Part shown: piece after piece, positions 1 through 64,000 of the stretch
Layout: each line of letters opens with the position of its first letter
How positions within the stretch are numbered: the stretch's first letter is position 1
Source of the DNA: a virus
Lineage: Duplodnaviria > Heunggongvirae > Uroviricota > Caudoviricetes
Length of the DNA: 64,000 nucleotides
IMG/VR virus record: IMGVR_UViG_3300028422_000873
Direction: 5' to 3' (one strand)
The notes under the pieces: generated by a model
Database searches by the model: none
Seen by the model: the letters and a program-made list of their open reading frames with translations, nothing else
What the model was told of the DNA's origin: nothing
Made by a program: the position numbers and the translations under genes

Positions 1-68
1 CGTACAAACTCGGACAAAGAATCAAAAGAGAGGAGTTTCAATCTGGCGGTACTTGTCTAGAATCTTCT

Positions 69-308
69 ATGAAGGTTATCGCGAAGAAGAGACCAGATCT
101 AAGTATCTTCTTGACCGATGGATATTTCGGTGATGTGAATGTGGAAGATATGGTTGGACGAAACAATAAGTTCCCTCAGACAATCTTTATCATCAGTAAA
201 GATGGAACAATGAATCATCCGTTCAATCAGCATGGTCAAGCAAACGAACGTGAATGGGCAAAATCTGTCAAGATTCCAGGTGGAAGAGACAGAGATGATA
301 GGTGGTAA
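69..308 (+). CDS. hypothetical protein
   Basis: 79-aa ORF with ATG start, in the co-oriented early gene block; no recognisable motif. Confidence 0.35.
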   Translation: MKVIAKKRPDLSIFLTDGYFGDVNVEDMVGRNNKFPQTIFIISKDGTMNHPFNQHGQANEREWAKSVKIPGGRDRDDRW

Positions 309-314
309 TAGTAG

Positions 315-620
315 ATGAGTGATAAGCTTACTAAAGACAGACGAGCGATGATAATCCAGAAAGAGATTCCCGTCGATTTTGAAGTACAGATCGACGAGCA
401 TATTTACTCCTTTAGTCTCAAGGAAGAGATATACTTGAAGTCAGAGGTGGAAAGTAGCGGAAGCATATCAAGTTGGTACAGTACTTTCCACCCCTTCAAG
501 TATACAGATGATGTCGTTTTTATGTTTGATAGTAGAGATGGTCGCTGGAGATACGCGCAAGATGAGATACAGAAAGCTTATAAGAACGCTATAGCTAACA
601 ATGCATTACTTGGAGTTTAA
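315..620 (+). CDS. hypothetical protein; member of a paralog family with 5430..5708 and 5709..5996 (shared IQKAY C-terminal motif)
   Basis: 101-aa ORF; DFEVQIDEHIYSFSLK and IQKAYKNA segments align to the two tandem paralogs at 5.4-6.0 kb. Confidence 0.45.
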   Translation: MSDKLTKDRRAMIIQKEIPVDFEVQIDEHIYSFSLKEEIYLKSEVESSGSISSWYSTFHPFKYTDDVVFMFDSRDGRWRYAQDEIQKAYKNAIANNALLGV

Positions 621-750
621 TAATGCCTAAAGTTATTGTTGCATATCTTTTTGTGAGTACATTATTCAAGTTGAATATAATACCAAATATACCCAAAACT
701 GAATTAGATGCATTCTTTAATAAGCTATATAATTTCTGTTAGGAGGAGAT

Positions 751-939
751 ATGTTTAAGCTTTTATTTATACTTCTGATCATGTTTGTCGCTCTAGCTTT
801 TATTGTTGGAATGGCACTATTATTTCATAAGTTTTTATTTGAACAAGATTTACAAGATACCTTGGATGTTGCTGTGGAAGACGCGCGAAGAGCGCAGACT
901 GAAGAAGAAGCATCCAAGATCAGGGAGAACAAAGAATAA
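751..939 (+). CDS. small membrane protein
   Basis: AGGAGG RBS 6 nt upstream; hydrophobic N-terminal TM segment and charged C-terminus. Confidence 0.45.
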   Translation: MFKLLFILLIMFVALAFIVGMALLFHKFLFEQDLQDTLDVAVEDARRAQTEEEASKIRENKE

Positions 940-957
940 TTTACAAAAGGAGGAAAA

Positions 958-2073
958 ATGACTAAAAGTAAGTTTTTTGCGGGCCTATTAGGTCTGGGAT
1001 GTATTATCGGGGTAATCACATTATTCTGCATGCTCGGTTACACGACCGTAGAAGGTAATCAAAGAGTGATTGTTCAAGACTGGAAAATGGGTGTTAAAGA
1101 TGAGATTCTCACAGACGGAACGCACTTTTACTTTCCGCCAACAACAACCCATCACAAGTATGACATCGGTACAGATAACTTCATCATGGGTAAAGAAGGT
1201 CTATACACCGGTAAGGGTTCTAACTTCGCAGATTTTCCGGCGTTTGAGGTTACCTGTGGTGGTTCTGGCAAAGAGCAACCAGCTACGTTCAGTGTTACAC
1301 TGCAGTACCACATCGATGCAAGTAAGTTGAAGGCATTACATAACACAGCTGGAAAGCAATATAAGGATTTAGTGATTAAACCTGCACTGACTAGGATTAT
1401 CTCGGACATGGCCACAACTAAAACAGTGCTTGATTTCTATTCTGGTGAGGGACGTGTAACACTTCAGAAAGGTATTGAGAAGGCCATTACAGAGCATCCT
1501 AAGTTAGCAGAGACTGGTATTGTAGTAGATACGTTCGTAATCGACGACATCGATCTAGACAACGAGTATGTAGAGCAGATTAGAGGTAGACAGATCGCCG
1601 TACAGAAGAAATTAAAAGCAATTGAAGAAGCTGCTGCTGCTGAAGAAGAAGCTAAAAAGGCAGAGAAACTCGCTGAAGCTGATAAACTAAGAAGAATTGT
1701 GTCTGCTGAGGCTAAAAAACAAGAAGAGATTAAAGCTGCTGAAGCTGCTGCAGCTAAGATTGAGTTAGATGCAAAAGCTAATGCCACTAGAGTTAAAGAA
1801 GCTGCATCTGCTGACAGATATAGAAAAGAACAAGATGCGAAAGGTGCTCTGGCCCTTGGTCTAGCACAGGCTCAAGTCGCTAAAGAGAAAAAGATGTCTA
1901 AGTACGCTGGTGAAGCTGGCCAAAGACAAGCTCAAGTTGAGATGGCACAAGCTAGAGTTGAAATGTTTAAAGGCATGAATCTTAAGGGTATCCTCGATAA
2001 AGACGTAGCCTTAACCATCATCCAAGATGATAGCGGTAAAGGTGTTGAAAAAGTTCTTAACGTATCTAAGTAA
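958..2073 (+). CDS. SPFH/band-7 (prohibitin/HflC-like) domain membrane protein with Ala/Lys/Glu-rich coiled-coil tail
   Basis: AAAGGAGG RBS; N-terminal TM; SPFH-like core; long EEAAAAEEEAKKAEK coiled-coil; followed by terminator hairpin. Confidence 0.55.
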   Translation: MTKSKFFAGLLGLGCIIGVITLFCMLGYTTVEGNQRVIVQDWKMGVKDEILTDGTHFYFPPTTTHHKYDIGTDNFIMGKEGLYTGKGSNFADFPAFEVTCGGSGKEQPATFSVTLQYHIDASKLKALHNTAGKQYKDLVIKPALTRIISDMATTKTVLDFYSGEGRVTLQKGIEKAITEHPKLAETGIVVDTFVIDDIDLDNEYVEQIRGRQIAVQKKLKAIEEAAAAEEEAKKAEKLAEADKLRRIVSAEAKKQEEIKAAEAAAAKIELDAKANATRVKEAASADRYRKEQDAKGALALGLAQAQVAKEKKMSKYAGEAGQRQAQVEMAQARVEMFKGMNLKGILDKDVALTIIQDDSGKGVEKVLNVSK

Positions 2074-2082
2074 TCTAGTAAT

Positions 2083-2109
2083 CCCCGACCTCGGTCGGGG
2101 ATTTTTGTT
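2083..2109 (+). terminator. rho-independent terminator
   Basis: CCCCGACC-TCGG-GGTCGGGG hairpin followed by ATTTTTGTTT, immediately after the stop of 958..2073. Confidence 0.75.
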
Positions 2110-2120
2110 TGAGGTGTTTT

Positions 2121-2426
2121 ATGAGTAAAGATAATAAAGATATACTTATTGTGTCTCTTGGGATGTTATTGTGTTTTGGATTAATATTTTTTATAGCTAT
2201 TAAATTTGAGTGCTCATCCAAGTCTAAAAAAATAAAAAATACTGTACCAAATGATACTATACATAGAGTTATGTTTCGTGTAAGATGTAGGAACAAAGGC
2301 TCAAATGTTTTTGTAAAGCAAATGGTTCCCGATCTAAACAGCATAAAATACGAACCAAATGTAGTCGAATGTAATTTAAGAAAAGTCGAAATAAAATATG
2401 AACCAGTGGAAGAAAACATAAAATAA
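2121..2426 (+). CDS. small membrane protein
   Basis: start at MSKDNKD (GAGG upstream); one TM helix. Confidence 0.4.
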   Translation: MSKDNKDILIVSLGMLLCFGLIFFIAIKFECSSKSKKIKNTVPNDTIHRVMFRVRCRNKGSNVFVKQMVPDLNSIKYEPNVVECNLRKVEIKYEPVEENIK

Positions 2427-2439
2427 TAAAGGTGGTGGT

Positions 2440-2829
2440 ATGAGATATTTAGTATTAGTTGTATTAACTTTATTAATCGGTTGTCAAGAATATGAGTATT
2501 CAAAGTATGAAAAAATCGATGCGACAGTAAAAGGAAAGCAATATACTCCTAGAAAATGTCGCATGGAAACACGAGTATACCATTTTAATAAGAGACCGCA
2601 GTATCGCCTAGAGACTGTATGTTATGGACCATACTACAGAACTCCAATTGTTATTTCTTCTAAGAATACTGTGTTAAGTCACAGCGATAGACACACGTAT
2701 GACCTCTTTGATGAGGGGCAAAATATTAAGGTTAACTGTCGAGATAAGTTCGCCATTAAAAAAGACAAGAATGACAGAACTATCTCGAGAAATTTTGTAA
2801 GAACGGAATGTAGTGTATATGAAAAATAA
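2440..2829 (+). CDS. putative lipoprotein
   Basis: GGTGGTGG RBS; signal peptide with lipobox LLIGC. Confidence 0.45.
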   Translation: MRYLVLVVLTLLIGCQEYEYSKYEKIDATVKGKQYTPRKCRMETRVYHFNKRPQYRLETVCYGPYYRTPIVISSKNTVLSHSDRHTYDLFDEGQNIKVNCRDKFAIKKDKNDRTISRNFVRTECSVYEK

Positions 2830-2959
2830 ATTGAAAATCATGCAATCAATGTTAAAAATATCGTTTTTCTTAATGTTGATTATCGCTGGTTTATCAATGT
2901 TACATAGTGTTGATTATGCCCCTCCGCGCAGGGCCGTTGTTGTGGGCATCAGTGTTACT

Positions 2960-3080
2960 TACGATGCGGTACAGTTTGACAGTGGGATTTTCCTCGTGAA
3001 GAAATCCCAGCCGCATCGTAGGTTGCACTCAATAGTTAGTTGTAGAAGAAAATTTGAAATTGGTTTGTTTTCTTCTAAAG
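2960..3080 (+). ncRNA. candidate structured RNA element (nested stem-loops) overlapping a weak ORF
   Basis: perfect 10-bp outer stem TACGATGCGG(2960-2969)/CCGCATCGTA(3011-3020) enclosing a 7-bp GGGATTT/AAATCCC hairpin; second 10-bp hairpin TAGAAGAAAA(3043-3052)/TTTTCTTCTA(3068-3077). Confidence 0.3.
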
Positions 3081-3107
3081 AATTAGAACCAGAATGTGGA
3101 GTATAGT

Positions 3108-3464
3108 ATGAGTCCATTAACAGGAATTACATTGTTGCTTTTGCTGTGCACAGTTGGATGCGCTTATTACATTTTTCAAGACCAAGTAGACAGACTCATA
3201 AAGGGTATACGCAACGACAGATTTGTAGCACCTACCGCACCAAGACCAACTATACCTAAGACAAGACCCGTCGTAAGAAACGCAATTAAGAGAGCTAATG
3301 ATAGTATTAAGCGCAAGGTTGAAGATCAAACGCGAAGAGCAGAAGAACAACTGAGACGCGCTAGAGAGCTCAACAGAAGAAAAACACGCTTCGATGAGAT
3401 GGATAAGAGTATGAAAGATCTCAACGATATACTAGCTGACCTCTTTGACGATGATTTATTCTAG
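3108..3464 (+). CDS. membrane-anchored basic coiled-coil protein
   Basis: GGAG RBS; N-terminal TM (ITLLLLLCTVGCAYYIF); Arg/Lys-rich tail. Confidence 0.4.
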   Translation: MSPLTGITLLLLLCTVGCAYYIFQDQVDRLIKGIRNDRFVAPTAPRPTIPKTRPVVRNAIKRANDSIKRKVEDQTRRAEEQLRRARELNRRKTRFDEMDKSMKDLNDILADLFDDDLF

Positions 3465-3471
3465 GTGAATT

Positions 3472-3777
3472 ATGACTGAAGATGAATACGGATACTATAT
3501 ATGGATGAATAACTGCAGTGAGTTATGCATCATCTTGGAGAAGAATACTGACGTTAAGTTATATCATATTATGGCTGTCTTGTATAAGCATGGGATAGAT
3601 GAATGCATCAGAAGATATTCTCCGAAGCGCTTAAGAAAGTTCGTGTACTTCATAGAGAGAAATAGAAAATTTAATGTTCTCGCGTTTACTCAAGAAGACG
3701 ATACACGGATAAGCGCAGAGAAACTTGTAAACTTGATTAAGAATCGTCTGGCTGAGAAATTTTTATTGGGAGTATAA
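3472..3777 (+). CDS. hypothetical protein
   Basis: 101-aa ORF; C-terminal LLGV resembles the end of 315..620. Confidence 0.4.
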   Translation: MTEDEYGYYIWMNNCSELCIILEKNTDVKLYHIMAVLYKHGIDECIRRYSPKRLRKFVYFIERNRKFNVLAFTQEDDTRISAEKLVNLIKNRLAEKFLLGV

Positions 3778-3797
3778 TTAACACAGATTGATATTAT

Positions 3798-3883
3798 TGT
3801 GGGGTATGCAAGCGGTCAAAGCAGAGGGTTTCATAAGCCATCGACCTCGGTCTTCGTGGGTTCAAGTCCCACCCTCACAACCA
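3798..3883 (+). tRNA. tRNA-like gene with long variable arm, candidate CAU anticodon loop (TTCATAA), encoded CCA
   Basis: acceptor TGTGGGG/CCTCACA (one G-U); T-arm GTGGG-TTCAAGT-CCCAC; 3-bp D-stem; variable arm of about 14 nt; anticodon stem has one G-A mismatch. Confidence 0.45.
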
Positions 3884-3893
3884 TAGGATATAT

Positions 3894-4328
3894 ATGACAT
3901 TTGATGAATTTAAAGAATTAAAACCAGGCGACTACAGCGGAAAATGTCGCAGTTACGAAGATCTGGTAAGGACATTTACTGATCAAATATTGATACAGGT
4001 AGATGATGATGATTATCAAGGTGATTCAAGACTTCTCGTAACTGATGCACAAGGGCGTTTTGGTATACTGATATTTGGATGGGGTAGCTGTAGCGGATGT
4101 GATGCTTATCAAGCATGTTACTGCTCGGAAGATTATTGGGATTTAAGAAATCGATTAAAAGATAGCACAAGATGGTTTGATACCTCGTTAGAGTGTCTCA
4201 GATTCTTTGATAACCATGATTGGGAAGGTAACTTTTACGGACATCAAAGTGAGACTATAAAATTTGTAAAAATGGGTCAAGATTATTTTGCAGAACTTAT
4301 ATTACTAGGAGAATGTGATGAAAATTAA
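3894..4328 (+). CDS. hypothetical Cys-rich protein
   Basis: 144-aa ORF; CSGCDAYQACYC cluster. Confidence 0.4.
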   Translation: MTFDEFKELKPGDYSGKCRSYEDLVRTFTDQILIQVDDDDYQGDSRLLVTDAQGRFGILIFGWGSCSGCDAYQACYCSEDYWDLRNRLKDSTRWFDTSLECLRFFDNHDWEGNFYGHQSETIKFVKMGQDYFAELILLGECDEN

Positions 4329-4899
4329 TTTGAAAAAAGCAAGAAAACTAGAGGCAAAAATTCTTTCAGCTATTCTCAATGGCAGAGTATCGTTGGAGGC
4401 AAGAGTTAGAGTTCAAGCAGATATCAATGATGTTAAACATAAGATGGGAGAGAGTCGTACTGAAGCAATCAACGCTATCGAAAACGATAAGAAACTAATT
4501 GATCTGAGATTCAAGATCAGAAGAGCAATTGCCGTTGAGAACGAGGCCTCTGGTATTAACATTTTAATTTCCAACAAAGCATGTCTCATGGCACAGAGAG
4601 ACTTATTGAACAACTATAAAAGCGGTAGACCAGCGTTAGACCACGATGAGTTGAGAGACTACCTAGATCAGGCACGTAAAGATCTGGATAAAGAGAATTC
4701 GTACATGCGCAACAACAGTACGCTCATCGATGTAAATGTTTTCGAAGATAGCGATTTTGAAGATCTTAAAGATCAGCACGCACAAGTTATGCGCGACATA
4801 GAGAGTGTCGACGATATGATCGCAGAGAAAAACTATACATCAAAGATTACGCTGGATCAAGCAGATATAGATCTATTGAAGCTTAATAAGCTGATTTAG
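4315..4899 (+). CDS. hypothetical protein
   Basis: 194-aa ORF, 4-codon overlap with upstream gene; coiled-coil rich. Confidence 0.4.
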   Translation: MMKINLKKARKLEAKILSAILNGRVSLEARVRVQADINDVKHKMGESRTEAINAIENDKKLIDLRFKIRRAIAVENEASGINILISNKACLMAQRDLLNNYKSGRPALDHDELRDYLDQARKDLDKENSYMRNNSTLIDVNVFEDSDFEDLKDQHAQVMRDIESVDDMIAEKNYTSKITLDQADIDLLKLNKLI

Positions 4900-5088
4900 A
4901 TCACGAGGTAGCTGTTAAGTGGATAAATGTGAGGAATTACACTTCAATGGATATTTTTTTTCATTGACGAATGGCTAAACTGGTGTTGTCATCCGTATAC
5001 AACAGATTGTTAAAATGTCGCGGACCTCATCACCTTTATGTTCACTGTTTACTGTTCTTTTTTCAAATGTTGTCCTTAGTTTTGAAAT

Positions 5089-5118
5089 TTGACAGTTATC
5101 TCCCCTTAGGGGTAAATT
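5089..5118 (+). promoter_or_regulatory. sigma70-like promoter for the tRNA-Met gene
   Basis: TTGACA (5089-5094), 17/18-nt spacer containing the CCCCTTAGGGG palindrome, then GTAAAT/TAAATT; predicted +1 at about 5125-5127, the tRNA 5' end. Confidence 0.45.
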
Positions 5119-5126
5119 ATATTAGA

Positions 5127-5203
5127 CGCGGAGTGGCGCAGTTGGCTAGCGCGAAGGGTTCATAACCCTTAAGTCGGAGGTTCGAGTCCTCCCTCCGCCT
5201 CCA
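5127..5203 (+). tRNA. tRNA-Met (CAU), initiator-like
   Basis: full cloverleaf; anticodon stem AAGGG/CCCTT carries the three consecutive G-C pairs typical of initiators; loop TTCATAA; T-arm GGAGG-TTCGAGT-CCTCC; C1:C72 mismatch; encoded CCA. Confidence 0.8.
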
Positions 5204-5250
5204 ATACATTAGTATTAGTAACCGACGTTCGTCACAAACACGGAGAATAG

Positions 5251-5391
5251 ATGGCTAAAAACAACGGATTCAAATCAGGTCATGTTAGCAATGGTAAAAA
5301 GGTTACCAGCATTGGTAACTCAGTAAGAAGCAAACCAAAGAACAAACATAAAAGAAAGAGTCATAAGAAATATAGAGGTCAGGGTAGATAA
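5251..5391 (+). CDS. small highly basic protein (46 aa)
   Basis: GGAGAATAG-ATG RBS; MAKNNGFKSGHVSNGKKVTSIGNSVRSKPKNKHKRKSHKKYRGQGR; not in the ORF track (<60 aa). Confidence 0.3.
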   Translation: MAKNNGFKSGHVSNGKKVTSIGNSVRSKPKNKHKRKSHKKYRGQGR

Positions 5392-5429
5392 ACACTACTG
5401 ACACTGCTACGTGAGCAAAAAGAGGATAT

Positions 5430-5708
5430 ATGTTTGAGGGTGTTAAAGATAATAGTGATGTAGGTACGATGCCTATTATGATCTGCATTAAACCAGATAT
5501 AGAGGTAACCCATGATAGAGAGATATATAGAATATCGCTGAAACATCATGTGCTTAATAATAGCAACTGGGGTTCAATTCCGATAATTGTAATGGATGAT
5601 ATCTTATATACATGGGAGGATGATGAGGAGTCATGGATTCCCCTCGATGAGTTCCTACAAAAGGCATACAGGGACTATATAGTTGAGCAGGAGTTATTGG
5701 AGAAATAG
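5430..5708 (+). CDS. hypothetical protein, tandem paralog A
   Basis: 92 aa; C-terminus QKAYRDYIVEQELLEK nearly identical to the downstream paralog. Confidence 0.45.
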   Translation: MFEGVKDNSDVGTMPIMICIKPDIEVTHDREIYRISLKHHVLNNSNWGSIPIIVMDDILYTWEDDEESWIPLDEFLQKAYRDYIVEQELLEK

Positions 5709-5996
5709 ATGGCGACAACAAAGAAGAAAAAAGATCAAACACCGGTATTCTATGCGCACGTGGAGATAGTACCTGAATTAATTGTCGACGATGATGAAGG
5801 TGATACGTGGTATATATCTTTAAAATATAATATTGCAAAAGATGCGGGCGACTTTGACAATAATGCTATATCAGTAATGAATGATAGATTATACTATTGG
5901 AATAACGATGATGAGGGTGGGTGGGTATCCTGTGATGAACCTATACAGAAAGCATACAGAGACTATATTGTTGAACAAGAACTACTGGTAAAGTGA
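5709..5996 (+). CDS. hypothetical protein, tandem paralog B
   Basis: 95 aa; IQKAYRDYIVEQELLVK; starts 1 nt after the stop of paralog A. Confidence 0.45.
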   Translation: MATTKKKKDQTPVFYAHVEIVPELIVDDDEGDTWYISLKYNIAKDAGDFDNNAISVMNDRLYYWNNDDEGGWVSCDEPIQKAYRDYIVEQELLVK

Positions 5997-5997
5997 T

Positions 5998-6480
5998 ATG
6001 GAAACCATCGATATATCTGAGGCTTTCAAGTATCACCTAACAAAATACGGTGCAGACGTATCTCCTTTAGATAATAAAATTAATGATTTAGTCTATGAGT
6101 ACAACGAGTTAACAGATAAAGGTTGGATTCGCAATATTGCAATATCTATATCTATAGCAGCAAGATTCGATGAGAGAAAGGTGAGCACTGATCTAGCGGT
6201 AGATTTTTTATCGAGCAAGATACATCATATATTCACCAACTATAAGATATTCGGATCAATGTTTCCGGGTATTCGTGTTGATCTAGCTATAGTTAGTCCA
6301 GGTAGATCATATGTTGTAGCATTATGGATAACTGTAACACCAGAAGCAGAGAATGCACTTAGGGATAATCGCTTCGTCTGTCCAGAGGGTGGTATACCAA
6401 CCACGATAAGCAACGAAGAGATAAACGAATTCTTATTCAATAAGCAATTTGATAAAGATTTAGAAGGTTTTTTAAAATAA
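5998..6480 (+). CDS. hypothetical protein
   Basis: 160-aa ORF tightly packed after 5709..5996. Confidence 0.4.
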   Translation: METIDISEAFKYHLTKYGADVSPLDNKINDLVYEYNELTDKGWIRNIAISISIAARFDERKVSTDLAVDFLSSKIHHIFTNYKIFGSMFPGIRVDLAIVSPGRSYVVALWITVTPEAENALRDNRFVCPEGGIPTTISNEEINEFLFNKQFDKDLEGFLK

Positions 6481-6784
6481 ATTAAAGGAAAATAATGAAA
6501 GTTACCAATCATTTTATAATAATTTCTATGATCAGATTGAACCTGAAGTTAGAGGTATAGTAAGAAATTTAAGAAATAGGGGTATTAATACTACTTGCTC
6601 TTGTGGACACGAGATGTATATTGAGGGCGTCATAGACGTCGACGAGATTCTTTTAGAAGACGAGGAGAAGTAATGAAATATTATTTCGGGTTGGTTGTTG
6701 TAGTTTTTAGTCTAGCAGCATTCGACATGATGTTTGGAATAGATAGAACTATAGCTAGTATCAAATCATATTGTAGGAGAAAAC

Positions 6785-7471
6785 ATGAAGACAATAGTAA
6801 TAACTGATCCATGTTACACAGATGGCGGCAAGAAAGATATCGACGATCATGGTGATTGGTGCAAGGTAACACTAGAAGTAACAGATGAGTTCTTCGAAGT
6901 TCTAAAACAAAAACCGATAGTAGAGTTCAATCCTGAGGATAACTGGGACGGAGGCACGTACTTCTTCGGTGGTAAATACCCGATCGAATCGTACAAACAA
7001 GTTGGTAATCACTGCAACGATGCTGGCATGACATGCATCGCCGACTATGAGAACATCAAGGGGTTCGATTGGCATGAGTTATGCGATGTCTGGTTTAAAG
7101 CCAGTGCTACTGACGTGACATGTCCTATATGTAATGGAACTGGTAAAAAAGATAAAGTAGAGGAATTCAAAGAGAAATATAGGAAAATCTGTAGTGGCGA
7201 TGAAGAGTTCATGGAGTTATTTGGTAACTGTGATTGTTGTTATGGAAAAGGTGTAACCGAAGGTCGTGATCATAGTGCTACGCTGAACGATTACGGACAT
7301 TTCTTAATGCTTGGAGATACCTTCCTAGGCGACGTTGGAGCAACTGTCTACGCTCACTATAATGATAAGAATGAGATAGACGCTCTTGCATTGGACGTAG
7401 TCGGATATACTTTCAGTTGTGAAGATGAAGAGGAGTACGACGAAGAGTTCGAAGAAGAATGCGAGGAGTAA
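6785..7471 (+). CDS. Cys-rich protein with strongly acidic C-terminal tail
   Basis: AGGAG RBS; CPICNGTGKKDK and CDCCYGKG motifs; tail CEDEEEYDEEFEEECEE. Confidence 0.45.
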   Translation: MKTIVITDPCYTDGGKKDIDDHGDWCKVTLEVTDEFFEVLKQKPIVEFNPEDNWDGGTYFFGGKYPIESYKQVGNHCNDAGMTCIADYENIKGFDWHELCDVWFKASATDVTCPICNGTGKKDKVEEFKEKYRKICSGDEEFMELFGNCDCCYGKGVTEGRDHSATLNDYGHFLMLGDTFLGDVGATVYAHYNDKNEIDALALDVVGYTFSCEDEEEYDEEFEEECEE

Positions 7472-7568
7472 CATGCGAAGACGAAATATGTCTAGAAAAA
7501 AGAAGAAGACTAAGAATGATCTGATGAACCACGCAAGAAGAAGATTCGAGGAGAGATATGGAGAATAA

Positions 7569-7811
7569 TTGACAGAAGAAGAACTCCATGTCTACAATAA
7601 GCTCATAAGAGAGCGCAATGATAGAGTTGCTCTAGTGGAGAAACAGACCAACACGAGGAGTATCTATCTGATAGACGACAAGATATATGCCGTCTACAAT
7701 AATCAGTTGAAGAGTATCTGTACATTCTTGGTCAAGTATATGGTAGACAAGAATCACTGGAAAACTTTAAACGAAGATACAAATAAGGTGAATAATGGGA
7801 GTGATACATAA
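7569..7811 (+). CDS. hypothetical protein
   Basis: 80-aa ORF. Confidence 0.3.
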   Translation: MTEEELHVYNKLIRERNDRVALVEKQTNTRSIYLIDDKIYAVYNNQLKSICTFLVKYMVDKNHWKTLNEDTNKVNNGSDT

Positions 7812-8148
7812 ATTCGTAGCCAGTAAGGGAGAGAAACCAATGTACAAAGCGTTCAATGCTATGGAGTTGACCGACGAAGATTTCAAGAAGATACTGACTT
7901 ATGATGATATTATCTGGGACGATCACAAACGTCTACTAAAGCATAGATGCTGCCCCTTATGGTTAGCAAAGAAGTTCGGTAAATCTGATAAGTTCTACGA
8001 GAGAATCGTGGCCTTCGTTGCGTATCCAAATAGAAAGCATATGATAAGCAAAGGTCTATCAGACTCTGATAATAGAGTAAAAAACTACGTTAGACGAGTC
8101 ATAATGAACGACTTTTTATACATAATCTCCAAGCTAGAGATCTATTAA
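7795..8148 (+). CDS. hypothetical protein
   Basis: 117-aa ORF immediately upstream of rtcB. Confidence 0.4.
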   Translation: MGVIHKFVASKGEKPMYKAFNAMELTDEDFKKILTYDDIIWDDHKRLLKHRCCPLWLAKKFGKSDKFYERIVAFVAYPNRKHMISKGLSDSDNRVKNYVRRVIMNDFLYIISKLEIY

Positions 8149-8159
8149 ACGAGGTAAAT

Positions 8160-9257
8160 ATGCAAGAATATAAAGGTCAGTACACAGACTGTAAGGTGTA
8201 TAGCGACTACGTCGAAGAAGAAGCTGTCAGACAGATATTCTCCTTCCTAAATTGTCCTGTGTTCGACGGTGAGACTATACGCGTGATGCCAGATGTACAT
8301 GCTGGATCAGGTGCTGTTATCGGCTTCACTTCTACTTTCACAGACAAGATAATACCTAATGTCATCGGCGTCGATATCGGCTGCGGTGTACTATCCTGTA
8401 ACTTCAAGACTGATGACCTAGACCTGCAGGCACTTGATAGGTTCATAAAGCAGAACATACCGAGCGGTTTCTCTATCAATAAAAAAGTAAGACCGGAGAT
8501 CAAGAAACCATTTCTAAAGTCGATACGTGACGTAGTTGCTGTGATCGGTGAGAAAGAGCCTGACAGAGATGCTAGGGCTATAGGTTCTCTCGGTGGTGGT
8601 AATCACTTCATAGAGATAGGTAGAGACGTTAATGATGAATCTTACTGGTTGACTATACACTCAGGCTCTAGAAACTTCGGACTACGTATCGCACAGCATC
8701 ACCAACGGATAGCAAAGAAACTTAATCCTTTCGGTGATCTTTCTTGGTTGGACGGTGATGAGGCTCAACTGTATATAGAGCATATGAAAGTGGCTCAGCA
8801 GTATGCCTCTCTAAATAGAGAACTTATGATGAAGAGTATAATCAAGCATCTCGGCGTGAAGGTAATCGACACGGTTGAGTCAGTGCATAACTACATCGAC
8901 TTCGACAACAACATAATCCGTAAAGGTGCTATATCTGCTCAAGAAGGAGAGAAGCTTATTATCCCATGGAACATGGAAGACGGACTTATAATCGGTGTTG
9001 GTAAGGGCAACACTGACTGGAACTGCTCTGCTCCTCATGGAGCTGGTCGTGTTCTGAGTCGTGGAAAAGCAAAGAGAACTCTATCCTTAGATGAGTTCAA
9101 AGAGCGTATGAAGGATGTATACTCATCTTGCGTTAGCGAGAATACACTCGATGAATCTCCTATGGCATATAAAAACTGCCAAGAGATCATCGAGTACATC
9201 GAACCAACGATTGAGATACTTCATACTATAAAACCGATCTATAACTTTAAGGCTTAA
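8160..9257 (+). CDS. rtcB: RtcB-family RNA-splicing ligase (3'-phosphate/5'-hydroxyl RNA ligase), compact 365-aa form
   Basis: GGGNHFIEIG and SAPHGAGRVLSRGKAKR motifs match the RtcB metal/GTP-binding signatures (GxGNHF, HGAGR). Confidence 0.7.
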   Translation: MQEYKGQYTDCKVYSDYVEEEAVRQIFSFLNCPVFDGETIRVMPDVHAGSGAVIGFTSTFTDKIIPNVIGVDIGCGVLSCNFKTDDLDLQALDRFIKQNIPSGFSINKKVRPEIKKPFLKSIRDVVAVIGEKEPDRDARAIGSLGGGNHFIEIGRDVNDESYWLTIHSGSRNFGLRIAQHHQRIAKKLNPFGDLSWLDGDEAQLYIEHMKVAQQYASLNRELMMKSIIKHLGVKVIDTVESVHNYIDFDNNIIRKGAISAQEGEKLIIPWNMEDGLIIGVGKGNTDWNCSAPHGAGRVLSRGKAKRTLSLDEFKERMKDVYSSCVSENTLDESPMAYKNCQEIIEYIEPTIEILHTIKPIYNFKA

Positions 9258-9284
9258 CCGATTCGATTTATTATTGATGAATAG
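9256..9284 (+). promoter_or_regulatory. conserved intergenic motif copy 1 (AACCGATTCGA plus TGATGAATAG)
   Basis: AACCGATTCGA at 9256-9266, TGATGAATAG 10 nt downstream; 30 nt upstream of the RBS of 9314..9877. Confidence 0.4.
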
Positions 9285-9313
9285 TAGTCTATTTTAAAAA
9301 AGAAGGAGTATCT

Positions 9314-9877
9314 ATGGATGATTATAAAGAAGTAGTGTTAAGCGGACAGGTCTTTAAAGTTAGATACAAGAAAGAGCAGGAACAATTAGAGGTTCATGAA
9401 GAGACCGACGATGAAAAAGCCGAGAAAGAACTTCTGGAAATCGATACTAAGAACAGGCATGTTCTCAACGATGTCATTAATGATATTCAAGACGATCTTA
9501 TCAGGGAGCTTAAGTACAACGCGAAATCTGCGCTATTAAGTGCTATCGGATTTAGTGACTCGTGGGGTAAATGGCAAGTAGATCATTGCAACGGACGTAT
9601 GGGTGAGATCGCAAAATATATCAAGCGTAATGTAGAAGATGTATTATCTGATCTATCAGTAACGGTTCCAACAATCACTCAAGAAGACGCAGATGAGCTT
9701 GGTAAGGCCATGAAGAAAGAATATATGATGCACTATAGTCGTCAATATAAAGACACTTTGGTAGCATTGGCAAAACAGCAAGCCAGTGAAGATACTCATG
9801 CATTGCTTAAAGAAGTTTTGGAACAAGAAAAAGAAGTTAGAGACGCAATCTTAAGTAAATTACTATGCGAAAAATAA
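9314..9877 (+). CDS. hypothetical protein
   Basis: AAGGAG RBS; 187 aa. Confidence 0.45.
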   Translation: MDDYKEVVLSGQVFKVRYKKEQEQLEVHEETDDEKAEKELLEIDTKNRHVLNDVINDIQDDLIRELKYNAKSALLSAIGFSDSWGKWQVDHCNGRMGEIAKYIKRNVEDVLSDLSVTVPTITQEDADELGKAMKKEYMMHYSRQYKDTLVALAKQQASEDTHALLKEVLEQEKEVRDAILSKLLCEK

Positions 9878-10155
9878 GATATGTCTACATTGTAGATACA
9901 GAACATTTTGATGGACCTGTTCTGAATCACGTAGAGGGTTTTTACTCTACTAAAAAAGAAATGTGTGGGGTACTCAGGGCTGTGGGTTTCAAGTACAACA
10001 GTGAGACCGGTGATTGGTACACGGGTAAAAGTATATATTATGGAGACTCATACGCGTACGTGAAGAGAATAGAGAGCGGCGTCGATAACTGGAAACAAGA
10101 GATAGAAGCTGGTATAAAACTAGTTTTATTTAAGTTTAAACTGTACAAATACTAG
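9865..10155 (+). CDS. hypothetical protein
   Basis: 96 aa; overlaps the upstream stop. Confidence 0.4.
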   Translation: MRKIRYVYIVDTEHFDGPVLNHVEGFYSTKKEMCGVLRAVGFKYNSETGDWYTGKSIYYGDSYAYVKRIESGVDNWKQEIEAGIKLVLFKFKLYKY

Positions 10156-10163
10156 GGAATAAA

Positions 10164-10583
10164 ATGAAGAGGGAAGACAAAGATATACTCGAGCGTAAAG
10201 AGAAACTCATGAACGAGGTTCTGGATAAGGTGGAGTCAGCTCTAAGAGAAAATCCAGAGAATCTAATATTTGCATTAGATAGTCGTCGTTCTCCGTATAT
10301 TCATTTTGGCGTTAAATTAGACAGCGGAGATAAGGCTTGTTTTTACGTAGATGACAATCATTTGTCGCTCACTATAGTTAATAACAATGTCGATCATACT
10401 TACAACATCATGTATTATTATAATACATGGATATCGTACCGTCATATTTTTAAACGTGCTACACGTGTCAAAGCGGCAGTGAAAAAATACAAAGACAACA
10501 AAGAGCAATACGATCTGCTCAACATGTTAGAAAGAAAAGTCGCAGACGTAGATAAAATATTACTCGGAGAGGAGGAAAAATGA
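10164..10583 (+). CDS. hypothetical protein
   Basis: 139 aa. Confidence 0.4.
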   Translation: MKREDKDILERKEKLMNEVLDKVESALRENPENLIFALDSRRSPYIHFGVKLDSGDKACFYVDDNHLSLTIVNNNVDHTYNIMYYYNTWISYRHIFKRATRVKAAVKKYKDNKEQYDLLNMLERKVADVDKILLGEEEK

Positions 10584-10876
10584 AGAATGCAGTTACATTA
10601 GAGTCTCTAAAAGCACAGGGATTCAAGGTTTTCTTAAAGCATACAAGGGAGGACAGTGGTCGTTACATTACTAGAGTCGCAGTGTATCATGAGGAAACCC
10701 ATCAGATCAGTCACGCAGCAGCCATCACACATCCAAATGATCAGTTCTCACGCAAGAAAGGCAGAACTATCGCTCTTGGTAGAGCGATGAACGAGAGAAC
10801 AAGAACACTAGTTGATACAGAGGGTTGGTCTCAAGAGAGATTAGACGAGTATATTAGGCAAGTAGTGTTCTCATAA
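10580..10876 (+). CDS. hypothetical protein
   Basis: GGAGGAGG RBS; 98 aa; ATGA start/stop overlap. Confidence 0.45.
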   Translation: MKNAVTLESLKAQGFKVFLKHTREDSGRYITRVAVYHEETHQISHAAAITHPNDQFSRKKGRTIALGRAMNERTRTLVDTEGWSQERLDEYIRQVVFS

Positions 10877-10890
10877 GTAGAGATATAAAA

Positions 10891-11142
10891 ATGAGCGACA
10901 ATAGTGTTGATATTTTAGCTAGAATATTAGGTTTCTATTATTCACTATTAGAAATAGATGAACCAATAAATAGAGAAACTGTCGCTCATTTTTATAATGA
11001 GTATCATGAAAAACGATTATTATGTAAGTTAGGTATTCATAACGTGGTTAATATAACTATTAGAATATATCATAGCGATATACATTACAGAGTATGCAAA
11101 CACTGTGGTAAAAATCATCCAGTGTTGACTGGGGAGTGGTAG
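10891..11142 (+). CDS. hypothetical protein with C-terminal CxxC...H zinc-ribbon-like motif
   Basis: VCKHCGKNHP. Confidence 0.4.
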   Translation: MSDNSVDILARILGFYYSLLEIDEPINRETVAHFYNEYHEKRLLCKLGIHNVVNITIRIYHSDIHYRVCKHCGKNHPVLTGEW

Positions 11143-11469
11143 ATGAGCAATCTAGCTTTACCAAAAGGTAAGAATGTAAAGAGACCCATTAGAGAACCAG
11201 ATCATTATTCTCATAGGGGTGTACCGTATTGGTGGGCTCCAGAGTGGGTTCGTGAGTCTAACGGTTCTATGGGAAGAATCAAAGCAGTAAAGAGCGGCAG
11301 CGATGTCGATCTATACATGTGTTCAAAATCCGGCAACCTAACCTATATTAGAGGAAGAATTCAGGAGGAGTTTCAACGTTGGCATCAGGACAATGAGATT
11401 GATTATATCCTGTTAGGTATCGACATCGATGAGGTTCTTCTATCTGACTGGGAGTACGACGATGAGTAA
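11143..11469 (+). CDS. hypothetical protein
   Basis: 108 aa; TAGATG abutting the upstream gene. Confidence 0.4.
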   Translation: MSNLALPKGKNVKRPIREPDHYSHRGVPYWWAPEWVRESNGSMGRIKAVKSGSDVDLYMCSKSGNLTYIRGRIQEEFQRWHQDNEIDYILLGIDIDEVLLSDWEYDDE

Positions 11470-11520
11470 ATCAAAAGAAAAAATATCTATGAGATTAGCA
11501 GTTACTTTGGTTGGTGGGGA

Positions 11521-11721
11521 ATGTATCAGACCGTTATCATCGAAGCATCATCATATAAAGAGGCAACAACTAATCTAAAAGATAAAGTAAAAGAAATATA
11601 TGAGGGACTAGGTAGAGGGCGTAATCAACAAGAGTTTTACTGTAAGGTTGTTGGTTACAGAGTTATAAAAGAAGTTAAACCTTTTATAGAGTTTAAGAAA
11701 CCTCAAGTTTTCAATGATTAG
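11521..11721 (+). CDS. hypothetical protein
   Basis: 66 aa; GGTGGGG RBS. Confidence 0.35.
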   Translation: MYQTVIIEASSYKEATTNLKDKVKEIYEGLGRGRNQQEFYCKVVGYRVIKEVKPFIEFKKPQVFND

Positions 11722-12082
11722 TCAAAATACCATGAGATTGCAAGAACACAGTATTAATAAAGCATGCTCTATCTTAAATAAAGGGGGATTTGTCTGTACA
11801 ACATCTTATACACATGCTATATACTACAAAAGAATTGATGGAACCATATGGATGTATCATTTTAAGTACGGATATAGAAAGTACTTTAATTCTATAAAAG
11901 ACCTTAAGAGATCTAACAAGGATATGACTTTTTATAGGTTGAAACGACAATTTAATCCTTATTTTAGAACAAGGTTCTGTTTTTATGAGGAAGCTTTTGA
12001 TAATAGGACTGTTAGAGGATACTGGTCATATCCTCATTATGGCTCATCAATGCGAACAAAAGTCTTAAAATTACCAACATGA
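11714..12082 (+). CDS. hypothetical aromatic-rich protein
   Basis: 122 aa; last gene before a roughly 680-bp non-coding AT-rich region. Confidence 0.4.
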   Translation: MISQNTMRLQEHSINKACSILNKGGFVCTTSYTHAIYYKRIDGTIWMYHFKYGYRKYFNSIKDLKRSNKDMTFYRLKRQFNPYFRTRFCFYEEAFDNRTVRGYWSYPHYGSSMRTKVLKLPT

Positions 12083-12762
12083 GTGCTGATACCCAGAAAA
12101 CATTAAACGATGATGTGTACAGATGTTGATATTTTTTCACCATGATGTTATATAGATTAGACGTAGCAGATATGCTCGTAACTGGACGACCAGTTGACAA
12201 CTTCATAAATAAATATTCTATGAAAGAGGATTAGTGTGAGACATGTACCTATTAAATGGACGCAGTATGAATCATGGTTTAATATACGAATCACAGTCCG
12301 TAAATTACTTAATATCAAATGGAAAGGCAGTCCTAATAAATTGATTACTTACTTTGAAAAATACAGGGCAGTGGGCGAAGATTAGACGTCTATAGGGGAT
12401 AAATGTATTCAAAAGATGTATATAGTTTGATACAATTAAACTCGCTTATTAAAATACGAATTACGTTTCGCAGATTATTAGGTATTGATTGGCTTACTCT
12501 CCCAAGCGCAATAGAAGGTTATTTAAAAAAATATTCAATAAAAAAATAATTTTTTCTGTGTTTAGCCTTTTGTATGGGTATAATCAAATCATGATGTTTT
12601 TAAATTCTATAAAACACATTCAAGAAACGATTATCGGCGGTTGGCAACCGGCGGCGGTCGGTCATGCAATCGGGATAGAGCCGAAAGGCCATCACGATAT
12701 CCAAGTGCAGCAGTAAGCACGGACAAAAAACACTGAAAAACTATTATTAAATTAAAATTAGA

Positions 12763-12841
12763 GGGCGATGGGACTGCAAGGGGTGGTCACCAGTTTTGCA
12801 ATCTGGAAATCAGCAGGGTTCGATTCCCTGATCGTCCACCA
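12763..12841 (+). tRNA. tRNA-Ala (UGC)
   Basis: acceptor GGGCGAT/ATCGTCC with the G3:U70 Ala identity pair; anticodon loop TTTGCAA; T-arm CAGGG-TTCGATT-CCCTG; CCA encoded. Confidence 0.7.
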
Positions 12842-12862
12842 AAAAGAGTAAGATATATGAAA

Positions 12863-12890
12863 AACCGATTCGAAAAAAGGGAGAAGTTAC
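12863..12890 (+). promoter_or_regulatory. conserved intergenic motif copy 2 (AACCGATTCGA) between tRNA-Ala and tRNA-Gln
   Basis: AACCGATTCGA at 12863-12873, about 40 nt upstream of the tRNA-Gln 5' end. Confidence 0.35.
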
Positions 12891-12913
12891 AGCAACAGGT
12901 TAAATAATTTAAT

Positions 12914-12989
12914 TGGCCTGTCATCTAAACGGTTAAGATACTGGACTTTGACTCCAGCAATCAGGGTTCGATTCCCTGCGGGTCTGCCA
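12914..12989 (+). tRNA. tRNA-Gln (UUG)
   Basis: anticodon arm CTGGA-CTTTGAC-TCCAG perfect; D-arm ATCT/AGAT with AAACGGTTA loop; T-arm CAGGG-TTCGATT-CCCTG; acceptor has a U1-U72 mismatch and two G-U pairs; CCA encoded. Confidence 0.65.
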
Positions 12990-12999
12990 GATATAAAAT

Positions 13000-13076
13000 G
13001 GGGCTGAAGATGAAGTGGTGGAATCACCGGCCTGTCACGCCGGAGGAAGTGGGTTCGACTCCCATCGGTCTCGCCA
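13000..13076 (+). tRNA. tRNA-Asp (GUC)
   Basis: anticodon arm CCGGC-CTGTCAC-GCCGG identical in form to bacterial tRNA-Asp; acceptor GGGGCTG/CGGTCTC (two G-U); T-loop TTCGACT; CCA encoded. Confidence 0.7.
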
Positions 13077-13122
13077 AGATAGTAGTTTTCTGAGGGTTCT
13101 ACTTATAAAAACTCTCTATTGT

Positions 13123-13199
13123 GTTGGCTGTAGTTTAGTTGGTTAAAACGCTAGGTTGTGACCCTGGCAACGCCGGTTCGAATCCGGTCGGCCACCCCA
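13123..13199 (+). tRNA. tRNA-His (GUG) with G-1
   Basis: anticodon arm CTAGG-TTGTGAC-CCTGG; D-arm GTTT-AGTTGGTTA-AAAC; extra 5' G opposite the C73 discriminator (His identity); T-loop TTCGAAT; CCA encoded. Confidence 0.65.
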
Positions 13200-13212
13200 A
13201 AAAGAAAGTAAT

Positions 13213-13286
13213 GCCGGTGTAAGCTAGTGGCAAACTGCCTGACTTCCAATCAGGACTCGAGAGTTCGATTCTCTCTACCGGCACCA
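13213..13286 (+). tRNA. tRNA-Gly (UCC)
   Basis: acceptor GCCGGTG/TACCGGC; anticodon arm CCTGA-CTTCCAA-TCAGG; T-arm GAGAG-TTCGATT-CTCTC; CCA encoded. Confidence 0.8.
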
Positions 13287-13450
13287 TAAATAAATAGGGA
13301 GGTTGAAGACCTGCTGAAAGACATTAAAGTAGTTTGATCGAGTAACAGACGCAAAGGCAATAAAAACCACAGAGCTGGAGGAAGGGTCCAGACAGGCTCT
13401 TTCAGATGAACAGATGGGTAATAAGCAGGGGATAAACCTTTCCAGCGTTA

Positions 13451-13535
13451 AAGACAGTAGCTCAGTCGGAAGAGTGCCGGCATTTGCATTTGCGTTTGGA
13501 GCCGGAGGTCGCGGGTTCGAGTCCCGCCTGTCATT
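13451..13535 (+). tRNA. aberrant tRNA / tRNA pseudogene with a 19-nt expanded anticodon loop (ATTTGC-ATTTGC-GTTTGG-A), no encoded CCA
   Basis: canonical D-arm (TAGCTCAGTCGGAAGAGT) and T-arm (GCGGG-TTCGAGT-CCCGC) and 5-bp anticodon stem CCGGC/GCCGG, but the loop between them is 19 nt built from three tandem TTTG(C/G) hexamers; acceptor AAGACAG/CTGTCAT has one mismatch. Confidence 0.4.
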
Positions 13536-13550
13536 AAAGCTATATATTAT

Positions 13551-13628
13551 CCGGGTGTAGCGCAGTCTGGTTAGCGCACTTGTTTTGGGAACAAGGGGTC
13601 GAAGGTTCAAATCCTTCCATCCGGACCA
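13551..13628 (+). tRNA. tRNA-Pro (UGG)
   Basis: acceptor CCGGGTG/CATCCGG; D-arm GCGC-AGTCTGGTTA-GCGC; anticodon arm CTTGT-TTTGGGA-ACAAG; T-loop TTCAAAT; CCA encoded. Confidence 0.75.
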
Positions 13629-13638
13629 TAAATTTTGT

Positions 13639-13713
13639 GGAGCGTTCGTCTAGTGGTCTAGGATGCCAGACCTTCAATCTGGTCACACGGGTTCAAATCC
13701 GTACGCTCTCCCA
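13639..13713 (+). tRNA. tRNA-Glu (UUC), with C33 and a slightly irregular T-arm
   Basis: acceptor GGAGCGT/ACGCTCT; D-loop AGTGGTCTA; anticodon arm CCAGA-CCTTCAA-TCTGG; CCA encoded; T-arm one nt short of canonical. Confidence 0.55.
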
Positions 13714-13723
13714 ATATAATAGT

Positions 13724-13801
13724 GGTTGGGTAACATAGTCGGTTTAATGTACCGGACTTTTAATCCGGGTTACGTGGGTTCGAGTCCCACCCCATCCACC
13801 A
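13724..13801 (+). tRNA. tRNA-Lys (UUU)
   Basis: anticodon arm CCGGA-CTTTTAA-TCCGG; D-arm ACAT/ATGT; T-arm GTGGG-TTCGAGT-CCCAC; one 3:70 mismatch; CCA encoded. Confidence 0.75.
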
Positions 13802-13807
13802 CTTAAT

Positions 13808-13882
13808 GGTCGCGTAGTTCAACGGTAAGAACTCCAGTCTGATATACTGGCAACAAAGGTTCGACTCCTTTCGCGACTACCA
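13808..13882 (+). tRNA. tRNA-Ile (GAU)
   Basis: acceptor GGTCGCG/CGCGACT; D-arm GTTC-AACGGTAA-GAAC; anticodon arm CCAGT-CTGATAT-ACTGG; T-loop TTCGACT; CCA encoded; starts 6 nt after tRNA-Lys. Confidence 0.8.
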
Positions 13883-13893
13883 TTTTTTACAAT

Positions 13894-13966
13894 ACCCGGT
13901 TAGCTGGGGGATTATCGCCGTCCTTACAAGTCGGAGACGTTGGTTCGATTCCAACACCGGGTACCA
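13894..13966 (+). tRNA. tRNA-Val (UAC)
   Basis: perfect acceptor ACCCGGT/ACCGGGT; anticodon loop CTTACAA as in bacterial tRNA-Val(UAC); T-arm GTTGG-TTCGATT-CCAAC; CCA encoded. Confidence 0.75.
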
Positions 13967-13971
13967 TATAT

Positions 13972-14047
13972 GCTCCTGTGGTGCAATGGTCTAGCATGAG
14001 GTCCTTATAAGCCTTAGATTCAGGTTCGATTCCTGGCAGGAGTACCA
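13972..14047 (+). tRNA. tRNA with UAU anticodon loop (CTTATAA), candidate AUA-reading tRNA-Ile2
   Basis: acceptor GCTCCTG/CAGGAGT (G1-U72); D-arm GTGC-AATGGTCTA-GCAT; T-arm TCAGG-TTCGATT-CCTGG; anticodon stem has one U-C mismatch; CCA encoded. Confidence 0.55.
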
Positions 14048-14051
14048 TTAA

Positions 14052-14127
14052 GCTGGCATAGTTAAATGTGTTATAGCACTAGCTTTGTAACCTAGTATTC
14101 TCAGTTCGATTCTGAGTGCCAGCTCCA
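14052..14127 (+). tRNA. tRNA-Thr (UGU)
   Basis: perfect acceptor GCTGGCA/TGCCAGC; anticodon loop TTTGTAA; T-arm CTCAG-TTCGATT-CTGAG; CCA encoded; starts 4 nt after the previous tRNA. Confidence 0.7.
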
Positions 14128-14184
14128 TTTAAGAATTATATAGTATAAAAGATTCCAAAGGAGAAATAAATTGAATCTAAAATA

Positions 14185-14324
14185 TGCACAAAGTGCAATG
14201 AAACTAAACCAATTGAAGAATTTTCTTGGAAGATAGAGCATGGTCTATAGAACATATATTAGAAGAGATAGCTAAATGCGAGGTGTTATATGCTAACTGT
14301 CATGCGGAAGAGCATGAGAAATAA
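14185..14324 (+). pseudogene. decayed HNH endonuclease remnant (frameshifted) inside the tRNA array
   Basis: frame 1 encodes CTKCNETKPIEEFSWKIEHGL*, then the -1 frame continues WSIEHILEEIAKCEVLYANCHAEEHEK*; CxxC...H...NCH..EH is the HNH zinc-finger/catalytic layout; duplicated WKIEH/WSIEH segment marks the frameshift. Confidence 0.4.
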
Positions 14325-14330
14325 GTATTA

Positions 14331-14406
14331 AGGGTGTCTAGTATAACGGTAGTACTGCAGCCTCCAAAACTGCACAGTGAGGGTTCGAATCCTTCGGCGC
14401 CTGCCA
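14331..14406 (+). tRNA. tRNA-Trp (CCA) with poorly paired acceptor stem
   Basis: anticodon loop CTCCAAA and 3' end ...CCT-G-CCA resemble bacterial tRNA-Trp; D-arm AGTA-TAACGGTAG-TACT; T-arm GAGGG-TTCGAAT-CCTTC; acceptor AGGGTGT/GGCGCCT pairs only 4 of 7. Confidence 0.5.
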
Positions 14407-14408
14407 TA

Positions 14409-14433
14409 AACCGATTCGACAAGTACAATATAC
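14409..14433 (+). promoter_or_regulatory. conserved intergenic motif copy 3 (AACCGATTCGA plus TACAATATAC)
   Basis: AACCGATTCGA at 14409-14419, 27 nt upstream of the ATG of 14446..14928. Confidence 0.4.
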
Positions 14434-14445
14434 GAGAGGTATCGC

Positions 14446-14928
14446 ATGAATATATTTGTCACATCATTATCACCAACAAGATCTGCTAAATTTCTGGATA
14501 ATAAGCGTCTCGTAAAGATGGTACTAGAAACTGCTCAACTACTTAGTACGGCACTTAGGTATCATGGATCTACTGATGATGTATATAAAGCCACTCATGT
14601 AAATCATCCAGCTAGTATATGGGTACGACAGAATAAATCTAACTATAAGTGGTTACTAGCTCATTTCAGAGCGCTCAACGAAGAGTACACGAGGAGATAT
14701 GGTAAGATCCATAAGAGTTCTAGTAAATGGAACTTATTCAAGAACGGCATCAACTTGTTGCCTGCCGGTAAACGAACGATGTTTGCTAACTGTGCGGCCA
14801 ACAGTGAATTAAACTTAAACTTCAAGCACCTGCCAGTATTAGAGGCTTATAAAAAGTACCTGTATAAGCGCTTCACTGGAGATAAGAAACCAGCATTATG
14901 CAACTGGAGTTATAGTGAAACACAGTAA
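14446..14928 (+). CDS. putative pyrimidine-dimer DNA glycosylase (T4 endonuclease V / DenV-like)
   Basis: N-terminus MNIFVTSLSPTRSAKFLDNKRLVKMVLETAQLL follows the DenV pattern (xINLxxVxELxDQHLMAEYRELPRVF) including the catalytic Glu; HPASIWVRQNKSNYKWLLAHFRALNEEY resembles the second conserved block. Confidence 0.4.
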   Translation: MNIFVTSLSPTRSAKFLDNKRLVKMVLETAQLLSTALRYHGSTDDVYKATHVNHPASIWVRQNKSNYKWLLAHFRALNEEYTRRYGKIHKSSSKWNLFKNGINLLPAGKRTMFANCAANSELNLNFKHLPVLEAYKKYLYKRFTGDKKPALCNWSYSETQ

Positions 14929-15228
14929 AAAACTATCAATGATGTTCATAATGTATATGCTAGACATAGTTGATGCTAAATATGTAAAAGAGAATTGTAC
15001 GTACCATGAATCACAGGGGATTCTCATGGTTGCTAAATTTCACTTCATCAATCATAACGCTCAATGGCCAAAAGACATTGACGGCCTGTAGACATAGTAA
15101 AAATAATACTTGGTATAATAAGACTCTTCAGAAAAAAGAAGCACATCAAAAAAATCCTACAACCAGGAAAAATCATTATCTTAACCACTATGTTGATTTA
15201 TGGTATAATATAGAGATAAGGAGATACC

Positions 15229-15831
15229 ATGGATGAGATATTAGAGAAGAAAGCAGCTGAATTAGAGAAACTTCTAGAAGACCTACAGGCACTAGAACCG
15301 TTAGAAAAAGCCTGTCCGAGATGCGGTAAGCCATCCAAGAACTCATCTAATCCATCTGGTAGATGCGCTTCATGCCTTGAGACACTAGCAGCCAACAAGA
15401 AGAAACCTGGTCACTGGCAGAGAGCTCAGACTAAAGCCGACGACGCCCTTCGTAGACAAGACGGTAAAAACGGAACAGCCTCGAAAAAGTCCTCTGGAAG
15501 AGGTACAAGAAAATCAATAGTAAAACAAATACAATCAGCAGAGAAGAAAACAGGTGAGAAACTATCACCAGATCGTAAAGATAACTCTAAGGGTTATGCT
15601 GCATCAAATACTAGAGCAGTTCCTGAAAAGTTAAATCGCGGACGTCACAAAGTTGACGGTAAGAAACTAGCCGCTTGGAGAAAGAAGGTCAAGAAATCAG
15701 AACTCGAAATAGATGACTTCCTGACACTGCTTCGTAGTCGAGCTTATCAATCAAATCCCGAACTAGCTAAATCTTTGGAAGACTTAACAAATGAAGATTT
15801 AGTAGAATTACTAGATGAGGGAATTCTTTAA
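15229..15831 (+). CDS. zinc-ribbon protein encoded in a locally GC-enriched segment
   Basis: CPRCGKP...CASC zinc ribbon; Lys/Arg-rich middle; DRKDNSKGYAASNTRAV...NRGRH faintly HNH-like; the first about 330 nt are near 50% GC against about 33% background. Confidence 0.45.
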   Translation: MDEILEKKAAELEKLLEDLQALEPLEKACPRCGKPSKNSSNPSGRCASCLETLAANKKKPGHWQRAQTKADDALRRQDGKNGTASKKSSGRGTRKSIVKQIQSAEKKTGEKLSPDRKDNSKGYAASNTRAVPEKLNRGRHKVDGKKLAAWRKKVKKSELEIDDFLTLLRSRAYQSNPELAKSLEDLTNEDLVELLDEGIL

Positions 15832-16084
15832 AGATCTTTTAAACGAACTAATCAGAGACTATCGCTATGCGTATGATAAACGCGAGTATGTCCTCTATTT
15901 CCTAGAGCGCATCATACTATTAAAACCAGCAAGAAAAACTAAACTATATAATACCGTGGTATACGACGGGCAGACGATCAACGACATGCTAGAAGACCAG
16001 CTGTGGTATGTTATGGCAAAACTACACATTCTTGGTCCTATCTGGAGAAAGAGATTCCGCCTCGACAACAAAGAAGATTTATAA
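15815..16084 (+). CDS. hypothetical protein
   Basis: 89 aa. Confidence 0.4.
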   Translation: MREFFKDLLNELIRDYRYAYDKREYVLYFLERIILLKPARKTKLYNTVVYDGQTINDMLEDQLWYVMAKLHILGPIWRKRFRLDNKEDL

Positions 16085-16115
16085 TTTCGTATAATACTGT
16101 AATGAGGAGAATATA

Positions 16116-16331
16116 ATGACTATCGATGAACTAAAAGAGATAATAGATGCTGTACACGCAATCGATCCTCTAATGGAGGTTATGACATATTCCGGTCCTG
16201 AATGTTACGAGCTAGATCATGTCGATGTTAAGAAAGTAAAATATAAAAGACATTATCCGGGTGATTATGCATGGGATGACTGGTTGATTGACGATAGTGA
16301 GGGTTCCAAAGACGTATTATTATTGGAGTAA
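16116..16331 (+). CDS. hypothetical acidic protein
   Basis: GAGGAG RBS; 71 aa. Confidence 0.4.
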   Translation: MTIDELKEIIDAVHAIDPLMEVMTYSGPECYELDHVDVKKVKYKRHYPGDYAWDDWLIDDSEGSKDVLLLE

Positions 16332-16332
16332 T

Positions 16333-16965
16333 ATGAAAAGAGCATGTACTATATGGTTTACCTCAGATTTACACTTCGGACATAAGAGTGTAAAGGATTT
16401 TCAACCTGATAGACCTGGTAACACCGTAAGTGAACACGATGAGGCACTCATCAGAAACTGGAATAAAAACATTGGTCCAGCCGATACCGTTATTGTTCTG
16501 GGCGATGTATTCTTCAGTGGATCGACGTATGCGCGCTCTATAATGAATAGATTAAACGGAAACAAGATACGCGTGAGAGGAAACCACGATAGTTGGTCTC
16601 ACACTCAAGCTATAGCGAGTGGCTTTTCTTTCTCATGTGATTATCTGGAAATGACTATAGCTGGTCAAAAAGTAATACTAAGTCATTATCCTTATAGATA
16701 TACATTCTGGCAAGAAGTTAAAGCCTTTATAAAAAATCCATTTCGTAAGAAACCTCGTTATTCAGAACGTAGACCGAGAAACGAGGGTGAGTGGTTATTG
16801 CACGGTCATACACACTCTTATAAGATACTCAGAAACAAGATGATACATGTTGGAGTAGACGCTTGGAACTATCGTCCGGTACATATATCACATATTGAGA
16901 ACATTATTCAGACTGGAAAACTACCTAAAAATTTACCTAAACAGATTCGAGATAGACAAAGATAG
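16333..16965 (+). CDS. calcineurin-like metallophosphoesterase
   Basis: start at MKRAC (GGAG RBS); motifs DLHFGH, GDVFFSG, RGNHD, GHTH. Confidence 0.65.
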   Translation: MKRACTIWFTSDLHFGHKSVKDFQPDRPGNTVSEHDEALIRNWNKNIGPADTVIVLGDVFFSGSTYARSIMNRLNGNKIRVRGNHDSWSHTQAIASGFSFSCDYLEMTIAGQKVILSHYPYRYTFWQEVKAFIKNPFRKKPRYSERRPRNEGEWLLHGHTHSYKILRNKMIHVGVDAWNYRPVHISHIENIIQTGKLPKNLPKQIRDRQR

Positions 16966-16991
16966 GGTAATATTTTTTTGGAGGGGTAGAT

Positions 16992-17540
16992 ATGGATGTT
17001 GGTTCTTTTATTTGGGGGTTTTTAACATGTACTGGATGTGTACTGATGGTGCTACCTAAGGTAGTAAACAATCATCGTAAAGCAGATAGAGATATTATCA
17101 GGCATCTATCAAATGATGTTGTTATTCTAAAAGATAAAATAAAGTATTTGACAACCAAGAGACAGGTACCCGAGCCTATAATCCCAGAAACCACAGAACA
17201 AGATAACTGGGAAAAACTAAAGAAGATTAATGATCTAGCAAGAGAAATTGATGAACTTAGTGCTCATATAGAGATGCCATCAAAAAATCAACTACACTCT
17301 ATATTTAAGAACGATCTGATTAGAAAGGCCAAGGGGTTGATAGAGCAAAGAGATAATCTTCTATTAGAGATATGGAATAGTGGATTTAATCCATCGATAC
17401 CAGTTGAACAAGAAGATGGTAGTATGGTCAGAATGAATCTAAGAGACGCACTAGCAGACAAATTCAACAGCATAGAGAAAAAAGAACCAAAGAAAAGCCA
17501 TCTTAGACTAGTAAAGGATAACGAAAATGAGGATTCCTAG
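16992..17540 (+). CDS. membrane-anchored coiled-coil protein
   Basis: GGAGGGG RBS; N-terminal TM; coiled-coil remainder. Confidence 0.4.
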   Translation: MDVGSFIWGFLTCTGCVLMVLPKVVNNHRKADRDIIRHLSNDVVILKDKIKYLTTKRQVPEPIIPETTEQDNWEKLKKINDLAREIDELSAHIEMPSKNQLHSIFKNDLIRKAKGLIEQRDNLLLEIWNSGFNPSIPVEQEDGSMVRMNLRDALADKFNSIEKKEPKKSHLRLVKDNENEDS

Positions 17541-17808
17541 AAGAAAACCAGACTGTACTTATGTATCAGATACTGATAATCTTGTTGAGCTGTGGTTCGA
17601 TGAGATGGTTTTAACAACGTCTAAAGACGACGACATTAAGATAATGTGTCTATCTCGCGATGGAGATAAGTTATTAGCTTTTGCTCCAGCTATTGAAAGA
17701 AATAAGAAAACCTATTATCAAAAAGTAGAGCTAGATAGTAAGTGTGTTATTAAAGAATGGCAAGAATATCTAGCAAATAAAGAAATTAACAACATATTGG
17801 AGGAATGA
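17527..17808 (+). CDS. hypothetical protein
   Basis: 93 aa. Confidence 0.4.
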   Translation: MRIPRRKPDCTYVSDTDNLVELWFDEMVLTTSKDDDIKIMCLSRDGDKLLAFAPAIERNKKTYYQKVELDSKCVIKEWQEYLANKEINNILEE

Positions 17809-18086
17809 TGACTCCCGAAGAAGCAGCGAAAAAACTAATTGAACTAGATGCGAGAAAACCAGCGATCAAAGCATACTATGAAGAAGTAGCTGAGTGCCTG
17901 GAAATTCTCGGTGTTGATGCACACTTTCAAGACGACGAAGATGGAACTGTTTTTCTAGTGGAAGAACAAACAGGTCGTTTCGTTACTTTCGATAAACTGC
18001 GATATGTTCGCACTAAGAAAGCAGATGAGGTGCGCGGTGAATTATCCAAGAAAAGAGCTAAAGAACTCGGATACGACGTCGAATAG
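17805..18086 (+). CDS. hypothetical protein
   Basis: 93 aa; GGAGGAATG start. Confidence 0.4.
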   Translation: MMTPEEAAKKLIELDARKPAIKAYYEEVAECLEILGVDAHFQDDEDGTVFLVEEQTGRFVTFDKLRYVRTKKADEVRGELSKKRAKELGYDVE

Positions 18087-18105
18087 TAATTGCGATACAC
18101 TTAGT

Positions 18106-18141
18106 GTCTTCGGTATTTAGTCTAATTCTAATACCGAAGAC
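18106..18141 (+). terminator. 12-bp stem-loop after 17805..18086, with no T-run
   Basis: GTCTTCGGTATT / AATACCGAAGAC perfect inverted repeat with 12-nt loop, followed by GATTTAC rather than a U-tract. Confidence 0.35.
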
Positions 18142-18162
18142 GATTTACATCATGGAGGCGTC

Positions 18163-18804
18163 ATGGAGATTCAGAAAAAAGAAGAATCAAAGAAAAGAAA
18201 GAGAAGACCATATGCAGTGGTTCTTGACTACGATGATACATGTGTAGATTTCATCGGTTTCTTATGTACTCTACATAATCATTTACATGGGACCTGCATG
18301 ACGCGCCGCGATGTTGTAAACTGGTGTTTTAGTGATATCGATATGAAAGATGCGAGAGGGCATACCGTAACAGGTGCAGAATTCAACAGCACATTCAAAG
18401 AATGGGAAAACGACGGATTATATGCATCGTTGCCAGCACTGAAAGATGCTAGAAGAGCAATTGATCTAATGAAAACACTGGGTTACAAGGTTATTATATT
18501 AACAGCTAGAGATGAGAAGTATCGTAAACAGACAGAACTTAATGCTATGCATCAGCATTTAAAGTATGATGAATTACACTTCTCAAATGATAAAGTTAAG
18601 ACCATTCGTGAATTAAGTAAGGTCTATAACATAAAGATGTTTGCTGATGATAAGGCATCTACAGTTATATCTATTGCTGAGAAATGTAAAGTAAAACACG
18701 TTTTCTTGATTGATCAAGAGCATAACTCTGATATAGATGATGATGACATCGTAAGAGTTAAAGATATTATGGAGACGATACGTTATCTCCCGGATGTGTC
18801 TTAA
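18163..18804 (+). CDS. 5'(3')-deoxyribonucleotidase (NT5C family, HAD superfamily)
   Basis: VVLDYDDTCVDF is the HAD DxDx(T/V) motif I in NT5C-like context; ILTAR and FADDKAS downstream motifs. Confidence 0.5.
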   Translation: MEIQKKEESKKRKRRPYAVVLDYDDTCVDFIGFLCTLHNHLHGTCMTRRDVVNWCFSDIDMKDARGHTVTGAEFNSTFKEWENDGLYASLPALKDARRAIDLMKTLGYKVIILTARDEKYRKQTELNAMHQHLKYDELHFSNDKVKTIRELSKVYNIKMFADDKASTVISIAEKCKVKHVFLIDQEHNSDIDDDDIVRVKDIMETIRYLPDVS

Positions 18805-18971
18805 CAGTGAAAGAGTACTCAAGAGAAAATATAGACTTCGAACACGCTTGTCAGTGTGTTTTTGATCTATTAAGGATGATGAGTCGTCTAGATATAGATA
18901 TTTCTAATATTTGGCTTTCTTCGTTTTATATTGATCTTTATGTGTGTTACCACATGACTACGTAAAATCTT

Positions 18972-19002
18972 AACCGATTCGAAATTTTATTGTGATAATA
19001 TA
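18972..19002 (+). promoter_or_regulatory. conserved intergenic motif copy 4 (AACCGATTCGA plus TGTGATAATAT)
   Basis: AACCGATTCGA at 18972-18982; extended -10-like TGTGATAATAT 10 nt downstream; upstream of 19035..19766. Confidence 0.45.
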
Positions 19003-19034
19003 TAAACTTATACGAATCAGTTATCGGAGGAATA

Positions 19035-19766
19035 ATGTTTACAGATAGCGTTTATCAAAATATGGATGAGATATCGCAACTAGTAGAACCTTTTCAATGT
19101 AAGTTCAATGCGGAATTAGCTAAATTACCAGAAGAAATTCAAATCACATATGAGATCTTAGAGAAACATGCGAGATTCCATAGCGGCTCATACGGCATTT
19201 CCTCTTTCCCTGTGGATAGTATTATAGTATTGACATGCCGTGAGGTCGGTGCAAATTACGAGATTCTAAAAGATAGGCGCTATATAGATTATAATGAAGA
19301 TCTATATAAGATATGGATTGAACAAGATGCAACGATAGATTTTGAGAAAAAGACTTTAGCCGGCGACATTAAATTAATTAAGGCAAAAGAGGCTTTAACA
19401 GATGAAGAATTATATAGTAAAGTAATTAATAACTTAGATGGTACACTATACAGTACCATGTATAAAGCTTCAAATGTATCTAAGGCTAACGTCAATGAGA
19501 TAGCTGAAATATTTGATATTGAGGGTGTTAATAAAGTAAAAAGCATTAGAGATAAAAAGAACACCCTGATAAAAGGCTTATTATCGCAGTTTGAAGATCG
19601 TAAGATAAATATACGCGATTTGGAATTAGGTTTTCGCTTTGCAGATTGGATAAAGGCATATCTATGTCGCGGTAACTTAGCTGCTATTAAAAATCTAACA
19701 TTATTTAAGGTGATGATGTTAAACGGTCTGCCGATCTATAGTTTAGATAATGAGGAGCCATTATAA
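19035..19766 (+). CDS. hypothetical protein
   Basis: 243 aa; CGGAGG RBS. Confidence 0.45.
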   Translation: MFTDSVYQNMDEISQLVEPFQCKFNAELAKLPEEIQITYEILEKHARFHSGSYGISSFPVDSIIVLTCREVGANYEILKDRRYIDYNEDLYKIWIEQDATIDFEKKTLAGDIKLIKAKEALTDEELYSKVINNLDGTLYSTMYKASNVSKANVNEIAEIFDIEGVNKVKSIRDKKNTLIKGLLSQFEDRKINIRDLELGFRFADWIKAYLCRGNLAAIKNLTLFKVMMLNGLPIYSLDNEEPL

Positions 19767-20263
19767 TGGATAATCTTAAAACACTTAAAGAGAAGATATC
19801 ACAGTTAAAACCCAGTGATTCTATTTTCCACATTATTAAAGGATGGGGTGACGAACTTAGGTTTGTAAAACTCGGTGTGGAAGAGAATTCTTCTCTCATA
19901 ACAATGGACGATTTCATAAAATATAGATTCTCAGAGTTTTTTAATGGAAACACCATGAGATTCGAGATTGATGAAGAGAAGATATATAATAATGTCATAT
20001 ATGATTATAAACGTGAATTCTTTAGAGTCTTCGATTTAGTGTGTCCAGCTAAGAAACCAAGACAAACTAAGTTTTTTAAAGAATTTGATTCATTCTATAA
20101 TAATATTGTTTATAGTGATAACAGTGGAGATGAGTTAAACAATACCGTGATATCTTTGGTTAATTATTTTAATGCAAACAAAGACAGTATGAATCCAGAT
20201 ACAGTTCATGGTAAAAACATGTACAATCTTCTTCGAGCTTTAATTAAGAAATATAGAAAATAG
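19766..20263 (+). CDS. hypothetical protein
   Basis: 165 aa; TAATGG start/stop overlap. Confidence 0.45.
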   Translation: MDNLKTLKEKISQLKPSDSIFHIIKGWGDELRFVKLGVEENSSLITMDDFIKYRFSEFFNGNTMRFEIDEEKIYNNVIYDYKREFFRVFDLVCPAKKPRQTKFFKEFDSFYNNIVYSDNSGDELNNTVISLVNYFNANKDSMNPDTVHGKNMYNLLRALIKKYRK

Positions 20264-20271
20264 GAGAACAT

Positions 20272-20652
20272 ATGGCGACAAAAACAAGAACAAACAGGGT
20301 CGTTACCAACGAGGACATTGAGAAGTATGACCCCATGATCGAATCATGGTTGCGCAAATCAGTAATTAAAAACTGGAATGAGGCAGATATGGGGAAACAA
20401 AATGGAGAAATATCTTTAGGTAACTCAGGTTACACGATGAATGACATACGTCAGCATCTTAGATGCGAGGTATTGATTGCACTAAAGAACTACGATCCGT
20501 CGCGTAAAGCAAAAGAGAGTACTTTTGTATATGGACATCTCTATAATCGCATCGGACAACTGATGAAAAAATTAACAGGTAAGTCTATGGGGTATGGTGT
20601 ATGGACTAATAACCTCGAAGAAGTATTACAAGAGATAAATATAGACGATTAA
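20272..20652 (+). CDS. gp55-like late-transcription sigma factor (candidate)
   Basis: 126 aa; pattern ...IESWLRKSVIKNW...ISLGNSGYT...EVLIALKNYDPSRK...FVYGHLYNRIGQLMKKL parallels T4 gp55 (...IIDWKTEL...IGLAIML...FNFSGYT...GLHNFDETK...FNAFVQRIKK). Confidence 0.45.
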   Translation: MATKTRTNRVVTNEDIEKYDPMIESWLRKSVIKNWNEADMGKQNGEISLGNSGYTMNDIRQHLRCEVLIALKNYDPSRKAKESTFVYGHLYNRIGQLMKKLTGKSMGYGVWTNNLEEVLQEINIDD

Positions 20653-20777
20653 GAGGTATCTATGTTGAGAATATTTAAAAAGACAGCAGTAGCAATTAAG
20701 ATGCATGTATTTATCTTTATAATGGGGACTATCTGGGTTGATAAAAAATACAATGCTAATTATACAGAGAGATATTA

Positions 20778-21137
20778 ATGAGATTTCTGTTATTAGCAAT
20801 TTTATTACTATGTGGTTGTAGTAAAAATCAAGATATTGCAGATAAAAAGATTTACAATGATCTTAAACCACCTACAAAACACAATGTAAAAACTAATCTA
20901 TTTAGGGTGGGTGACTGTATTATTCATCATCTTGACCTAGAAAACCTTCAAAAAGATATGAATGAATGGGAAAGAGAACCCGTCTTATACTATAAAATAA
21001 CAAAAGTTGGTAAAGTAAAGTATGGCGTACTTGCTTTCGTAACTGACATGAAAAAACCAACACAGGGTCTTCAGCGAATAACCTGGTTAACTAAAAAAGA
21101 CTATCTATTAACTAAGTGCCCTGAGGAGTTACAATGA
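20778..21137 (+). CDS. putative lipoprotein
   Basis: signal peptide with lipobox LLLCGCS. Confidence 0.45.
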   Translation: MRFLLLAILLLCGCSKNQDIADKKIYNDLKPPTKHNVKTNLFRVGDCIIHHLDLENLQKDMNEWEREPVLYYKITKVGKVKYGVLAFVTDMKKPTQGLQRITWLTKKDYLLTKCPEELQ

Positions 21138-21688
21138 ACGTCGTAGTACTATTAGGTCCTCCTGGTTCTGGTAAATCTACTCATGCTAAGTTGTTAGCTA
21201 AGAATATCCCATCGTGTTCTTGGATGTCTATGGGTGATTTACTGCGTGATGAGATAGAATCTGGTAGTGAGATAGGTGAACAAATACAGCGTACAGTGGC
21301 AAACGGCGAACTAGTGCCAAATGATGTATGTTATAAGCTACTTGAACCGTTCTTTCTTAGTTCGTTGCGCGACACGTTTATAATAGATGGTTTTCCAAGA
21401 AGTCTTAATCAAGTTTCGATATTAGATGATTTCTGTATAAAACCTATTATCATAGAGATAAACTGTACTTACGAAATAGTACTTGACAGATTAACGCGCA
21501 GGTGCCGTGACGACGATACAGAAACTGTGATAAAACACAGATACGATGTATATACTTCTGATACTACAGAGGCGATAAAGAAAATGCGCAAAAAGTATAA
21601 AGTATATAAGGTATACGGCGGAGATGACATAGATGTCATTCATGAAAAAATACGCAAGATAATAGAGGAGAACAATGAAGATATATAA
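21134..21688 (+). CDS. nucleoside monophosphate kinase (adenylate/cytidylate kinase fold)
   Basis: P-loop GPPGSGKST; NMP-binding GDLLRDE; LID/CORE GFPRSLNQ; overlaps the upstream and downstream genes by 4 and 14 nt. Confidence 0.6.
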   Translation: MNVVVLLGPPGSGKSTHAKLLAKNIPSCSWMSMGDLLRDEIESGSEIGEQIQRTVANGELVPNDVCYKLLEPFFLSSLRDTFIIDGFPRSLNQVSILDDFCIKPIIIEINCTYEIVLDRLTRRCRDDDTETVIKHRYDVYTSDTTEAIKKMRKKYKVYKVYGGDDIDVIHEKIRKIIEENNEDI

Positions 21689-22493
21689 TAACATTCACGA
21701 CGCTTATTTAGGTACTTTAGCAGATGTATATGATAATCCTGAGTTTGAGTGTGCACCCAGAGGCCAGAAGATTAAAGAGTGTTTGGATTATCAATTTCGT
21801 GTACTGTGTCCAGAGGTAACTCCTATAATCACAAAAGATGAAGAAAGAAACAAAATTATAGCAGAATATACTGCTAAAGAAACAGCATTATACGACTCAT
21901 GCAGTAATAATGTTGAAGATTTTGCTAAAGCAAGTTCATTCTGGAGAAAAATAGCCAACAACGATGGCACTATTAACTCTGCATACGGCTATCTAATATG
22001 GAAAAATAATTCTTGCGGTGATCCTCTTCAAGAGCTGTCTTTTATAGATGATAGTGGGATTAATCCCAGAGTTATGGTTTTAAACTCGCTTACACAGACT
22101 GGTATGAAAGCCCACAGAGAATGTAAACGCACACCATGGGAATGGTGTGTTCAATCATTAAAGGCTGATAAAGATACAAGGCAGGCTCATTTAAAATTTA
22201 GTCTACCAGAGCATCTATGGATAGGTAACAAGGATCAAGTTTGCACATTACATGCTAACTTTCTGATACGTGATGATAAGTTGAATATGTCTGTAGTAAT
22301 GAGATCAAATGATCTTATGTTGGGTCTAGTATATGACCTACCTTGGTTTGTGAGCCTAATGGATAAGATGATCGATGAATTAAAAAGAGATTACCCAAGT
22401 CTAACAAAGGGACACTACACTCATACAGTTCACAGTATGCATATTTATGAACGCGATGAAGAAAAAGTCATGAAGATGCTTGGGAGAGTTTAA
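21675..22493 (+). CDS. thymidylate-synthase-family pyrimidine C5 transferase; Asp at the ThyA Asn177 position suggests a dCMP hydroxymethylase-like enzyme
   Basis: catalytic Cys context VCTLHANF (ThyA PCHALFQF); MRSNDLMLGLVYDLPWF aligns to ThyA QRSADVFLGVPFNIASY with N replaced by D, as in T4 dCMP hydroxymethylase. Confidence 0.6.
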   Translation: MKIYNNIHDAYLGTLADVYDNPEFECAPRGQKIKECLDYQFRVLCPEVTPIITKDEERNKIIAEYTAKETALYDSCSNNVEDFAKASSFWRKIANNDGTINSAYGYLIWKNNSCGDPLQELSFIDDSGINPRVMVLNSLTQTGMKAHRECKRTPWEWCVQSLKADKDTRQAHLKFSLPEHLWIGNKDQVCTLHANFLIRDDKLNMSVVMRSNDLMLGLVYDLPWFVSLMDKMIDELKRDYPSLTKGHYTHTVHSMHIYERDEEKVMKMLGRV

Positions 22494-22903
22494 TGGCCAT
22501 GATTTTTAGTGGAGTAACTATAACTACTACTGGAACTAGTGGTTTAACAACAGAAGAGTATAGCGAGCTGCATGAATTAAGACATGAGCATGAAAATAAA
22601 ATTAAAGATGAGAGACTCCGATTATTTAAAGAATTACCATCAAAGCTACGACAGAAAATAGTTGATAAAGTAATACTTAATAAACTTATAAGAGATATGA
22701 GGAATGTCACGGTAGAGAAAAATGAACGACATAAAGAGTTAAGCAACAGAGCTAATCCTGCATATATCATAGGGGATCATACTGTTTCCTGGGATGCATC
22801 TGCATTTAGAGATAATATTAATGAATTACTTAAATGGTTTACAGAAGAAGAGTTAATAAATGCTCACAATGACGCTTGTGCAGAAGAAATATTATCAACA
22901 TAG
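22493..22903 (+). CDS. hypothetical protein
   Basis: 136 aa; ATGG overlap with the upstream stop. Confidence 0.4.
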   Translation: MAMIFSGVTITTTGTSGLTTEEYSELHELRHEHENKIKDERLRLFKELPSKLRQKIVDKVILNKLIRDMRNVTVEKNERHKELSNRANPAYIIGDHTVSWDASAFRDNINELLKWFTEEELINAHNDACAEEILST

Positions 22904-22911
22904 GAGGGAAT

Positions 22912-23535
22912 ATGGGATGTGATATTCACATGTATGGCGAATATCGTATGGGGAAAGGTGATACATGGAAATTATTACCTGAACATAAATTAGAAATCGA
23001 AGAATACGGAACTCCTGGAGAAGAGGATTACGAGCGATATGAACATATAAAAGAAATAGGCGGTAGCAGAAGCTACTCCCTATTTGGTCTACTAAGTAAT
23101 GTTCGATGCGATGGTCAGATGATAGAAGATAGGGGTTTCCCGGAAAATGCTTCTCCAGAGGTTAGAGCTCAAAAAGAACGTGATGGAATTGACGGTCATT
23201 CACATAATCATGTATCATTAGAAGATTTCAAGAGGGTCATGGAGGAACATAGTAAACTAGTAGAAAAAGAAAATGAATTTTACATAAAAGAGTTCAAAGA
23301 AATGCATGATAGAGGAATTATTACAGAAGAACAATACGAAAGAAGATTACGTATGTTCTCCATAAGAGAAGAGAAAAAACCCATATATGAAAATCCTTTC
23401 AAGAGTTATCAATGGCATAATGTTGTACCATATCTGGAACAATTCATAAAAGATAATACTGTTAATGTCCCAGAAGTAAATGGCTTACTAGATGCGATTC
23501 CAGAAGTTAGACTTGTTTTCTGGTACGACAACTAG
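22912..23535 (+). CDS. hypothetical protein
   Basis: start at MGCDIHM after GGAGGG RBS; 207 aa. Confidence 0.4.
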   Translation: MGCDIHMYGEYRMGKGDTWKLLPEHKLEIEEYGTPGEEDYERYEHIKEIGGSRSYSLFGLLSNVRCDGQMIEDRGFPENASPEVRAQKERDGIDGHSHNHVSLEDFKRVMEEHSKLVEKENEFYIKEFKEMHDRGIITEEQYERRLRMFSIREEKKPIYENPFKSYQWHNVVPYLEQFIKDNTVNVPEVNGLLDAIPEVRLVFWYDN

Positions 23536-23571
23536 AAAAACTACATGAAGAACACTATTTACTAGATACAT

Positions 23572-23602
23572 AAACCGATTCGATTAATATGCATGATAGA
23601 TA
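23572..23602 (+). promoter_or_regulatory. conserved intergenic motif copy 5 (AACCGATTCGA plus TGATAGATAT)
   Basis: AACCGATTCGA at 23572-23582; TGATAGATAT 10 nt downstream; upstream of 23619..24026. Confidence 0.45.
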
Positions 23603-23618
23603 TTTGGAGGTACATATC

Positions 23619-24026
23619 ATGAGTAATCAAAATTTACCAGTTACACAACAAGAAGATTTCATTGCTGAATTAGAAGAAGGCAACATGGATTTATCGGCTC
23701 TTTATGATAAGTCTTTTGTGGTTGCAGTAAACACAGGAGATAGGAATAGGTGTAAGTTGCTTGCAAGTACGCTACGTGGACCATATGATTTTACTGAAAT
23801 GGTAGAACAAGTCGGTAAAATGTATCGTGATAATCAACACCATGCAAAAGTAACCATTCTTCATAGAGAAGAAAATAAAAGAGCTTCTTTTCTTGATGCT
23901 GGTACAACAGACTATATTGAGGCACACTGGGAGAATATCGTGTTTGAGAGTGCCTTTGAATCTGCATTAAATCAGGAGAGGACTATTAAGGCGGGTGTCA
24001 TCACTGAAGAAGAAGATGAGAAGTAG
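23619..24026 (+). CDS. hypothetical protein
   Basis: start at MSNQN after GGAGG RBS; 135 aa. Confidence 0.4.
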   Translation: MSNQNLPVTQQEDFIAELEEGNMDLSALYDKSFVVAVNTGDRNRCKLLASTLRGPYDFTEMVEQVGKMYRDNQHHAKVTILHREENKRASFLDAGTTDYIEAHWENIVFESAFESALNQERTIKAGVITEEEDEK

Positions 24027-24231
24027 ATCACGAGAAAAGTGCTCTAGTCGTCAGATGAAGGTGTATGAAAAACGACAGTTAGTGAAACACCTTAAGAAAC
24101 AGAGTTATCTTAATAAGATAAAAAGACGAGAAGAGCGCTTTAAGCAGATAGAAGATTTAAAAATCAGTCGTCTTCTATTTAAAACATGGTTTATATTGGT
24201 TTATGATTAAGATTTAACGACTTTTCATGGG

Positions 24232-24462
24232 ATGAAAATGGCTAAACCTAAGTATAAATTTAACAACAATAGTGGAAGAAAGGTTGAAAATCGTTGGCGA
24301 AAACAAGAATTAATTAAAGAACGCAAATCTTATGAAAATGCTCGACAATTTAAAGAATGGCGCCAATGGCAAAGAAAAGAAAAAGACAAAAGAATAAGAC
24401 GACAATTAATACACATTTTACAGAGATTAGACAGACGATATGATGGCGTAGGTCTTATATAA
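24232..24462 (+). CDS. small basic protein
   Basis: 76 aa, Arg/Lys/Gln-rich. Confidence 0.35.
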   Translation: MKMAKPKYKFNNNSGRKVENRWRKQELIKERKSYENARQFKEWRQWQRKEKDKRIRRQLIHILQRLDRRYDGVGLI

Positions 24463-24471
24463 GAGGTTTTT

Positions 24472-24804
24472 ATGAGTGATAAATTAAGCGAGAGAGCAAG
24501 AGTATATTCTTACACAAATAGGACATATTGTGATACTCTGGAAGAGATGCGACAATGTTTTAAAACTCTCAATTTTGGTGCAATTCAAGGTTTAATCGAA
24601 GAGTGTCAAACTTACGGTAACAGAATGGAAGCTGCATTAAGTGATCAAAAAGATTACCGCGCTATGAACGATGCTCTTTCACTGTTAAAGAAAGAGTATA
24701 AGCCACTTCTTAAAGAAATTGAAGAACTGGAAGAAAAAAGAGATGCTCTTAAGAAACAAATAGCGCAACTGGAAGGCAAGGAAGATGATCTCGAAACTGA
24801 ATAA
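24472..24804 (+). CDS. hypothetical coiled-coil protein
   Basis: 110 aa. Confidence 0.4.
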   Translation: MSDKLSERARVYSYTNRTYCDTLEEMRQCFKTLNFGAIQGLIEECQTYGNRMEAALSDQKDYRAMNDALSLLKKEYKPLLKEIEELEEKRDALKKQIAQLEGKEDDLETE

Positions 24805-25351
24805 CCATCCAGTTTTAGATAAGGGACATGTGATTCACTTATCGTCCTCCAACGAAGGTAAATCACTGTCCTTTATTCAATCTACGTTTCTAAACGATTC
24901 TATTGATTTAGAATTATTACATATGGCTAGTATCACATTTGTCATTAAGATGCCGTTATTCGTACAATTACACATGTCTAGATACAATCTAACAATGATT
25001 CAATCAAAGCGTCTCAAAGAGATTGAGACATATATCCCCGATATTGTAGATATCGGTGGAAACTCCACTGAAGAAGCAATAAATATTCATGACTCAATGG
25101 GACAAACAGCAGAAGCTTTAACTCTTAATACTAAAGGGTACATCATGGATGGCTGTGATGAATTTGTAGCACAGGCTCAAAGTTCTATATCTGTCTATAA
25201 TGAACTTGTAGTTCATGGCTCATTATATGAGTGGTTAAACTTCATTAAACAAGGGAATTTACCAAAACCAATAGAAGCTTATCGATACGTTATTGAGAAT
25301 ATAATTAGTGCTGAATGGAAGAATATTGACAAGTTAAAAAAGATGAGATAG
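24785..25351 (+). CDS. hypothetical protein (weak ThyX-like segment, no RHR motif)
   Basis: 188 aa; ASITFVIKMPLFVQLHMSRY loosely resembles the ThyX core, but the catalytic RHR is absent. Confidence 0.35.
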   Translation: MISKLNNHPVLDKGHVIHLSSSNEGKSLSFIQSTFLNDSIDLELLHMASITFVIKMPLFVQLHMSRYNLTMIQSKRLKEIETYIPDIVDIGGNSTEEAINIHDSMGQTAEALTLNTKGYIMDGCDEFVAQAQSSISVYNELVVHGSLYEWLNFIKQGNLPKPIEAYRYVIENIISAEWKNIDKLKKMR

Positions 25352-25352
25352 T

Positions 25353-25571
25353 ATGGCTTGCAAGCGCAAGAAAAAAAACATAAATAAAAATCCAGATATA
25401 GAAAAAGAGTATTGGGAAGAAATTGAGATAGTCAACCCCAAGACTGGAAAAATAATTTTACAAAAAGTTAAGATAACTAGATATAAAGCTGGACCACGTG
25501 TGGTAAAGTCAAGCGAGGATGACGATCTAATTGATGCTATTGAGCACCATGATTACCAAGAATGGGATTAG
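25353..25571 (+). CDS. hypothetical protein
   Basis: 72 aa. Confidence 0.35.
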   Translation: MACKRKKKNINKNPDIEKEYWEEIEIVNPKTGKIILQKVKITRYKAGPRVVKSSEDDDLIDAIEHHDYQEWD

Positions 25572-25575
25572 TTTA

Positions 25576-25791
25576 CTATTTATTAGTCGTGTCGGTGTGT
25601 TTTCGAAACCCGTATATACCACCAATAGCTGTTGTTATAGCGGCAAAATCAACACCACTAAAAGCACCCATAGTGAATTTACCGATAGTCATACCTGCTA
25701 ACAATAACTTTAAGCAGCATATAAAGAACGCTACGACAAATAAAGTTAATGTCACTGATTTTTCACCTGTTTTTGGATCTTTAAACCACAT
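25576..25791 (-). CDS. small two-TM membrane protein, oppositely oriented within the plus-strand block
   Basis: AAAGGAG RBS on the minus strand 7 nt upstream of ATG; two hydrophobic helices. Confidence 0.45.
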   Translation of the reverse strand: MWFKDPKTGEKSVTLTLFVVAFFICCLKLLLAGMTIGKFTMGAFSGVDFAAITTAIGGIYGFRKHTDTTNK

Positions 25792-25862
25792 GTGTTTCTC
25801 CTTTATATTATGTATTATACCAAGTATTTTAAAGAATTGTAGAATATTAATAGGAGAATTAT

Positions 25863-26642
25863 ATGAAATGCACTATGACAGATAAACAATTTGAAACCTG
25901 TAAGAGTAAGAAAGCTGTTGCTAGTGCATTAAGAATCTTACGAGCACATATTAAGATGCCTAAATTCAAAATAGGTGATGTAGTAGTTGCATACTATCAA
26001 AGAAGAAATCATAAAACTGATGAAATAACAGAAGAATTAATAATGCAAAATGAGGGTAACCCTACAAGATGGGTGGTGTGTCATATAGATGAAGACGGTA
26101 TAATTTTCGCTAAACAGATATTAAGCAGTGGTAAATTTGGACAAGGGGTGTATTGTTTGGCAGAACTAGGAGGAGAAAGTTATAGATTTGATATCGATCC
26201 AGATTTTTTAGAGTTAGTATTATTAGGTCAAGAAGATCAATACAATCCTATCGCTTGGACCAAAGATGTAGCTAAAAAGCGCGCTAAGTTGAGTAGGTTA
26301 AACAAGAGTAGAGAGCTTGAGTGGAACGATGTAGCACACGCACAGTCCGTAATAGATACGTGGAAAGTAGGTGATACCTTATATAAATGCAGTACCAGTA
26401 CACCGAGTGAAAAACATGTAGTAGCTCATAAGATAAAAGCAATTCATAAACATAAGATTCCAGATCTATTACATTCTTCGGCAGGTGGTTACCTTAGACA
26501 GTATGATAAATATGAAAGACATAGACAAGCTAATTTAAAATACTACTATGAAGTTGAAATGGAAAACCATTTTGGAGATATAAAGGATTTCTATATATAT
26601 TATTGGTATATCGAAAAGCCAGCAACTATGGAAACACTATGA
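25863..26642 (+). CDS. hypothetical protein with two copies of a repeated domain (FK[IV]GD...IDPDF)
   Basis: KFKIGDVVVAYY...YRFDIDPDFLELVLLGQEDQYNP, then a second WKVGDTLYK unit. Confidence 0.45.
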   Translation: MKCTMTDKQFETCKSKKAVASALRILRAHIKMPKFKIGDVVVAYYQRRNHKTDEITEELIMQNEGNPTRWVVCHIDEDGIIFAKQILSSGKFGQGVYCLAELGGESYRFDIDPDFLELVLLGQEDQYNPIAWTKDVAKKRAKLSRLNKSRELEWNDVAHAQSVIDTWKVGDTLYKCSTSTPSEKHVVAHKIKAIHKHKIPDLLHSSAGGYLRQYDKYERHRQANLKYYYEVEMENHFGDIKDFYIYYWYIEKPATMETL

Positions 26643-27076
26643 CAAGACGTGAAAATCATAATTATAGAGGTGAAACTATAGTAGCGTGGTTAGAATACAT
26701 CAAGACGCATGATTTTAAAGTCGGTGATTATCTTGTAAAATATATACGCACAGGAAGAGCTTGGTCCATTGAGAAATTTAATGACTACAGCGATGATGAT
26801 GTGTTGAGAAAATATAAAGTAACATATAAGTGTGAATTAGGTATTCCATATGTTCAAAAAGTAAAAGTAGATGGTTCCCTATCTGAAGAGCAATTTCCTT
26901 TAGTAAATATAGACATTGATTATCATAGATATGAGATAGATCCAGATTTTGAAACATATATACTTCTAGGTAAAGAAGATGAATATGATCCACAAGCTAA
27001 ATGGAGGCAGCGTACTGTCGAACGGGCTGAAAAAAGAATTAAGACCATTAAAGAATCTCTTGGTAAAAATGAATGA
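26639..27076 (+). CDS. hypothetical protein, paralog of the 25863..26642 repeat domain
   Basis: ATGA start/stop overlap; DFKVGDYLVKYI...YEIDPDFETYILLGKEDEYDP. Confidence 0.45.
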   Translation: MTRRENHNYRGETIVAWLEYIKTHDFKVGDYLVKYIRTGRAWSIEKFNDYSDDDVLRKYKVTYKCELGIPYVQKVKVDGSLSEEQFPLVNIDIDYHRYEIDPDFETYILLGKEDEYDPQAKWRQRTVERAEKRIKTIKESLGKNE

Positions 27077-27399
27077 ATCAGATGATAATTAAGTGGAATT
27101 ATATAGAAAAAGCAGATAGTTTTGAAGAAGTATCAATGAATCTATATTGGTCTTTTAAAACAACTATATGCAATCATAATATAACCATGAATGCTTATAA
27201 TATAATGGGTGAGATTATATGGGAGGCTTTCATAGAATCAAATCGTAATAGATTATGGTACTCTTATTTACCAAGTTACGCAGAAATTAAAGGACAGACG
27301 GAAATGGAAAAGCGCATCATTGGTGGTTTGTTGATGGTTATATTCAGTAAGTTATCGCAGTATAAAACTGATTTCGGAGATGGAACAGGCTTATTATAA
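27073..27399 (+). CDS. hypothetical protein
   Basis: 108 aa; last plus-strand gene before the convergent terminator. Confidence 0.4.
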   Translation: MNQMIIKWNYIEKADSFEEVSMNLYWSFKTTICNHNITMNAYNIMGEIIWEAFIESNRNRLWYSYLPSYAEIKGQTEMEKRIIGGLLMVIFSKLSQYKTDFGDGTGLL

Positions 27400-27402
27400 A
27401 AA

Positions 27403-27422
27403 AGCCCTCCATTCGGAGGGCT
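27403..27422. terminator. bidirectional rho-independent terminator at the strand-switch point
   Basis: AGCCCTCC-ATTC-GGAGGGCT hairpin flanked by AAAAAA upstream and AATTAATT downstream, between convergent genes ending at 27399 and 27432. Confidence 0.7.
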
Positions 27423-27431
27423 AATTAATTC

Positions 27432-27614
27432 TTACTTTTCTTTTTTAATAGATTTCTTTTTCTTCTTTTGTACAGCCTCTTTAACCACTTCAATATCTTT
27501 CTCGTCAACAATTCCATCCTTGTTTACGTCAGCATCAACGATCTTTTTAACAACTGCTTTTTTCTCAAATTTAAGATTTTTTATTCTATTAATATTGTCT
27601 CTTCTATTACTCAT
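27432..27614 (-). CDS. small Lys-rich protein
   Basis: 60 aa. Confidence 0.3.
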   Translation of the reverse strand: MSNRRDNINRIKNLKFEKKAVVKKIVDADVNKDGIVDEKDIEVVKEAVQKKKKKSIKKEK

Positions 27615-27624
27615 TTATTACTCC

Positions 27625-28287
27625 TTATTCTGCATCAGGATCAACAGCTGTTACTTTAAAAGGTGTATAAAGACCAGTTAAAGCGCCTGTACCTGCGCCA
27701 GCATCTACATCAAGCTGTGCAAGAGCAAGATTAACTGCATCTTGTACTGTATTGATAGCATCTAAAATCTGATCTGCTAATCTACGATGAGATAATGCTG
27801 ATCTTAAAGATTTTCTGAAAAATGCCTTATGTTGTGCTTCGTCTGTTTCTGTATCTGGATCAAAAGGTACGACTGCTAGAGTCGAAGCATAATCAATATC
27901 ATTAAGTGTACCAGCCTCTGCGTCGATTTTAGCCATAAGTGCATTAAAAGTAACTTGAAGCTCTTCAATAGAATCAATTACCTCATCTGCTAATTTTTTA
28001 TGAGATAATGCTGATCTTAAACACTTTCTCAAATCTGCTTTATGCTGTACACCTGTTGATTCCGCATCATACTCTGACGCAGTGATTGCTAGAGTAGCAA
28101 CATAATCTGTATCCATTGCTGCAGTATTATCTGCATCAATCTTATCCATAGCTAAGTTGAACTGAGTTTGGATACCTAGGATATCATCTAGAATTGAATC
28201 AGCTAATGTTTTATGTCGTAATGCTGATCTTAACGACCTTCTTAAGGTTGATTTGTGTTGGCTCATAAAAGACTCCTTTTGAGACAC
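27625..28287 (-). CDS. protein built from three tandem ~73-aa repeats
   Basis: three repeat units, e.g. LRRSLRSALRHKTLADSILDDI...KIDAD / LRKCLRSALSHKKLADEVIDSI...KIDAE / FRKSLRSALSHRRLADQILDAI...QLDVD. Confidence 0.45.
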   Translation of the reverse strand: MSQKESFMSQHKSTLRRSLRSALRHKTLADSILDDILGIQTQFNLAMDKIDADNTAAMDTDYVATLAITASEYDAESTGVQHKADLRKCLRSALSHKKLADEVIDSIEELQVTFNALMAKIDAEAGTLNDIDYASTLAVVPFDPDTETDEAQHKAFFRKSLRSALSHRRLADQILDAINTVQDAVNLALAQLDVDAGAGTGALTGLYTPFKVTAVDPDAE

Positions 28288-28391
28288 AGATTACAATCTG
28301 TGACAACAACATTAATATTTAAAAACAAAAGCGTAACCTCCTGCTTTCATTCTGTGACCATTTATTTTATTAGTTATTAAATAAATAATCA

Positions 28392-28742
28392 TTATTTTAA
28401 CATATCTAGTAGGCGAAGCACTCCGTATGTTGCACCTGCTATTGTACCAACTCCACCAAATACAAACACTAAATTCATAAATAGTGTTTTAACTGTCAAT
28501 GGTTCTTTGTGAATTTGCTTATCATTCTCATGTTGTTTAATTAATGCACGAGTTTGTTTAACACCTTCAATATGCTCTGCTAAATCTTTAGTATTACGCT
28601 CGATATTAGCTGTTTGTTTAGTGTTCTCAATCTTTAACTCTGATACATCGTCTTGAATTTTGTCTAATTTTTTTAGAACTCTTTCTTGAAAATCCAAGGC
28701 ACTCTCCTTATGGAAGTGAAGCAGTGTCAGTACATCCGCCAC
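28392..28742 (-). CDS. coiled-coil protein with C-terminal TM helix (GTG start)
   Basis: only a GTG start is available; C-terminal LFMNLVFVFGGVGTIAGATYGVL hydrophobic segment. Confidence 0.35.
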   Translation of the reverse strand: MADVLTLLHFHKESALDFQERVLKKLDKIQDDVSELKIENTKQTANIERNTKDLAEHIEGVKQTRALIKQHENDKQIHKEPLTVKTLFMNLVFVFGGVGTIAGATYGVLRLLDMLK

Positions 28743-29009
28743 ATGGTTACTATATATCTATAATATCATGATGTGGGGTTAAGTGGGGTTCAATAAATAT
28801 ACCTGAAAACACATTATCATCAAGATGTAAAGGTATAATATTTTTATGGAAAAAATAGAAAATAAGATAAAAGAATTAAACGAAGAGGCTGCTAATTTAG
28901 CAAATATAAGTGATCACTTGAATCAGCAGTTAAAAGATATTCAAATACGAATAACACAGATAGTTGGTGCTGTGAAAGCATTAAAAGAAATCTTAAATGA
29001 AGATAATGA

Positions 29010-31076
29010 TTAATGAATAGTTATATGTTCATACCACTCACTGCACCAACTAATATCATTAGATACAGCTAAACTAGTAATTCTTATAAGATAAGATTGA
29101 TTTTTAGCTAAAACAAATTCTCTTTCTCTTTGAAGAAAACCTCCAAATCTATTACCACCGGCTAAGTATCCAGAAGCTCTAGTGCCATCACTAGTTATAG
29201 TTGTAGGATCTTTTATTACAGTTGTTAAAGAGGTTTTTATGCTCTCTCTATTGTTATTTCTTGGAGTGAGTGCTGTGCCACCTGTTACACCAGCTGTCCC
29301 TTCAAATAATTCAATTGTAGCCCCTGAAGAAGAAGAAACCCCTAATGTTAAATGAATATTTGGGCCTGTAGCTGGTGTAGTCATTACAAATTCAATAATA
29401 GCTCCAGAAGCTTGATTAAGGGCGTAATCACAAATATTATAATGATCTCCATTGTGAATTTCATGGTGCTCTTGATTAATAGTAGTTAGATTCATAGTCA
29501 TGAAATCAATACCTTCATTACCTGCAACATAATTTAAACCACTTATTAAATTACCTTCATTCCCTAATGAATCAAAATTTGTGACATTTAATTGCGTATT
29601 TCCATTAGAAGAAATGGTGTTTTCTAGTTCTTCTAAGGACATTTTAAAATTTCCAGAAGCAGTAGCTTGAAAATCTGCTACTGTACCATCTGGTTTTAAA
29701 CCTTGAATTCTTGAAGTTGTTGGGAGACTTCTTTTAATACCTAAATAACTAATAGTAACAGGATTTACTGTATGAAATTCTAACTTAACACCAGAAATAA
29801 TAGTGGGAGAGAAATTCGCAAGTAAGGCTGTTTTTGGTGTGCCATCCCCTGATTCATCATATAATAAGATATAACCAACACCATGAGTATATCCATAAAT
29901 TTTAGCATTAGAAAAGGTTCCTACTCCCATTGTAGTTACAACACCAATTAAACTAGTTTCCATTGGTCTATTAAACCTAATTTCAATTACTTTAGGATTA
30001 TTTGCAGTATTATCTACCATATTAGTAAACTGTCTACCAATAAGATCTGGTAAACTACCTGTAAAATTTCCTACATTACTATTAACTAAATCCAAATCTC
30101 TCCTATAAGTAAGACTATCATCAACAGGAAGAGGGTTTTGAATTCCGACATTCTCTAGAGTAAATTCATCATAAATACCTGTCTTTAAAACAGAAGTATT
30201 TAAAGTAGTGTCGTCTTCAATAGTTACATTATCACCAATTTTATGTGTTGAAGGTTTAGAATTTGTCTTCTTTACAACGGTGTGTAGATCGAAAACAGTT
30301 TGATCTGCTCCACCATTGTAATAAGAAATTCTCATATACCTCTTATAAGGTTGAATCGAAAAAGTTTTTTCTGTGTTGGCGGGTATTTGAAAACAATCTC
30401 CTGATCTCCAAGTTATTCCATCGCTGCTAAATTCCGTACATAAACTTATAGGGCTCGCACCTGCAACATCAGAAAAAACAGTAACAAAAATTAAAGCATA
30501 GTCTAAAGTATCTGTAGCTGTACCAATAAAGTATGCTCCTGCAGCTAAAGGTGTACTAGAACTATTATTTTCATCTACTCGTCCATCTAAAACTACCTTC
30601 AATTGATTTCTATCATTTACTTCAATTTCATTGCCATTTGAGCTTTTAATATTAACATGTATAGTATTGTCTTCATCGTATTTAACACCATACTTATCAA
30701 CAAGTATTGTTCGTCTAGCAATCACTGGCTCTTCTTCATACGTTATTCGTTCAATCTCTTGTTCTGGGATTAATGGACGGCGTTGTTCTATTGCTTCTAT
30801 TGTTGATCCATCAGTTACAGTAAAAGCACTTACATCTACTCTATCACCTATTCCCTTTTTAGGATCACCTAGGTGAATTTCAGAACCACCGATTATCCTT
30901 TTAATACGAAGATAAGTGTTATTAATAGATGGATTAGTAGATTTTAATATAATATCTTGACCGACACGAAAAAGTGCTGATTCTGCTACAGTTACAACAC
31001 CGTTAGCCGTTCCATTTGTTGTAATTGCTACAGGACTAACAGTTAGTAGTCTTTTTTCTGTTATCTGTGGTAACAT
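29010..31076 (-). CDS. large virion structural protein (tail-fibre / receptor-binding-like)
   Basis: 688 aa, Thr/Ser/Asn/Gly-rich and beta-rich; first gene of the minus-strand late block; no enzymatic motif. Confidence 0.35.
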   Translation of the reverse strand: MLPQITEKRLLTVSPVAITTNGTANGVVTVAESALFRVGQDIILKSTNPSINNTYLRIKRIIGGSEIHLGDPKKGIGDRVDVSAFTVTDGSTIEAIEQRRPLIPEQEIERITYEEEPVIARRTILVDKYGVKYDEDNTIHVNIKSSNGNEIEVNDRNQLKVVLDGRVDENNSSSTPLAAGAYFIGTATDTLDYALIFVTVFSDVAGASPISLCTEFSSDGITWRSGDCFQIPANTEKTFSIQPYKRYMRISYYNGGADQTVFDLHTVVKKTNSKPSTHKIGDNVTIEDDTTLNTSVLKTGIYDEFTLENVGIQNPLPVDDSLTYRRDLDLVNSNVGNFTGSLPDLIGRQFTNMVDNTANNPKVIEIRFNRPMETSLIGVVTTMGVGTFSNAKIYGYTHGVGYILLYDESGDGTPKTALLANFSPTIISGVKLEFHTVNPVTISYLGIKRSLPTTSRIQGLKPDGTVADFQATASGNFKMSLEELENTISSNGNTQLNVTNFDSLGNEGNLISGLNYVAGNEGIDFMTMNLTTINQEHHEIHNGDHYNICDYALNQASGAIIEFVMTTPATGPNIHLTLGVSSSSGATIELFEGTAGVTGGTALTPRNNNRESIKTSLTTVIKDPTTITSDGTRASGYLAGGNRFGGFLQREREFVLAKNQSYLIRITSLAVSNDISWCSEWYEHITIH

Positions 31077-31133
31077 GTTTTCATCCTTATCCTTACATCT
31101 ACACCCTTTGTATAGATATTATATAAAAAGCTT

Positions 31134-31577
31134 CTATCTTAACATTTCTTTACTTAATTCTGCAGATTCTTTGTCATACCTATCTCTTTCTGCCTTAGTT
31201 AACCTATCTCTAAAGGATTCTCCGGTGCCCCACTCAACAGGTTCACTATCACCTACTTTAGTTTGAGCTCCAGTAAAAAAAATATTAAAAAAGTTATCCC
31301 ATTGTTTTTCAACTTCATCCCATTCTGCATCTGTCTTATTTAATTCAGGATAGATTTGCTTTAGTCTATTCTCAAATTCTTCTTTAGTTGCAGATTTAAC
31401 ACCTAGTTGTCTGAAGCCGTCTAGGATAAATTCGACATCCTTCCTTAGATCTTCTTCTGTAATGTGTTCTCCACCCTTATGACAATCTTTATTTACCGGT
31501 TTAGATAATGGATCTTCTTGTTCTCCAACTCGTCCTTCATATAAGTCTGTCCAATCAAGTTCTCCAACTTTCGCCAT
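31134..31577 (-). CDS. hypothetical acidic protein
   Basis: 147 aa. Confidence 0.4.
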   Translation of the reverse strand: MAKVGELDWTDLYEGRVGEQEDPLSKPVNKDCHKGGEHITEEDLRKDVEFILDGFRQLGVKSATKEEFENRLKQIYPELNKTDAEWDEVEKQWDNFFNIFFTGAQTKVGDSEPVEWGTGESFRDRLTKAERDRYDKESAELSKEMLR

Positions 31578-31580
31578 ATC

Positions 31581-33002
31581 TTACTCATCTTTTTTATCTG
31601 CCTTATTTTCCATGGCAGTAAGTCTAGTATAATAATCTTTCAATTCATCAAGATGATCTTCAGCTATATCTTTAAAGTAATATTTAAAGGGTTTAACTTT
31701 ACCAACCTTAACATCTTTTATTAATTTCTTTAGTGTGTCACTGTGTTCAGCTTCAATTTTGATTCCTAATTTAAGTTCTTTACTATCTTGAGATTTCTTA
31801 ATTTCTTCAGAAGAGGTCTCTGCTTCTTTTTGAGCCGCTTTATCTTTCAATTGTTGCAATTTTATCTTCAACTTTAAGTCAGCTTCTTTTTTCTTATTCT
31901 CAAGTTCTAATTCTTTCTCTTTAATCATGAATTGTAGCTCAATATCTTGTTTATTTTTTTGAGCCGTTAATTCTAGTTCTTTAAGTTTAGCGTCTATATC
32001 GAGCATTCTTTTCTTATGATCACGTTCCATTTCAGGATCATTAACTTCTATCTCTTTTTGCTTTAATTGCTGTTCAAGGTCTTTCATCCTCTGAGCATGC
32101 TCTTGTTCTAATTGATTCATCTTGAGTTTATGCTCGTGATCGGCATCACTTGAGCGTGTTTTATTGTCTCTATCCATTTGGGCAGCAGCACGTGAATCCT
32201 CTAATTTAGCATTACTAGCATCTATTTTAGATTGATCAACTGGATCAACTGTTGGTGCAGCATGAGCATGAACAACATGAGCTATCTCAGCATCCGAATA
32301 TCCGAGTTGTTGCATAATATCTTCTAATTCTTCATCTGTTAACTGTTCAGGCTGTATACCTTCTTGTTCTGCTATAGCAGCAACGTCTTCTGGTACATCG
32401 TCTTGATTACCCTCTTCTCCTTCGGATTCCATAACTTTAAGTTTAGAGTAATATTCAGGATCCTCAGCTAAGTGATCTTTTGCAATTTCTAATGCTTTAT
32501 CGGGGTCATTAGTATGTTCCATCTCAACTTCTTGACCCATTTTTATCTGTTCTGGATCAAACTCTGATGATTGTCTGCCATCGGCTAAACCACCTTCTAA
32601 CTGATCTACTTCTTTTTCTTGCCCTTCTTCTTGCGATCCTTCTCCATCCTCTCCCGCAAGACTTGCAAGTAGTTGATGTTCTTCGTCTGACAGTTCTTCA
32701 GGTTGTTCATTATCTTCTTGACTTTCTTGCTCGTCTTCATCTTCATCTCCTATAGACATAATTGCTTTATTGTGGTCGATTTCAGCTTTAAGTAAATTCC
32801 AAACTTCCTTAAGAGTCTTCTTTACTTTTTTCTTTTTTTTGCGCTCTAATTCATCTGCGTCTGCTTGTGCATCTTGATATGCAGCTTGTGCCTCTGCTTC
32901 CGCAGCTGGTTGAGGTTGTTTATCCAATGGTTCGCGACCCTCTTCGATTTCAACTTTACCGTCAGGGGTTACTTCTATAAATTTCTTTTCTATTTTACTC
33001 AT
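31581..33002 (-). CDS. highly charged Glu/Lys/Asp-rich coiled-coil protein (virion internal / scaffold-like)
   Basis: 473 aa; long poly-charged low-complexity stretches, KKKKKVKK, repeated LKxKELELENKKKEADLKLK. Confidence 0.45.
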   Translation of the reverse strand: MSKIEKKFIEVTPDGKVEIEEGREPLDKQPQPAAEAEAQAAYQDAQADADELERKKKKKVKKTLKEVWNLLKAEIDHNKAIMSIGDEDEDEQESQEDNEQPEELSDEEHQLLASLAGEDGEGSQEEGQEKEVDQLEGGLADGRQSSEFDPEQIKMGQEVEMEHTNDPDKALEIAKDHLAEDPEYYSKLKVMESEGEEGNQDDVPEDVAAIAEQEGIQPEQLTDEELEDIMQQLGYSDAEIAHVVHAHAAPTVDPVDQSKIDASNAKLEDSRAAAQMDRDNKTRSSDADHEHKLKMNQLEQEHAQRMKDLEQQLKQKEIEVNDPEMERDHKKRMLDIDAKLKELELTAQKNKQDIELQFMIKEKELELENKKKEADLKLKIKLQQLKDKAAQKEAETSSEEIKKSQDSKELKLGIKIEAEHSDTLKKLIKDVKVGKVKPFKYYFKDIAEDHLDELKDYYTRLTAMENKADKKDE

Positions 33003-33003
33003 G

Positions 33004-33828
33004 TTACACCCAATCTACTAGTAGTCCTCTTTGATAGTATGTTTTTACAGCACTTTTTTGATCAGCAATTATCTTCTCAAGATCCTTCAATCTAGATTGT
33101 AAAAACTGTGGTCCAGCTGTCCCTGTTGATTGCGATACACCATCAATAGAGATACCAACAGAATTAATGGGAAAAATAACTGGTCCTAGAATAGACAGCA
33201 TCTTAAAAGCTGCTATATTTTCAATTAAACCAGATAGTGCTGCTGGAACTTTATTTTCTTCAAAACCACATGTATATTTTACCCTAATTCCACCTGGGAA
33301 ATCAGTGACTCCCATGGTTCTCAATGCATGATATTGAACACCTGAAAATGCACTTAATAGAAAACCACTAAAACTAGTACCGTATGCTGGTACTAACTGT
33401 AATACTCCTTCTTGCGGCATAACATGTATAAACTCTCTTGGAAAGTCTACAATCTTTGTGTCATCATCATTACTAAAAGTAAGTTGAAGTTCTTCAACTT
33501 GCAGAACGTTCGGATGGTTTAGTTTTAAATAAGCATATGAGTGTATAAACATCTCTTTATTATAATCATATCTCTCTGTAAAAGTAACGGGATTGATATA
33601 GAGATCTAATTCATGTTCAACATCTGATATAGCTTGATCTATATATCTCTGTAAAGTATCATCACTAATCGTATCGTTAGTTAATGCAGAGCGTAATGGA
33701 ATACCAAATAATGCCCCAGATTTTAATATCTCTGGGGTAGGTAATGATGAATATCTCTCTACACCACCCTCTTGATCAGTAGACCAAACTGGAAATAACT
33801 CTCTCTTAGGCGTTTTACTGATTGCCAT
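33004..33828 (-). CDS. hypothetical structural protein
   Basis: 274 aa; abuts neighbours with 1-nt gaps. Confidence 0.4.
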   Translation of the reverse strand: MAISKTPKRELFPVWSTDQEGGVERYSSLPTPEILKSGALFGIPLRSALTNDTISDDTLQRYIDQAISDVEHELDLYINPVTFTERYDYNKEMFIHSYAYLKLNHPNVLQVEELQLTFSNDDDTKIVDFPREFIHVMPQEGVLQLVPAYGTSFSGFLLSAFSGVQYHALRTMGVTDFPGGIRVKYTCGFEENKVPAALSGLIENIAAFKMLSILGPVIFPINSVGISIDGVSQSTGTAGPQFLQSRLKDLEKIIADQKSAVKTYYQRGLLVDWV

Positions 33829-35113
33829 TGTTGGTTCCTTTAATATTAGGTTTTCTTATAACACCTAAATGTTTAGCTGCATTATCTACGTTTTTTAATC
33901 TTTTTTGTGCGTCTTCCGGTAAATGCTGAGATAATTTATCGCGTAGGCTCTTTACATACTCAGGATTAGCTTCTGCAAAACTAGCTGCAGGATCTTTAAT
34001 TGTGGATGAGCTATAACCAGCATCTGTCTTAAGACCGCCAACATGTTGAGCTGCCTCTTGAGAACTCATGCCGCCTTCTCCCATACCGGCAGTCATGATA
34101 TCCTTTAACTTATCTTCGATATGTTGTTTACGAGATTCAATTGCTTTAACATGGGCTTCGCTACCTTTACTAGCGGTAGCTGTTAATTGCTCTCTATGTT
34201 CTGGATTCTGTTCATGATATTGTTTTTTCCATTCACGCTCAGCGCTATATCTCTCACGTGGAGACATGGCTTTTACTTCATCAGAGTTTCTCCAATCTTT
34301 CAATGCAGAACTATAATCTCCCATTGCTGTTTCATGTGCTTTAAGTGTTTTACCTTTAGCGTACTTTATAGGATTCTTCTCTGCTTCTGCCCTATGATAA
34401 GAAACTTTACGAGCATTACTTAACCAAGGTCCAGTTAAACCTTTTAATTCTTCCATCATTTTTGGTGATATATCTGATGGTCTAACTCTATGTGTTAATG
34501 CCTGTTCAAAAGTCTCTGGTCCACGATGAGCATTAGCTAATCTTTCTGCTTCTCTAGGAGAATATCCTTGTTGCTGAAACTCTTCCATCATTTTTTCTTG
34601 TTTAGGGGTATAGTTTCCATGAGGTGACCAATCGGTGTAACCACTAGATGAGACCTCTTTTTTCTTTTGTGGTGCTGATTCTTTCTCTGATACTTGTACT
34701 GGTTTTTGTACTGATTCAGGTTCAGAGACGGCCGTTTCAGATTCATAGGGTTGCTCTTGATCTATCTGTTCGTATTCAGTTGGTGCTTCTTGTGCGTAAG
34801 CAGCATCTTCATCTCCCATATCGTTCTCTGGTTCATACGGGTTATCGAATAATTCATCACCTTCACCACCATATCCATCATCTTCTTGATAACCACCGTA
34901 TAAAGAATCTGCCTCATCCATATCTATATAGTCATCATCACTAAAATTAGGGTCATTGTCGCGCAACCATCTTTCTGCATCATCATCTACAGTTTTAGAA
35001 AGACGATCGTATATACCAGTAAGTATATCTGGGTTATCAGCTAAAAAATCCTTATTCTTTTCAATAATATTTTTTATCTCAATTAGGCTTTTTGCAATTC
35101 TTTCTTCTATCAT
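33815..35113 (-). CDS. acidic, Glu/Tyr-rich hypothetical protein
   Basis: 432 aa. Confidence 0.45.
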   Translation of the reverse strand: MIEERIAKSLIEIKNIIEKNKDFLADNPDILTGIYDRLSKTVDDDAERWLRDNDPNFSDDDYIDMDEADSLYGGYQEDDGYGGEGDELFDNPYEPENDMGDEDAAYAQEAPTEYEQIDQEQPYESETAVSEPESVQKPVQVSEKESAPQKKKEVSSSGYTDWSPHGNYTPKQEKMMEEFQQQGYSPREAERLANAHRGPETFEQALTHRVRPSDISPKMMEELKGLTGPWLSNARKVSYHRAEAEKNPIKYAKGKTLKAHETAMGDYSSALKDWRNSDEVKAMSPRERYSAEREWKKQYHEQNPEHREQLTATASKGSEAHVKAIESRKQHIEDKLKDIMTAGMGEGGMSSQEAAQHVGGLKTDAGYSSSTIKDPAASFAEANPEYVKSLRDKLSQHLPEDAQKRLKNVDNAAKHLGVIRKPNIKGTNNGNQ

Positions 35114-36144
35114 ACTAGCCCTCTTTCTTTTAATCTTGCCATTAGATCTGCAGGAATAGCCTTTTCATCGATGCCAGATAGATCAAGCTTATCATTTTTA
35201 GATTGTGCTGGTTTCTCTACAACAGTAGGTTCAGAAGTTAGTTTCTTTTGTGGCTCTTCTAGACTTAAAGGATTTTCAACTGCCGCATGTATTGGTTCAC
35301 TAGGATTGATGCCGCGTGCTGCATAAGCTTCTGGATCTTTATTTTGTAACGCTTCGTGTTTATCAAAATAAGCATCCATATGTCCTTCTTCATCATGGTA
35401 TTTATCAACCGAATCTAAGTATTTATTATAATTTTCCTCATTAAAGTCTTTAGGTGCTTTTTTATAATGCGACATAATTGGGTGATTATCTAATGGATGT
35501 GATTCAAAGGTGTTAGTTGTATCATCATGATCACCTATATGAAGATACTTACCGTTAACTTTTATTTGTTCAAGTGGATATGCCCCATTATGTCCATGAA
35601 CAGAAATTTCCTTTCTATGACTATCATGTGGTGCTTGTTGCAACCATGAATAATCACTAGTAAGACCACCGCGAGACCAACCTTTGGTATTTGTAGAGAA
35701 TTTACCGGCAGCATTCTTGTTTTGATAATGATTTCTTTCCCATGGTTTTGGATCCACAGCTTCTACTTTCAAAGAACCATTTGTATGATCAACGCCACCA
35801 TCATCAGTGAGTTTATTGATCATATGCATATACTTAAATATCTGATCAGCGTGTTTATTTGCTACTTTATTATTCTTGTTATTTAAAGCGGATTTGTATT
35901 GTGTGGCATGATGGCTCAAAGCATCTCTTATCATATCTGGATGAAGATCTGGATCCATTTCTGAACCAAAATGTTGAACTGCAAAATTAGCATTACGTTG
36001 CTGAGATGCTCTGGCCATTTTCTCTAATGACTCAATTATATTTTCTAATAAAAAATCTTCTCTAGCATACTTAATTAGAATTTGAAGATGTGGATCACCT
36101 TCTGCTTTCTTAATGAGTAGCTCCTTGAATTTATCAAGTTTCAT
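35110..36144 (-). CDS. His/Asp-rich hypothetical protein
   Basis: 344 aa; multiple H-x-H/HDD clusters. Confidence 0.45.
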   Translation of the reverse strand: MKLDKFKELLIKKAEGDPHLQILIKYAREDFLLENIIESLEKMARASQQRNANFAVQHFGSEMDPDLHPDMIRDALSHHATQYKSALNNKNNKVANKHADQIFKYMHMINKLTDDGGVDHTNGSLKVEAVDPKPWERNHYQNKNAAGKFSTNTKGWSRGGLTSDYSWLQQAPHDSHRKEISVHGHNGAYPLEQIKVNGKYLHIGDHDDTTNTFESHPLDNHPIMSHYKKAPKDFNEENYNKYLDSVDKYHDEEGHMDAYFDKHEALQNKDPEAYAARGINPSEPIHAAVENPLSLEEPQKKLTSEPTVVEKPAQSKNDKLDLSGIDEKAIPADLMARLKERGLV

Positions 36145-36153
36145 GACTACTCC

Positions 36154-36492
36154 TTAAACAGCAATTACCTCTACAGAGGGTGTTACTAATGCAGCTGAAC
36201 TTCTAATATAATCATCAGTTGCAAATACATAATGTGTTCCAACAGGAAGATAGACAGAAATTTCACTTACAGCACCAGTTGGAGCAGCAACACTTGAAGC
36301 GCCAAATGCAATATATCCGGCTGTTGTAACAACTATTCTAATTATATTACCTTTACCAACCTCTCTGGCTGTAGTAATAGCTGGATCGATGTGTGTTCCA
36401 GGAAAGTGAATTCCATCAACTGATTGAGCAATATCTACGATATTTTTTGTCAGGAAACGTCTGATATTGTTTGGTTTGAATGATACGGCCAT
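36154..36492 (-). CDS. hypothetical protein
   Basis: 112 aa, beta-rich. Confidence 0.4.
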   Translation of the reverse strand: MAVSFKPNNIRRFLTKNIVDIAQSVDGIHFPGTHIDPAITTAREVGKGNIIRIVVTTAGYIAFGASSVAAPTGAVSEISVYLPVGTHYVFATDDYIRSSAALVTPSVEVIAV

Positions 36493-36564
36493 AAATACTC
36501 CTATAGTTATATAAAGCTATAAGTATTATACCATGGTTTTAACTCAACCGACACTTAATATCGG

Positions 36565-38205
36565 TTATAATCTCCATTGACCGTTAATTACGTTAATTAA
36601 TTGTCTAGAACCGTTAGGGTATAAAAGACAAGCTGTATGCATCCAACTAGAAGCGCCTCTATTATATTCTAATTTTAAATATGTAGATGTACCTACACAC
36701 CAAGCACCTCTCAATATTTGAGGTGAATGAGAGTGGCCAAAAACACATTGACCATAGGCTTTTTCCATAGTGCGAATCGAACCACGTGCTCCATTAGCGC
36801 CTAAGTCACCGTGTGCCCCAAGAAAAACTCTAGCTATACTAAAATTATCATCACGTTTAAGCCAGCGAATTTTATCTGGTTTCTTTATGCCACCAACTAA
36901 CTCACAGGCTGCCCTCAATGGATCCTTTTTATCTAGGTATTCTAAAAATATTTTTGCTGCAAAACGAGCGTTCAAAGGGTCTTTTGGAAAATCACCCCTT
37001 TTTAAATATCTATCTAAGAATTCATCGTGGTTGCTTTTCACTATAACTAATTCATCGGTTAATGCACTTAACATATTGATATCATTAACAACACCTTTAG
37101 TTTCTTCTTCTAAATTCAATTCACCGGCTTCTGCTCTATTAGCTCTTAAGATGCAGTTATTATCTTCATGATGATTAATAGATAAATGATCAGCTAAATC
37201 ATGAACGACAATCTTATCTGGTTTTAACGTCTTAGCGATATCTTTCCAACAATCTGATACAACGGGATCTGTGGATCCTGAGTGCCAGTCTCCCAAAATG
37301 AATGCAGCTGGTGCATAATTTATAACAGTATCAGGAAAATATTGTTTACCGAGATCAACAAAATTTCCATCCTTATCTGCTTGTATTTGTCTAAAGTGAT
37401 ATACTTTATTATCAACGACTTCAACGATGATTGCTCCCATAACATGATCATGAGTTGCTATGACAGCAGTTCTTCTACTCATATACATTTCTGTGGTGTA
37501 ATCTGGAACTGTTATAGCGCCTGTGGTCATAACAGCATGTGTATGTTGATCATGTGTTGCCACATATTGCAATCTTTGTTTTGGTGAAGCATAAATAAAT
37601 CCACCATCTCTGTGCCCTATTCTATCCAATGACGTAATCGGGTCTATATGTTTAGCACTTAATTTAACTGTATTAAGATGAATATTTGAATTGAGACTAA
37701 CATCATCTACGACTAGACAATCTTGTATAGCTGGATCTACGAAAAAACCATCTTTATCATATGGTCTAGCAGGATCAGATGCTAGGAGTATTAGGAGTTT
37801 TGCGTCATTGATATTACAGTAGTTTTTTATACTAGCTAAAAAATTATTATCGGCAGGACAACCTGTTACAGCGGTAGTTACAACAAAACGTTTTGTATTT
37901 TTTATTTTAGTTCTAAGGGATGCTAATGCCCTAGGATTAAATATGGAATCGTCTAGAATGTGTTTAAATTTGTCTGGGAAACGTTTTCTGGCCGTTATCT
38001 TCAATCTACCGAGTGATCCATGATGATGAGCAACCATGTCTTTAGTTATTCCACTTGCATCTTTAAATTCTTGCATTGTAGGATAACCGCGTAGACTCTG
38101 ACATAGTGTAGCATACTTTTTAACAATTAATGCTTTTTTACTAATTGTCTTCTTTTTAGTAGTCTTCTTTTTAACTGTTTTCTTTTTAATTTGCTTCGTC
38201 ATCAT
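36565..38205 (-). CDS. calcineurin-like metallophosphoesterase with Lys-rich N-terminal tail
   Basis: start at MMTKQ (AGGAAG RBS); KKKTVKKKTTKKKTISKK tail; motifs GDWHSG, SNHDEF, GAHGD, GHSHSP. Confidence 0.55.
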   Translation of the reverse strand: MMTKQIKKKTVKKKTTKKKTISKKALIVKKYATLCQSLRGYPTMQEFKDASGITKDMVAHHHGSLGRLKITARKRFPDKFKHILDDSIFNPRALASLRTKIKNTKRFVVTTAVTGCPADNNFLASIKNYCNINDAKLLILLASDPARPYDKDGFFVDPAIQDCLVVDDVSLNSNIHLNTVKLSAKHIDPITSLDRIGHRDGGFIYASPKQRLQYVATHDQHTHAVMTTGAITVPDYTTEMYMSRRTAVIATHDHVMGAIIVEVVDNKVYHFRQIQADKDGNFVDLGKQYFPDTVINYAPAAFILGDWHSGSTDPVVSDCWKDIAKTLKPDKIVVHDLADHLSINHHEDNNCILRANRAEAGELNLEEETKGVVNDINMLSALTDELVIVKSNHDEFLDRYLKRGDFPKDPLNARFAAKIFLEYLDKKDPLRAACELVGGIKKPDKIRWLKRDDNFSIARVFLGAHGDLGANGARGSIRTMEKAYGQCVFGHSHSPQILRGAWCVGTSTYLKLEYNRGASSWMHTACLLYPNGSRQLINVINGQWRL

Positions 38206-38662
38206 CTTCTTCCTGTTTTCTTTTACGAGTTGTCCAACGATCATCTAAATGTGGACATTCTCGTTCAAACTCTATAAGCATAGCTATGTTAGCAATAGCA
38301 TGATCTAAGTGAGATAAACCTGATTCTGGATCAATATCCTCACCGTCCTGCCATGCCATCATGTGCCTTATAAGACATGCGTAAGGCACACTATAATTAA
38401 ACCCGCGTCTCCAATTATCTGAGTCATATTTGTTAGCTCCATAAGTTAATACTCTAGCTAAAGCATTTACTGCAGACACAGGAACTAGATCCATTCTCAA
38501 TTTACCGTGATTAAATCTTTGAGCTTTACCATCAACTTTATTAGAATTCTCTTGTACTTGTCCCCATTGATTAATTATATCAAAATCTGAGTTACCGCAT
38601 GTGCACGGTGCTGCTAGATCATTATTATATTCTTTACCGCACTTAATACAGCGAAACGTCAT
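38186..38662 (-). CDS. hypothetical protein with N-terminal CxxC zinc ribbon; possible all-alpha NTP pyrophosphohydrolase-like C-domain
   Basis: CIKCGKEY...CTCGNSD; ESGLSHLDHAIANIAMLIEFE resembles the MazG/dCTPase-type helix; weak. Confidence 0.35.
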   Translation of the reverse strand: MTFRCIKCGKEYNNDLAAPCTCGNSDFDIINQWGQVQENSNKVDGKAQRFNHGKLRMDLVPVSAVNALARVLTYGANKYDSDNWRRGFNYSVPYACLIRHMMAWQDGEDIDPESGLSHLDHAIANIAMLIEFERECPHLDDRWTTRKRKQEEDDDEAN

Positions 38663-39150
38663 TATTTCCTCCTACCTATTAATAATTTTTGATACTTTCT
38701 TAATGGTTTTCTTTTTAAGTCTTTTGTTGTTGCAGCCTTTATAGGTGTTGTAATTACAAAAATATCATCGTCTAAAAGCGGATCACCATCCTTTCTACAT
38801 TCCTCTTTAAATTTCTCGTCTTCTACTAACGCATGAATATCTGCAGCAAAAATCTTCATTGCTTCTCTACCAAAATACATTTCCTTATCTCGCGCCAGAT
38901 AAAAATCCTGTGTGATGTTGATTTTAATTATGGATTGTAGATATGATGTTATTAATGCGATCTCAGATGGAGAAGCTATTGGACTAAAAGCTATATCAAC
39001 TACATTTGGTTTGGCACTTATTGCTAAAATAACATGTGCTAACCTATCTGATGACGATACGGCTATAGCCTTATCAGTAATAGGACATTCTATATAATTA
39101 AATTTATCGCATAGTTTCTTGACAATATTAGAAAGATCATTAGGTGTCAT
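38662..39150 (-). CDS. hypothetical protein
   Basis: 162 aa. Confidence 0.4.
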   Translation of the reverse strand: MTPNDLSNIVKKLCDKFNYIECPITDKAIAVSSSDRLAHVILAISAKPNVVDIAFSPIASPSEIALITSYLQSIIKINITQDFYLARDKEMYFGREAMKIFAADIHALVEDEKFKEECRKDGDPLLDDDIFVITTPIKAATTKDLKRKPLRKYQKLLIGRRK

Positions 39151-39231
39151 ATTATTCCTTTAACTTGAATTATATTACTCTGCGGAGATAGATATTACAT
39201 TTTATGTATCTATTATACTTCAATGAAAATC

Positions 39232-40428
39232 CTATGTACTGTTCTTTAAGTATTTAAGCACCTCCGATGAAGATCCAGTAAATTTAGCTTTTTTACTTAA
39301 AGCTAAAATTCTTCTCCAGCGACTATATAAGCTTTTAGTTATTCTTCCACCTCTATTCAATATCTGCTGCTTAATTGTTAAAAAATCTCCAGTTATTGCT
39401 ATTAACTCTATATCGAATTGTTGTTCTGCTTGTTTCAAGAAACCTGTAATGTTAACAGTTGGATCGTAAACAGCGATCTTACCTTGCTCTATTTTTAGTA
39501 ATTTTTCTATGGGCGATTTCTTTTTATTTTTATCATAAGACACATAATGAAATTTATCAACTGGTAATTGATTACTGATCCAACTTTTACCACTACCGGA
39601 TACACCTATAATAACAATTAACTTAGGTTTACAATATCTCCAAATTCTTTTAGCTGCCGTTTTTTGCTTACCTTTAATATTCTTAACTATATTAGATGGA
39701 AAAACATTATAATGTGCAGCAGCATCCTTAATAGAGTTAAAAATTTCTCCAATATCATTAACTACTGCTTTTTGATGTCTTTCGTTGGCAGCTATTAATT
39801 TATTTTTAACTTCAGGACGCCGAAATGATGCTTTTACGCCGTCACTTACTCGTTTAAGATATTCAGGATCAGCGGACAATTCTTTTCCTATTTTACTCTG
39901 TCTTTGACGGTTTTCTTCTGATCTCCAATACTCCTTTTGCTTAATGGATTTATTAGCTCTATATATAGGGTCTTGCCAAGCTTTTGTAAAGCGTTTACTT
40001 CTCTCTTGTCGTAGTTCAGGTTTATCTTGAAATCTTTTCTTATGAGTATTACTCATCTTGTCTTTAGTTTCTTGGGGTAATTTAGTGCCCATTTTAGCAT
40101 CACTCATCTTCTGTTTACTCTCATCGGAGTACAGATTATTAAAGCCGCCAGATTTCAAGTTATAACCATTAGGGGTTAGTGATTGCTCCTTTTCAATATA
40201 TAATTCTTCTAAGATATTTAATTCTTCAATAGATGATGCAATGTGTATTTCTTCAATCTTAAAGTTATCAACTCCATATTTCGCTATTGCTCCATGGATA
40301 GCTGTTTTTTTCTTAGAATTACTAGCAGCACTGCGACAATGACCTTTCCAACGTCTCTTAAGTGTTTTAGTGGTTTGTCCAATATAAATCTTACCATTAG
40401 TTAAATTAGTAATACGATATATAATCAT
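39232..40428 (-). CDS. GIY-YIG homing endonuclease with NUMOD3 repeats fused to a C-terminal P-loop kinase-like domain
   Basis: IYRITNLTNGKIYIGQT...NGYNLKSGG (GIY-YIG); LSDESKQKMSDAKMG / LPQETKDKMSNTHK (NUMOD3); C-terminal VIIGVSGSGKSW...ILNRGGRITKSLYSRWRRIL resembles a polynucleotide-kinase-type P-loop. Confidence 0.7.
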   Translation of the reverse strand: MIIYRITNLTNGKIYIGQTTKTLKRRWKGHCRSAASNSKKKTAIHGAIAKYGVDNFKIEEIHIASSIEELNILEELYIEKEQSLTPNGYNLKSGGFNNLYSDESKQKMSDAKMGTKLPQETKDKMSNTHKKRFQDKPELRQERSKRFTKAWQDPIYRANKSIKQKEYWRSEENRQRQSKIGKELSADPEYLKRVSDGVKASFRRPEVKNKLIAANERHQKAVVNDIGEIFNSIKDAAAHYNVFPSNIVKNIKGKQKTAAKRIWRYCKPKLIVIIGVSGSGKSWISNQLPVDKFHYVSYDKNKKKSPIEKLLKIEQGKIAVYDPTVNITGFLKQAEQQFDIELIAITGDFLTIKQQILNRGGRITKSLYSRWRRILALSKKAKFTGSSSEVLKYLKNST

Positions 40429-40510
40429 GCAGTTTACTCCCTCTTCAAGAATATCTACATTAATTGTACCTATACATTAATTAAACAGTTAACCATACTA
40501 TGTAAAAAGT

Positions 40511-40540
40511 AAAAATAAAAAGGGTCACCTAAGTGACCCT
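40511..40540 (-). terminator. rho-independent terminator after the major capsid gene
   Basis: AGGGTCAC-CTAA-GTGACCCT hairpin; on the minus strand it is followed by TTTTTATTTTT. Confidence 0.75.
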
Positions 40541-40568
40541 CATTTTTTAATAATTTTAAGTACTTAGA

Positions 40569-42020
40569 TTATCTACCAACGTTTTGGAATACACAGTTGA
40601 ACCTTGGAGTATACACAAAAAGTGCACCGTAAAGAACAATCGCGAATTCAAGTGCAGTACTTACAATTGCAAAATTTATTTTGGAGAGCGGAGCCAACTG
40701 CTTGAATCTCAAACATTCAGAACTCATATCCAAAAGGAATGCCTCACCGAGACCAGGAGCTTTCGCACCAGCATCTACATAAGTAGTACCAGATAGTCTA
40801 TAGTTAGCAACGAATTCTTCTGTACCAATAGCACCACCAGCAGCAGATCTATATACTCTGATATATTTCGTGTTAGCAGGGATATTAGAAAGAGTCAAAG
40901 TAACAACTTGACCAGCAGTTACAGCAACACCACCTGATTCTTGAATTGGTGCAGATTCACCAAAGTCATTCACGAATGTAACTTTGTATTGAATAGTACC
41001 AACAGGTAGATTACCACCAGAACCACCAGCAGCAGCAGAAACAGCTGCAGATCCCAATACAGGAGCATTTGCGTTAACAGCTCTTGCTCTAGCAGTTGAT
41101 CTTGGTCTCAAGAAAAGATTTGGTTTGAAATCAACTTGACCAGCAGATGTAGTCATTTTGTTAACATCATAACCAACAGTTTGAGAGGCCATACCAGGAG
41201 CACTTCTGAATTGAGGATAGAATTGTTTGATGAAAGAAGATAGAGCTAGAGGCTCAATATGCAATTCACTTGGAGAACCAAAGTTTTCCAAAGCAATTAC
41301 TGCTAAATCTTCAATATCATCTTGAGCGATAACGTTACCGTCAAGATCTTGAACAATTGATCTCCACTCACCGAATCCAGCAAAGTCTCCAGATCTATGT
41401 TGATCGTCGTCGTCACCTTTTAGAATTTGTTGTAGAAGGCCATTCATAGCAATTGAGTTGCTAGGAAGATCAGAGAGTGCGCCGTTCATAGCACCAGTTG
41501 CAATATTAGCAAAGTGTGCATGTCCCCAATACATTTCTCTTTCAAGATGCTTAAGAAGGTGCATTGTTCCTTCTTTAGCTTGTTGAGCTACAACATCACC
41601 AACAGTTGTACGGACAAGGGTCATTTGATGAGAAACTTTTCTTCTTGTTCCGAAGAAAACGATTCTTTGTCCGTCACGGATGTATGTAGAATCCTCTTCT
41701 TGAGGTGCTCCACCTTCTCCCATGTAAGGACTAGCATCAGAACCATATCCAACAAGACGGTTGTATTGTTCAAATAGGTTGTACGCTTTGTCGACAGATA
41801 CCGCAGGCCAAAACTTGAGGTTTTTCATGTCGAACGTTACTGATTTTAGTGTAGATTCTAGTGATTCAGCTTGAAGTACACCACCATAAGTTAGATCAGT
41901 CGGTTTTCCGGCTCCACCGTAACCAGCTGTGATCGCCTTATTAAGTGCTTCTACTTCTTCTGGAGACACTAGACCTTGATTTAAACCATTTACGATTTGA
42001 TTAATCATGTCATTTTCCAT
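40569..42020 (-). CDS. major capsid protein
   Basis: 483 aa; sits after the scaffold and protease-like genes and before a strong terminator; Gly/Ala/Thr-rich; ATTTTCCATTTC upstream with GGAG RBS. Confidence 0.6.
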   Translation of the reverse strand: MENDMINQIVNGLNQGLVSPEEVEALNKAITAGYGGAGKPTDLTYGGVLQAESLESTLKSVTFDMKNLKFWPAVSVDKAYNLFEQYNRLVGYGSDASPYMGEGGAPQEEDSTYIRDGQRIVFFGTRRKVSHQMTLVRTTVGDVVAQQAKEGTMHLLKHLEREMYWGHAHFANIATGAMNGALSDLPSNSIAMNGLLQQILKGDDDDQHRSGDFAGFGEWRSIVQDLDGNVIAQDDIEDLAVIALENFGSPSELHIEPLALSSFIKQFYPQFRSAPGMASQTVGYDVNKMTTSAGQVDFKPNLFLRPRSTARARAVNANAPVLGSAAVSAAAGGSGGNLPVGTIQYKVTFVNDFGESAPIQESGGVAVTAGQVVTLTLSNIPANTKYIRVYRSAAGGAIGTEEFVANYRLSGTTYVDAGAKAPGLGEAFLLDMSSECLRFKQLAPLSKINFAIVSTALEFAIVLYGALFVYTPRFNCVFQNVGR

Positions 42021-42046
42021 TTCTTTTTCTCCTTAAAGTTAACTTT

Positions 42047-42760
42047 TTACAAGTTATATTTTTCAGCGATTGACTGTACATCGGCAGCTGAACCAGTTTC
42101 TACTCTGATAATATCAGCAGTATCTACAGCAGTCCCCGACTTTTTCAGTTCAAATAGTTTATTTGCCACATCTGACTTAGATAATGGCTCAGCTTCTTCT
42201 TCATCTGATTTTTGTAGAGCGTGAAATTGACCAGCGGGAATACCTTTTCTCTCTACAGGTTGATCATTAATAGAATCAATCATGTCAGTTAGTGAAGCAA
42301 TTTTCTTTTCTAATGAGTCAAATTTAGAGTCGATATAAGATTTAATTAGACTCTCTTGTTCTTCAAGAGATTTCTTCAATAGATCTTCGCTCTTTTGAAG
42401 ATCATCTTGCTCTTCATCGGATTTTTCAACTTCTTTATCGTCATCATCGTCGTCTTTGTCGTCGTTATCGTCGTCGTCATCTTTATCTTCTGCTTTTTCA
42501 CAGTCAGATTTTTCAGCTTCGTCGTTAACGCCTTTTTCAACTTCATCCTTGTCGTCTTCGTCGTCATCGTCTTCTTTGTCTTCTGCTTTCTTAGCGTCCA
42601 ACTCACCATTTGCGGGTTTGCCAGCGAGTTCTTTGTCGCCAGGACCTTCAATTTTAATCTCGGCCGCAGAAAACTTAGATTTCTTCAACTCTTCAAGTTC
42701 TTCAAGAGTTTCATCAATGAGACTAACAAGAGATTTTGTTAATTCATCATTTTTTTCCAT
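42047..42760 (-). CDS. acidic coiled-coil scaffolding protein
   Basis: 237 aa; poly-Asp/Glu tracts (DDDDEDDKDE, DKDDDDDNDDKDDDDDD); directly upstream of the capsid gene. Confidence 0.5.
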   Translation of the reverse strand: MEKNDELTKSLVSLIDETLEELEELKKSKFSAAEIKIEGPGDKELAGKPANGELDAKKAEDKEDDDDEDDKDEVEKGVNDEAEKSDCEKAEDKDDDDDNDDKDDDDDDKEVEKSDEEQDDLQKSEDLLKKSLEEQESLIKSYIDSKFDSLEKKIASLTDMIDSINDQPVERKGIPAGQFHALQKSDEEEAEPLSKSDVANKLFELKKSGTAVDTADIIRVETGSAADVQSIAEKYNL

Positions 42761-42788
42761 CTCAGTCTCCTTTTAGATTAGATTAAAA

Positions 42789-43190
42789 TTATTGTCCCAT
42801 TCCTAACATTTCAACATCAAAGATTACATCTTCATCATAAGATGCATCACTGTTTTCTAGTTGAACTAGTCCACCTTGTGAAAAGTCAGCACAAGCTGTC
42901 AATACACGCATTGCTACAAGTCCGTCAACTACGTCAACGTAAGTACCTGCTGTGTTAATTGCACTCTTGATTTTCAAAACACCAGGGTTGGCTACTTCTG
43001 TAAGACCTAAGAAAGGCGCAGATCCACCAAAACTTCCACCCATAGGATTTTGAATGCTAGCTTCAACATAAGAAATCGTAAGATCGTTACTTCCATTATC
43101 AACAACTACATCATCACCACTACGTGTTACTGTTAGTCCTAGAAGTTCGAGCTTACGAGCAATTTTGTCCATTCTTGCTACTTTAGCCAT
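42789..43190 (-). CDS. hypothetical head-module protein
   Basis: 133 aa. Confidence 0.4.
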   Translation of the reverse strand: MAKVARMDKIARKLELLGLTVTRSGDDVVVDNGSNDLTISYVEASIQNPMGGSFGGSAPFLGLTEVANPGVLKIKSAINTAGTYVDVVDGLVAMRVLTACADFSQGGLVQLENSDASYDEDVIFDVEMLGMGQ

Positions 43191-43320
43191 TTCATTCTCC
43201 TTATTCGTTCTGTTATTAGAACCGTTTGTTACTTTTTATAACAGTTCAGTATATTACTATACCATATATGCTTACCTAAACATAAGTAAGTACATCAGTA
43301 TTACAATATAATTATACCTG

Positions 43321-44889
43321 TTACTTTGCTATTAACTTATAAAGATCTTTAAGAGAAAAGTTTTTACTACAATCTCTGCATTTTACCTGATTTTTATGAT
43401 ATATCTGCTCTTTACCACAGTTTTTACAAGTTATATATTGAAAACCCTCTTTTTTATTATTATCTTCTAAGCTTTCAGATTGAATAACTGCCCCACCAGT
43501 AGCATCAGTTGGAGAACCAGAGCCACCATAACCAGCATATAATGCCTTAGTTATTTCTTTATTTTTAAGTTTTTTTGCTCGATCTAATCGTTCTTTTAAT
43601 GTGGGTTTACGATAAGCACCTTTAGGATCAATGGGTTTTCTTACATCCCATTCAATCTTTTTTTCACTATGTGGGATTACTTTTTCTTGAGGAACAGGCT
43701 CTTTAATTGCGGATTTCGGTGTAGTTTCAGGTGTCTTACCAATATTCTGAGCTGCAACAGCTAATGCTGCTGTACCTGCTAACCCAGTCAGTGCTCTTCT
43801 TATTTCACCTTTTTCAATATCACCTTCGTCTTTTTCTAGATGCTGTGATATTCTATCAACCATTAAATTAATGCGCTTATTATCAATGCCTTTATCCGTT
43901 AACTGCTGGCGTAAATTATCTAAATACTTAGGATCCTTATTTGCCCTATTTGCATGAATTTTAAAGGTATTTGTGGCTTTAACTTGACGTGCACTCTGTA
44001 CGGGCGTAATATCTTTTCCAGGCCCTGGAGGCGTAGTTAATATACCACTTGGTTTTTTAACTTGAGCAGTAGCAAAACGTTTTGCTCTTACAGCTTCTGT
44101 CAATTTATCGCCGTTGAACTGTTTCATCAAGTTATTGATTTTCTTAACATTGTTTAAGATTTTTGCTTCTAATGCACTTTTTATAAGTTGTTCAGGGTTA
44201 GTTTCTTCTATTGTTATATTTATTCCAGTGGCTTTAGCTAACTCTTTTATTTTCTCAATATTATTGATAATTCTTGATGCTTGGGCATTTCTTTGAACAT
44301 GTCTGAATGATGGAACATTTTCTTCTGCAAGATGCATTACACTTTTTATAAGTTCTTGATCTACCGCATCTTGTTCCTGATCTATGGATTTCTCCATATG
44401 AAGCGGTTCAATAAGTGTGGCTTTATTAGCAGGCGTAAAGGTAATCGCTATAGAGTGAATTTTAGTTCTTTCAAGGCGTGATGGATCTTTAATTCCGCGA
44501 CTTATAACACCACCTTCTACAGAGGCTTTAATCTTAAGTGGGCAATCTGATTTATGAATATTTCTTAGAATCGCAGCAGCGGCTTTAGCATTAGGGTGGT
44601 CTTCATCATTATATAGATAACCTGCAGCATAAATATAAGGAGCTTTAATTTGTTCCCAGTAGTATCTATGACGATCATTTTCACAATCTTCAGCTTTAAA
44701 GATCTTTTTTGCTTCAGTTACACGACCTATGCTGTTAAAAAAACCTTTACCGTGATTATCATTCCAGCGACCTCTACCAGCTTCTAGATCAGATATATCA
44801 GCACCCTCTACTGATAGAGTTTCACCTTGTGAATCACGTAATTCACTTCCAGCAACCCCGTCTATCCATAATGCCGTATCTTTTGCCAT
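43321..44889 (-). CDS. prohead protease / scaffold-like head maturation protein (candidate) with C-terminal zinc ribbon
   Basis: 522 aa between portal and scaffold; central coiled-coil; C-terminal CKNCGKE...CRDCSK; contains ITKALYAGYGGSGSPTDATGGAVIQSESLED, nearly identical to a segment of the capsid N-terminus. Confidence 0.35.
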   Translation of the reverse strand: MAKDTALWIDGVAGSELRDSQGETLSVEGADISDLEAGRGRWNDNHGKGFFNSIGRVTEAKKIFKAEDCENDRHRYYWEQIKAPYIYAAGYLYNDEDHPNAKAAAAILRNIHKSDCPLKIKASVEGGVISRGIKDPSRLERTKIHSIAITFTPANKATLIEPLHMEKSIDQEQDAVDQELIKSVMHLAEENVPSFRHVQRNAQASRIINNIEKIKELAKATGINITIEETNPEQLIKSALEAKILNNVKKINNLMKQFNGDKLTEAVRAKRFATAQVKKPSGILTTPPGPGKDITPVQSARQVKATNTFKIHANRANKDPKYLDNLRQQLTDKGIDNKRINLMVDRISQHLEKDEGDIEKGEIRRALTGLAGTAALAVAAQNIGKTPETTPKSAIKEPVPQEKVIPHSEKKIEWDVRKPIDPKGAYRKPTLKERLDRAKKLKNKEITKALYAGYGGSGSPTDATGGAVIQSESLEDNNKKEGFQYITCKNCGKEQIYHKNQVKCRDCSKNFSLKDLYKLIAK

Positions 44890-44922
44890 ATAATACTCCT
44901 ATTCATAGAATATTATACCAGA

Positions 44923-46011
44923 TTATAACTTTAGATTGCGTAAGTAATCATATACTTCTTCTGCAGTACCACTATAATTACTATAATTACTACGAATTGA
45001 AAGCATTCTATTAAATCTACTAATAATGGCGTTTTCGTTAGATGTTCCTCCACGGGCTGTAATTCTCTCAATAACAACATCTGGGGATTCAACTATGAGA
45101 ACTAAATGAATATCGTATTTATCACAATAGCGATTATAAACAGTAGATATATTAGTAGGAATATCAAGTAATATGGGCTTTTCATTATAATAATTATTAC
45201 GTATAATTTTATCTAAATCTTTGATGTTTATTTTATCATAAGAAATAACAGTAAATTTATCGTTTAAATTATTCGCTATTGTAGTTTTACCAACCCCAAA
45301 TTGACCTGCCAACATATAAAATTTTCTAGGTTTATAATTACCTTGATATTTATTCATCTTATCAAGATTTTGCCATGCCCACATTGGCTGCAAATTATTA
45401 AGCGACCAGCATTCTTTAAATTCAACATCTGTTGCACTTTTATAAGTAAACCAACTATCTGGTTTAATATGATCTATTTGCCACTCACCATAATTATCCC
45501 AAGACATACCTTCTTGGAATTGAGATTCAAGGTGGTTATGTAGATCCTTTATGGAATATTGTAGAGCATCATGTATCATCTGATTCTGTTGATCAATGCT
45601 GTATTTAATAATATTATGGCGCAATGCACTCATTATGAAATTACGAAGTTTCAATTGATGTCCACTAGTTGCAAAACCATCAAAATCCTCAACTTTAATT
45701 CCTCTTTTTTGACAGCTCTTTTCAATTCGTTTCTTTAATAATGCCTCCTTATGCTCTTCACTTAATTTTTTACCCTTCTTTGCTTTAGAGATTTTATCTC
45801 CCCAAGTAATATCTCGACCTTTAGATGAAGTGTTGTATATTCCAGCTTCTGCAGCACATTTACGGCACATCTGATGGCGACGACACCATTTAACCCAACG
45901 ATAACCGTGTGGACATTCAACTTTAACCTTAATATTAGAATTTTCTTTGAGTTGATCAACTGAAATTAATTGACCTCTATACATAACTTTTTGAGTGATT
46001 ATTTTATTCAT
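44923..46011 (-). CDS. HNH homing endonuclease with NUMOD motif fused to a C-terminal P-loop kinase-like domain
   Basis: GEWQIDHIKPDSWF...NLQPMWAWQN (HNH); LSEEHKEALLKKRIEK (NUMOD3-like); C-terminal LAGQFGVGKTT...ITARGGTSNENAIISRFNRML homologous to the C-terminal domain of 39232..40428. Confidence 0.65.
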   Translation of the reverse strand: MNKIITQKVMYRGQLISVDQLKENSNIKVKVECPHGYRWVKWCRRHQMCRKCAAEAGIYNTSSKGRDITWGDKISKAKKGKKLSEEHKEALLKKRIEKSCQKRGIKVEDFDGFATSGHQLKLRNFIMSALRHNIIKYSIDQQNQMIHDALQYSIKDLHNHLESQFQEGMSWDNYGEWQIDHIKPDSWFTYKSATDVEFKECWSLNNLQPMWAWQNLDKMNKYQGNYKPRKFYMLAGQFGVGKTTIANNLNDKFTVISYDKINIKDLDKIIRNNYYNEKPILLDIPTNISTVYNRYCDKYDIHLVLIVESPDVVIERITARGGTSNENAIISRFNRMLSIRSNYSNYSGTAEEVYDYLRNLKL

Positions 46012-46062
46012 AATTAAATTATACTATGAACTAACCTTAAGCATGATATAACATTATAGTTA

Positions 46063-46488
46063 TTAATGTCTTATAGAATATTCGGTATCACTATCTTGAG
46101 GATTGACTATTTCTTCGCTAGCAAAATTATCTTCTAATTGTTTAATTAAATCAGATTTCTTAAATTTTTCAATAGCTTTTTTAGTGGTTTTCTTAACGGA
46201 CTCTACTGAAACTGAATTCATATGAGCGATTTCAATATCACTAGGGGGATTATTAGAATCTAGATATTCTTCAGTATACTTAAAAAAACAATAACATGAC
46301 ATCTGATGATTTATAGCCCAACAGCAACCAGGTAGCTTGTTTTCTTCTTCTTCTGTTAATTCTTTTTCTGATTGACGTAAGCGCTTAAGACGAAGTACAG
46401 CTAAAGGACAAAATGAATCTGGTAGGTGCTCTAGTTTTCTAGGGCACCTACTATCCATTTTTAATAATTCAGCTTCGTCTTTCGCCAT
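46063..46488 (-). CDS. hypothetical Cys-containing protein
   Basis: start at MAKDEAELLK immediately after the upstream stop; 141 aa. Confidence 0.35.
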   Translation of the reverse strand: MAKDEAELLKMDSRCPRKLEHLPDSFCPLAVLRLKRLRQSEKELTEEEENKLPGCCWAINHQMSCYCFFKYTEEYLDSNNPPSDIEIAHMNSVSVESVKKTTKKAIEKFKKSDLIKQLEDNFASEEIVNPQDSDTEYSIRH

Positions 46489-46489
46489 A

Positions 46490-47131
46490 TTATTTATTAC
46501 AGTTTTCGCAGCATGTGGTTTCACAAGCTTCATTGTCATCTGCATGACATTCACAGCAACATCCAGGCTCATCACTAACTAATTCTAATTTAGCAGGGAG
46601 CTCTCTGATGCCGATAATTTCAACATTATGAATAACACCATTAATATCAGCTTGAAATTTATCGCCAACTTTTTTACCAATCATATCATTTTTCATCGCT
46701 TCATATGGTATCTGTACAACAGGAATTTTAGATCTAAAGATACCTTGATCAACATCGGTATCAGTCGTAGAACTAATAATAACAATACTTTCTTCTTTAA
46801 CTACATCTCCAATTGTATAACCTTTTTCAACGTCTTCTTTATCAGATGCCTCATTATAATCTTTTAATTTCAATTTATCTGCTTCCGCATCCAAAGCGTT
46901 AGTATCGATATTCATAAGGTTAATCATTGCTAATGTTCTATATTGAAGATCATTAGCTAAATTCAAACTATTAGCAGCATCTTGACGCATCATCTCAACT
47001 TGACTCATAAGTTGTTTAACCATCATTTGACTAATATTCAGTGCCATTTGAACATTCTTAAAGTCAACCTCTAATTGTCTAATGCGGTCTTTTGTTGTAG
47101 GTGCCTTACTTTTTTTGAATCCATTACTCAT
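46490..47131 (-). CDS. hypothetical protein with Cys-rich C-terminus
   Basis: 213 aa; C-terminal CCCECHADDNEACETTCCENCNK. Confidence 0.45.
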   Translation of the reverse strand: MSNGFKKSKAPTTKDRIRQLEVDFKNVQMALNISQMMVKQLMSQVEMMRQDAANSLNLANDLQYRTLAMINLMNIDTNALDAEADKLKLKDYNEASDKEDVEKGYTIGDVVKEESIVIISSTTDTDVDQGIFRSKIPVVQIPYEAMKNDMIGKKVGDKFQADINGVIHNVEIIGIRELPAKLELVSDEPGCCCECHADDNEACETTCCENCNK

Positions 47132-47976
47132 TTTTGCTCCTTCTGTTTCTCTAATATTCGTTGTGCATATAATTTAAGAACAATTTTTTCTTGTTCGGTA
47201 AAATCATCATTATCATCATCTACACCAAATATTCTACTTAATTTATCCTGTAGAAAGTCTCGTATATCAGTTTCAAGCGAATCGAATGTGTCACCTCTAC
47301 GTTTTATTATACGTGAGGATAAAAGTGCATTGATTGCATTGGCTGTCTCTAACTTAATCTGCTGTGGAGTTTTTATCACACTAGCGTGCTGAGAATCATT
47401 AATGTGTAAGGATTCTTTATTATCTGCAATTTCCACATCGTTATTAATAGATTCTCTTGTATCTTCTGAGACACTCTCTTCTTTTTTAGTAATAAAATCT
47501 GTTACCTCTTTAAGCTCTGTTAATTGTTTCTTAACAAAGCCATTGTTCTCTAATCTTTCGTACATAGCAACAGCATGATTAAACTGCCCAAGTGTTAAAG
47601 GTTCATTATTAGTTACACACCTGTTCCAATGAGCATCGTAATCCTGATCCCACATTAATATATATTCAGTGCCATTCTGCTCTTCAAAGTCTCTTAGAAT
47701 TTCAAAGTCTTCATATGATAACTGTGAATTGCGACCATATACAGCTGGCCAAACTTTTTCTCCATATATCGAACGATCAAAAATTACATTTAAACCATCA
47801 CATTGAGTATATAATTCCAATATTTCATCGACATAACCTGGCCCAGTATAACCTTTTTCTCTATATTTTTTATCAGGGGCTTCCATATGAATATAATGGA
47901 AACCTTTATTTTTATAAAATTCTGCTACTGACGTTTTACCAGAACGATCAAGACCCTCTAATATAATCCAACTCAT
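47128..47976 (-). CDS. P-loop nucleotide kinase (dTMP/dNMP-kinase-like N-domain) with an extra C-terminal domain
   Basis: start at MSWIILEG (AGGAGG RBS); ILEGLDRSGKTS matches the thymidylate/deoxynucleotide kinase Walker A. Confidence 0.5.
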   Translation of the reverse strand: MSWIILEGLDRSGKTSVAEFYKNKGFHYIHMEAPDKKYREKGYTGPGYVDEILELYTQCDGLNVIFDRSIYGEKVWPAVYGRNSQLSYEDFEILRDFEEQNGTEYILMWDQDYDAHWNRCVTNNEPLTLGQFNHAVAMYERLENNGFVKKQLTELKEVTDFITKKEESVSEDTRESINNDVEIADNKESLHINDSQHASVIKTPQQIKLETANAINALLSSRIIKRRGDTFDSLETDIRDFLQDKLSRIFGVDDDNDDFTEQEKIVLKLYAQRILEKQKEQK

Positions 47977-48010
47977 TATTCCTCCTGTCAAGATAATTAT
48001 ACTAAAAGCA

Positions 48011-48040
48011 TAAAATAAAAAGGCCACTAAGTGGCCTTTT
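48011..48040 (-). terminator. rho-independent terminator after the portal gene
   Basis: AGGCCAC-TAA-GTGGCCT hairpin flanked by A- and T-tracts on both sides. Confidence 0.65.
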
Positions 48041-48062
48041 AATAGTTACATGTTGCTTTTTA

Positions 48063-49967
48063 TTATTCGATATTTAAGGGGTTTTTAATTGGTTTGCCAT
48101 CCACGTATTGAGCCTTATTTGCACCAAATTTAGCGGATTGTTCCCTCATTGATTCACGTCCAGCTTGAACAGCAGAGTGTGCTTGTGCTATTTCATTAGC
48201 ACTTTGTTCTGCCTGATGAGCTTCTTCTTGCCTTTGTTGTTCTTGCTCTGCGTGTTCCATTTCTTTAGCCTGCATATCCATTTGCTCTTGTTGCATTTTT
48301 TCTGCTTTCTTTTGAGCCTCTAATGCTGACAACATCTGCTGCCAACTCATAAAAGCAGGATCACCAGGAAAGTATTGGAGTTCTTTTCTTTCAGTGGCCC
48401 CCTTATCTTTAAAGAAGAATTCTCTGATTTCACCTTTAGTTAGATTCTTCTCTACTAGGGCCCAAAAAGCATTATTCATTGGAAGATCACCAATTGGATG
48501 CTTTAAACGTTCTTTACGGGCTGCATCTAATAAATCATTCATAGATTTATGAACAGTCATTTCAGCCTGCAATAACGCTACTTCAGTTTGAGGTGTTTCA
48601 TCTGTGTATCCTTCAAATTGAAAGCGATATTTCTTAGCAAGATCTTTATCGATCATTGGTAAAATATCTTGATTAATCATGTCCTCAATAAAAACTAAAA
48701 TTGGATATAAACCTCTTTCACGAGAGTATTCTATCTTCTGCTTAGGTCCTTGTTGACCAGCTGAAGTAGCTCTTCCTGTACCAGTGGTTAAAAAATCCAT
48801 ACCTAACTCAATAGGATCAATTTGGAACTGAGTGCATATTGCTCTCATTAAATGCATATTATAATTAATATATTCCATATCGCGTGCACTACCGGTCATA
48901 GGAATCCAACTCACTTCATCGAGACCTGCAACTATAGGGGTTCTCCAGGCGTTTTGTGTTCCACTGATAGAATTATAAAATTGACGTCTAAACGCTGTAA
49001 GTTGAGATTGAGTTACTGTCCCCTTTAAATGCAATAATCCACGAGCTGCATAACCGTGTGTAAAGAAGTTAGAGTTATAGTTCTCAGAGTTAAGATGATT
49101 AGTGATATTAATGATGGCTAACTCTAATGGACCATAACAGTAACCCATTGAATCTGCAAAGTTTTGAGGATTAAATAGCTTGAAAATCATATCCTCATCG
49201 CCGAATACAGCTAAAGTTTGTCCTTCATAAGAGGTCTGAACATATTTGAATTTATCTATATCCGCCTCATTAATCTCCTGACCTTTTCTAGGATCATTGT
49301 CTGATATGGGAGTATACATCTTCCTTGCTGAATCTTGTTCTGCCTGTACTTGTTTTTTAGACATATTCTTATTAATTAGAAAAACTTGTTCTGCAGGAAG
49401 CGGTCTAAAACGATGAAGAGATTTTTTCCTAGTTTGAATTTTCTCTACAGAAACATAACCAAAAGTAAGGGCGTCTCTCACAATAAGTTTTAAGAAATCA
49501 CCGAATAGCATCTTATCGTTTTCTGGAACATTGTCTTCACGTCCACAGTTGTATATAAAGGCTTCTAAGTCAGCTATCTCTTTTTTATCTATATCTGTAT
49601 ACTCATGATTATCATCCCGTTTAACAATTCGATATCCACTATTAAATTTCTTCTTCTGCGGTCTACTAAAGGCTGTTAATGTGTCAACCCTTATTTGAAT
49701 AATAGAAGAAACCAGCCAATCTCTTAAAGAGACATTTTTTAAAGTTTTATTAGTTAAACGAGAAGTTTTATGTTTTACAATTGTAGCTGTATTTTGATTT
49801 TGAAAGAAAGGATCTTCGATTATTGCCTTGCGTCCTATACTATCAGAATCGTTAGTAGTTTCCATAGGAACTTCTGGCACATTGTCGGCATCAGCCTTCA
49901 TAAGTTTATCAATTTCAGCTTGTTGTTTTTTGACTAGATATTCGCCAAATTTATCAAATAACCCCAT
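48063..49967 (-). CDS. portal protein
   Basis: 634 aa directly downstream of terminase large subunit; size and position typical of a myovirus portal. Confidence 0.55.
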   Translation of the reverse strand: MGLFDKFGEYLVKKQQAEIDKLMKADADNVPEVPMETTNDSDSIGRKAIIEDPFFQNQNTATIVKHKTSRLTNKTLKNVSLRDWLVSSIIQIRVDTLTAFSRPQKKKFNSGYRIVKRDDNHEYTDIDKKEIADLEAFIYNCGREDNVPENDKMLFGDFLKLIVRDALTFGYVSVEKIQTRKKSLHRFRPLPAEQVFLINKNMSKKQVQAEQDSARKMYTPISDNDPRKGQEINEADIDKFKYVQTSYEGQTLAVFGDEDMIFKLFNPQNFADSMGYCYGPLELAIINITNHLNSENYNSNFFTHGYAARGLLHLKGTVTQSQLTAFRRQFYNSISGTQNAWRTPIVAGLDEVSWIPMTGSARDMEYINYNMHLMRAICTQFQIDPIELGMDFLTTGTGRATSAGQQGPKQKIEYSRERGLYPILVFIEDMINQDILPMIDKDLAKKYRFQFEGYTDETPQTEVALLQAEMTVHKSMNDLLDAARKERLKHPIGDLPMNNAFWALVEKNLTKGEIREFFFKDKGATERKELQYFPGDPAFMSWQQMLSALEAQKKAEKMQQEQMDMQAKEMEHAEQEQQRQEEAHQAEQSANEIAQAHSAVQAGRESMREQSAKFGANKAQYVDGKPIKNPLNIE

Positions 49968-50055
49968 AATATATCCTTACTAAAAAAAGCACTTAATCTT
50001 TATTATACTATATTTAACTTTATAAGTTTAAATTGTTCATATTAAATACTTAAAC

Positions 50056-52020
50056 TCAGAGACTCCAAAGAAAACCTCCACTTCCTTCAAACTCTTCTTC
50101 ATCATCATCTAAATCACTTAAAGAACCAATTTTACCTAATTTTGACAGATCTTGATCTTCTATGTTTAAATCTATTCCATTTGCTTTAGCAAACTCTTCA
50201 ACACTTGGATTTCTATAAAAATTACCATCATTGTCAGTTATATCAACAGTATCACCAACACCACAGGCAGTCATAAATTGAGTTTTACCTAATATAGCTT
50301 CAACTACATATCTAAAGCCGTCAAGCCAGTGATCATTCTCTGTATCTATTATTTCAGAAATAGTACCATCTGCTGAAGTCTTAAAGTGATATAAACCAAA
50401 TTCTGCTATTATTGGACTACAAGTCTCTTTAGCTAATAATAACTTAGTATCCATAGAACCAGGAACTCGCAGTAGCTTTTTAATGACTTGAACCCCTGTT
50501 TCTACGCTACCCTTTTTAGCATCGCCGTGTGCTGGTAAGCCGGCTTTTCTCATTTCAGTTACTGAACCTTGATCTGCTTGATCTGGAAAATATAACTGTG
50601 GTCTATACATGTTGTGATATTTAGTTTTTATATAGTGAATCCACTCTGGATTAGATGTGTAAGTCATACCATCAGCTCTAACAACATATACATTATCTTT
50701 TTTATCAATAAAGGCATATGTTATGGTTGATGGTTTGCTCCATCCCCAGTCAATACCACCATAACACGGTAACTTTAATTGATGGCATTTTTTAACGAAT
50801 ATATCATGCGTACATTCACCGGGAAAATCTTTTCCAGTTAACCGTTTCCACATTTTATTCCAGTCACACACGTGAATTCTATCATCAAATTCTTTATAGA
50901 CAATACCTTCAACCGACGGTTTAAGATTCATAAGTTGCGACAAGGCCCAATCTGTACCCTCAGCTCTTACTTTCTGTATAATCTCATCTATTGGTTTCAA
51001 CATCCATGATTTAGATTTTTGTTTCTTAGCATCACCTAAACATATAGATGCAGCTGGACACTTCATACATTTTTCACCTGGCAAAGTTACTTTCGTATAT
51101 TCTTTTTGCTTCTTAGCATCCTTACGCTTATAATCTTCTACAGTTATTACCTCCATATCTTCTAATATGGTATATGCATCGATTGGTGTTGTTCCAGATC
51201 TAGAATCGGGACATCTTTCAGAGAATTCAAAGGCTGTCCATCTCCTAACAACCCTACCTTCATTCTCAGCGTTTTCAATCTGCTTATTCATTAATCCATA
51301 TCTGGATTTTCTAGTTGAGATACCAACCCTAAGTGCTCTTTTACCACCTTTAGAGTCTAGCATACCGGAGATTTCCTTAAAAGCTTTAAGACCTTCCCCT
51401 GATACAGTATCAATCTCATCGACTACTACAAGCGGTACGTGAGGACCATTACACGCTTTAAGTGTACATGGTAAAATCTCAAGTGTTGGTTGAATACCAC
51501 CGACATTAAATATAGATTTACTCATATTGGCAGCTTTAAGTATTCTATTATCTTCATTTGATTTAGGTGGTGATACTATATCTTTAATTCTTCTGTTATA
51601 TAAGAAGTTCTTAATATATAAATAACAACGATCAGCTTGTGATAATACAGCTCCAACATGAACAACCTCCCTATGATCATGCAGTACTATCATTAACTCA
51701 GCAATAGCCATTCCTAATGTTTTACCAGAACCTCGTCCAGCAACATATAGTAGTTCTTGAATATTATCAGGGTTATTTTTATTAACGCAGATATCATAAA
51801 CTTCCCACATACAATCTAAAGGATTTGTATCTGCAAATCTAGATACATTTTGATCAGGCAGTGCTAATCCCAAAAATCTATCAATCCATAAATGGAATTC
51901 TTTTCTAGTCTTACAAGGTTTTAAGAAAACTGCTTCTTTTTGAGCAGGTGAAAGACTATCAAAAGGTACTTTCTTTTTATTCTTAGTGGTTTTTTTCTTA
52001 GTTACTTTTTTAACAACCAT
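50056..52020 (-). CDS. terL: terminase large subunit
   Basis: 654 aa; Walker A AGRGSGKT; ATPase coupling region and C-terminal RNase-H-like nuclease region with acidic residues; follows a small HTH protein. Confidence 0.8.
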   Translation of the reverse strand: MVVKKVTKKKTTKNKKKVPFDSLSPAQKEAVFLKPCKTRKEFHLWIDRFLGLALPDQNVSRFADTNPLDCMWEVYDICVNKNNPDNIQELLYVAGRGSGKTLGMAIAELMIVLHDHREVVHVGAVLSQADRCYLYIKNFLYNRRIKDIVSPPKSNEDNRILKAANMSKSIFNVGGIQPTLEILPCTLKACNGPHVPLVVVDEIDTVSGEGLKAFKEISGMLDSKGGKRALRVGISTRKSRYGLMNKQIENAENEGRVVRRWTAFEFSERCPDSRSGTTPIDAYTILEDMEVITVEDYKRKDAKKQKEYTKVTLPGEKCMKCPAASICLGDAKKQKSKSWMLKPIDEIIQKVRAEGTDWALSQLMNLKPSVEGIVYKEFDDRIHVCDWNKMWKRLTGKDFPGECTHDIFVKKCHQLKLPCYGGIDWGWSKPSTITYAFIDKKDNVYVVRADGMTYTSNPEWIHYIKTKYHNMYRPQLYFPDQADQGSVTEMRKAGLPAHGDAKKGSVETGVQVIKKLLRVPGSMDTKLLLAKETCSPIIAEFGLYHFKTSADGTISEIIDTENDHWLDGFRYVVEAILGKTQFMTACGVGDTVDITDNDGNFYRNPSVEEFAKANGIDLNIEDQDLSKLGKIGSLSDLDDDEEEFEGSGGFLWSL

Positions 52021-52027
52021 TTTTAAA

Positions 52028-52642
52028 TTACTCTATATCATCTAGGTCTATTATGTCTTCTTCATCATCAATGTCTTGAGTTTGCTGTGTAATGACTTTC
52101 TTTTTATCGGCATTTGGAGCACTAAGTGCACCTAACATTGATGCCTTATTTGAATTACTACCGGTTCCAATCACTAATTTATGCAAAGCTTCCATTATAT
52201 CCTTATATTCTTTTATGCTCTGAATACGTAAATTTGGTAAAGGATTATTCTCTGGATCAAGGATATAGTTTTTCATCGCTATCATATGTTCAGCTGATGT
52301 AACCTCTAACATAGAAGTAAGAAAATCAACTTGATCAATTACTGATTTAATAACTTTTGCTTGAACTCTATCTTTTAAAGTTGTTTGCATCCTATCACGA
52401 TCAGTGCCCCATTTTTTTAATGCAGCTGTCAATATTATTTGCCCCAAATCATATTGAGGATATTGCTTGCTGATTTCAGTAAAAGAACAACCAATCATAT
52501 ACATCTCATATAATTTTAACGCTTCTGTATCAGACAGGGCTCCTGCTGTTTTATGTGTGCGAAGATATTTCTGACCTATTTTAATTTCTTCTTGTGTTAA
52601 GCCAGCTTTTTCTTCATCGGTAAAATTACGTTTCAATGCCAT
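52028..52642 (-). CDS. terminase small subunit (candidate)
   Basis: 204 aa immediately upstream of terL with 8-nt spacing; helical N-terminal region and acidic C-terminal tail. Confidence 0.4.
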   Translation of the reverse strand: MALKRNFTDEEKAGLTQEEIKIGQKYLRTHKTAGALSDTEALKLYEMYMIGCSFTEISKQYPQYDLGQIILTAALKKWGTDRDRMQTTLKDRVQAKVIKSVIDQVDFLTSMLEVTSAEHMIAMKNYILDPENNPLPNLRIQSIKEYKDIMEALHKLVIGTGSNSNKASMLGALSAPNADKKKVITQQTQDIDDEEDIIDLDDIE

Positions 52643-53021
52643 CTTGTCTCACCATGTTCCAATTAGTATTGTTCTTTATATTCTGTATCATTTGCCTAGT
52701 ACGAACTTGACACATATTATTTATACCAGATATGTTATCAACTGTATATCCTAATAATAACATAAAAATCACAGAACGCTCTACATCTGTAAAATAATCT
52801 AATATATTTGATAATTTCTTTGAAAATGGTTTATGGATTATATCATGAACTACTTTATCAATAGCTTCTTGTTCGGGGATTTGCTTCTTTAAACGCGCAA
52901 GGTGGTGCTCAAAAGTATCTGGAGAATTACCTTCTAAATAATATACCCACAACTCTTGTCTTAAATCTTCATCACTAGTTAAACAATTAATTCTCTCCGC
53001 TATCGAAATTGGAGTTTTCAT
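52626..53021 (-). CDS. hypothetical protein with HTH-like C-terminus
   Basis: 131 aa. Confidence 0.35.
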   Translation of the reverse strand: MKTPISIAERINCLTSDEDLRQELWVYYLEGNSPDTFEHHLARLKKQIPEQEAIDKVVHDIIHKPFSKKLSNILDYFTDVERSVIFMLLLGYTVDNISGINNMCQVRTRQMIQNIKNNTNWNMVRQDGIET

Positions 53022-53442
53022 CTACATCCTCGTATCCTTCTACATACTCGGCAAAATCTTTCAAAATGGTCTCCGTTTGCCAAGTTTGACCACAATAGTC
53101 TTTAATAAATTTATCAAGGATACGATCTACGTGTAAATTTCCTTCTTTAATGAGCATTTTTTTGAATTTTCTTAATCCCCAAAAGCCTGTAGATTTAGAT
53201 AACTCCTTGAATTTATTAATTTTATTAAGGAGTTTTTTATTGACGAATAAAGTGTATTTAATATACTTAGTTTCTAAGTTAATATCAAGTTCTACAGCTT
53301 CTATATCTGGATGAGCTATAGCACCATAAGTCATGAGTTGATTCTTGATAACGTCGTTTGCTAAACCATTATTCATTAACCATCTACTTTGATCAATGAG
53401 TTCTAATAGATCTTTATTTTCAGCATTTAATTGATCAATCAT
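52987..53442 (-). CDS. hypothetical protein
   Basis: 151 aa. Confidence 0.4.
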   Translation of the reverse strand: MIDQLNAENKDLLELIDQSRWLMNNGLANDVIKNQLMTYGAIAHPDIEAVELDINLETKYIKYTLFVNKKLLNKINKFKELSKSTGFWGLRKFKKMLIKEGNLHVDRILDKFIKDYCGQTWQTETILKDFAEYVEGYEDVDENSNFDSGEN

Positions 53443-53472
53443 CTTAACTCCTTATGACTATTATACCATGGA

Positions 53473-54483
53473 TTACACTTTCTTATATTTATCCATTATT
53501 TCATATGCTTTAATTAATAACTTACTCTTATCTCCTCCACCTTTATACACTTTATCTATAAATTCTTTGACTATCTCTTTCTCTGAAATAGCTTTAATTT
53601 GAACTTGCTTTTTCTCTTTATCTGTTGCGGTTATCTTGGGGGTTACATGCTTATCTTTAATTATTTTTTTATATTTTGCAGAGTTAAAATAAGCAGTTAT
53701 TTCAACCCTGGGACCAACAACCTGAAGAATCCAATGATCTGAAGTATTTAAGGTATTACTTAAGATATCATGAAAATCATCCATAGGTTGATCTTCACTG
53801 ACTTCAAATTTTATAGATTTCCATCTTGGAAAGGGAGATTCCACAAACGATCTCTCATATGTAGCTGTATCAAATATAGTTATCCCTTTTATCATATCTA
53901 TATCGTTAATATTATGAGAATAGGGAGTACCAGGGTATACGACTTTGCCGAATTCTTGTTTTTTATGAACATGACCACTAATTATAATATTAGCTTTTAT
54001 ATCGTCTGCATTAACTCCCGCATCAGGACGATGGTACCCATAATCGGCTCCTATAAAGGTTTGATGAGCAATACATATTTCTCTAGTATCAATTGGAAAA
54101 TTTTCTATATCTGCAATAAAAGGAACCATTGTAATGTTATCAATATCGATACGCTTATCGACTACTATAAAATTATCATTTATACCTACAAAAGATTGCA
54201 ATGCATGATACTTATTATCTTTCGGTCGATATTGATCGTGATTACCAAGTATATAATAATACTTAATGTTCAACGACATTACAAAATCAATATGTTTACG
54301 AAATTCACCTTGAATCTCTGAACGTATTACAGCATGATTATCAAAAGTATCTCCTAAATTAATAACAATATCAGGTTTATGTTCTGCTATTTGAAAATTT
54401 ATCCACTCTAAGAAAGATTTAGCCATATCAAAGCGGTTCATTTTTAAATGCGGATCACCAATAAAAAGTATTTTACTCATCAT
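53473..54483 (-). CDS. Mre11/SbcD-like recombination nuclease (T4 gp47-like)
   Basis: 336 aa; ILFIGDPHL, INLGDTFDNH, ILGNHD, ISGHVH phosphoesterase motifs in gp47 order. Confidence 0.6.
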   Translation of the reverse strand: MMSKILFIGDPHLKMNRFDMAKSFLEWINFQIAEHKPDIVINLGDTFDNHAVIRSEIQGEFRKHIDFVMSLNIKYYYILGNHDQYRPKDNKYHALQSFVGINDNFIVVDKRIDIDNITMVPFIADIENFPIDTREICIAHQTFIGADYGYHRPDAGVNADDIKANIIISGHVHKKQEFGKVVYPGTPYSHNINDIDMIKGITIFDTATYERSFVESPFPRWKSIKFEVSEDQPMDDFHDILSNTLNTSDHWILQVVGPRVEITAYFNSAKYKKIIKDKHVTPKITATDKEKKQVQIKAISEKEIVKEFIDKVYKGGGDKSKLLIKAYEIMDKYKKV

Positions 54484-54917
54484 AAATCCAATAGTATATC
54501 GTCTAACATATTATCTATTCTACTAAGCACCTCTCTATCTTTAGGTCTATTAAACTTACGTTTCCAATAAAGTATCTGATCAATGGATTGAAATTTTAAT
54601 CCGTCTACTGTACCACCTTCAATAAGGTCTGGATAATAAAATACATCGTACTTAAAAAAAGTATAATCGGATTCAAAACGTTTAAATCCATAGCATGTAA
54701 ATTCTTTATGGGATTGAACTATACTTGCTGGAGTACTTTTCTTATCCTTATTGTAAAAAATAGACTGCTGACTTTTTGAACTAAAATCTATATCATGAAC
54801 ATCACCTTTAGGAATACATCCTGCTAACATTAAGGCGAGACTCCCAGCTACCAAAAAATCAGGATTTTGTTGTTGAATTATTTTAGCTAATAATATTGCT
54901 TTATCATAGTATATCAT
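54480..54917 (-). CDS. minimal nucleotidyltransferase-fold protein (candidate)
   Basis: VAGSLALMLAGCIPKGDVHDIDF = GS-x(n)-DxD motif of Pol-beta-superfamily NTases. Confidence 0.35.
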   Translation of the reverse strand: MIYYDKAILLAKIIQQQNPDFLVAGSLALMLAGCIPKGDVHDIDFSSKSQQSIFYNKDKKSTPASIVQSHKEFTCYGFKRFESDYTFFKYDVFYYPDLIEGGTVDGLKFQSIDQILYWKRKFNRPKDREVLSRIDNMLDDILLDL

Positions 54918-54926
54918 AATTAAATT

Positions 54927-55130
54927 TCAATCCGTTAATAATTCTCTTTCTGCAATTTCATCAAGAGTAAGTTTACGAATCTTTAGTATGATTTTACCAG
55001 CATGGGTATTATATGATGGATATTCTTCTACTTCATATCCACTATCTCTCAACGATTCAATAAAGGAATATATTGATGAAAAATCTTCCAACATTAATAA
55101 GGTATCTATACTGAATTTTTCTTCACTCAA
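54927..55130 (-). CDS. hypothetical protein
   Basis: 67 aa. Confidence 0.3.
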   Translation of the reverse strand: MSEEKFSIDTLLMLEDFSSIYSFIESLRDSGYEVEEYPSYNTHAGKIILKIRKLTLDEIAERELLTD

Positions 55131-55513
55131 AACTCTACCTCCGATCCAAAAATTATGCTTTCTGCATCTTGTGCTAATGCTCGCTCTAGTATATCACGAT
55201 GCATTTTGCCGTTTTTATCCCTATCTTCATTATCGAAATCTAACTGCATAAACTGTTCTCTATAACAAGCATATCTGCGTTTAGTAAGTTGCCAATAAAA
55301 TTGTATTCTAATATCATGCTGTTCATTTTCTTCTTTCATACAGTGTTCACAATTAAAACGATTTCGCATATCTTGCACCATAACACTATTAGCTATACCA
55401 GTCATGGTCTTAGATATGTCACTCCAACGATCAAAAATACTCATATCGTCTTCTAGCCATAATTGCATTTCTTCATCTATAGATATAGGTATTTCATACT
55501 GTACATCACTCAT
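55127..55513 (-). CDS. hypothetical protein
   Basis: 128 aa; CEHC motif. Confidence 0.4.
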   Translation of the reverse strand: MSDVQYEIPISIDEEMQLWLEDDMSIFDRWSDISKTMTGIANSVMVQDMRNRFNCEHCMKEENEQHDIRIQFYWQLTKRRYACYREQFMQLDFDNEDRDKNGKMHRDILERALAQDAESIIFGSEVEF

Positions 55514-55515
55514 AT

Positions 55516-55971
55516 TTAATCCTTAGGTTTAAAAGTTAAAATATAATAACCATCTAACTCTTTAACCGCCAATCCAAGATCCTTTAATTTCTTATTTTCT
55601 TCATGATCTGTGTATAAATTTTTACAAATAACTTCTGTTACACCACATTGCCATAGTGCACGCATACAATTTTTACAAGGACTGTGAGTGCAAACCAATG
55701 TTGTATCATCCATAGATATTCCATGACGTGCACAATTATATATCATGTTAGCTTCAGAATGAATCATATACTCGTATTTTTCTGGTCTTGTTTTAGGAAG
55801 ATCTTTGTCCGGCGCTTCGCGCACATAACCATTAAAACCAGTAGCAACTACAGCATTTGTACTATTTTTAACTAATACTGCACCAACTTTGGTTTGTTCA
55901 TCTGGTGATTGCTCTGACACTGCTTCGGCAATTTTCATAAACTGTGAAATCTTATGATACTTAAAACTCAT
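55516..55971 (-). CDS. deoxycytidylate (dCMP) deaminase
   Basis: HSEANMI (H-x-E zinc ligand/catalytic motif) and THSPCKNCMRAL (PCxxC) of the cytidine/dCMP deaminase fold; 151 aa. Confidence 0.75.
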   Translation of the reverse strand: MSFKYHKISQFMKIAEAVSEQSPDEQTKVGAVLVKNSTNAVVATGFNGYVREAPDKDLPKTRPEKYEYMIHSEANMIYNCARHGISMDDTTLVCTHSPCKNCMRALWQCGVTEVICKNLYTDHEENKKLKDLGLAVKELDGYYILTFKPKD

Positions 55972-56288
55972 TAATACCCCAATAAAATTCGGTTGATCTC
56001 TTCATCAAGAGGATATATCTTATCTCCATTATCTAATTCAAACATCAGATCATAATGTTCGATATCTAATCGTGGTAAAGATTTGATCATCACAGTACCA
56101 TATAGTGACGTGAATTGCACATAATGCATAGGACCCGTACCCGTGTGTTGATAAGAATTATAGAATTCTCTCAAGAGATCTCGGTAAAAAGAACAAGACA
56201 TGAATACCTTAACAATATTCATGTCTACGTTATTCTCGTAATATCGATTTATCTCAGTTTCTAATCTACTCAAGATTGATGAGGTCAT
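55971..56288 (-). CDS. hypothetical protein
   Basis: start placed at MTSSIL (GGAG 11 nt upstream); overlaps the uvsX stop by 23 nt. Confidence 0.3.
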   Translation of the reverse strand: MTSSILSRLETEINRYYENNVDMNIVKVFMSCSFYRDLLREFYNSYQHTGTGPMHYVQFTSLYGTVMIKSLPRLDIEHYDLMFELDNGDKIYPLDEEINRILLGY

Positions 56289-57369
56289 CTGCTGTAATCT
56301 CCATTTCTTCATTACGTGCAGCAACCTTATCATCATTAACTTCGCAACAAGCGTTAAAGATTTCATCATGATACTGAGTATTATCAATAACCCACTGTTT
56401 CATGTTTGCTTCCCCCCTGATTGCAGGATAGTTTGCAAATTGCCACATCTGTGTATTAATTTTACTTGTAGAATCATTAATTGGGTGAAAGATGACATCT
56501 AAAGATTTTGCTAGTTCAAATAGTTCTTCACCTACGTTGATAATACCATCAGTGTAACTAAGTGTGAATTCTGCAACACGATATGGAGCACCAACTCTAT
56601 TCTTCTTTCCTTTAATGCGAACTTTATGGGCAACTTGTTGTTTACCTCCCATGATATTCTTGCCAACTTCAATAATACCAGCTTTAGTTTCAAGTTTTTC
56701 TACTTGTAACATATAATCACACGCATGTTTTAAGGCTCTACCATCAGGTACAATCCAAGGATTTCTCATTTTCTTGTATTGATCCATTTCTTCGTATACT
56801 TGCTGAACCAATACAGTAGTAATATCATATTCTTTAATAACGGGAAGAACACTCTTCCATGCTGAGCCAAGATATGATGCACCACCACCACCCATTACCT
56901 GATCTGTAGATTTAGTTTTAATATCCTTAGGATATTTAATGGATTTAACAGAATCGATTGCAATTGCAGTAATAGGGCATCCATCTTGCATTAATTCCAA
57001 CATCTCACCATAGATATAATCAAAGATCTTAAGTGGATCATTTGATTGTCTTACAATTAATTTATTTACATTACCACCTAATTGTGCAAACCATAGTTTA
57101 TTAAATGAAAACTCAGCATCAAATAATACCTGATATGAATCTGGGTACTTCTTCTGAATCTCAATTATCATTAATTGCATCAATAAAGATTTACCACCTG
57201 ATTCAGGGCCATATAAACAAGCCACCTTTCCTTCTGAAATACCGCCATTACCTACAGCCCAATTAAAAGATGGCGAAGCTAATTTAAATACATTTTCAGA
57301 CGGAGCTTTTGTATCTGCAGCTAACATACCAAAGTCTTTTGTTAGTCTACTCATCCATTTATCTGTCAT
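56266..57369 (-). CDS. uvsX: UvsX/RecA-family recombinase
   Basis: LYGPESGGKSLLMQLMI Walker A in RecA/UvsX context; FDAEFSF aligns to the T4 UvsX FYDSEFGI block; 367 aa. Confidence 0.8.
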   Translation of the reverse strand: MTDKWMSRLTKDFGMLAADTKAPSENVFKLASPSFNWAVGNGGISEGKVACLYGPESGGKSLLMQLMIIEIQKKYPDSYQVLFDAEFSFNKLWFAQLGGNVNKLIVRQSNDPLKIFDYIYGEMLELMQDGCPITAIAIDSVKSIKYPKDIKTKSTDQVMGGGGASYLGSAWKSVLPVIKEYDITTVLVQQVYEEMDQYKKMRNPWIVPDGRALKHACDYMLQVEKLETKAGIIEVGKNIMGGKQQVAHKVRIKGKKNRVGAPYRVAEFTLSYTDGIINVGEELFELAKSLDVIFHPINDSTSKINTQMWQFANYPAIRGEANMKQWVIDNTQYHDEIFNACCEVNDDKVAARNEEMEITADDLINLE

Positions 57370-57379
57370 ATTTATCTCC

Positions 57380-57847
57380 TTACATTCCTTCCCAATTACT
57401 TAATTGCTGATCACCATATGATATCTTTTTAACGTCATCATGTGCCAATCTAAATTCTTGAACCTTATTTTTTAAAAAAATAACAAGAGCAGTTGTACGT
57501 GCTTTTTCATTTTTAGCATCAATAACATCAGGATCAATGTCAACGTATTTTTTACGTGCTTCAGCAGAATCTTTAATACCTTTTTGTTTAAGATAATCTC
57601 CTGCTTTATCTAGAAAAGCGATTGCTTCAGCTTGTTTTAATGCTGTATCAGCTTTTATATCTAACTGAACAGCAACCGATAACATAGTAGATGATACATC
57701 AATTGCTTCGATAAAGTCCTTAAGATAGATGGGAGCCATCATTTTCTGAAGACTCCCGATGTCTTTTATTTTTCTAGTATATTCAACTAATCTAGTAACA
57801 TCTACTATCTTATTGGCCTTATCAACTGAATTTTGTTGATCAGCCAT
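57380..57847 (-). CDS. hypothetical protein (position compatible with a UvsY-like mediator)
   Basis: 155 aa between the SSB and UvsX genes; no motif. Confidence 0.3.
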   Translation of the reverse strand: MADQQNSVDKANKIVDVTRLVEYTRKIKDIGSLQKMMAPIYLKDFIEAIDVSSTMLSVAVQLDIKADTALKQAEAIAFLDKAGDYLKQKGIKDSAEARKKYVDIDPDVIDAKNEKARTTALVIFLKNKVQEFRLAHDDVKKISYGDQQLSNWEGM

Positions 57848-57861
57848 ATAAACCCCGTTTA

Positions 57862-58932
57862 TTATTGGCTAAAAATATCATCTGCCATTCTCATTAAATC
57901 CTCTGTATCATCAACGGTAGTTGTCGATTGTACTGATTGAGGGGCAGGTTGCACAGGTGCTGTTACTGAAGGTTGAATTGGTGCACTTGCTGTTACATCA
58001 ATTACGCTATCAGGACTATCTAATTTTAATCCAACTGTTCCCTTACCTTGTGGCACAGATTGAACTGGAGCAGCAGATTGAACTGGAGCAGCAGATTGAA
58101 CTGGAGTTACACCTTTTACATTTGTGTCAACATAAAAACCATCGATCTTAAGATCAGGATTAGTTTCGCATAGAAGAGTTAAGTTAGCAATAAGAATCTC
58201 TAACATCTCATCATACGATTTTTTCTGATAGACAGATCCAAGATCATAAGCTAAATTATCATAATCATTGATAACATTTTGTGGCAACGATGATCTATCA
58301 TCTTGATAAGAAATTGCTCCTGTATTAGGATCTCTAATCATGGATTGATTTTTTTCTGCGCTGTATTCAGTTTGAAGACCTTGTCCTTTACGAGAGATAT
58401 TAAACCAAACACCAGAATCATTGATATCGGCATTTAATGATGTTGGATCTTGATTATAATCAGTAATGTATTTACCCATTAATTCAAGAACTTTTTTATG
58501 TGCAGTTGATTTTAACTCTAAAATACCTACAGTACCAGATTTATCACAGGCATTATAAGCATATCCAACTTTAGGTCGAAGTTGAGAAATAAAATAATTA
58601 GTTTCTTTTAATCTCTCTTTGATTTGTTCTTCTGTTAAACCAGAAGCAGCTAATTCTGCTTTTAATGCTTCCACTTTTACTTTTAAAAGATCCAAATATT
58701 CGTAAATTGGACATTTACCCTCATATGTAATAGGGGATGCAAAAGGTCTTTTTCTTCCAGTAGCTGGATCTACTAAACCCCAAATAACATTCCATTTACG
58801 ATATGGATAACCATTAGATTCTGGACCAAATGGAGGTAATAATCTAAAGATATTAGATCCATCTTGTACTTTGTGTCTTTTCCATTCTTTTTTTGGACGG
58901 AGTGAGTCCATGTTGATTTTAATGTCGGCCAT
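57862..58932 (-). CDS. single-stranded DNA-binding protein (T4 gp32-like) with PVQSAA tandem repeats and acidic tail
   Basis: NIFRLLPPFG and CPIYEYL parallel the gp32 AVIRFLPS and CPVCQYI zinc site; C-terminal APVQSAAPVQSAAPVQS repeats and DDTEDLMRMADDIF tail. Confidence 0.5.
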   Translation of the reverse strand: MADIKINMDSLRPKKEWKRHKVQDGSNIFRLLPPFGPESNGYPYRKWNVIWGLVDPATGRKRPFASPITYEGKCPIYEYLDLLKVKVEALKAELAASGLTEEQIKERLKETNYFISQLRPKVGYAYNACDKSGTVGILELKSTAHKKVLELMGKYITDYNQDPTSLNADINDSGVWFNISRKGQGLQTEYSAEKNQSMIRDPNTGAISYQDDRSSLPQNVINDYDNLAYDLGSVYQKKSYDEMLEILIANLTLLCETNPDLKIDGFYVDTNVKGVTPVQSAAPVQSAAPVQSVPQGKGTVGLKLDSPDSVIDVTASAPIQPSVTAPVQPAPQSVQSTTTVDDTEDLMRMADDIFSQ

Positions 58933-59006
58933 GTTTTTTCCTTTGTTCTACCAAATTGGCATAGTTAATATTTACTACCTTAACGGCATGTTCATATTAT
59001 ACCATA

Positions 59007-59501
59007 TTATTCTTCAAAACTGTCTTTTTTATTTTTCTTTTTCTTAATACCTAAAAAATCATCTACTTCTTCTAGCGTAATACTATCAATACCGTTATGA
59101 GTAAAAACATCGCAATATTTAAAATCTGGTGCTACAAAATAAATTAATTTCACTTTGCTACCCCTATTAGAGATTTTTTTTGCAATTGCCTTATAAATAA
59201 GATCTGGTTTAACCGCCTCAATTATCTCCATGATGCGAAGTGCAACCTCATCTTCATCGATGGCAGAAATACCTTTATATCTAGTTAAATTAACATCTAG
59301 GAAAGCATTGAAGGTTGGATCATAGGTTGCACCAATTTCAGTAAAAATTGCTCTCAAATAGTTTATTGTTAATACTTTTTGTCTACCACGGCTTCTGCGT
59401 GCCTTAATAATTTCTTCTTTAAAATTAGGAAGGTTGATCACGAGTGTATCTGATCTGGCTTCCTCTGGTGCCTCATTAATTCTGCAATATTTAGTTGCCA
59501 T
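59007..59501 (-). CDS. hypothetical protein
   Basis: 164 aa. Confidence 0.4.
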   Translation of the reverse strand: MATKYCRINEAPEEARSDTLVINLPNFKEEIIKARRSRGRQKVLTINYLRAIFTEIGATYDPTFNAFLDVNLTRYKGISAIDEDEVALRIMEIIEAVKPDLIYKAIAKKISNRGSKVKLIYFVAPDFKYCDVFTHNGIDSITLEEVDDFLGIKKKKNKKDSFEE

Positions 59502-59519
59502 TTTATTCTCCTTTTTTTT

Positions 59520-59744
59520 CTATTCATTATCTAGTTCTATAGTTGCTGTATACTCCTCAAAAATATTGTAAACTTGTTCTACTTCTACATCAACAACACA
59601 TAATCGCTTTACAACAACTTTTCCATCTTTCATATATGGCTTTGTTTGATAATATACTTTATTAGACATTGGATCATAAATAGCTTCAATTTGTTGAGCC
59701 CGATCTTTAGATAAAAATTTATCATTTAATTCTTTTTCAGTCAT
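59520..59744 (-). CDS. hypothetical protein
   Basis: 74 aa, tightly coupled downstream of the polymerase gene. Confidence 0.4.
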   Translation of the reverse strand: MTEKELNDKFLSKDRAQQIEAIYDPMSNKVYYQTKPYMKDGKVVVKRLCVVDVEVEQVYNIFEEYTATIELDNE

Positions 59745-59752
59745 GTTATCTC

Positions 59753-62700
59753 CTATTGTATTAGTTCAATCTCTTGTATATTTAGACAAATCTTTGATTT
59801 CCACCCAGCTTTTAAAGTACCTCTAACGTATACTAAGGAGTTTATCGGGTATTTTAAAGCTTTAGTTCTGTTCCAATCGCTACCCTCAACAGAGATAAAA
59901 CCGTCACTGAGTTCAATACTACATACACACCATTCTCTACCTGTTTTCTTAGAAACACCTTTACGTATAGATGAACCGCCATATAGTAATATCATTCCAA
60001 CTTCTTTTTCAAAATTTTTCTCTAAAAGTCCAGCAGCTACATTAGCACTAGTTAGAACAGGGATATCACCAAGCATAAGCGGAATACCTTTACGACCTGT
60101 AATCTTAAAACCCTTCCATTTATCAGTAACACTCTTTAGAACATCTGGATCCGATAAAAGACTTTTATTAAAAGATTTATTAGCATCGCGCTCCATTAAA
60201 AATACATCTAATGGATTATTTTCATTAAGCTCTTGCTTAAAATTAGATGTAATCGGTTTACCAGCTGTTATACTTCTAGCTTTTTTATAATCTTCCATAA
60301 ATTTGAATCTTGCCGCCACATAATCACTAGTATCTTCCATAAAATCATCTGCAGCTCTAGCTTTTATTAATTGACTTACAACCCCAATATTAACCTTACT
60401 ATGATCCACTCTATCACTATAATCTTGAATATCTTTAAATGGTCCTTTAATCGTTAATTCCTCATAAGAAGCAGGTCCCACGCTTTTAACAACATTAATA
60501 GGTGATATAATTTTTCCATCTCTAATAACAAAAAGCTTTTCTGGATTTTTCATAGAAGGTGGCTTAATTAAATCACCTAATAGTGATATGTAGTATCGCA
60601 GTTTATCTTCATCATCTTCATTATTTAATACAGCAGTCCACCATTCTAATCTATGATGATGTTTTAAATACATCGTAATATAACCTAATTCAGCGTAAGC
60701 ATAAGAGTGTGATCTATTAAAAGAATAACGAGAAAAAGCTAAAATTGTATTACATAACTGATCAGCTTGTTCTGATGTCCATCCTCTAATCGCTGTGTTT
60801 TCCCTAATTTTATCAAAAGTAGCCATCATAACATCTTGTTTTTTCTTAGCTATTGCGCTTCTAACTTGATCTGTTTCTTCCATAGTATAGCCGCAAATAT
60901 CTACAAGGCATTTCATAACTTGCTCTTGATACACAAAGATACCATTTGTATTACCAATAATTGGGGCAAGATCTGGATGTATTAATTTCATCTCGCGCTT
61001 ACCTTGTCTAACATCTTCATACCATTTATCAGCCATAATACCGTCTTCAACTTCTGCATCCATTGCACCTGGTCTTTTTAAAGCAGTTAATGCCGATAAG
61101 TCTTCACGGCACGCAGGAACATAATCTGAAAGACATGCTTTGATAACACCAGAGTTGAATTGAAATGATGAATCTGTTTTCTTATTAAAAAAATCAACAT
61201 ACACTGCTTCGTCTTCTGGTAATCTATATACTAAATTTACCCCTTTATTATCTGGTTGTAAATAATCCACATCCACTAGTTTAACTGCATCAGTAACTAC
61301 CGATAAAGTTTTAAGACCCAATACATCAGCTTTTACAAGACCAACTTTTTCACACATCTTAGCTTCATATTGAGTAACAGAGATGCGTTCTCCCATCCCC
61401 TTATCGTACATTTTAAGAGTTGGTAAGCGTTCAGAAGGAAGATCTAGGGTAGATGTAACAAAGGCAGACGCATGTCTTGAAAGACCTCGAACAATTCCGA
61501 TTAATCTTTTAACCATATCAGCAACATCAGGATATGTATCAAAGAAGTTTTGAAGATGTTCATTAGTATCTAACTGACCTTTGTGATAATGCCCTTCTTG
61601 ATCTTCATAACCATAAAGAAAGTCCTTTTCAGATATCCCCTGTGGTGAATCTGGAATAGTTTTACAAACTGAATCAATCTCAAAATCTTTACGATTTCTT
61701 CCATATAAAGCCCACATGGCATCTTTAATTGCATTCTTAGTTTTCATAGTAGAAAAAGTAGCAACTTGAGCAAAACCAGATCCATATGTTTCTTGCATAT
61801 ATCTCATTAAATATGGTCGCGCTGTTTTAGAAATGTCCATATCAATATCAGGCCATGAACCAGCGTTGATACGAGCGTGAGATAAGAATCTCTCAAATGG
61901 CAAATCCTTAGCTACAGGATCAACATGGATGATTTGAAGATAGTACGAAAGTAATGAACCACCTGCTGAACCCCTAGCGATATTTTGTAAAAAACCTTGA
62001 TTTCTAGCGAATCTTCCAAAGTCTTCATACATTAAAAAATATGGTAAGAAATTCATTGCTTTATTGTTCATAACAACATCAATTTCTTTCATGAAACGTT
62101 CTTTATACTCAATAGTATCATTCCAACGACCATATTCTTTAATTTTCTCAAGTGTTAACATATAAGTTTGTTGATTATAATCAGATGTTTTTGATAGAAT
62201 ATGGTCTGGGATGGTGATTTTAGGTAAATGAAATTCAAATTCAATTTTTATATCACGTGCACCATCTAAGATAGATAATGAATTATTAACCCACTCTTTA
62301 TACAAGAGTTCATTAAATTTATCTCCTAAATGAACTTTAAGTTCTTTATAAAGAGTATTAGAGGTTTTTGCATGATATGATTCTTGATAATATTTACCAT
62401 CTTTATGGTTATTCTTACATAAGCAGTCCTGTAAAAGTTTGTCTTCCTTATTTAGAAAACAAGCGCCGGAAACCGGAATAGGTTTACCACCGTATTTAAG
62501 CATATCAAATAAGAAGTTATTATAAGCTTTTTGAAGATTATTTTCAGTAACAAAACAATTTTGATCAACTTTTTGAAAACCTATTTTCTTATCAAAAGAA
62601 TGTGTTATATCTACAGGATTAAATTCTATAAAGAGATCGTCGCCTAAGTGATGATAAAGCAGTTGATAACGTTGTTCTGCAGATTCTTTTTGACCGTTAC

Positions 62701-63727
62701 GTACTGCTTTTCCGATATAACCATCTATATCAGCAGTACCAAATTTAAGACCGTTGCGATATTCTAGTATCTGCTCAAATGAAACAACTGGTATTTCTTT
62801 TTTCTCATATTCAATACTGGTTTCCCACCCTATTGAAGCTAATTTCATTAAATTGAAATACCCTTCTTTTGATACAGCCCACGCATTAAGATGAAAATGC
62901 TCTTCATCTGATATATCCATTTTAAAATTAAGACCTACACCTGGAACACTAACTGTTTTAGAATTATCATTATTCTTAACATCATATAATGAGATTGCAT
63001 AACCTTGATCAACAACAGAGAACCCAGGAATATTATTGTCGATGCACCAATTTGCCCACTCTTCTGGAGTTGGAACAGCGTCATACATAGAATATTGAGA
63101 ATGTAGATGTAGTTGAGCAGGCTCTGGTAGTTTTTCTAAAACCTGTATATCATTAATATTAATCGATGGCTTATATATTGAAGCGCTCTCACCCAGCAAT
63201 TCTGCTAGAAACACATCTAGTTCAATATTAGCTGAAATATCAGATAAGGCATCATGAGCTTGAATTTCAATATCAAAATGCTTGCATAATGTTTCTAATT
63301 TATTATTATCAGTTTTTAATTTACCCTTTAATGAGCGTGCTCTATAAAGTGTATCATGTACATCTAAATTAAATAATTGAAAAAAATCAGTATTTCGATT
63401 ATATCTAGAAAAAAGCCCAGATACCATCTTTTTATCAAAACCCACATTATGTCCAGCAACACCAAATCTAACGCCGAAAGATCTAACGTAATTGATAAAA
63501 TTCTCTAATAGTTGTTCTTGTGGTTGAAAGGTTTGCATCATCTCAATAGTGATACCATGTACGTTAATAGCCTCTTGAGCAATATTATTCCAATTTACTG
63601 GTTGACCATATTGCATGAAAGCTGGTTGTCGAACACCATTTATTACAGGAATGCAGGCTATTTGAACGACATCATTCTTATTTGCATCAAGCCCTGTTGT
63701 TTCCGTATCTATCCACAATAAATTCAT
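59753..63727 (-). CDS. PolC-like replicative DNA polymerase: N-terminal DnaQ (DEDDh) 3'-5' exonuclease fused to PHP and Pol III alpha catalytic core
   Basis: start at MNLLWIDTETTGLD (AGGAG RBS); exo motifs WIDTETTGLD, HNVGFD, HDALSD; Pol III alpha palm region GSAGGSLLSYYLQIIHVDP...PDIDMDI; about 1324 aa. Confidence 0.85.
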   Translation of the reverse strand: MNLLWIDTETTGLDANKNDVVQIACIPVINGVRQPAFMQYGQPVNWNNIAQEAINVHGITIEMMQTFQPQEQLLENFINYVRSFGVRFGVAGHNVGFDKKMVSGLFSRYNRNTDFFQLFNLDVHDTLYRARSLKGKLKTDNNKLETLCKHFDIEIQAHDALSDISANIELDVFLAELLGESASIYKPSININDIQVLEKLPEPAQLHLHSQYSMYDAVPTPEEWANWCIDNNIPGFSVVDQGYAISLYDVKNNDNSKTVSVPGVGLNFKMDISDEEHFHLNAWAVSKEGYFNLMKLASIGWETSIEYEKKEIPVVSFEQILEYRNGLKFGTADIDGYIGKAVRNGQKESAEQRYQLLYHHLGDDLFIEFNPVDITHSFDKKIGFQKVDQNCFVTENNLQKAYNNFLFDMLKYGGKPIPVSGACFLNKEDKLLQDCLCKNNHKDGKYYQESYHAKTSNTLYKELKVHLGDKFNELLYKEWVNNSLSILDGARDIKIEFEFHLPKITIPDHILSKTSDYNQQTYMLTLEKIKEYGRWNDTIEYKERFMKEIDVVMNNKAMNFLPYFLMYEDFGRFARNQGFLQNIARGSAGGSLLSYYLQIIHVDPVAKDLPFERFLSHARINAGSWPDIDMDISKTARPYLMRYMQETYGSGFAQVATFSTMKTKNAIKDAMWALYGRNRKDFEIDSVCKTIPDSPQGISEKDFLYGYEDQEGHYHKGQLDTNEHLQNFFDTYPDVADMVKRLIGIVRGLSRHASAFVTSTLDLPSERLPTLKMYDKGMGERISVTQYEAKMCEKVGLVKADVLGLKTLSVVTDAVKLVDVDYLQPDNKGVNLVYRLPEDEAVYVDFFNKKTDSSFQFNSGVIKACLSDYVPACREDLSALTALKRPGAMDAEVEDGIMADKWYEDVRQGKREMKLIHPDLAPIIGNTNGIFVYQEQVMKCLVDICGYTMEETDQVRSAIAKKKQDVMMATFDKIRENTAIRGWTSEQADQLCNTILAFSRYSFNRSHSYAYAELGYITMYLKHHHRLEWWTAVLNNEDDEDKLRYYISLLGDLIKPPSMKNPEKLFVIRDGKIISPINVVKSVGPASYEELTIKGPFKDIQDYSDRVDHSKVNIGVVSQLIKARAADDFMEDTSDYVAARFKFMEDYKKARSITAGKPITSNFKQELNENNPLDVFLMERDANKSFNKSLLSDPDVLKSVTDKWKGFKITGRKGIPLMLGDIPVLTSANVAAGLLEKNFEKEVGMILLYGGSSIRKGVSKKTGREWCVCSIELSDGFISVEGSDWNRTKALKYPINSLVYVRGTLKAGWKSKICLNIQEIELIQ

Positions 63728-63740
63728 CAGTACTCCTAAA

Positions 63741-63773
63741 ATAAAAAATCCCAGGTTTATTTGACCTGGGATT
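63741..63773 (-). terminator. rho-independent terminator upstream of the polymerase gene
   Basis: AATCCCAGGT-TTATTTG-ACCTGGGATT hairpin; minus-strand RNA followed by TTTTAT. Confidence 0.6.
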
Positions 63774-63803
63774 CTATCTAACAAAGTTGTACTGTTCTAA
63801 ATG

Positions 63804-64000
63804 TTAAAAAGCAAAGTCGAAATCAATTTGAGTATCAGTGGCATCCTCTGTATTTAATGCTAATGTTATCTCATAATTATAAATACCTTCTGCCGCTAGA
63901 GCACTCAAAACACCTGTTTTAAATGCATTCCAATATTTACCTTGTAAACGCAGCGTTGAAGGAGCATGGGTTACGCTTACAGTTACAGTAAATGTTTCCT
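63804..64000 (-). CDS. C-terminal fragment of an upstream minus-strand gene (runs off the window)
   Basis: open frame from the window edge to TAA at 63804-63806 (...LALNTEDATDTQIDFDFAF*). Confidence 0.35.
   Translation of the reverse strand, partial: ETFTVTVSVTHAPSTLRLQGKYWNAFKTGVLSALAAEGIYNYEITLALNTEDATDTQIDFDFAF

What the first reader, a model, noticed from the sequence alone, without database searches (positions are those of the whole stretch)
8160..14406. RtcB RNA ligase next to a 16-gene tRNA complement: candidate tRNA repair and supply module
The phage encodes a compact RtcB (GxGNHF and HGAGR motifs intact), which seals 2',3'-cyclic-phosphate/5'-OH breaks, a few kb upstream of a dense tRNA array. 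Two metallophosphoesterases (16333..16965, 36565..38205) and P-loop kinase-like domains fused to two homing endonucleases are also present. T4 counters host anticodon nucleases with Pnk plus Rnl1. An RtcB-based route would be a different enzymatic answer to the same problem. The tRNA set (Ala, Gln, Asp, His, Gly, Pro, Glu, Lys, Ile x2, Val, Thr, Trp, Met) is rich in isoacceptors that PrrC-, colicin- or RloC-type nucleases target and that AT-rich codon usage demands.
Basis: partly seen in the sequence, partly recalled or inferred. Interest (0 to 1): 0.7.

Follow-up and report, generated by a model that had tools for sequence, protein, structure and literature searches.

The report
Phage RtcB ligase beside tRNA array
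An uncultured large phage carries an intact RtcB RNA-sealing enzyme among its tRNA genes, an arrangement already seen and explained the same way in other phages, but one of its "tRNA genes" belongs to a conserved structured RNA that no curated family describes.

Summary
ORF 8160..9257 is a real RtcB: Pfam E 1.6e-63, all metal and nucleophile residues kept, and a predicted fold that matches solved RtcB structures. ARAGORN tRNAs, 14 in the array 12763..14406 and 2 upstream of the stated range.

RtcB homologues occur in 706 deposited phage genomes. The idea that phage RtcB reseals tRNAs cut by host nucleases was published in 2011, 2017 and 2021. Listeria P100-like phages have the same tRNA array, RtcB and small phosphoesterase layout.

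The linkage is frequent but not obligate. About 5 of 14 sampled RtcB lineages have 6 or more tRNAs within 10 kb. The phosphoesterases and P-loop domains showed no link to RNA repair, and the window holds no Pnkp or Rnl.

One result was unexpected. The "second tRNA-Ala" (13450..13536) has no encoded CCA, a 19-nt "anticodon" loop and an extended acceptor helix. It is the 3' domain of a roughly 200-nt RNA (13342..13541) found in tRNA arrays of 11 phage lineages, including jumbo phages. Three helices covary, and a conserved 5' block pairs with the loop. Rfam 15 has no family for it, and it is not tied to RtcB.

The parts
8160..9257 (+). RtcB RNA ligase (3'-phosphate or 2',3'-cyclic phosphate joined to 5'-OH), 365 aa, of the short phage-associated subfamily
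   Evidence: PF01139 at E 1.6e-63. Catalytic residues are invariant. AF2 model has pLDDT 95.4. Foldseek matches human RTCB 8odp at E 2.8e-24 with TMq 0.78, and P. horikoshii RtcB 4dwq.
9314..9877 (+). 187-aa ORF of unknown function, next to RtcB in both related phages
   Evidence: 47% identical homologue directly upstream of RtcB in L003. No Pfam, PHROG or NCBIfam hit.
3798..3883 (+). 86-nt tRNA(CAU) with a long variable arm and a Tyr-like body
   Evidence: ARAGORN and Rfam at 40.4 bits. Conserved in L003 with compensatory changes.
5127..5203 (+). tRNA(CAU), initiator-like
   Evidence: ARAGORN and Rfam. It has a 1:72 mismatch and three G-C pairs at the bottom of the anticodon stem. The initiator assignment is an inference from known initiator features.
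12591..12716 (+). Conserved 41-aa ORF just upstream of the array
   Evidence: Conserved in L003, where the differences include synonymous third-position changes.
12763..13286 (+). tRNA genes Ala(UGC), Gln(UUG), Asp(GUC), His(GUG) and Gly(UCC), all with encoded CCA
   Evidence: ARAGORN. Rfam confirms all but Ala. The Ala gene is conserved in L003.
13342..13541 (+). Structured RNA with a tRNA-like 3' domain. This is the ARAGORN 'tRNA-Ala' at 13450..13536. It consists of a 5' block, a hairpin, a variable region, and a four-way junction with a 19-nt 'anticodon' loop that pairs with the 5' block.
13551..14127 (+). tRNA genes Pro(UGG), Glu(UUC), Lys(UUU), Ile(GAU), Val(UAC), Ile(UAU) and Thr(UGU), all with encoded CCA
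   Evidence: ARAGORN and Rfam.
14170..14325 (+). Degraded HNH homing-endonuclease remnant inside the array
   Evidence: Three-frame translation shows HNH-like motifs broken by stops and a frameshift.
14332..14406 (+). tRNA-Trp(CCA)
   Evidence: ARAGORN and Rfam.
16333..16965 (+). Small calcineurin-type phosphoesterase. It recurs near RtcB in some phages. Its role is unknown.
   Evidence: PF00149 and PF12850. phrog_547 at E 1.1e-51. Homologue of Aquifex aq_1665, PDB 1xm7. A homologue lies 3.6 kb downstream of RtcB in a Listeria phage.

Best explanation
The region is part of the early or accessory arm of an uncultured large phage. A collection record of a 100%-identical RtcB lists its longest contig as 166.6 kb, and the capsid is about 31% identical to SPO1-like Herelleviridae. 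This arm combines a stand-alone RtcB ligase with a set of phage tRNA genes.

Shown: RtcB is intact and predicted active. At least 15 canonical tRNAs with encoded CCA lie on the same strand within 5 kb on either side of it. They carry U34 or G34 anticodons that fit the phage's A/T-ending codon preference.

Inferred from RtcB biochemistry: His293 is guanylylated with GTP and Mn2+. The enzyme opens a 2',3'-cyclic phosphate to a 3'-phosphate, activates it as RNA(3')pp(5')G, and the 5'-OH attacks to restore the phosphodiester. One protein can therefore reverse cuts made by metal-independent RNases such as the PrrC/RloC HEPN type, the colicin E5/D type and the MazF type. Cuts that leave 5'-phosphate and 3'-OH ends cannot be repaired this way.

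The tRNAs most likely top up or replace host tRNAs, for codon supply or for replacing depleted species. RtcB and the tRNAs are best seen as two independent tools of one translation-protection strategy that often sit in the same genome arm. They are not a dedicated co-regulated module.

The array also encodes a conserved tRNA-mimic RNA of unknown function.
For: - RtcB identity, active site and fold.
- tRNAs.
- Codon usage: A/T-ending codons are preferred, ATA makes up 37% of Ile codons and is matched by tRNA-Ile(UAU), and the window's tRNAs read about 53% of codons.
- Synteny: the closest relative (L003, 77% identical RtcB) keeps RtcB between two tRNA clusters.
- Co-location: RtcB lies inside or beside arrays of 6-26 tRNAs in L004, L006, L015 (Listeria P100-like) and L020.
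- Prior literature gives the same interpretation: PMC3203893, PMC5648845, PMC7824862.
Against: - No experiment on any phage RtcB turned up in the papers searched.
- About 9 of 14 sampled RtcB lineages have 0-2 tRNAs within 10 kb. These include mycobacteriophage Adephagia, Bacillus Goe8, Enterococcus EFGrNG and Bacteroides BI-TP1.
- Promoter and terminator scans give no operon evidence.
- Both gene classes tend to sit in accessory arms, which by itself inflates co-location.
- The host is unknown, so neither the codon-supply test nor the nuclease-target test can be run.
- RtcB enzymes also repair rRNA (PMC9304027, PMC9223846), so tRNA need not be the substrate.
Confidence: 0.55

Rival explanations
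1. RtcB is a general RNA-damage ligase, for example for rRNA or mRNA cut by ribotoxins or toxin-antitoxin RNases. It may also cap DNA 3'-phosphate ends. Its position near tRNA genes only reflects the clustering of accessory genes in one genome arm.
For: Most sampled RtcB-bearing phage lineages have no nearby array. Bacterial RtcB paralogues repair 16S rRNA (PMC9304027 and PMC9223846, listed). No operon signal was found.
Against: RtcB is embedded directly among tRNA genes in several unrelated lineages: L006 has tRNAs on both sides within 0.3 kb, and L003 and L004 have them within 0.5-0.8 kb. A whole clade keeps tRNA-Cys 0.4-0.7 kb downstream of RtcB.
Confidence: 0.3
2. RtcB acts on the unusual tRNA-like RNA at 13342..13541. 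It would splice out the extra 12 nt of the 19-nt 'anticodon' loop after endonuclease cuts, or reseal a decoy.
For: With introns allowed, ARAGORN scores the element higher as a tRNA with a 12-nt insert (110.7 against 106.2). RtcB is the tRNA-splicing ligase of archaea and animals. Both phages of this lineage carry both features.
Against: - No bulge-helix-bulge motif is present, and no splicing endonuclease was found.
- The residual 'anticodon' is not conserved between the window and L003 (UUG against UUU).
- The loop core is invariant and pairs with the 5' block. The acceptor helix is extended and no CCA is encoded.
- The RNA occurs in 9 other lineages whose loci show no RtcB.
- It is absent from other RtcB-bearing arrays.
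Confidence: 0.04
3. The tRNA genes serve only codon-usage compensation for an AT-rich phage, with no defence-evasion role, and RtcB is unrelated to them.
For: Anticodons are all U34, G34 or single-codon types that match the preferred A/T-ending codons. tRNA-Ile(UAU) matches heavy ATA use.
Against: This cannot be tested without the host's tRNA pool. Recent work shows that phage tRNAs also replace tRNAs depleted by defence systems (PMC10264068; PMC11555353, listed).
Confidence: 0.25

Closest known systems
RtcB plus tRNA array of Listeria P100/A511-like Herelleviridae (e.g. Listeria phage 20422-1, PP101685)
   Same: A tRNA array (18 annotated, 17 by ARAGORN) lies 3.5-9 kb from an RtcB of about 400 aa that is 43% identical. 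A small phosphoesterase homologous to 16333..16965 lies 3.6 kb downstream. All are on one strand in the accessory arm.
   Different: The order is array, then RtcB, then phosphoesterase. In the window, tRNAs lie on both sides of RtcB. There is no copy of the tRNA-like RNA. The capsid is only about 31% identical, so the virus lineage differs.
T4 Pnkp + Rnl1 tRNA repair against PrrC
   Same: The proposed biological role is the same: restoring tRNAs cut in the anticodon loop, which leaves 2',3'-cP and 5'-OH ends.
   Different: T4 heals the ends with a kinase-phosphatase and seals them with an ATP-dependent ligase. RtcB seals directly using GTP. The window has no Rnl or Pnkp homologue. The relative L003 carries an additional Rnl-type ligase, PF09414.
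Cellular RtcB (E. coli rtcBA operon; PrfH-linked RtcB2; archaeal and human tRNA-splicing ligase)
   Same: Same Pfam family, fold and catalytic residues.
   Different: It scores below the NCBIfam equivalog cut-offs for the E. coli type (125 against 407 bits) and the PrfH-linked type (88 against 272 bits). It is shorter than the archaeal and human enzymes (365 against 481-505 aa). No RtcA, RtcR, archease or PrfH partner was detected nearby.
tRNA-mimic RNAs (bacterial YrlA Y-RNA-like RNAs; mascRNA). T4 stable RNA species 1 and 2 in the tRNA cluster are cited from my own knowledge.
   Same: For the RNA at 13342..13541: it has D-arm and T-arm mimicry and no decoding anticodon. Like the T4 stable RNAs, it is encoded inside a phage tRNA cluster.
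   Different: The YrlA match is spurious (26.6 against 69 bits) and is built from the arms of two neighbouring genes. The strand topology is that of a normal tRNA and is not permuted. It has a specific conserved 5' block, a hairpin and a loop pseudoknot. No Ro/Rsr gene was seen.

Membership tests
RtcB RNA ligase (PF01139) | Significant match to the family profile over the whole domain | tested here: met
   E 1.6e-63 and 215.8 bits against a cut-off of 27, covering profile positions 14-425 of 426. phrog_1075 at E 5.7e-128.
RtcB RNA ligase (PF01139) | Metal ligands Asp/Cys/His and the Asn-His of the GxGNHF motif | tested here: met
   D72, C75, N148, H149, H167 and H243 are present. They align to P. 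horikoshii D95, C98, N202 and H203 and are at least 97% invariant in 114 homologues.
RtcB RNA ligase (PF01139) | Nucleophilic His that is guanylylated (HGAGR motif) | tested here: met
   H293 in PHGAGR aligns to P. horikoshii H404.
RtcB RNA ligase (PF01139) | RtcB fold | tested here: met
   AF2 pLDDT 95.4 and pTM 0.92. Foldseek places 8odp, 4dwq and 1uc2 at E 1e-22 to 1e-24 with TMq 0.74-0.79. The next non-RtcB hit has E 0.05.
RtcB RNA ligase (PF01139) | GTP/Mn2+-dependent joining of 3'-P or 2',3'-cP ends to 5'-OH ends | not testable with these tools
   Needs a biochemical assay.
E. coli-type RtcB (NCBIfam PRK09588 equivalog) or PrfH-linked RtcB2 (TIGR03073) | Score above the curated equivalog cut-off | tested here: not met
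   125.4 against 407 bits, and 87.8 against 271.8 bits.
T4-type heal-and-seal pathway (Pnkp + Rnl1/Rnl2) | Polynucleotide kinase-phosphatase and ATP-dependent RNA ligase genes | tested here: not met
   - The L003 ligase has no homologue in the window.
- No RNA_ligase family hit appeared among the roughly 50 ORFs scanned.
- The HAD protein at 18163..18804 gives only weak hits: phrog_415 at E 5.6e-7 and Pnkp1 (4xrp) at E 0.12.
- The P-loop domains of the endonucleases match no kinase family above cut-off.
Functional RtcB-tRNA module (co-inherited unit) | RtcB consistently co-located with tRNA arrays in phages that carry it | tested here: inconclusive
   About 5 of 14 sampled lineages have 6 or more tRNAs within 10 kb, and 9 have 0-2. 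The sample is small, and genome-arm bias was not controlled.
Canonical tRNA (for the call at 13450..13536) | 7-nt anticodon loop, a 7-bp acceptor stem with free ends, and CCA (encoded in all 15 other tRNAs here) | tested here: not met
   The loop is 19 nt. No CCA is encoded. There is an A.A mismatch at 2:71. The acceptor helix extends to about 13 bp, and to 12-20 bp in relatives.
tmRNA / YrlA / any Rfam 15 family (for 13342..13541) | Match at or near the gathering score; G3:U70 for tmRNA | tested here: not met
   Only 'tRNA' matches the 3' domain (48 bits in the window, 32 bits in L041). YrlA scores 26.6 against 69 bits and SpF41 scores 26 against 52 bits, both below threshold and explained by the tRNA-like arms. 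Pair 3:70 is G-C in the window and A-U in L003. ARAGORN calls no tmRNA.

The most novel reading that the evidence does not exclude
The gene counted as a second tRNA-Ala is the 3' domain of a phage RNA class that no curated family describes. The RNA is about 200-260 nt and was found only inside tRNA arrays of diverse large and jumbo phages.

It forms a tRNA-like four-way junction with D/T elbow features. Its 'anticodon' loop carries an invariant GCAYUUGCGUU core, which is locked by a 12-14-bp pseudoknot to a conserved 5' block (AACGCAAAGGC-N2-UAAAAAC). A covarying hairpin with a 7-nt loop follows the block.

The most novel reading the evidence allows is that it is a tRNA mimic working in the same tRNA-centred conflict as the tRNA genes and RtcB. 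It could act as a decoy or sponge for tRNA-targeting nucleases, or for tRNA-processing or tRNA-modifying enzymes.
Probability: 0.3. Interest if true: 0.75.

Novelty: new member of a known kind. Interest (0 to 1): 0.4.

Why it matters
As submitted, the finding adds one more uncultured phage to the several hundred known to encode RtcB. It repeats a hypothesis that is 15 years old and still untested. Its value is as a comparative data point. RtcB sits inside tRNA arrays in several unrelated lineages, but most sampled RtcB-bearing lineages lack a nearby array, which argues against a fixed module.

The more useful outcome concerns automatic tRNA callers. In phage arrays they can hide a conserved structured RNA that is not a tRNA. 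That RNA is present in jumbo phages, covaries in three helices and has no Rfam family. It is a concrete target for RNA-seq, structure probing and pull-downs in any culturable phage that carries it.

Tried and rejected
- **Close relatives.** A near-DNA search of deposited phages found only a tRNA-Pro match. An exact-protein lookup of the window's RtcB found nothing. RtcB scans of IMG/VR, metagenome and genome collections returned only relatives at 41-45% identity and no host clue. The only close relative is L003, with a 77% identical RtcB.
- **Operon structure.** Promoter and terminator scans were not above chance in any useful way.
- **Y RNA or tmRNA reading of the odd tRNA.** The YrlA hit is built from the T arm of one gene and the D arm of the next. 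There is no G3:U70 and no tmRNA call. The SpF41 hit reflects only tRNA-likeness.
- **Structured RNA upstream of tRNA-Ala (12600..12765).** The apparent compensatory changes are synonymous codon changes in a conserved 41-aa ORF.
- **One-off slippage pseudogene.** This was my first reading of the 19-nt loop. It was rejected once homologues with compensatory changes were found.
- **Pnkp-like role for the HAD protein or the P-loop domains.** No significant support was found.
- **False pattern hits.** L039 and L043 are ordinary tRNA-Pro genes. L033, L035, L037 and L038 match only the 5' block weakly.
- **Literature.** Searches found no description of the RNA.

Full report
**1. Observation**

The ORF at 8160..9257 (+) encodes a 365-aa protein. 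It matches Pfam RtcB (PF01139) at E 1.6e-63 across almost the whole profile. It also matches the phage family phrog_1075 'tRNA splicing ligase' at E 5.7e-128.

A residue-by-residue alignment to P. horikoshii RtcB pairs D45/H47 with D65/H67. It pairs D72/C75 with D95/C98, N148/H149 with N202/H203, and H293 of PHGAGR with the guanylylated H404. These residues, together with H167 and H243, are at least 97% invariant in 114 homologues of 359-410 aa.

An AlphaFold model built on 43 homologues has mean pLDDT 95.4. Its only significant PDB neighbours are RtcB structures: human RTCB at E 2.8e-24 with TMq 0.78, and P. horikoshii RtcB. The enzyme is therefore real and predicted active.

The enzyme is 'compact' only by comparison with the archaeal and human proteins. 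The median length of its closest 114 homologues is 376 aa. It scores below the NCBIfam equivalog cut-offs for the E. coli type and the PrfH-linked type.

ARAGORN finds 16 tRNA genes in the window and Rfam confirms 15. Fourteen lie in the array 12763..14406. The two CAU tRNAs lie upstream of RtcB, at 3798..3883 and 5127..5203, outside the reported range. Fifteen of the sixteen encode their CCA end.

**2. The phage and its relatives**

No deposited phage resembles the region at the DNA level. The major capsid protein is about 31% identical to those of SPO1-like Herelleviridae. The window also holds a portal, a terminase, a large DNA polymerase, RecA, an SbcD-like nuclease and homing endonucleases.

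The collection holds a 100%-identical RtcB record whose longest contig is 166.6 kb. The only close relative (77% identical RtcB) sits on a 137-kb contig of an NCBI metagenome assembly, L003. Gene order between the two is conserved. In L003, RtcB lies between two tRNA clusters, with 19 tRNAs in 21 kb. L003 also carries a PTH2 peptidyl-tRNA hydrolase, an Rnl-type RNA ligase and an FtsH-like protease. The window has none of these.

**3. Is RtcB tied to tRNA arrays?**

RtcB homologues occur in 706 deposited phage records. I counted tRNAs within about 10 kb of RtcB in roughly 14 lineages.

| Lineage | tRNAs near RtcB |
|---|---|
| Window | 16 calls |
| L003 (same lineage as the window) | 19 |
| L004 | 18 |
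| L006 | 26 |
| Listeria phage 20422-1 (L015) | 17 |
| L020 | 6 |
| L005 / L023 | 0 |
| Bacillus Goe8 (L007) | 0 |
| Enterococcus EFGrNG (L016) | 0 |
| Bacteroides BI-TP1 (L017) | 0 |
| Mycobacterium Adephagia (L018) | 0 |
| L021 | 0 |
| Stenotrophomonas ANB28 (L019) | 1 |
| L022 | 1 |
| Clade L001/L002/L008/L010/L012 | 1-2 |

In the last clade, a tRNA-Cys lies 0.4-0.7 kb downstream of RtcB.

Co-location is therefore common, in about 5 of 14 lineages, and sometimes intimate, but it is not obligate. Both gene classes favour accessory arms, so the excess over chance is only suggestive. The Listeria phage shows the same layout, including a homologue of the small phosphoesterase at 16333..16965. 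Promoter and terminator scans give no operon evidence.

**4. Side claims**

- The ORF at 16333..16965 is a calcineurin-type phosphoesterase. It matches phrog_547 and is homologous to Aquifex aq_1665. Its function is unknown.
- The ORF at 36565..38244 is on the minus strand. It matches only the T5 A1-like 'DNA transfer protein' family.
- A third phosphoesterase, at 53473..54483, is SbcD-like.
- The GIY-YIG endonuclease (39232..40428) and the EndoVII-like endonuclease (44923..46011) share a C-terminal Walker-A domain: 31% identity, E 6e-12. No kinase family reaches its cut-off.
- The HAD protein at 18163..18804 has only weak similarity to polynucleotide kinase-phosphatases. It sits in a nucleotide-metabolism block.

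None of these features supports an RNA end-healing function, and RtcB does not need one.

**5. Mechanism and prior knowledge**

RtcB chemistry comes from established biochemistry (Tanaka and Shuman 2011, as cited in the papers read here). It lets one protein reseal breaks with 2',3'-cyclic-phosphate or 3'-phosphate and 5'-OH ends. Metal-independent tRNases leave exactly these ends.

The phage's codon usage prefers A/T-ending codons. ATA makes up 37% of Ile codons and is matched by tRNA-Ile(UAU). The window's tRNAs read about 53% of all codons.

The 'repair and supply' reading is therefore reasonable, but it is not new.
- Pope et al. 2011 proposed that phage RtcB protects against host tRNA cleavage, because only the tRNA-bearing cluster K1 phages encode it (PMC3203893).
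- The Lacusarx paper placed rtcB in the tRNA region as 'likely involved in tRNA repair'. It also noted that relatives keep it elsewhere (PMC5648845).
- Iyer et al. 2021 describe phage tRNAs as 'supplemented' by RtcB and ATP-grasp ligases (PMC7824862).

No experimental test of a phage RtcB turned up in the literature searches.

**6. The unexpected part: one 'tRNA' is not a tRNA**

The call at 13450..13536 ('Ala', 87 nt) lacks an encoded CCA and has an A.A mismatch in its acceptor stem. A perfect 5-bp stem (CCGGC/GCCGG) closes a 19-nt loop. Rfam's tRNA model aligns it only with a 16-nt loop insertion.

L003 holds a homologue that ARAGORN does not call. Relative to the window it has compensatory changes in the acceptor stem (two), the anticodon-like stem (one) and the T stem (one).

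The conservation extends about 110 nt upstream. It covers a 5' block (AGACGCAAAGGCAAUAAAAACC) and a hairpin (CUGGA-GGAAGGG-UCCAG) followed by ACAGGC. The loop core GCAUUUGCGUUU is complementary to the 5' block. RNAalifold prefers that long-range helix. The pairs that flank the invariant core covary: AA/UU in the window, UU/AA in L003, and UAU/AUA in L027 and L030.

Pattern scans of IMG/VR found further members on contigs of 13 to 490 kb. Together with the window and L003, this makes 11 distinct lineages. Every copy lies inside a tRNA array, on the same strand as the tRNAs.

In most members the acceptor-like helix extends to 12-20 bp, so free tRNA ends are unlikely.

Covariation supports three helices.
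- In the hairpin, all five pairs change on both sides. Cells are 98% paired, against 64% in shuffles and 18-40% when the partner is slid.
- In the anticodon-like and T stems, eight of ten pairs change on both sides. Cells are 97% paired, against 71% in shuffles.

One caveat applies. The strands for one search were extracted by hand, which favours pairing.

No Rfam 15 family matches beyond 'tRNA' for the 3' domain. A covariance model of the 5' module finds all known members at 48-79 bits. It finds no copy in the other RtcB-bearing arrays. None of the IMG/VR loci that carry the RNA shows RtcB in its 1-14 kb.

The RNA is therefore associated with tRNA arrays and not with RtcB. Its function is unknown. 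A tRNA-mimic role, as a decoy or sponge, is a hypothesis only.

**7. Verdict**

The finding is real but ordinary as framed. It is a new member of a known kind, and the mechanistic reading matches published speculation.

The count of '16 tRNAs' should read 15 tRNAs plus one tRNA-like domain of a larger conserved RNA. That RNA is the item most worth further work.

Noticed in passing
window 13342..13541 (+); also L003 19165..19372, L027 10186..10365, L030, L031, L032, L034, L036, L040, L041/L042, L044: Conserved structured RNA inside phage tRNA arrays. It has a 5' block, a covarying hairpin, a variable region and a tRNA-like four-way junction whose enlarged loop pairs with the 5' block. No Rfam family matches it. 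ARAGORN miscalls it as tRNA-Ala in the window and in L044.
   Followed up: yes
window 3798..3883 (+); L003 4491..4576: 86-nt tRNA with a CAU anticodon, a long variable arm and a Tyr-like D loop. It is conserved between the two phages with compensatory changes. A type-II body is unusual for a Met or Ile2 tRNA.
   Followed up: partly
window 12763..12841 (+); L003 17967..18045: 79-nt tRNA-Ala(UGC) with G3:U70 but an atypical D arm and a 9-nt variable region. Rfam's gathering threshold misses it, yet it is conserved with compensatory changes.
   Followed up: partly
window 12591..12716 (+): 41-aa ORF (MMFLNSIKHIQETIIGGWQPAAVGHAIGIEPKGHHDIQVQQ) directly upstream of the array. It is conserved in L003, where the differences include synonymous changes, and is preceded by a conserved TATAAT.
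   Followed up: partly
window about 14170..14325 (+): Broken HNH homing-endonuclease remnant between tRNA-Thr and tRNA-Trp. The relative L003 has an intact Endonuclease_7 gene inside its array.
   Followed up: partly
window 39232..40428 (-) and 44923..46011 (-): Two different homing-endonuclease types (GIY-YIG and EndoVII-like) share a C-terminal Walker-A domain of about 130 aa (31% identity) that fits no curated family.
   Followed up: partly
L001, L002, L008, L010, L012: A clade of RtcB genes (41-45% identical) is always followed 0.4-0.7 kb downstream by tRNA-Cys(GCA), sometimes also by a tRNA(CAU).
   Followed up: no
L027 435..508 and 12366..12441; L029 2680..2755; L031 7045..7119: Arrays that carry the new RNA also encode tRNAs with a CUA anticodon (amber-suppressor type). 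This hints at stop-codon recoding in those phages.
   Followed up: no
window 18163..25351 (+): Nucleotide-metabolism block: a HAD phosphatase, an adenylate-kinase-like NMP kinase, a divergent thymidylate-synthase homologue and a weak Thy1-like protein. This may point to modified DNA bases, as in SPO1-like phages.
   Followed up: no
window 16333..16965 (+); L015 14763..15380; L005 19128..19775; L023 20370..21017: A small phosphoesterase of about 200 aa (phrog_547 in the window copy) recurs 2-10 kb from RtcB in several phage lineages. It is also seen on the P0009 contig. Its role is unknown.
   Followed up: partly

Follow-up and report, generated by a model that had tools for sequence, protein, structure and literature searches.

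Plus-strand copies of a conserved motif

The DNA examined, from an uncultured phage of ~166 kb that is distantly related to SPO1-like phages (major capsid protein ~31% identical), comprised a 64-kb stretch, here called the window, and 4 kb to its left. The window carries a tRNA cluster, repair and nucleotide-metabolism genes, a conserved three-gene cassette encoding a sigma-like protein, and a structural block at 27.6-64 kb. In the latter, the terminase is one ORF (50056-52020), and its apparent split is a gene-calling artefact.

The 11-mer AACCGATTCGA is present in five exact copies in the window, all on the plus strand, starting at 9256, 12863, 14409, 18972 and 23573. Only 0.02 copies are expected by chance, and 0 of 100 shuffles reached five, in agreement with the non-random recurrence claimed in an earlier note on this DNA; four of its positions were exact and the fifth, given as 23572, was off by one. 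Both strands were then searched, as that note had suggested, with a position-weight matrix (PWM) derived from the first 17 sites. Six sites scored at least 17 bits, namely the five exact copies and the variant AACAGATTCGA at 16940, which has one mismatch to AACCGATTCGA and also lies on the plus strand. The seventh-best match in the window had 11 bits, and the minus strand never gave more than 9.5 bits. The motif was not found in the minus-strand block within the window, as previously stated, and the PWM scan placed no site in the structural block. Two additional sites were found within the 4 kb to the left.

All five exact copies lie between genes; the one at 9256 shares 2 nt with the TAA stop of the RtcB gene. 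The one-mismatch copy at 16940 falls within the final 26 nt of gene 16333-16965. Measured from the first base of the motif, the nearest downstream start codon or tRNA was 37-63 nt away at the six window sites. The sites, termed class A, stand before tRNAs (tRNA-Gln at 12914 is the first Rfam-confirmed tRNA of its cluster), before genes of repair and nucleotide metabolism, and before the sigma cassette; in the window none precedes late or structural genes. Middle-mode timing of the class A promoters, as proposed in the earlier note, is plausible. An inverted copy at 19012-19022, downstream of the motif, is confined to the site at 18972.

Table 1. Predicted class A promoters and the sigma cassette (window coordinates; promoter ranges run from motif start to predicted +1)
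Feature	Coordinates	Strand	Description
P1	9256..9276	+	11-mer at 9256-9266, then W-rich stretch; predicted +1 G at 9276; upstream of gene 9314-9877, 58 nt from motif start
P2	12863..12883	+	predicted +1 G at 12883, 31 nt before tRNA-Gln (12914); motif start 51 nt before
P3	14409..14429	+	2 nt past tRNA-Trp; ahead of Pyr_excise gene 14446-14928, 37 nt
P4	16940..16960	+	variant AACAGATTCGA; in last codons of Metallophos gene 16333-16965; ahead of gene 16992-17540, 52 nt from motif start
P5	18972..18992	+	predicted +1 G at 18992; ahead of conserved three-gene cassette, 63 nt
P6	23573..23593	+	predicted +1 A at 23593; ahead of gene 23619-24026, 46 nt
Two genes (243 aa and 165 aa)	19035..20263	+	in synteny with the sigma-like gene
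Sigma region-2-only protein gene	20272..20652	+	126 aa; third gene behind P5

Conservation of the motif in related phages

No near relatives were found among deposited phages, megablast giving only a tRNA match, and exact IMG/VR scans with CATAAACCGATTCGA and CTTAACCGATTCGA returned single chance matches only; the sole locus with two copies in these scans (L053) was unrelated. Retrieval via Pyr_excise, Metallophos or RtcB gave loci that lacked the motif and were either too remote or non-syntenic, and bacterial and archaeal genomes scanned with an alignment of gp19035, a product of the cassette, gave no match. All relatives used here were retrieved via the sigma-like protein or its neighbour, so co-occurrence of motif and sigma-like gene is by construction.

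In relatives whose flanking protein is only 45-50% identical, the motif occupies corresponding intergenic positions while the sequence around it has diverged. The position of P4 has the motif in relatives, as the same variant in L173 (2120) and as AACCGAATCGA in L169 (6855). Sites orthologous to P5 were present in L169, L172/L174, L173, L176, L177, L178, L180, L195 and L204, and those orthologous to P6 in L169 (15708), L172 (8108) and L173 (11074). In 29 further IMG/VR loci, retrieved via the sigma-like protein, 45 PWM matches were on the gene strand vs 2 on the opposite one.

Sister lineages carry the form WWCCGA-N3-TATAAT-like hexamer-N5-purine, in which TATAAT or TATATT occupies exactly the place of GAWAWW (for example ttCCGAaaaTATAATtctatATG in L188). 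Read against this form, the 11-mer breaks down into a CCGA element upstream, a spacer of 3 nt and, at its end, the two opening bases of a -10-like hexamer. The family-wide pattern WWCCGA-N3-[TGA]A[TAC]WWW matched 53 gene-strand sites vs 13 opposite, with a pyrimidine-purine step in 39/53 of the former vs 0/13 of the latter; its density was 8.45 sites per 100 kb per strand in relatives vs 2.7 in unrelated viral loci.

Predicted start site and -10-like hexamer

A pyrimidine-purine step lies exactly 9-10 nt past the motif in 17/21 sites from 9 phages (p=6e-8 at a background of 0.24), a set that includes orthologous sites and is thus not one of independent samples. With the motif numbered 1-11, a pyrimidine occupies position 20 in 17/21 and a purine position 21 in 19/21; the T at +1 of P3 is one of the two exceptions. 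No other downstream position stood out in the 21 sites. In several relatives, the A of a leaderless start codon sits exactly on the predicted start purine: ATG at +1 opens a long ORF without a Shine-Dalgarno sequence in at least four gene families, including gp19035 orthologues from two lineages with different promoter subtypes. We infer from these patterns that transcription starts at position 21. A hexamer at positions 12-17 with a start at 24-25 had also been considered, and was dropped in view of the pyrimidine-purine step and the leaderless ATGs.

The A at position 11 was invariant (21/21 sites), as expected of a sigma-70-type -10 element, whose hexamer has A at its second position (-11) and lies about 5-8 nt upstream of a purine start. 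Within the lineage of the window the hexamer is weak: at the place of the -7 T, the 21 sites hold A 11 times, T 7 times and G 3 times. Sister lineages have the hexamers TATAAT, TATATT or AATATT. The TG that an extended -10 promoter of the host primary sigma has one nucleotide upstream of the hexamer is absent, the 11-mer having T-C there. No conserved column was seen upstream of the motif, only a weak A-C-Y 3-5 nt before it, and no conserved box of a bipartite -35/-10 promoter ~17 bp upstream of the hexamer.

The earlier note had described a second half-site, TGATRRATAK, at fixed spacing and had suggested a reader of MotA/AsiA style or another factor; neither the fixed spacing nor a MotA-type architecture agreed with these data. 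TGAT begins 8, 10 and 10 nt past the motif at 9256, 18972 and 23573, respectively; at 14409 there is TACAAT 4 nt past the motif, and at 12863 nothing comparable. The copy at 18972 does not fit TGATRRATAK, which lies at or after the predicted start and is not conserved at the orthologous sites of relatives. The motif itself covers roughly -20 to -10 and merges with the -10-like hexamer, instead of lying at -30/-35, and because there is no box at -30 a MotA-style geometry is unsupported. The distance from motif to Shine-Dalgarno sequence ranged from 14 to 44 nt, being 14 nt in four sites (P3 among them) and never less; if the Shine-Dalgarno sequence is in the mRNA, the motif cannot be a -35-type box. 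Among the ~60 window proteins scanned (64 of ~166 kb), no MotA or AsiA homologue was found. What the window encodes in the place of the proposed MotA/AsiA is a protein consisting of sigma region 2 only.

The sigma-like protein and its cassette

The 126-aa sigma-like protein, which has a sigma-2 fold, is highly conserved, being 84% identical in a phage whose neighbouring gp19035 is 46% identical. Its family is large, with at least 221 protein clusters, and the contigs carrying them reach 177 kb; no sequence match was detectable in ~50,000 deposited phage genomes. We infer that it is the best candidate reader of the class A promoters. In most relatives examined, the other two genes of the cassette lie upstream of the sigma-like gene, mostly right next to it, and their products may be its partners. 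Neither gp19035 nor gp19766 gave a family or fold match, and no DNA-binding fold was recognised in gp19035; only 2 homologues of gp19766 were found. A G/Q residue of the sigma helix appeared to covary with promoter subtype, but this suggestive correspondence was broken by L194 and L195 and confounded by phylogeny, and was not retained.

A separate motif class, TGGTATAATA, which has TG one nucleotide upstream of its hexamer, precedes structural genes. The sigma-like gene itself follows a class A site and, on the analogy of T4 gp55 and SPO1 gp34, its product could instead read the TGGTATAATA class. A second sigma or activator could also be encoded elsewhere in the ~166-kb genome.

Proposed mechanism and alternative explanations

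The orthologous conservation, the strand rule, the pyrimidine-purine step, the leaderless starts and the TATAAT-like hexamer of sister lineages support the phage-specific promoter class that the earlier note had proposed. AACCGATTCGA is most likely the core of such a promoter, shared across a large uncultured phage group. We consider it probable that this is a single-block promoter, read by a phage-made specificity factor on host core polymerase, with the small sigma as the likeliest reader. According to this model, CCGA (motif positions 3-6, about -18 to -15) would be the upstream specificity element, followed by TTC as the 3-nt spacer; GA (positions 10-11) and the W-rich bases behind it would form the degenerate -10-like hexamer GAWAWW, with A11 as the putative counterpart of the flipped -11 A in sigma-70-type promoters, and five bases would separate the hexamer from the purine start at position 21. 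A -35 element would not be used. From such sites, host core RNA polymerase with the phage-made factor would transcribe the tRNA cluster, the sigma cassette and the genes for repair and nucleotide metabolism. Initial synthesis of the small sigma may depend on transcripts reading through from host-type promoters further upstream, after which the protein would boost its own operon. A wider proposal is offered tentatively: that in a widespread clade of uncultured phages of 130-177 kb, a hitherto undescribed domain-2-only sigma of ~125 residues reads a promoter in which CCGA 3 bp upstream of the -10 replaces both -35 and TG, and that it maintains its own synthesis.

Alternatively, the host primary-sigma holoenzyme could read these sites with the help of a phage activator bound to CCGA, a MotA-like logic with a different geometry, leaving the small sigma to another class such as TGGTATAATA. 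The TATAAT/TATATT hexamer of sister lineages would be readable by primary sigma, two conserved proteins without assigned function share the cassette, and the sigma-like gene follows a class A site in the way that SPO1 gene 34 follows a middle promoter (PMC13401047). We nevertheless regard this arrangement as unlikely. GAWAWW in the lineage of the window is a poor hexamer for primary sigma, with neither a -35 nor a TG extension to aid its binding, and an activator bound to CCGA, at -19 to -16, would lie beneath the polymerase; no DNA-binding fold was recognised in gp19035 and no family for gp19766.

The motif could also be an operator through which a phage repressor silences weak, overlapping host-type promoters, and a short, strongly conserved word overlapping the -10 region, a frequent repressor target, would suit this. 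Repressor binding does not require co-orientation, yet the matches are distributed 45 vs 2; the motif is palindromic only in CGA-T-TCG, window-lineage sites stripped of the motif have no recognisable strong promoter, and the pyrimidine-purine step and leaderless ATGs are phased to the motif itself, all of which make an operator very unlikely.

A role in RNA, as a processing site or a phage-protein binding site in polycistronic early transcripts, would account for a strand-specific element between genes and beside tRNAs that need processing, with RtcB and a polynucleotide-kinase-like gene nearby. It is hardly probable, since no common fold was found around 19 sites (z-scores near 0), Rfam matched only tRNAs, sister lineages have a DNA-type -10 hexamer at the same place, and the distance to the Shine-Dalgarno sequence varies. 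In addition, leaderless genes start exactly 10 nt past the motif, which would therefore not be in their mRNA. That the copies arose by chance, or are functionless remnants of a repeat or mobile element, can be dismissed, given the expected number of copies, the conserved orthologous positions across diverged phages, and the unrelated flanks, which argue against a dispersed repeat.

Comparison with known promoters

The motif string occurs in no relevant paper, and the motif, the CCGA-N3-hexamer-N5-start geometry and the 126-aa family did not appear in the searches made here. Phage-specific promoters recognised by phage-encoded sigmas are already familiar from T4, SPO1 and Kayvirus. Should the small protein prove to read these sites, it would rank among the smallest known sigma factors and would offer a compact system for asking how promoter selection works with sigma domain 2 alone and what replaces the region 3/4 contacts. 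The pattern can also serve directly to annotate transcription units and leaderless genes across this group of uncultured phages.

Sigma-28-type promoters, Spo0A boxes, cre sites and CtrA boxes were rejected by inspection against their consensus sequences. Promoters of sigma-28/FliA/SigD have the -10 element GCCGATAA with a TAAA box 15 bp upstream; the CCGAT core is shared, but no TAAA box is found 15 bp upstream and CCGA is too far from the predicted start to be a -10. In T4, the MotA box has its centre near -30, some 12 bp (11-13 bp) away from the -10. As in the MotA/AsiA system, a phage-specific word replaces the host promoter element upstream of a -10-like hexamer; here, however, CCGA is 3 bp from the hexamer, and neither homologue was seen in the window proteins.

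The SPO1 consensus sequences are AGGAGA/TTTNTTT for gp28 (middle) and CGTTAGA/GATATT for gp34 (late). These are small phage sigmas, and gp34 is itself a middle gene product (PMC13401047). SPO1 represents a related lineage in which phage sigmas displace the host sigma and each promoter class drives the sigma gene for the class that follows. Its promoters are bipartite, with separate -35 and -10, unlike the one contiguous block without -35 seen here.

The late promoters of T4 (TATAAATA) are recognised by the sigma region-2-like protein gp55 together with gp33 and the gp45 clamp (PDB 7d7d). These, too, are single-block promoters without -35, and there too the sigma gene is transcribed from a promoter other than a late one. 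The T4 motif differs, the class A sites of this window are not before late genes, and the protein here is ~60 residues shorter than gp55, with no gp33-like or clamp-like partner identified. The late promoters of Staphylococcus Kayvirus phages (Herelleviridae) have a long -10 box, TGTTATATTA, without -35, and are attributed to a phage sigma (PMC7698491). Their sequence is unrelated, with CCGA here 3 nt upstream of a hexamer beginning G-A; the sites described here stand before tRNA, nucleotide-metabolism and sigma genes, not structural genes, and the 126-aa sigma has no detectable match in deposited phages. Shared with Kayvirus, a distantly related phage lineage, are a single ~10-15 bp block around -10, no -35, a ~5 bp spacer to a purine start, and a phage-encoded sigma. 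In having one block around -10, no -35 and a phage-encoded sigma-like protein, the class A promoters resemble the T4 gp55/Kayvirus type, from which they differ in the genes that they precede in the window.

Recurrence and conservation of the 11-mer

Five exact copies of AACCGATTCGA were found in the 64-kb window, all on the plus strand, against a mean of 0.02 copies in dinucleotide-preserving shuffles, which never reached five. The recurrence claimed in the earlier note was thus confirmed. Intergenic placement was also true for all five exact copies, the two-base overlap with the RtcB stop codon at 9256 included. Four of the reported positions were right, and the fifth, given as 23572, had to be moved by one to 23573. 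In a mismatch-tolerant search of the window, one extra copy stood out (AACAGATTCGA at 16940). When both strands were scanned with a position-weight matrix, six sites scored 17-24 bits, the next best 11 bits, and no minus-strand match exceeded 9.5 bits, in line with the strand bias noted before. The distance from motif start to the following start codon or tRNA was 37-63 nt for the window copies. Two more sites of this motif class (class A) were located in the 4 kb left of the window on a locus with identical overlap (L211); class A is therefore not limited to 9.2-23.6 kb. One of them comes after a divergent ClpP-like gene, and the other sits before a DUF2201 gene and has its orthologue at position 2788 of the related locus L181.

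Relatives were searched for with the protein encoded at 19035-19766 (gp19035), behind the copy at 18972, as anchor; its homologues showed 35-50% identity. The contigs carrying them (L169, L172/L174, L173 and L176) were syntenic and held an exact or one-change motif at three matching intergenic positions, always on the coding strand. One of these lies before the gp16992 orthologue, so the copy at 16940 is a genuine member. The same positions were kept but the surrounding intergenic sequence was unrelated between phages, ruling out a dispersed repeat. A further sample, retrieved via the sigma-like protein, added 29 IMG/VR loci and a number of long metagenomic contigs; in the 29 loci, 45 matrix matches were on the gene strand versus 2 weak ones on the opposite strand.

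Coordinates of motif sites and genes in the window and in related loci
Feature	Position	Strand	Remark
Exact copy of the 11-mer	9256	+	intergenic; two bases shared with stop codon of RtcB gene
Other exact copies	12863, 14409, 18972, 23573	+	
Extra copy	16940	+	within last codons of gene 16333-16965
Class A sites, L211	1187, 2824 (window about -2886, -1249)		just left of window
Conserved motif position 1			ahead of gp19035 orthologue
Conserved motif position 2			ahead of gp16992 orthologue; overlaps phosphoesterase gene end
Conserved motif position 3			ahead of gp23619 orthologue
Related elements, L188			ttCCGAaaaTATAATtctatATG and atCCGAtatTATATTtccgcATG
Related element, L185			ccCCGAtcaTATAAAtacacATG
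Related element, L197			atCCGAttcAATATTtttttGtAGGAG
TGGTATAATA class sites	3772, 12578, 15111, 15201, 16089	+	
TGGTATAATA class sites	59004, 53468, 50008, 48002, 44920, 43317, 39218, 36533, 25822	-	
RtcB RNA ligase	8160-9257	+	
tRNA-Ala(tgc), 79 nt	12763-12841	+	ARAGORN call; not found by Rfam at gathering score
tRNA-Gln	12914	+	first confirmed tRNA of cluster; directly behind copy 12863
tRNA cluster, 14 tRNAs	12914-14406	+	
Perfect 12-bp hairpin, GTCTTCGGTATT / AATACCGAAGAC	18106-18141	+	12-nt loop; no T tract
Polynucleotide-kinase/phosphatase-like gene	18163-18804	+	
Sigma-like gene, 126 aa	20272-20652	+	third gene behind copy 18972
Thymidylate-synthase-like gene	21675-22493	+	
Weak Thy1-like match	24785-25351	+	
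71-aa ORF	25576-25822	-	TGGTATAATA promoter, Shine-Dalgarno sequence and ATG; inside plus-strand block
MazZ-like dATP/dGTP diphosphohydrolase domain	38186-38662	-	Pfam 2.4e-30
GIY-YIG/NUMOD homing-endonuclease-like gene	39232-40428	-	immediately downstream of major capsid gene

Geometry of the proposed promoter element

The alignment was anchored on 21 high-scoring sites from nine phages. Counting from the first base of the nearly invariant 11-mer, positions 13, 14 and 16 were A or T with hardly an exception; a pyrimidine occupied position 20 in 17 of 21 sites, and a purine position 21 in 19. The complete Y-R step was present in 17/21 (background 0.24, p=6e-8). These sites showed no comparable signal at any other position downstream, and upstream of the motif there was no conservation except a weak A-C-Y. 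Transcription starts are usually marked by such a pyrimidine-purine step at a constant distance, and position 21 was taken as the predicted +1. Lineages without the 11-mer had a related element in the same places, so that the family form consists of WWCCGA, a 3-nt spacer, a -10-like hexamer and, after five more bases, a purine. In 627 kb this pattern occurred 53 times on the gene strand versus 13 times on the opposite strand, with the Y-R step in 39/53 and 0/13, respectively; its density was 8.45 per 100 kb per strand, compared with 2.7 in unrelated viral loci of similar composition. On the minus strand of the window, one match to the loose family pattern (atCCGAttaTACTTT at 54672) falls within gene 54480-54830, some 190 nt ahead of gene 53473-54483, and is probably due to chance.

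Long ORFs from at least four gene families, among them gp19035 orthologues from two lineages with different promoter subtypes, opened with an ATG exactly at the predicted +1 and lacked a Shine-Dalgarno sequence. Elsewhere, the motif and a Shine-Dalgarno sequence were never less than 14 nt apart (14 nt at four sites), which fits a start 10 nt past the motif and is incompatible with placing it at -35 or -30. The second half-site proposed in the earlier note was not upheld: TGAT followed 8, 10 and 10 nt past the motif in three copies only, one exact copy had TACAAT 4 nt past the motif instead, and one had nothing like it downstream. Its consensus TGATRRATAK had no match at 18972, and the supposed -10-like box falls at or past the predicted +1. 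We regard the motif class, with good confidence, as a promoter class. The 11-mer would be made up of AA, the CCGA element, a TTC spacer and GA, with which a degenerate hexamer, GAWAWW, begins, so that A11 would stand at the -11 adenine.

Such sites may be read by host holoenzyme aided by a phage activator. An operator would not require strict co-orientation, and the sites would be left without a recognisable promoter. An RNA element is unlikely, because no fold was common to the sites, Rfam matches were tRNAs only, and leaderless genes start downstream of the motif.

A sigma-like protein and a second promoter-like class

For the promoter reading, a candidate factor is encoded in the cassette behind the copy at 18972. 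The 126-aa product matched sigma-70 region 2 weakly (Pfam, E=0.005); this was the sole recurrent family match among its homologues (13/55), and regions 3 and 4 were absent. The family is large and remarkably well conserved, with no fewer than 221 clusters (55-84% identity); no homologue was detectable in the deposited phages searched. In one phage the protein was 84% identical and its neighbouring protein only 46%. The genes for 243 aa and 165 aa before it (gp19035 and gp19766) accompany it in most relatives examined and are mostly adjacent, with a small extra gene between in L169, L173 and L176; family and fold searches with both proteins gave no assignment. We tentatively propose that the 126-aa protein could be the reader of CCGA-type promoters. 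In the sigma helix, a G/Q difference follows the two promoter subtypes in part, with exceptions and confounded by descent.

A second motif class, TGGTATAATA (looser, RGTATAATW), has no -35 box and precedes many structural/replication-block genes as well as some plus-strand genes and tRNAs. It has the look of a host promoter of the extended -10 type, but is also similar to the late box of Kayvirus, TGTTATATTA (PMC7698491). Two copies in the relative L177 stand 6 nt ahead of an ATG, which suggests leaderless genes. The 71-aa minus-strand ORF is antisense to plus-strand ORFs at 25562-25885. A CCGA-type site stands in front of the sigma-like gene, much as the late sigma gp34 of SPO1 is expressed from a middle promoter (PMC13401047); on this model, the second class might instead be what the small sigma reads.

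Gene content of the phage

The window consists of two blocks. The plus-strand block is made up of small genes and contains 15-16 tRNAs as well as RtcB, pyrimidine-dimer glycosylase, phosphoesterase, adenylate-kinase-like and thymidylate-synthase-like genes; the minus-strand block starts at 27.6 kb and encodes major capsid protein, portal, terminase, DNA polymerase, RecA and SSB. No close relative was found among deposited phages; the capsid protein and its counterparts in SPO1-like Bacillus phages share about 31% identity, and identical sequence was present on a 166.6-kb metagenomic contig. RtcB, the polynucleotide-kinase/phosphatase-like gene and the tRNAs are grouped together and look like a tRNA repair module, which probably counters host anticodon nucleases; a CCA-adding enzyme and an intein-bearing Rnl-type RNA ligase are also encoded in relatives. 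The relative L169 has a tRNA with a CTA anticodon (6169-6244), labelled 'Pyl' by ARAGORN; this amber suppressor is a hint that stop codons may be suppressed or recoded in some phages of the group. Besides the MazZ-like domain, the thymidylate-synthase-like gene and the weak Thy1-like match in the window, dCMP deaminase and UDG-like genes were found in relatives; the phage DNA may contain a modified base, which could bear on promoter recognition. The hairpin occupies the gap ahead of gene 18163-18804 and may be a processing site or factor-specific terminator. Moreover, a 15-mer is repeated every 213 nt (27793, 28006, 28219) in the minus-strand gene 27625-28266, and the minus-strand SSB gene has three tandem 18-nt units at 58056-58110.

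Comparison with known systems

The MotA/AsiA-style reading suggested earlier is not supported: the class A element fails the defining geometry of such promoters and of bipartite ones. The motif was not found in the literature searchable. SPO1-like phages are known for sigma cascades, and the element belongs to this lineage. It would act like T4 (gp55) and Kayvirus late-gene promoters, being a single block without a -35, but differs from both in sequence, in having CCGA 3 bp ahead of the hexamer, and in the genes served.

Follow-up and report, generated by a model that had tools for sequence, protein, structure and literature searches.

Free-standing homing endonucleases of phages, such as the I-TevI/Seg-type GIY-YIG, the I-HmuI/Mob-type HNH and the F-CphI EndoVII-type enzymes, combine a complete nuclease with NUMOD or helix-turn-helix modules, lie between conserved genes and show presence/absence polymorphism among relatives. 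Two genes in the 64,000-nucleotide stretch of DNA analysed here (the window), which comes from an uncultured, myovirus-like phage with a distantly SPO1-like capsid protein, share these traits. Unlike known homing endonucleases, they carry a catalytic-type P-loop domain after the usual DNA-binding end (before it, in other members of the family). The earlier note had called such an appendage unexpected, and rightly so: a full-text search of the literature on nuclease-kinase fusions returned no description of it on homing endonucleases, nor do the surveys of the two superfamilies, His-Me and GIY-YIG, mention a P-loop kinase-like partner.

For the domain itself, the described 5'-OH polynucleotide kinases (Mucorales KIN, 9drz/9d8a; C. 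thermocellum Pnkp kinase domain, 4gp6; T4 Pnk kinase domain, 1ly1/1ltq) are longer, at 150-208 residues versus about 133-140, and have a much longer insert between the catalytic Asp and strand 3. No conserved residue of the family corresponds to the acceptor-phosphate Arg of T4 Pnk and C. thermocellum Pnkp; the family is joined to DNA endonucleases rather than RNA-repair modules and lacks a phosphatase or ligase partner. The 5-hmdU DNA kinases of thymidine-hypermodifying phages (M6 gp54, ViI gp67/gp243, SP10 gp186) are small phage P-loop kinases that phosphorylate a hydroxyl on polymeric DNA (PMC8989533). By inspection, our family resembles them in the Asp after strand 2 and in the lid motif R-x3-R-x-G-K-P-I; hhalign against M6 gp54 gives a probability of only 46% (E 2e-4, 54 columns, lid region), and nothing like the amino-acid:DNA transferase partner of that system turned up among the window ORFs scanned. 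The D-after-strand-2 and RxxxR-lid pattern also recurs in the gluconate/shikimate kinase, AAA_33 and Zeta-toxin group, from which the family differs by its phage and nuclease contexts and by having no substrate-binding subdomain or antitoxin-like partner.

Both genes were found exactly where the earlier note had placed them, and both are called identically in L017, an independent assembly of the same phage (Table 1). The first encodes a complete I-TevI-type GIY-YIG homing endonuclease that matches TIGR01453 'group I intron endonuclease' over residues 3-255 (NCBIfam, 91.7 bits, cut-off 56), phrog_314 homing endonuclease (E 6.6e-41) and, at residues 229-258, the I-HmuI NUMOD-like PF22083. The GIY-YIG assignment of the earlier note thus stands, while its NUMOD3 repeats are borderline (19.6 bits vs a Pfam cut-off of 20.4). 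The gene has its own ribosome-binding site, GAGGGAG, and starts 92 nt downstream of the post-capsid hairpin; protein P0005 is identical to its product.

Table 1. Features of the locus, with positions in the window.
Feature	Position	Strand	Basis or remarks
Free-standing homing endonuclease gene, 398 aa	39232..40428	-	GIY-YIG + NUMOD3/I-HmuI-like DNA-binding region + C-terminal P-loop kinase-like domain
P-loop kinase-like domain copy 1, residues 266-398	39235..39633	-	C-terminal part of GIY-YIG protein
DNA-binding region, residues ~101-258	39655..40128	-	NUMOD3-type repeats + I-HmuI NUMOD-like helix-turn-helix; Pfam, TIGR01453, phrog_314
GIY-YIG catalytic domain, residues 2-90	40159..40425	-	Pfam PF01541, E 9.2e-13
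Intrinsic-terminator-like hairpin + T-run	40520..40541	-	Directly after capsid gene
Major capsid protein, 483 aa	40569..42020	-	phrog_752, E 8.8e-62; left flank of post-capsid insertion hot spot
Acidic, coiled-coil-like ORF, 237 aa, scaffold position	42047..42760	-	Composition; position conserved in 80 relatives
Head maturation protease-like ORF, 522 aa	43321..44889	-	phrog_1028, E 4.3e-9; conserved gene order; right flank of pre-protease insertion hot spot
Free-standing homing endonuclease gene, 362 aa	44923..46011	-	Zn-ribbon/NUMOD3-like N-terminus + HNH-type core + C-terminal P-loop kinase-like domain
P-loop kinase-like domain copy 2, residues 226-362	44926..45336	-	Pairwise homology; invariant/near-invariant columns of alignment A3
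HNH (His-Me finger) core motif, residues ~169-218	45358..45507	-	W177, D180-H181, N206, N215, K218; invariant columns of alignment A6

The second protein has no HNH match in a Pfam scan. However, its HNH class, also claimed earlier, is supported by the motif W-x-DH-x-P ... N-x-QP ... N-x-x-K, invariant in this ORF and 10 homologues (alignment A6), together with weak Pfam HNH_4/HNH/GmrSD_C matches in 5 of the 11 aligned sequences; the ORF also matches phrog_1035 'endonuclease VII' (E 6e-7) and phrog_28061 (E 3e-9). The NUMOD attributed to it amounts to one NUMOD3-like stretch seen by eye around residues 69-95, which no profile confirms. Among its homologues, P0007 is 58% identical and P0009 is an HNH-deleted derivative. 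As the earlier note had it, the two genes bracket the head genes: the intervening block (40569-44889) holds the protease, a 133-aa ORF, the acidic scaffold-like ORF and the major capsid protein. The latter is about 31% identical to SPO1-type capsid proteins and 66-81% identical to those of 80 relatives. RtcB is encoded by the phage as well, and a divergent thymidylate-synthase-like gene is present in the window.

The proposed homology of the two C-termini was retained in pairwise alignment (BLASTP), with 31% identity over 135 columns (E 6e-12) between residues 267-396 of the GIY-YIG protein and 227-359 of the HNH protein. The motif pairs quoted for it are swapped between the ORFs: GVGKTT, ITARGG and RFNRMLSIRSN belong to the HNH ORF, GSGKSW, ILNRGG and RWRRILALSKK to the GIY-YIG ORF. 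The two domains are the only copies in the whole window (tblastn). Both belong to a family of minimal (~135 aa) P-loop kinase-fold domains that had not been curated before and is widespread in metagenomic phages; a HMMER profile scan of 1.84 billion representatives yielded 463 cluster representatives at E<=1e-3 and 285 at E<=1e-10. None of the Pfam, NCBIfam and PADLOC models attains its cut-off for the domain, and in GenBank phages tblastn gave no match for the domain of the window GIY-YIG copy or for the stand-alone member P0060. Some family members match Pfam Zeta_toxin and AAA_33 (down to 1e-8 and 5e-7), with the window proteins below cut-offs, and automatic JGI names (dephospho-CoA, gluconate, uridine or adenylate kinase) are mutually inconsistent. 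The domain is basic (median pI 9.4 fused, 9.0 stand-alone), and sequence features set the fused subfamilies apart from the stand-alone ones (D-P and RGG vs E-x and REG).

An AlphaFold (AF2) model of the domain adopts a P-loop kinase fold (pLDDT 95.7, pTM 0.89). The domain's best sequence-profile matches among PDB structures are the Mucorales stand-alone RNA 5'-OH polynucleotide kinases (9drz, E 6.5e-10; 9d8a, 1e-7), in agreement with the resemblance first proposed, and the aligned part takes in P-loop, catalytic Asp and RxxxR lid. Enzymes of that family cannot do without this Asp, and their two lid Arg make contacts with both the base and the phosphates of the nucleotide (PMC11571804). Next comes gluconate kinase (E 8e-9), setting aside two P-loop-only adenylate-kinase-repeat multi-domain matches. 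In the fold search, gluconate, dephospho-CoA, guanylate and adenylate kinases score like polynucleotide kinases, with guanylate kinases heading the Foldseek list. Across 288 domains with pairwise identities of about 20-60%, the Walker A Lys and Ser/Thr, the Asp after strand 2, the acidic residue after strand 3 and the RxxxR lid are near-invariant (K in 287, S/T in 288, D34 in 286, D/E57 in 279, R94 in 288, R105 in 272), and the pattern is alike in 94 fused and 194 stand-alone domains. The predicted counterparts are Walker A K281/S282, catalytic Asp D299, Walker-B-like D322, lid Q355...R359 and R370 in copy 1, where Q replaces the first lid Arg, and K242/T243, D259, D283, lid R316...R320 and R332 in copy 2. 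Judged by these residues, the domain is apparently an active kinase-like enzyme.

Modular and mobile, the domains of this family are joined, at one end or the other, to nucleases of the GIY-YIG, HNH or PD-(D/E)XK (phage endonuclease I-type) classes. Among the best 150 representatives plus the window proteins there are 63 C-terminal and 9 N-terminal fusions, 2 tandem forms (P0004 and P0006) and 79 of the stand-alone genes that the earlier note had suggested looking for; these also make up most of 325 hits. Pfam partners of 73 fused members include GIY-YIG (15), HNH families (about 10) and Phage_endo_I (5), besides NUMOD3, I-HmuI-like and HTH domains. In L104-L107 the architecture is split, the P-loop gene overlapping the stop codon of the GIY-YIG gene in front of it, and in P0009 the HNH core is lost and the P-loop kept. 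Some stand-alone genes lie far from any nuclease gene: one (in L010) between terminase-like and portal genes, others in tail or replication modules. Stand-alone P0003 (L001) sits between scaffold-like and capsid-like genes and shares its last 8 residues, EWRDFNRK, with the scaffold-like protein encoded upstream; 4 of the 8 codons differ between the copies, all synonymously, and therefore both copies are under selection. P0009, the split form and P0003 count as independent selection on the domain.

Comparison with relatives bears out the suspected homing at the flanking sites: each ORF is a free-standing homing endonuclease gene, the two belong to different nuclease classes, and their insertions at two hot spots were independent. 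In 73 related phage loci the domain marks these two sites, with 19 copies directly after the capsid gene (19 of 69 unique loci) and 2 before the protease gene. The post-capsid ORFs carry mixed nucleases: Phage_endo_I in 5 (Pfam), HNH-type in 3-9 (motif or Pfam) and, in others, GIY-YIG homologous to the window protein (tblastn). Most relatives lack the HNH gene between genes E and G, and empty sites in the window's clade are without any P-loop gene. Between empty (L018/L019) and occupied (L021) post-capsid loci, homology continues through the terminator and then breaks, and the insert is the whole nuclease and P-loop ORF. Nuclease-like ORFs without a P-loop (29) are scattered elsewhere in these loci, and the P-loop is strongly linked to the two sites, with a Fisher p of 9e-9, in loci that are not phylogenetically independent. 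P-loop subtypes cluster by site, not by nuclease, and copy 2 groups with those of the two other pre-protease elements (44-57% identity).

The reading that we consider best, at slightly better than even chances, is that of a candidate nucleic-acid-directed hydroxyl kinase, which homing endonuclease genes would carry along as a selectable passenger. The domain would be an active NTP-dependent phosphotransferase acting on a nucleic-acid hydroxyl group, with a 5'-OH polynucleotide-kinase-type reaction as the leading candidate and a DNA-base hydroxymethyl kinase as the alternative. The nuclease's own cleavage products would not be its substrate, because GIY-YIG, HNH and PD-(D/E)XK nucleases all leave 5'-phosphate ends. 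Most likely it rides as a self-contained passenger giving the phage a selectable benefit: the endonuclease would spread the domain, and the domain would outlive the nuclease when the latter decays. Against this count the lack of an obvious use for a 5'-kinase beside such nucleases, and RtcB, which joins 5'-OH ends and is encoded by this phage; the curated models all below cut-off, the Q in the GIY-YIG copy, the absent acceptor-phosphate Arg and a fold search that does not single out polynucleotide kinases weigh on the same side. Moreover, if the domain were a passenger and nothing else, its strong link to the two sites would not be expected; this may point to a function connected with homing, or else with head-gene expression or assembly. 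The kinase could be integral to homing, acting on target DNA (where it might, for example, phosphorylate a DNA end or a modified base close to the cut, block simple religation, or mark or immunise DNA) or controlling the nuclease through NTP binding, as a bifunctional homing enzyme. Repeated fusion, in either orientation, to nucleases of three classes, together with a conserved two-gene split, is a classic sign of functional coupling; the concentration of P-loop elements at two sites, away from the 29 other nuclease-like ORFs, the grouping by site and the strongly basic domain point the same way, while the weak M6 gp54 lid resemblance and the thymidylate-synthase-like gene leave room for a DNA-base substrate. 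Yet the domain is oftener stand-alone than fused, at times remote from nuclease genes, the nuclease portion looks complete alone (TIGR01453) and established nuclease chemistry yields no 5'-OH; the three pre-protease copies are orthologous elements, and shared descent therefore accounts for some of the correlation with site. We regard this integral role as rather unlikely.

Somewhat less probable still is a small-molecule or nucleoside/nucleotide kinase (gluconate-, dephospho-CoA- or nucleoside-kinase-like) serving as auxiliary metabolic cargo, as the gluconate kinase profile match, the guanylate kinases atop Foldseek and the JGI names would suggest. The substrate-binding subdomains of such enzymes are longer than the segment from the catalytic Asp to strand 3, which in the AF2 model has only about 20 residues and one helix; the basic character of the family, its physical joining to DNA-binding nucleases and the conflicting names, none at a curated cut-off, also speak against it. 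The clustering of domain genes in head modules (the two sites here, L001, L010) would fit a head-associated or packaged protein, or a domain targeting its carrier there, that is loaded into the procapsid and, after injection, acts on incoming or competing nucleic acid. Scaffold C-termini are typically coat-binding elements, and the selected EWRDFNRK end of P0003 agrees with this; but the window proteins have no such tail, some copies lie in tail or replication modules, and the duplicated tail could equally be an insertion footprint in the scaffold gene 3' end, which makes a packaged protein improbable. Marginally less credible is that the P-loop gene is an ordinary resident targeted by homing endonuclease genes, the fusions being incidental read-throughs. 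Different endonuclease families often converge on one conserved gene, most forms are stand-alone, and the tandem copies look as if an element had landed before an older copy. However, the clade's empty sites hold no P-loop gene, the inserted unit is a complete nuclease and P-loop ORF, about half of the best 150 representatives are fused, too many for accidents, the D-P/RGG and E-x/REG subfamilies are distinct, and the window copies are only 31% identical and at different loci. A degenerate, non-catalytic relic serving only as a DNA-binding or structural appendage, for which the sub-threshold curated kinase models and the lid Q might be cited, is the reading that we disfavour most strongly: it fails because the catalytic-type residues are almost invariant in 288 diverged domains, fused or stand-alone, and the predicted fold is a confident, canonical kinase fold.

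Taken globally, two unrelated selfish DNA-cutting genes flanking the head genes share an undescribed kinase-like domain of ~135 residues, which in uncultured phages is found again on at least three classes of nuclease and as a gene of its own. This goes beyond the earlier view of two local genes in that the module is widespread in metagenomic phages, occurs on a third nuclease class and often stands alone. If the domain is active as it appears, these elements carry a second enzyme besides the nuclease.

The minus-strand open reading frames at 39232-40428 and 44923-46011 were confirmed by ORF calling in the window, and both were called identically in L017 (Logan SRR7216773), an independent assembly of the same phage. 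The order of the surrounding genes (see table) agrees with the claim of the earlier note that two nuclease genes bracket the scaffold and capsid genes. The phage is uncultured; a megablast search of the region against 50,697 GenBank phage records gave no nucleotide match, and its capsid protein is only ~31% identical to SPO1-type proteins. At least 80 relatives are found in IMG/VR, with capsid proteins 66-81% identical and contigs of up to about 175 kb.

Features of the window around the two nuclease genes, and loci with the split form of the nuclease-P-loop pair
Feature	Location	Strand	Basis or remark
Portal	48063-49967	-	PF04860 in L017
Three small ORFs	between portal and HNH-P-loop gene	-	ORF order
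HNH-P-loop gene	44923-46011	-	third in order, before head-protease-like ORF
Head-protease-like ORF	after HNH-P-loop gene	-	phrog_1028
133-aa ORF	after head-protease-like ORF	-	ORF order
Acidic ORF, scaffold position	between 133-aa ORF and major capsid gene	-	position, acidity
Major capsid protein	after scaffold-position ORF	-	phrog_752, 8.8e-62
Strong terminator-like hairpin	40541-40520	-	after major capsid gene
GIY-YIG-P-loop gene	39232-40428	-	own ribosome-binding site, after terminator-like hairpin
Split form	L104:3288-4389		P-loop start 8 nt downstream of nuclease gene
Split form	L105:4168-5411		P-loop start overlaps nuclease stop codon
Split form	L106:3777-5411		72-aa ORF between the two genes
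Split form	L107:307-1547		P-loop start overlaps nuclease stop codon

Elsewhere in the window, GC and AT skew change sign at ~27000-27600, where the coding strand flips: plus-strand genes run up to 27399 and minus-strand genes from 27625, a divergent or convergent transcription boundary between early/metabolic and structural modules. The 559-aa protein at 36565-38244 (minus strand) has a metallophosphoesterase-like core and matches phrog_1745 'DNA transfer protein' at 4.9e-98; many relatives keep it downstream of their capsid region (label N in the gene maps). Nucleotide-metabolism and membrane accessories are represented by a HAD/NT5C-like phosphatase (18163-18804, plus), a calcineurin-like phosphoesterase (16288-16965, plus), a dGTP_diPhyd_N-type protein (38186-38662, minus; Pfam label from L017) and an SPFH/Band 7 protein (958-2073, plus).

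In the product of 39232-40428, the GIY-YIG catalytic domain occupies residues 2-90 (Pfam PF01541, E 9.2e-13, 48.7 bits against a cut-off of 22.6) and residues 3-255 match the NCBIfam model TIGR01453 'group I intron endonuclease' (91.7 bits, cut-off 56), so that the GIY-YIG assignment made in the earlier note stands above the cut-off in both libraries. The NUMOD3 repeats proposed for the same protein fared less well: an I-HmuI NUMOD-like element (residues 229-258) and the cover by TIGR01453 speak for a modular DNA-binding region, whereas NUMOD3 itself is borderline (19.6 bits versus a Pfam cut-off of 20.4). Given the span of TIGR01453 and the Pfam domains, the 398-aa product is already a full I-TevI-type enzyme, with nuclease, linker and modular DNA-binding region, ahead of the extra domain that starts at about residue 266. 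A single-sequence AlphaFold model of the full-length protein was unusable (pLDDT 47.5), and an alignment-based model of the domain was used instead.

The 362-aa product of 44923-46011 is a less clear-cut case. A Pfam scan of this protein gives no HNH match and its HNH region has no match among PDB sequences. The pattern W-x-DH-x-P ... N-x-QP ... N-x-x-K is invariant across this protein and ten homologues, 5 of the 11 aligned sequences (the window protein not among them) have weak HNH_4/HNH Pfam matches (E 0.002-0.007), and the window protein itself matches phrog_1035 'endonuclease VII' (E 6e-7). Because of this shared motif, the weak profiles and the phrog_1035 match, we accept it as a probable HNH-type enzyme, as proposed earlier, with its own Pfam match absent. 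The accompanying NUMOD claim was not borne out, since no Pfam NUMOD profile matches at E<=1 and a NUMOD3-like stretch (~residues 69-95) is visible by eye only. The N-terminus is CxxC-type and Zn-ribbon-like. In P0009, a homologue of this protein, a precise deletion bounded by two short stretches of similar sequence, KLRNFIM and KPRKFYM, has removed the HNH core (~residues 120-226), while the Zn-ribbon N-terminus and an intact P-loop are kept.

The C-terminal domains of the two proteins are 31% identical over 135 columns (E 6e-12), so their proposed homology survives pairwise alignment; the motifs first quoted for it are real, with a trivial swap in the order of the two ORFs. The window holds only these two copies. 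A recent duplication within the genome as their common source is excluded by the 31% identity and by their different subclades: the GKTT copy groups with elements at the pre-protease site (before the head-protease-like ORF) and the GKSW copy with elements at the post-capsid site (directly after the major capsid gene). The two homing endonuclease genes are free-standing and were acquired independently, each with one member of the family.

A word-indexed protein search with both window domains found 3 proteins, and scanning 1.84 billion cluster representatives exhaustively with HMMER brought the family to 463 members at E<=1e-3 (285 at E<=1e-10). None of the curated libraries searched (Pfam, NCBIfam, PADLOC, PHROGs) describes it. 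Pfam gives sub-threshold matches only, to AAA_22, AAA_18, Zeta_toxin (16.9 bits, gathering threshold 22.3) and AAA_33 (12.8 bits, threshold 27), and the PHROGs matches are weak, to one family of unknown function and to guanylate kinase. NCBIfam holds nothing meaningful for the domain, PADLOC returns no defence-system match, and tblastn of two family members against the 50,697 GenBank phage records was empty.

An AlphaFold model of the domain built with a 78-sequence alignment (pLDDT 95.7, pTM 0.89; five strands and six helices) predicts an adenylate-kinase-like P-loop fold, with a five-strand parallel sheet, flanking helices and a helical lid. Foldseek matches the model to guanylate kinases and mammalian PNKP; the BFVD viral structure library contains no close relative (best E 7.7e-6 at 21% identity). 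By sequence profile, the best solved relatives are 9drz (E 6.5e-10) and 9d8a (1e-7), which are stand-alone RNA 5'-OH polynucleotide kinases of Mucorales fungi (PMC11571804). The next PDB profile matches are gluconate kinase (8e-9), Clostridium thermocellum Pnkp (1.2e-5), T4 Pnk (8e-5) and Pnkp1 (1.3e-3). The HMMER alignment to the 9drz-type enzyme covers the GxGK[ST] loop, the invariant aspartate after strand 2 and an R-x-x-x-R-x-G lid segment. The polynucleotide-kinase-type resemblance noted at the outset thus holds, with gluconate kinase close behind, and this second match widens the likeness to the hydroxyl kinases at large. Judged by these profiles, the family belongs to the hydroxyl-acceptor clade of P-loop kinases, with polynucleotide kinase as the single best match and not the sole one.

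The kinase half of the two window proteins most resembles the small stand-alone polynucleotide kinases, whose function it may share. In T4 R38-type enzymes, a basic residue just after the catalytic aspartate binds the first phosphodiester of the acceptor. Unlike these enzymes, the domain has no conserved Arg/Lys column within 5 residues after D34 (alignment A4), and the window copies carry a lysine only at +1 after the catalytic aspartate. Since the acceptor-phosphate arginine is absent and no curated threshold is reached, we do not file the domain as a member of the polynucleotide kinase family.

Conservation was counted in 288 aligned domains, 94 from proteins of at least 230 aa and 194 stand-alone. 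The Walker A motif GxxGxGK[ST] of the loop between strand 1 and helix 1 (GVSGSGKS in the GIY-YIG copy, GQFGVGKT in the HNH copy) keeps its lysine in 287/288 domains and its Ser/Thr in all 288. An aspartate after strand 2 is present in 286/288, an Asp/Glu after strand 3 in 279/288 and a further arginine (R105) in 272/288; in the lid, the second arginine is invariant (288/288) and the first position is arginine in 260 and glutamine in 26 of the 288 domains. The residues concerned are K281/S282, D299, D322, Q355, R359 and R370 in the GIY-YIG protein, and K242/T243, D259, D283, R316, R320 and R332 in the HNH protein. D299 and D259 align with the aspartate of 9drz and the lid RxxxR with its lid; in the Mucor enzyme the aspartate is essential, and the two lid arginines of its family contact the nucleotide base and its phosphates (PMC11571804). 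Other hydroxyl kinases also have an aspartate at this position, which therefore does not single out polynucleotide kinases. The earlier note had also considered a degenerate DNA-binding module without functional Walker motifs, which is contradicted by the retention of these residues across the 288 domains.

The domain is very probably an active phosphotransferase or NTPase. It is basic, with a median pI of 9.4 in fused and 9.0 in stand-alone members (the GIY-YIG copy has a pI of 10.1 and a net charge of +16), and in the AlphaFold model only ~20 residues separate the catalytic aspartate from strand 3, which would leave little room for an enclosed small-molecule pocket. Charge and short stretch together suggest a nucleic-acid substrate. 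A polynucleotide 5'-OH is a tentative choice of acceptor, to which we give slightly less than an even chance. The window also encodes an RtcB RNA ligase homologue (8160-9257, plus strand; Pfam 1.6e-63). Since RtcB joins 3'-phosphate to 5'-OH ends, a 5'-kinase encoded by this phage would be its competitor and not its helper.

Of the best 150 representatives and the two window proteins, 79 are stand-alone (about 130-200 aa), 63 have the domain fused at the C-terminus and 9 at the N-terminus, and 2 have it in tandem; the domain is thus found alone in other genomes, a possibility raised in the earlier note. Of 73 fused members, 15 have a GIY-YIG domain by Pfam, about 10 one of the HNH-type families and 5 phage endonuclease I of the PD-(D/E)XK class, and NUMOD3, I-HmuI-like and many HTH modules also occur among them, which makes the domain common to at least three nuclease superfamilies, at either end of the protein. 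A split form, in which a GIY-YIG and NUMOD3 gene is followed by a stand-alone P-loop gene, is found in IMG/VR loci (see table). Other stand-alone members are found in a tail module, in a replication region and, in an SU10-like podophage, flanked by its terminase-like and portal genes. Fused and stand-alone subfamilies can be told apart (D-P/RGG versus E-x/REG). In loci of related phages, ORFs were called from ATG only, so some lengths are underestimated, and pattern-based locus retrieval relied on sub-alignments A5 and A8, A4 being too diverse. Two loci taken for nuclease-less N-terminal truncations, L040 and L094, were dropped, as a GIY-YIG part lies in frame upstream; in L094 there is one in-frame stop inside the GIY-YIG motif.

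Several members show features of their own. In the metagenomic proteins P0004 and P0006, two P-loop domains stand in tandem behind an HNH domain, which would fit the insertion of a new nuclease-P-loop element ahead of an older copy of the P-loop. The stand-alone P0003 (L001:780-1339, a Logan SRR30224723 contig) lies between scaffold-like and capsid-like genes and ends in MSPSEWRDFNRK, the gene upstream ending in MTPQEWRDFNRK. In their shared EWRDFNRK core 4/8 codons differ, all synonymously, for which reason both copies seem to be under selection; the duplicate may have been left by an insertion whose target was recoded, or it may be a coat-binding tail that was borrowed. A comparable duplication of the C-terminus of the upstream gene was looked for in the window proteins and not found. 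Many stand-alone members (P0060, P0061, P0135, P0152, P0155, P0172) bear a short extra C-terminal tail ending in [MF]PWE, and in three loci (L014:1552-2180, L100:3143-5438, L102:4572-5344) the tail partly echoes the C-terminus of an upstream ORF (FPWE, SYPWTK, GGQQ).

The positions of these genes were compared across relatives of the phage. The 80 relatives share the gene order portal, C, D, E, protease, H, scaffold, capsid, and their loci contain 22 P-loop ORFs; after removal of duplicate maps, 19/69 loci have one at the post-capsid site and 2 have one at the pre-protease site, the same two positions that are occupied in the window. Of 29 nuclease-like ORFs that lack a P-loop, only 3 lie directly after the capsid gene, and the others are scattered over different junctions. 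This association between P-loop and site has a p value of 9e-9 by Fisher's exact test, which treats the loci as independent and so overstates the independence of related ones. Among the N-terminal parts at the post-capsid site, each of the three nuclease classes is represented (as judged from Pfam, from motifs or from similarity by descent to the window protein; beyond the Pfam runs, regular expressions served for typing). The P-loop parts at this site nevertheless cluster loosely together, with 33-44% identity to the window GIY-YIG copy. The pre-protease copies (n=3; window, L030 and L046) are orthologous HNH elements, 44-57% identical.

Relatives that lack the insertions were found for both positions, as the earlier note had suggested looking for. 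At the empty pre-protease site of L024 and L037, the E and protease genes are adjacent, 33-58 nt apart. At the post-capsid site, homology between the empty L018/L019 and the occupied L021 runs through the 3' end of the capsid gene and the terminator and then breaks, and the inserted unit is a complete nuclease+P-loop ORF. In this clade, such comparisons make a resident P-loop gene, beside which endonucleases landed, very unlikely. The head module of the related loci (L018-L097) is heavily colonised, with at least 29 endonuclease-like ORFs without a P-loop at the portal/C, D/E, E/protease, protease/H and other junctions. Protease genes of about 930-990 codons, ~2x the usual length, occur in L035, L036, L038, L039 and L084, which suggests in-frame insertions or fusions.

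From sequence and predicted structure, the domains emerge as a new, catalytically conserved family of minimal P-loop kinase type that is exchanged among nuclease classes and also persists alone. How would such a domain act? We slightly favour a picture in which it is a passenger: an NTP-dependent kinase on the hydroxyl of a nucleic acid that would benefit the phage, for example by healing the ends of damaged nucleic acid or by modifying nucleic acid, with the endonuclease spreading the kinase and selection on the kinase keeping the ORF alive once the nuclease decays. GIY-YIG, HNH and PD-(D/E)XK nucleases all leave 5'-phosphate and 3'-OH ends, so a 5'-kinase would have nothing to do on the products of its own endonuclease. 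As stand-alone and nuclease-less forms are abundant too, the passenger model is the most economical.

The strong association with two sites is left unexplained by that model and keeps alive the alternative, which we consider unlikely, that the kinase takes part in homing or site choice. An equally doubtful proposal holds that the P-loop module makes bifunctional nuclease-kinase homing enzymes, in which the kinase would act on a target DNA end or a hydroxymethylated base and could thereby bias repair toward copying the element, protect the genome of the element or set the sites that can be colonised. A specific version of a homing role is a DNA-base kinase of the 5-hmdU type. The 5-hmdU DNA kinase M6 gp54 shares the lid motif, with an hhalign probability of 46% (E 2e-4) over 54 columns in the lid region only, and the window encodes a divergent thymidylate-synthase-like protein (21675-22493, plus strand; 57 bits, far below the NCBIfam equivalog cut-offs). 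Neither point is decisive. For similarity to M6 gp54, ViI gp67 or SP10 gp186, tblastn in GenBank phages added no match. In the window, a fraction of the genome, the thymidylate-synthase-like ORF is the one observation that bears on the dUMP hydroxymethylase and the aGPT-Pplase or amino-acid:DNA transferase expected beside such a kinase. A 299-aa protein with a dTMP-kinase-like P-loop N-terminus is encoded at 47128-48027 (minus strand), and together with the product of 21675-22493 it could signify that the DNA contains a modified pyrimidine.

As for the nuclease halves, they belong to known homing endonuclease families and are unremarkable members of them. The textbook homing endonuclease has two parts, a nuclease and a DNA-binding module. 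In the literature searched, His-Me and GIY-YIG surveys included and coverage incomplete, we saw no homing endonuclease described with a kinase or P-loop partner. What we rate as new is the existence of homing endonuclease genes with an added, widely shared module of apparently catalytic type, and an unannotated kinase-like family: a third module, its predicted active site intact, is swapped between members of three nuclease superfamilies and can also survive alone. Whichever way it acts, the 463 cluster representatives constitute a large unannotated family of predicted minimal kinases with no curated model; at ~135 residues, they would be among the smallest P-loop phosphotransferases and may serve as compact end- or base-modifying enzymes. 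With two hot spots beside capsid genes and many empty and occupied alleles, the question is directly testable. A part in homing would define a new enzymatic step in gene conversion, and the bifunctional proposal, if true, a new mechanistic class of homing element that would explain the monopoly of P-loop elements over the sites beside the capsid and protease genes. If the domain is instead a beneficial passenger, it would be a tangible example of how selfish endonuclease genes can spread an enzyme among phages, and this enzyme in turn would shield the element from the decay and loss through which such elements usually cycle.
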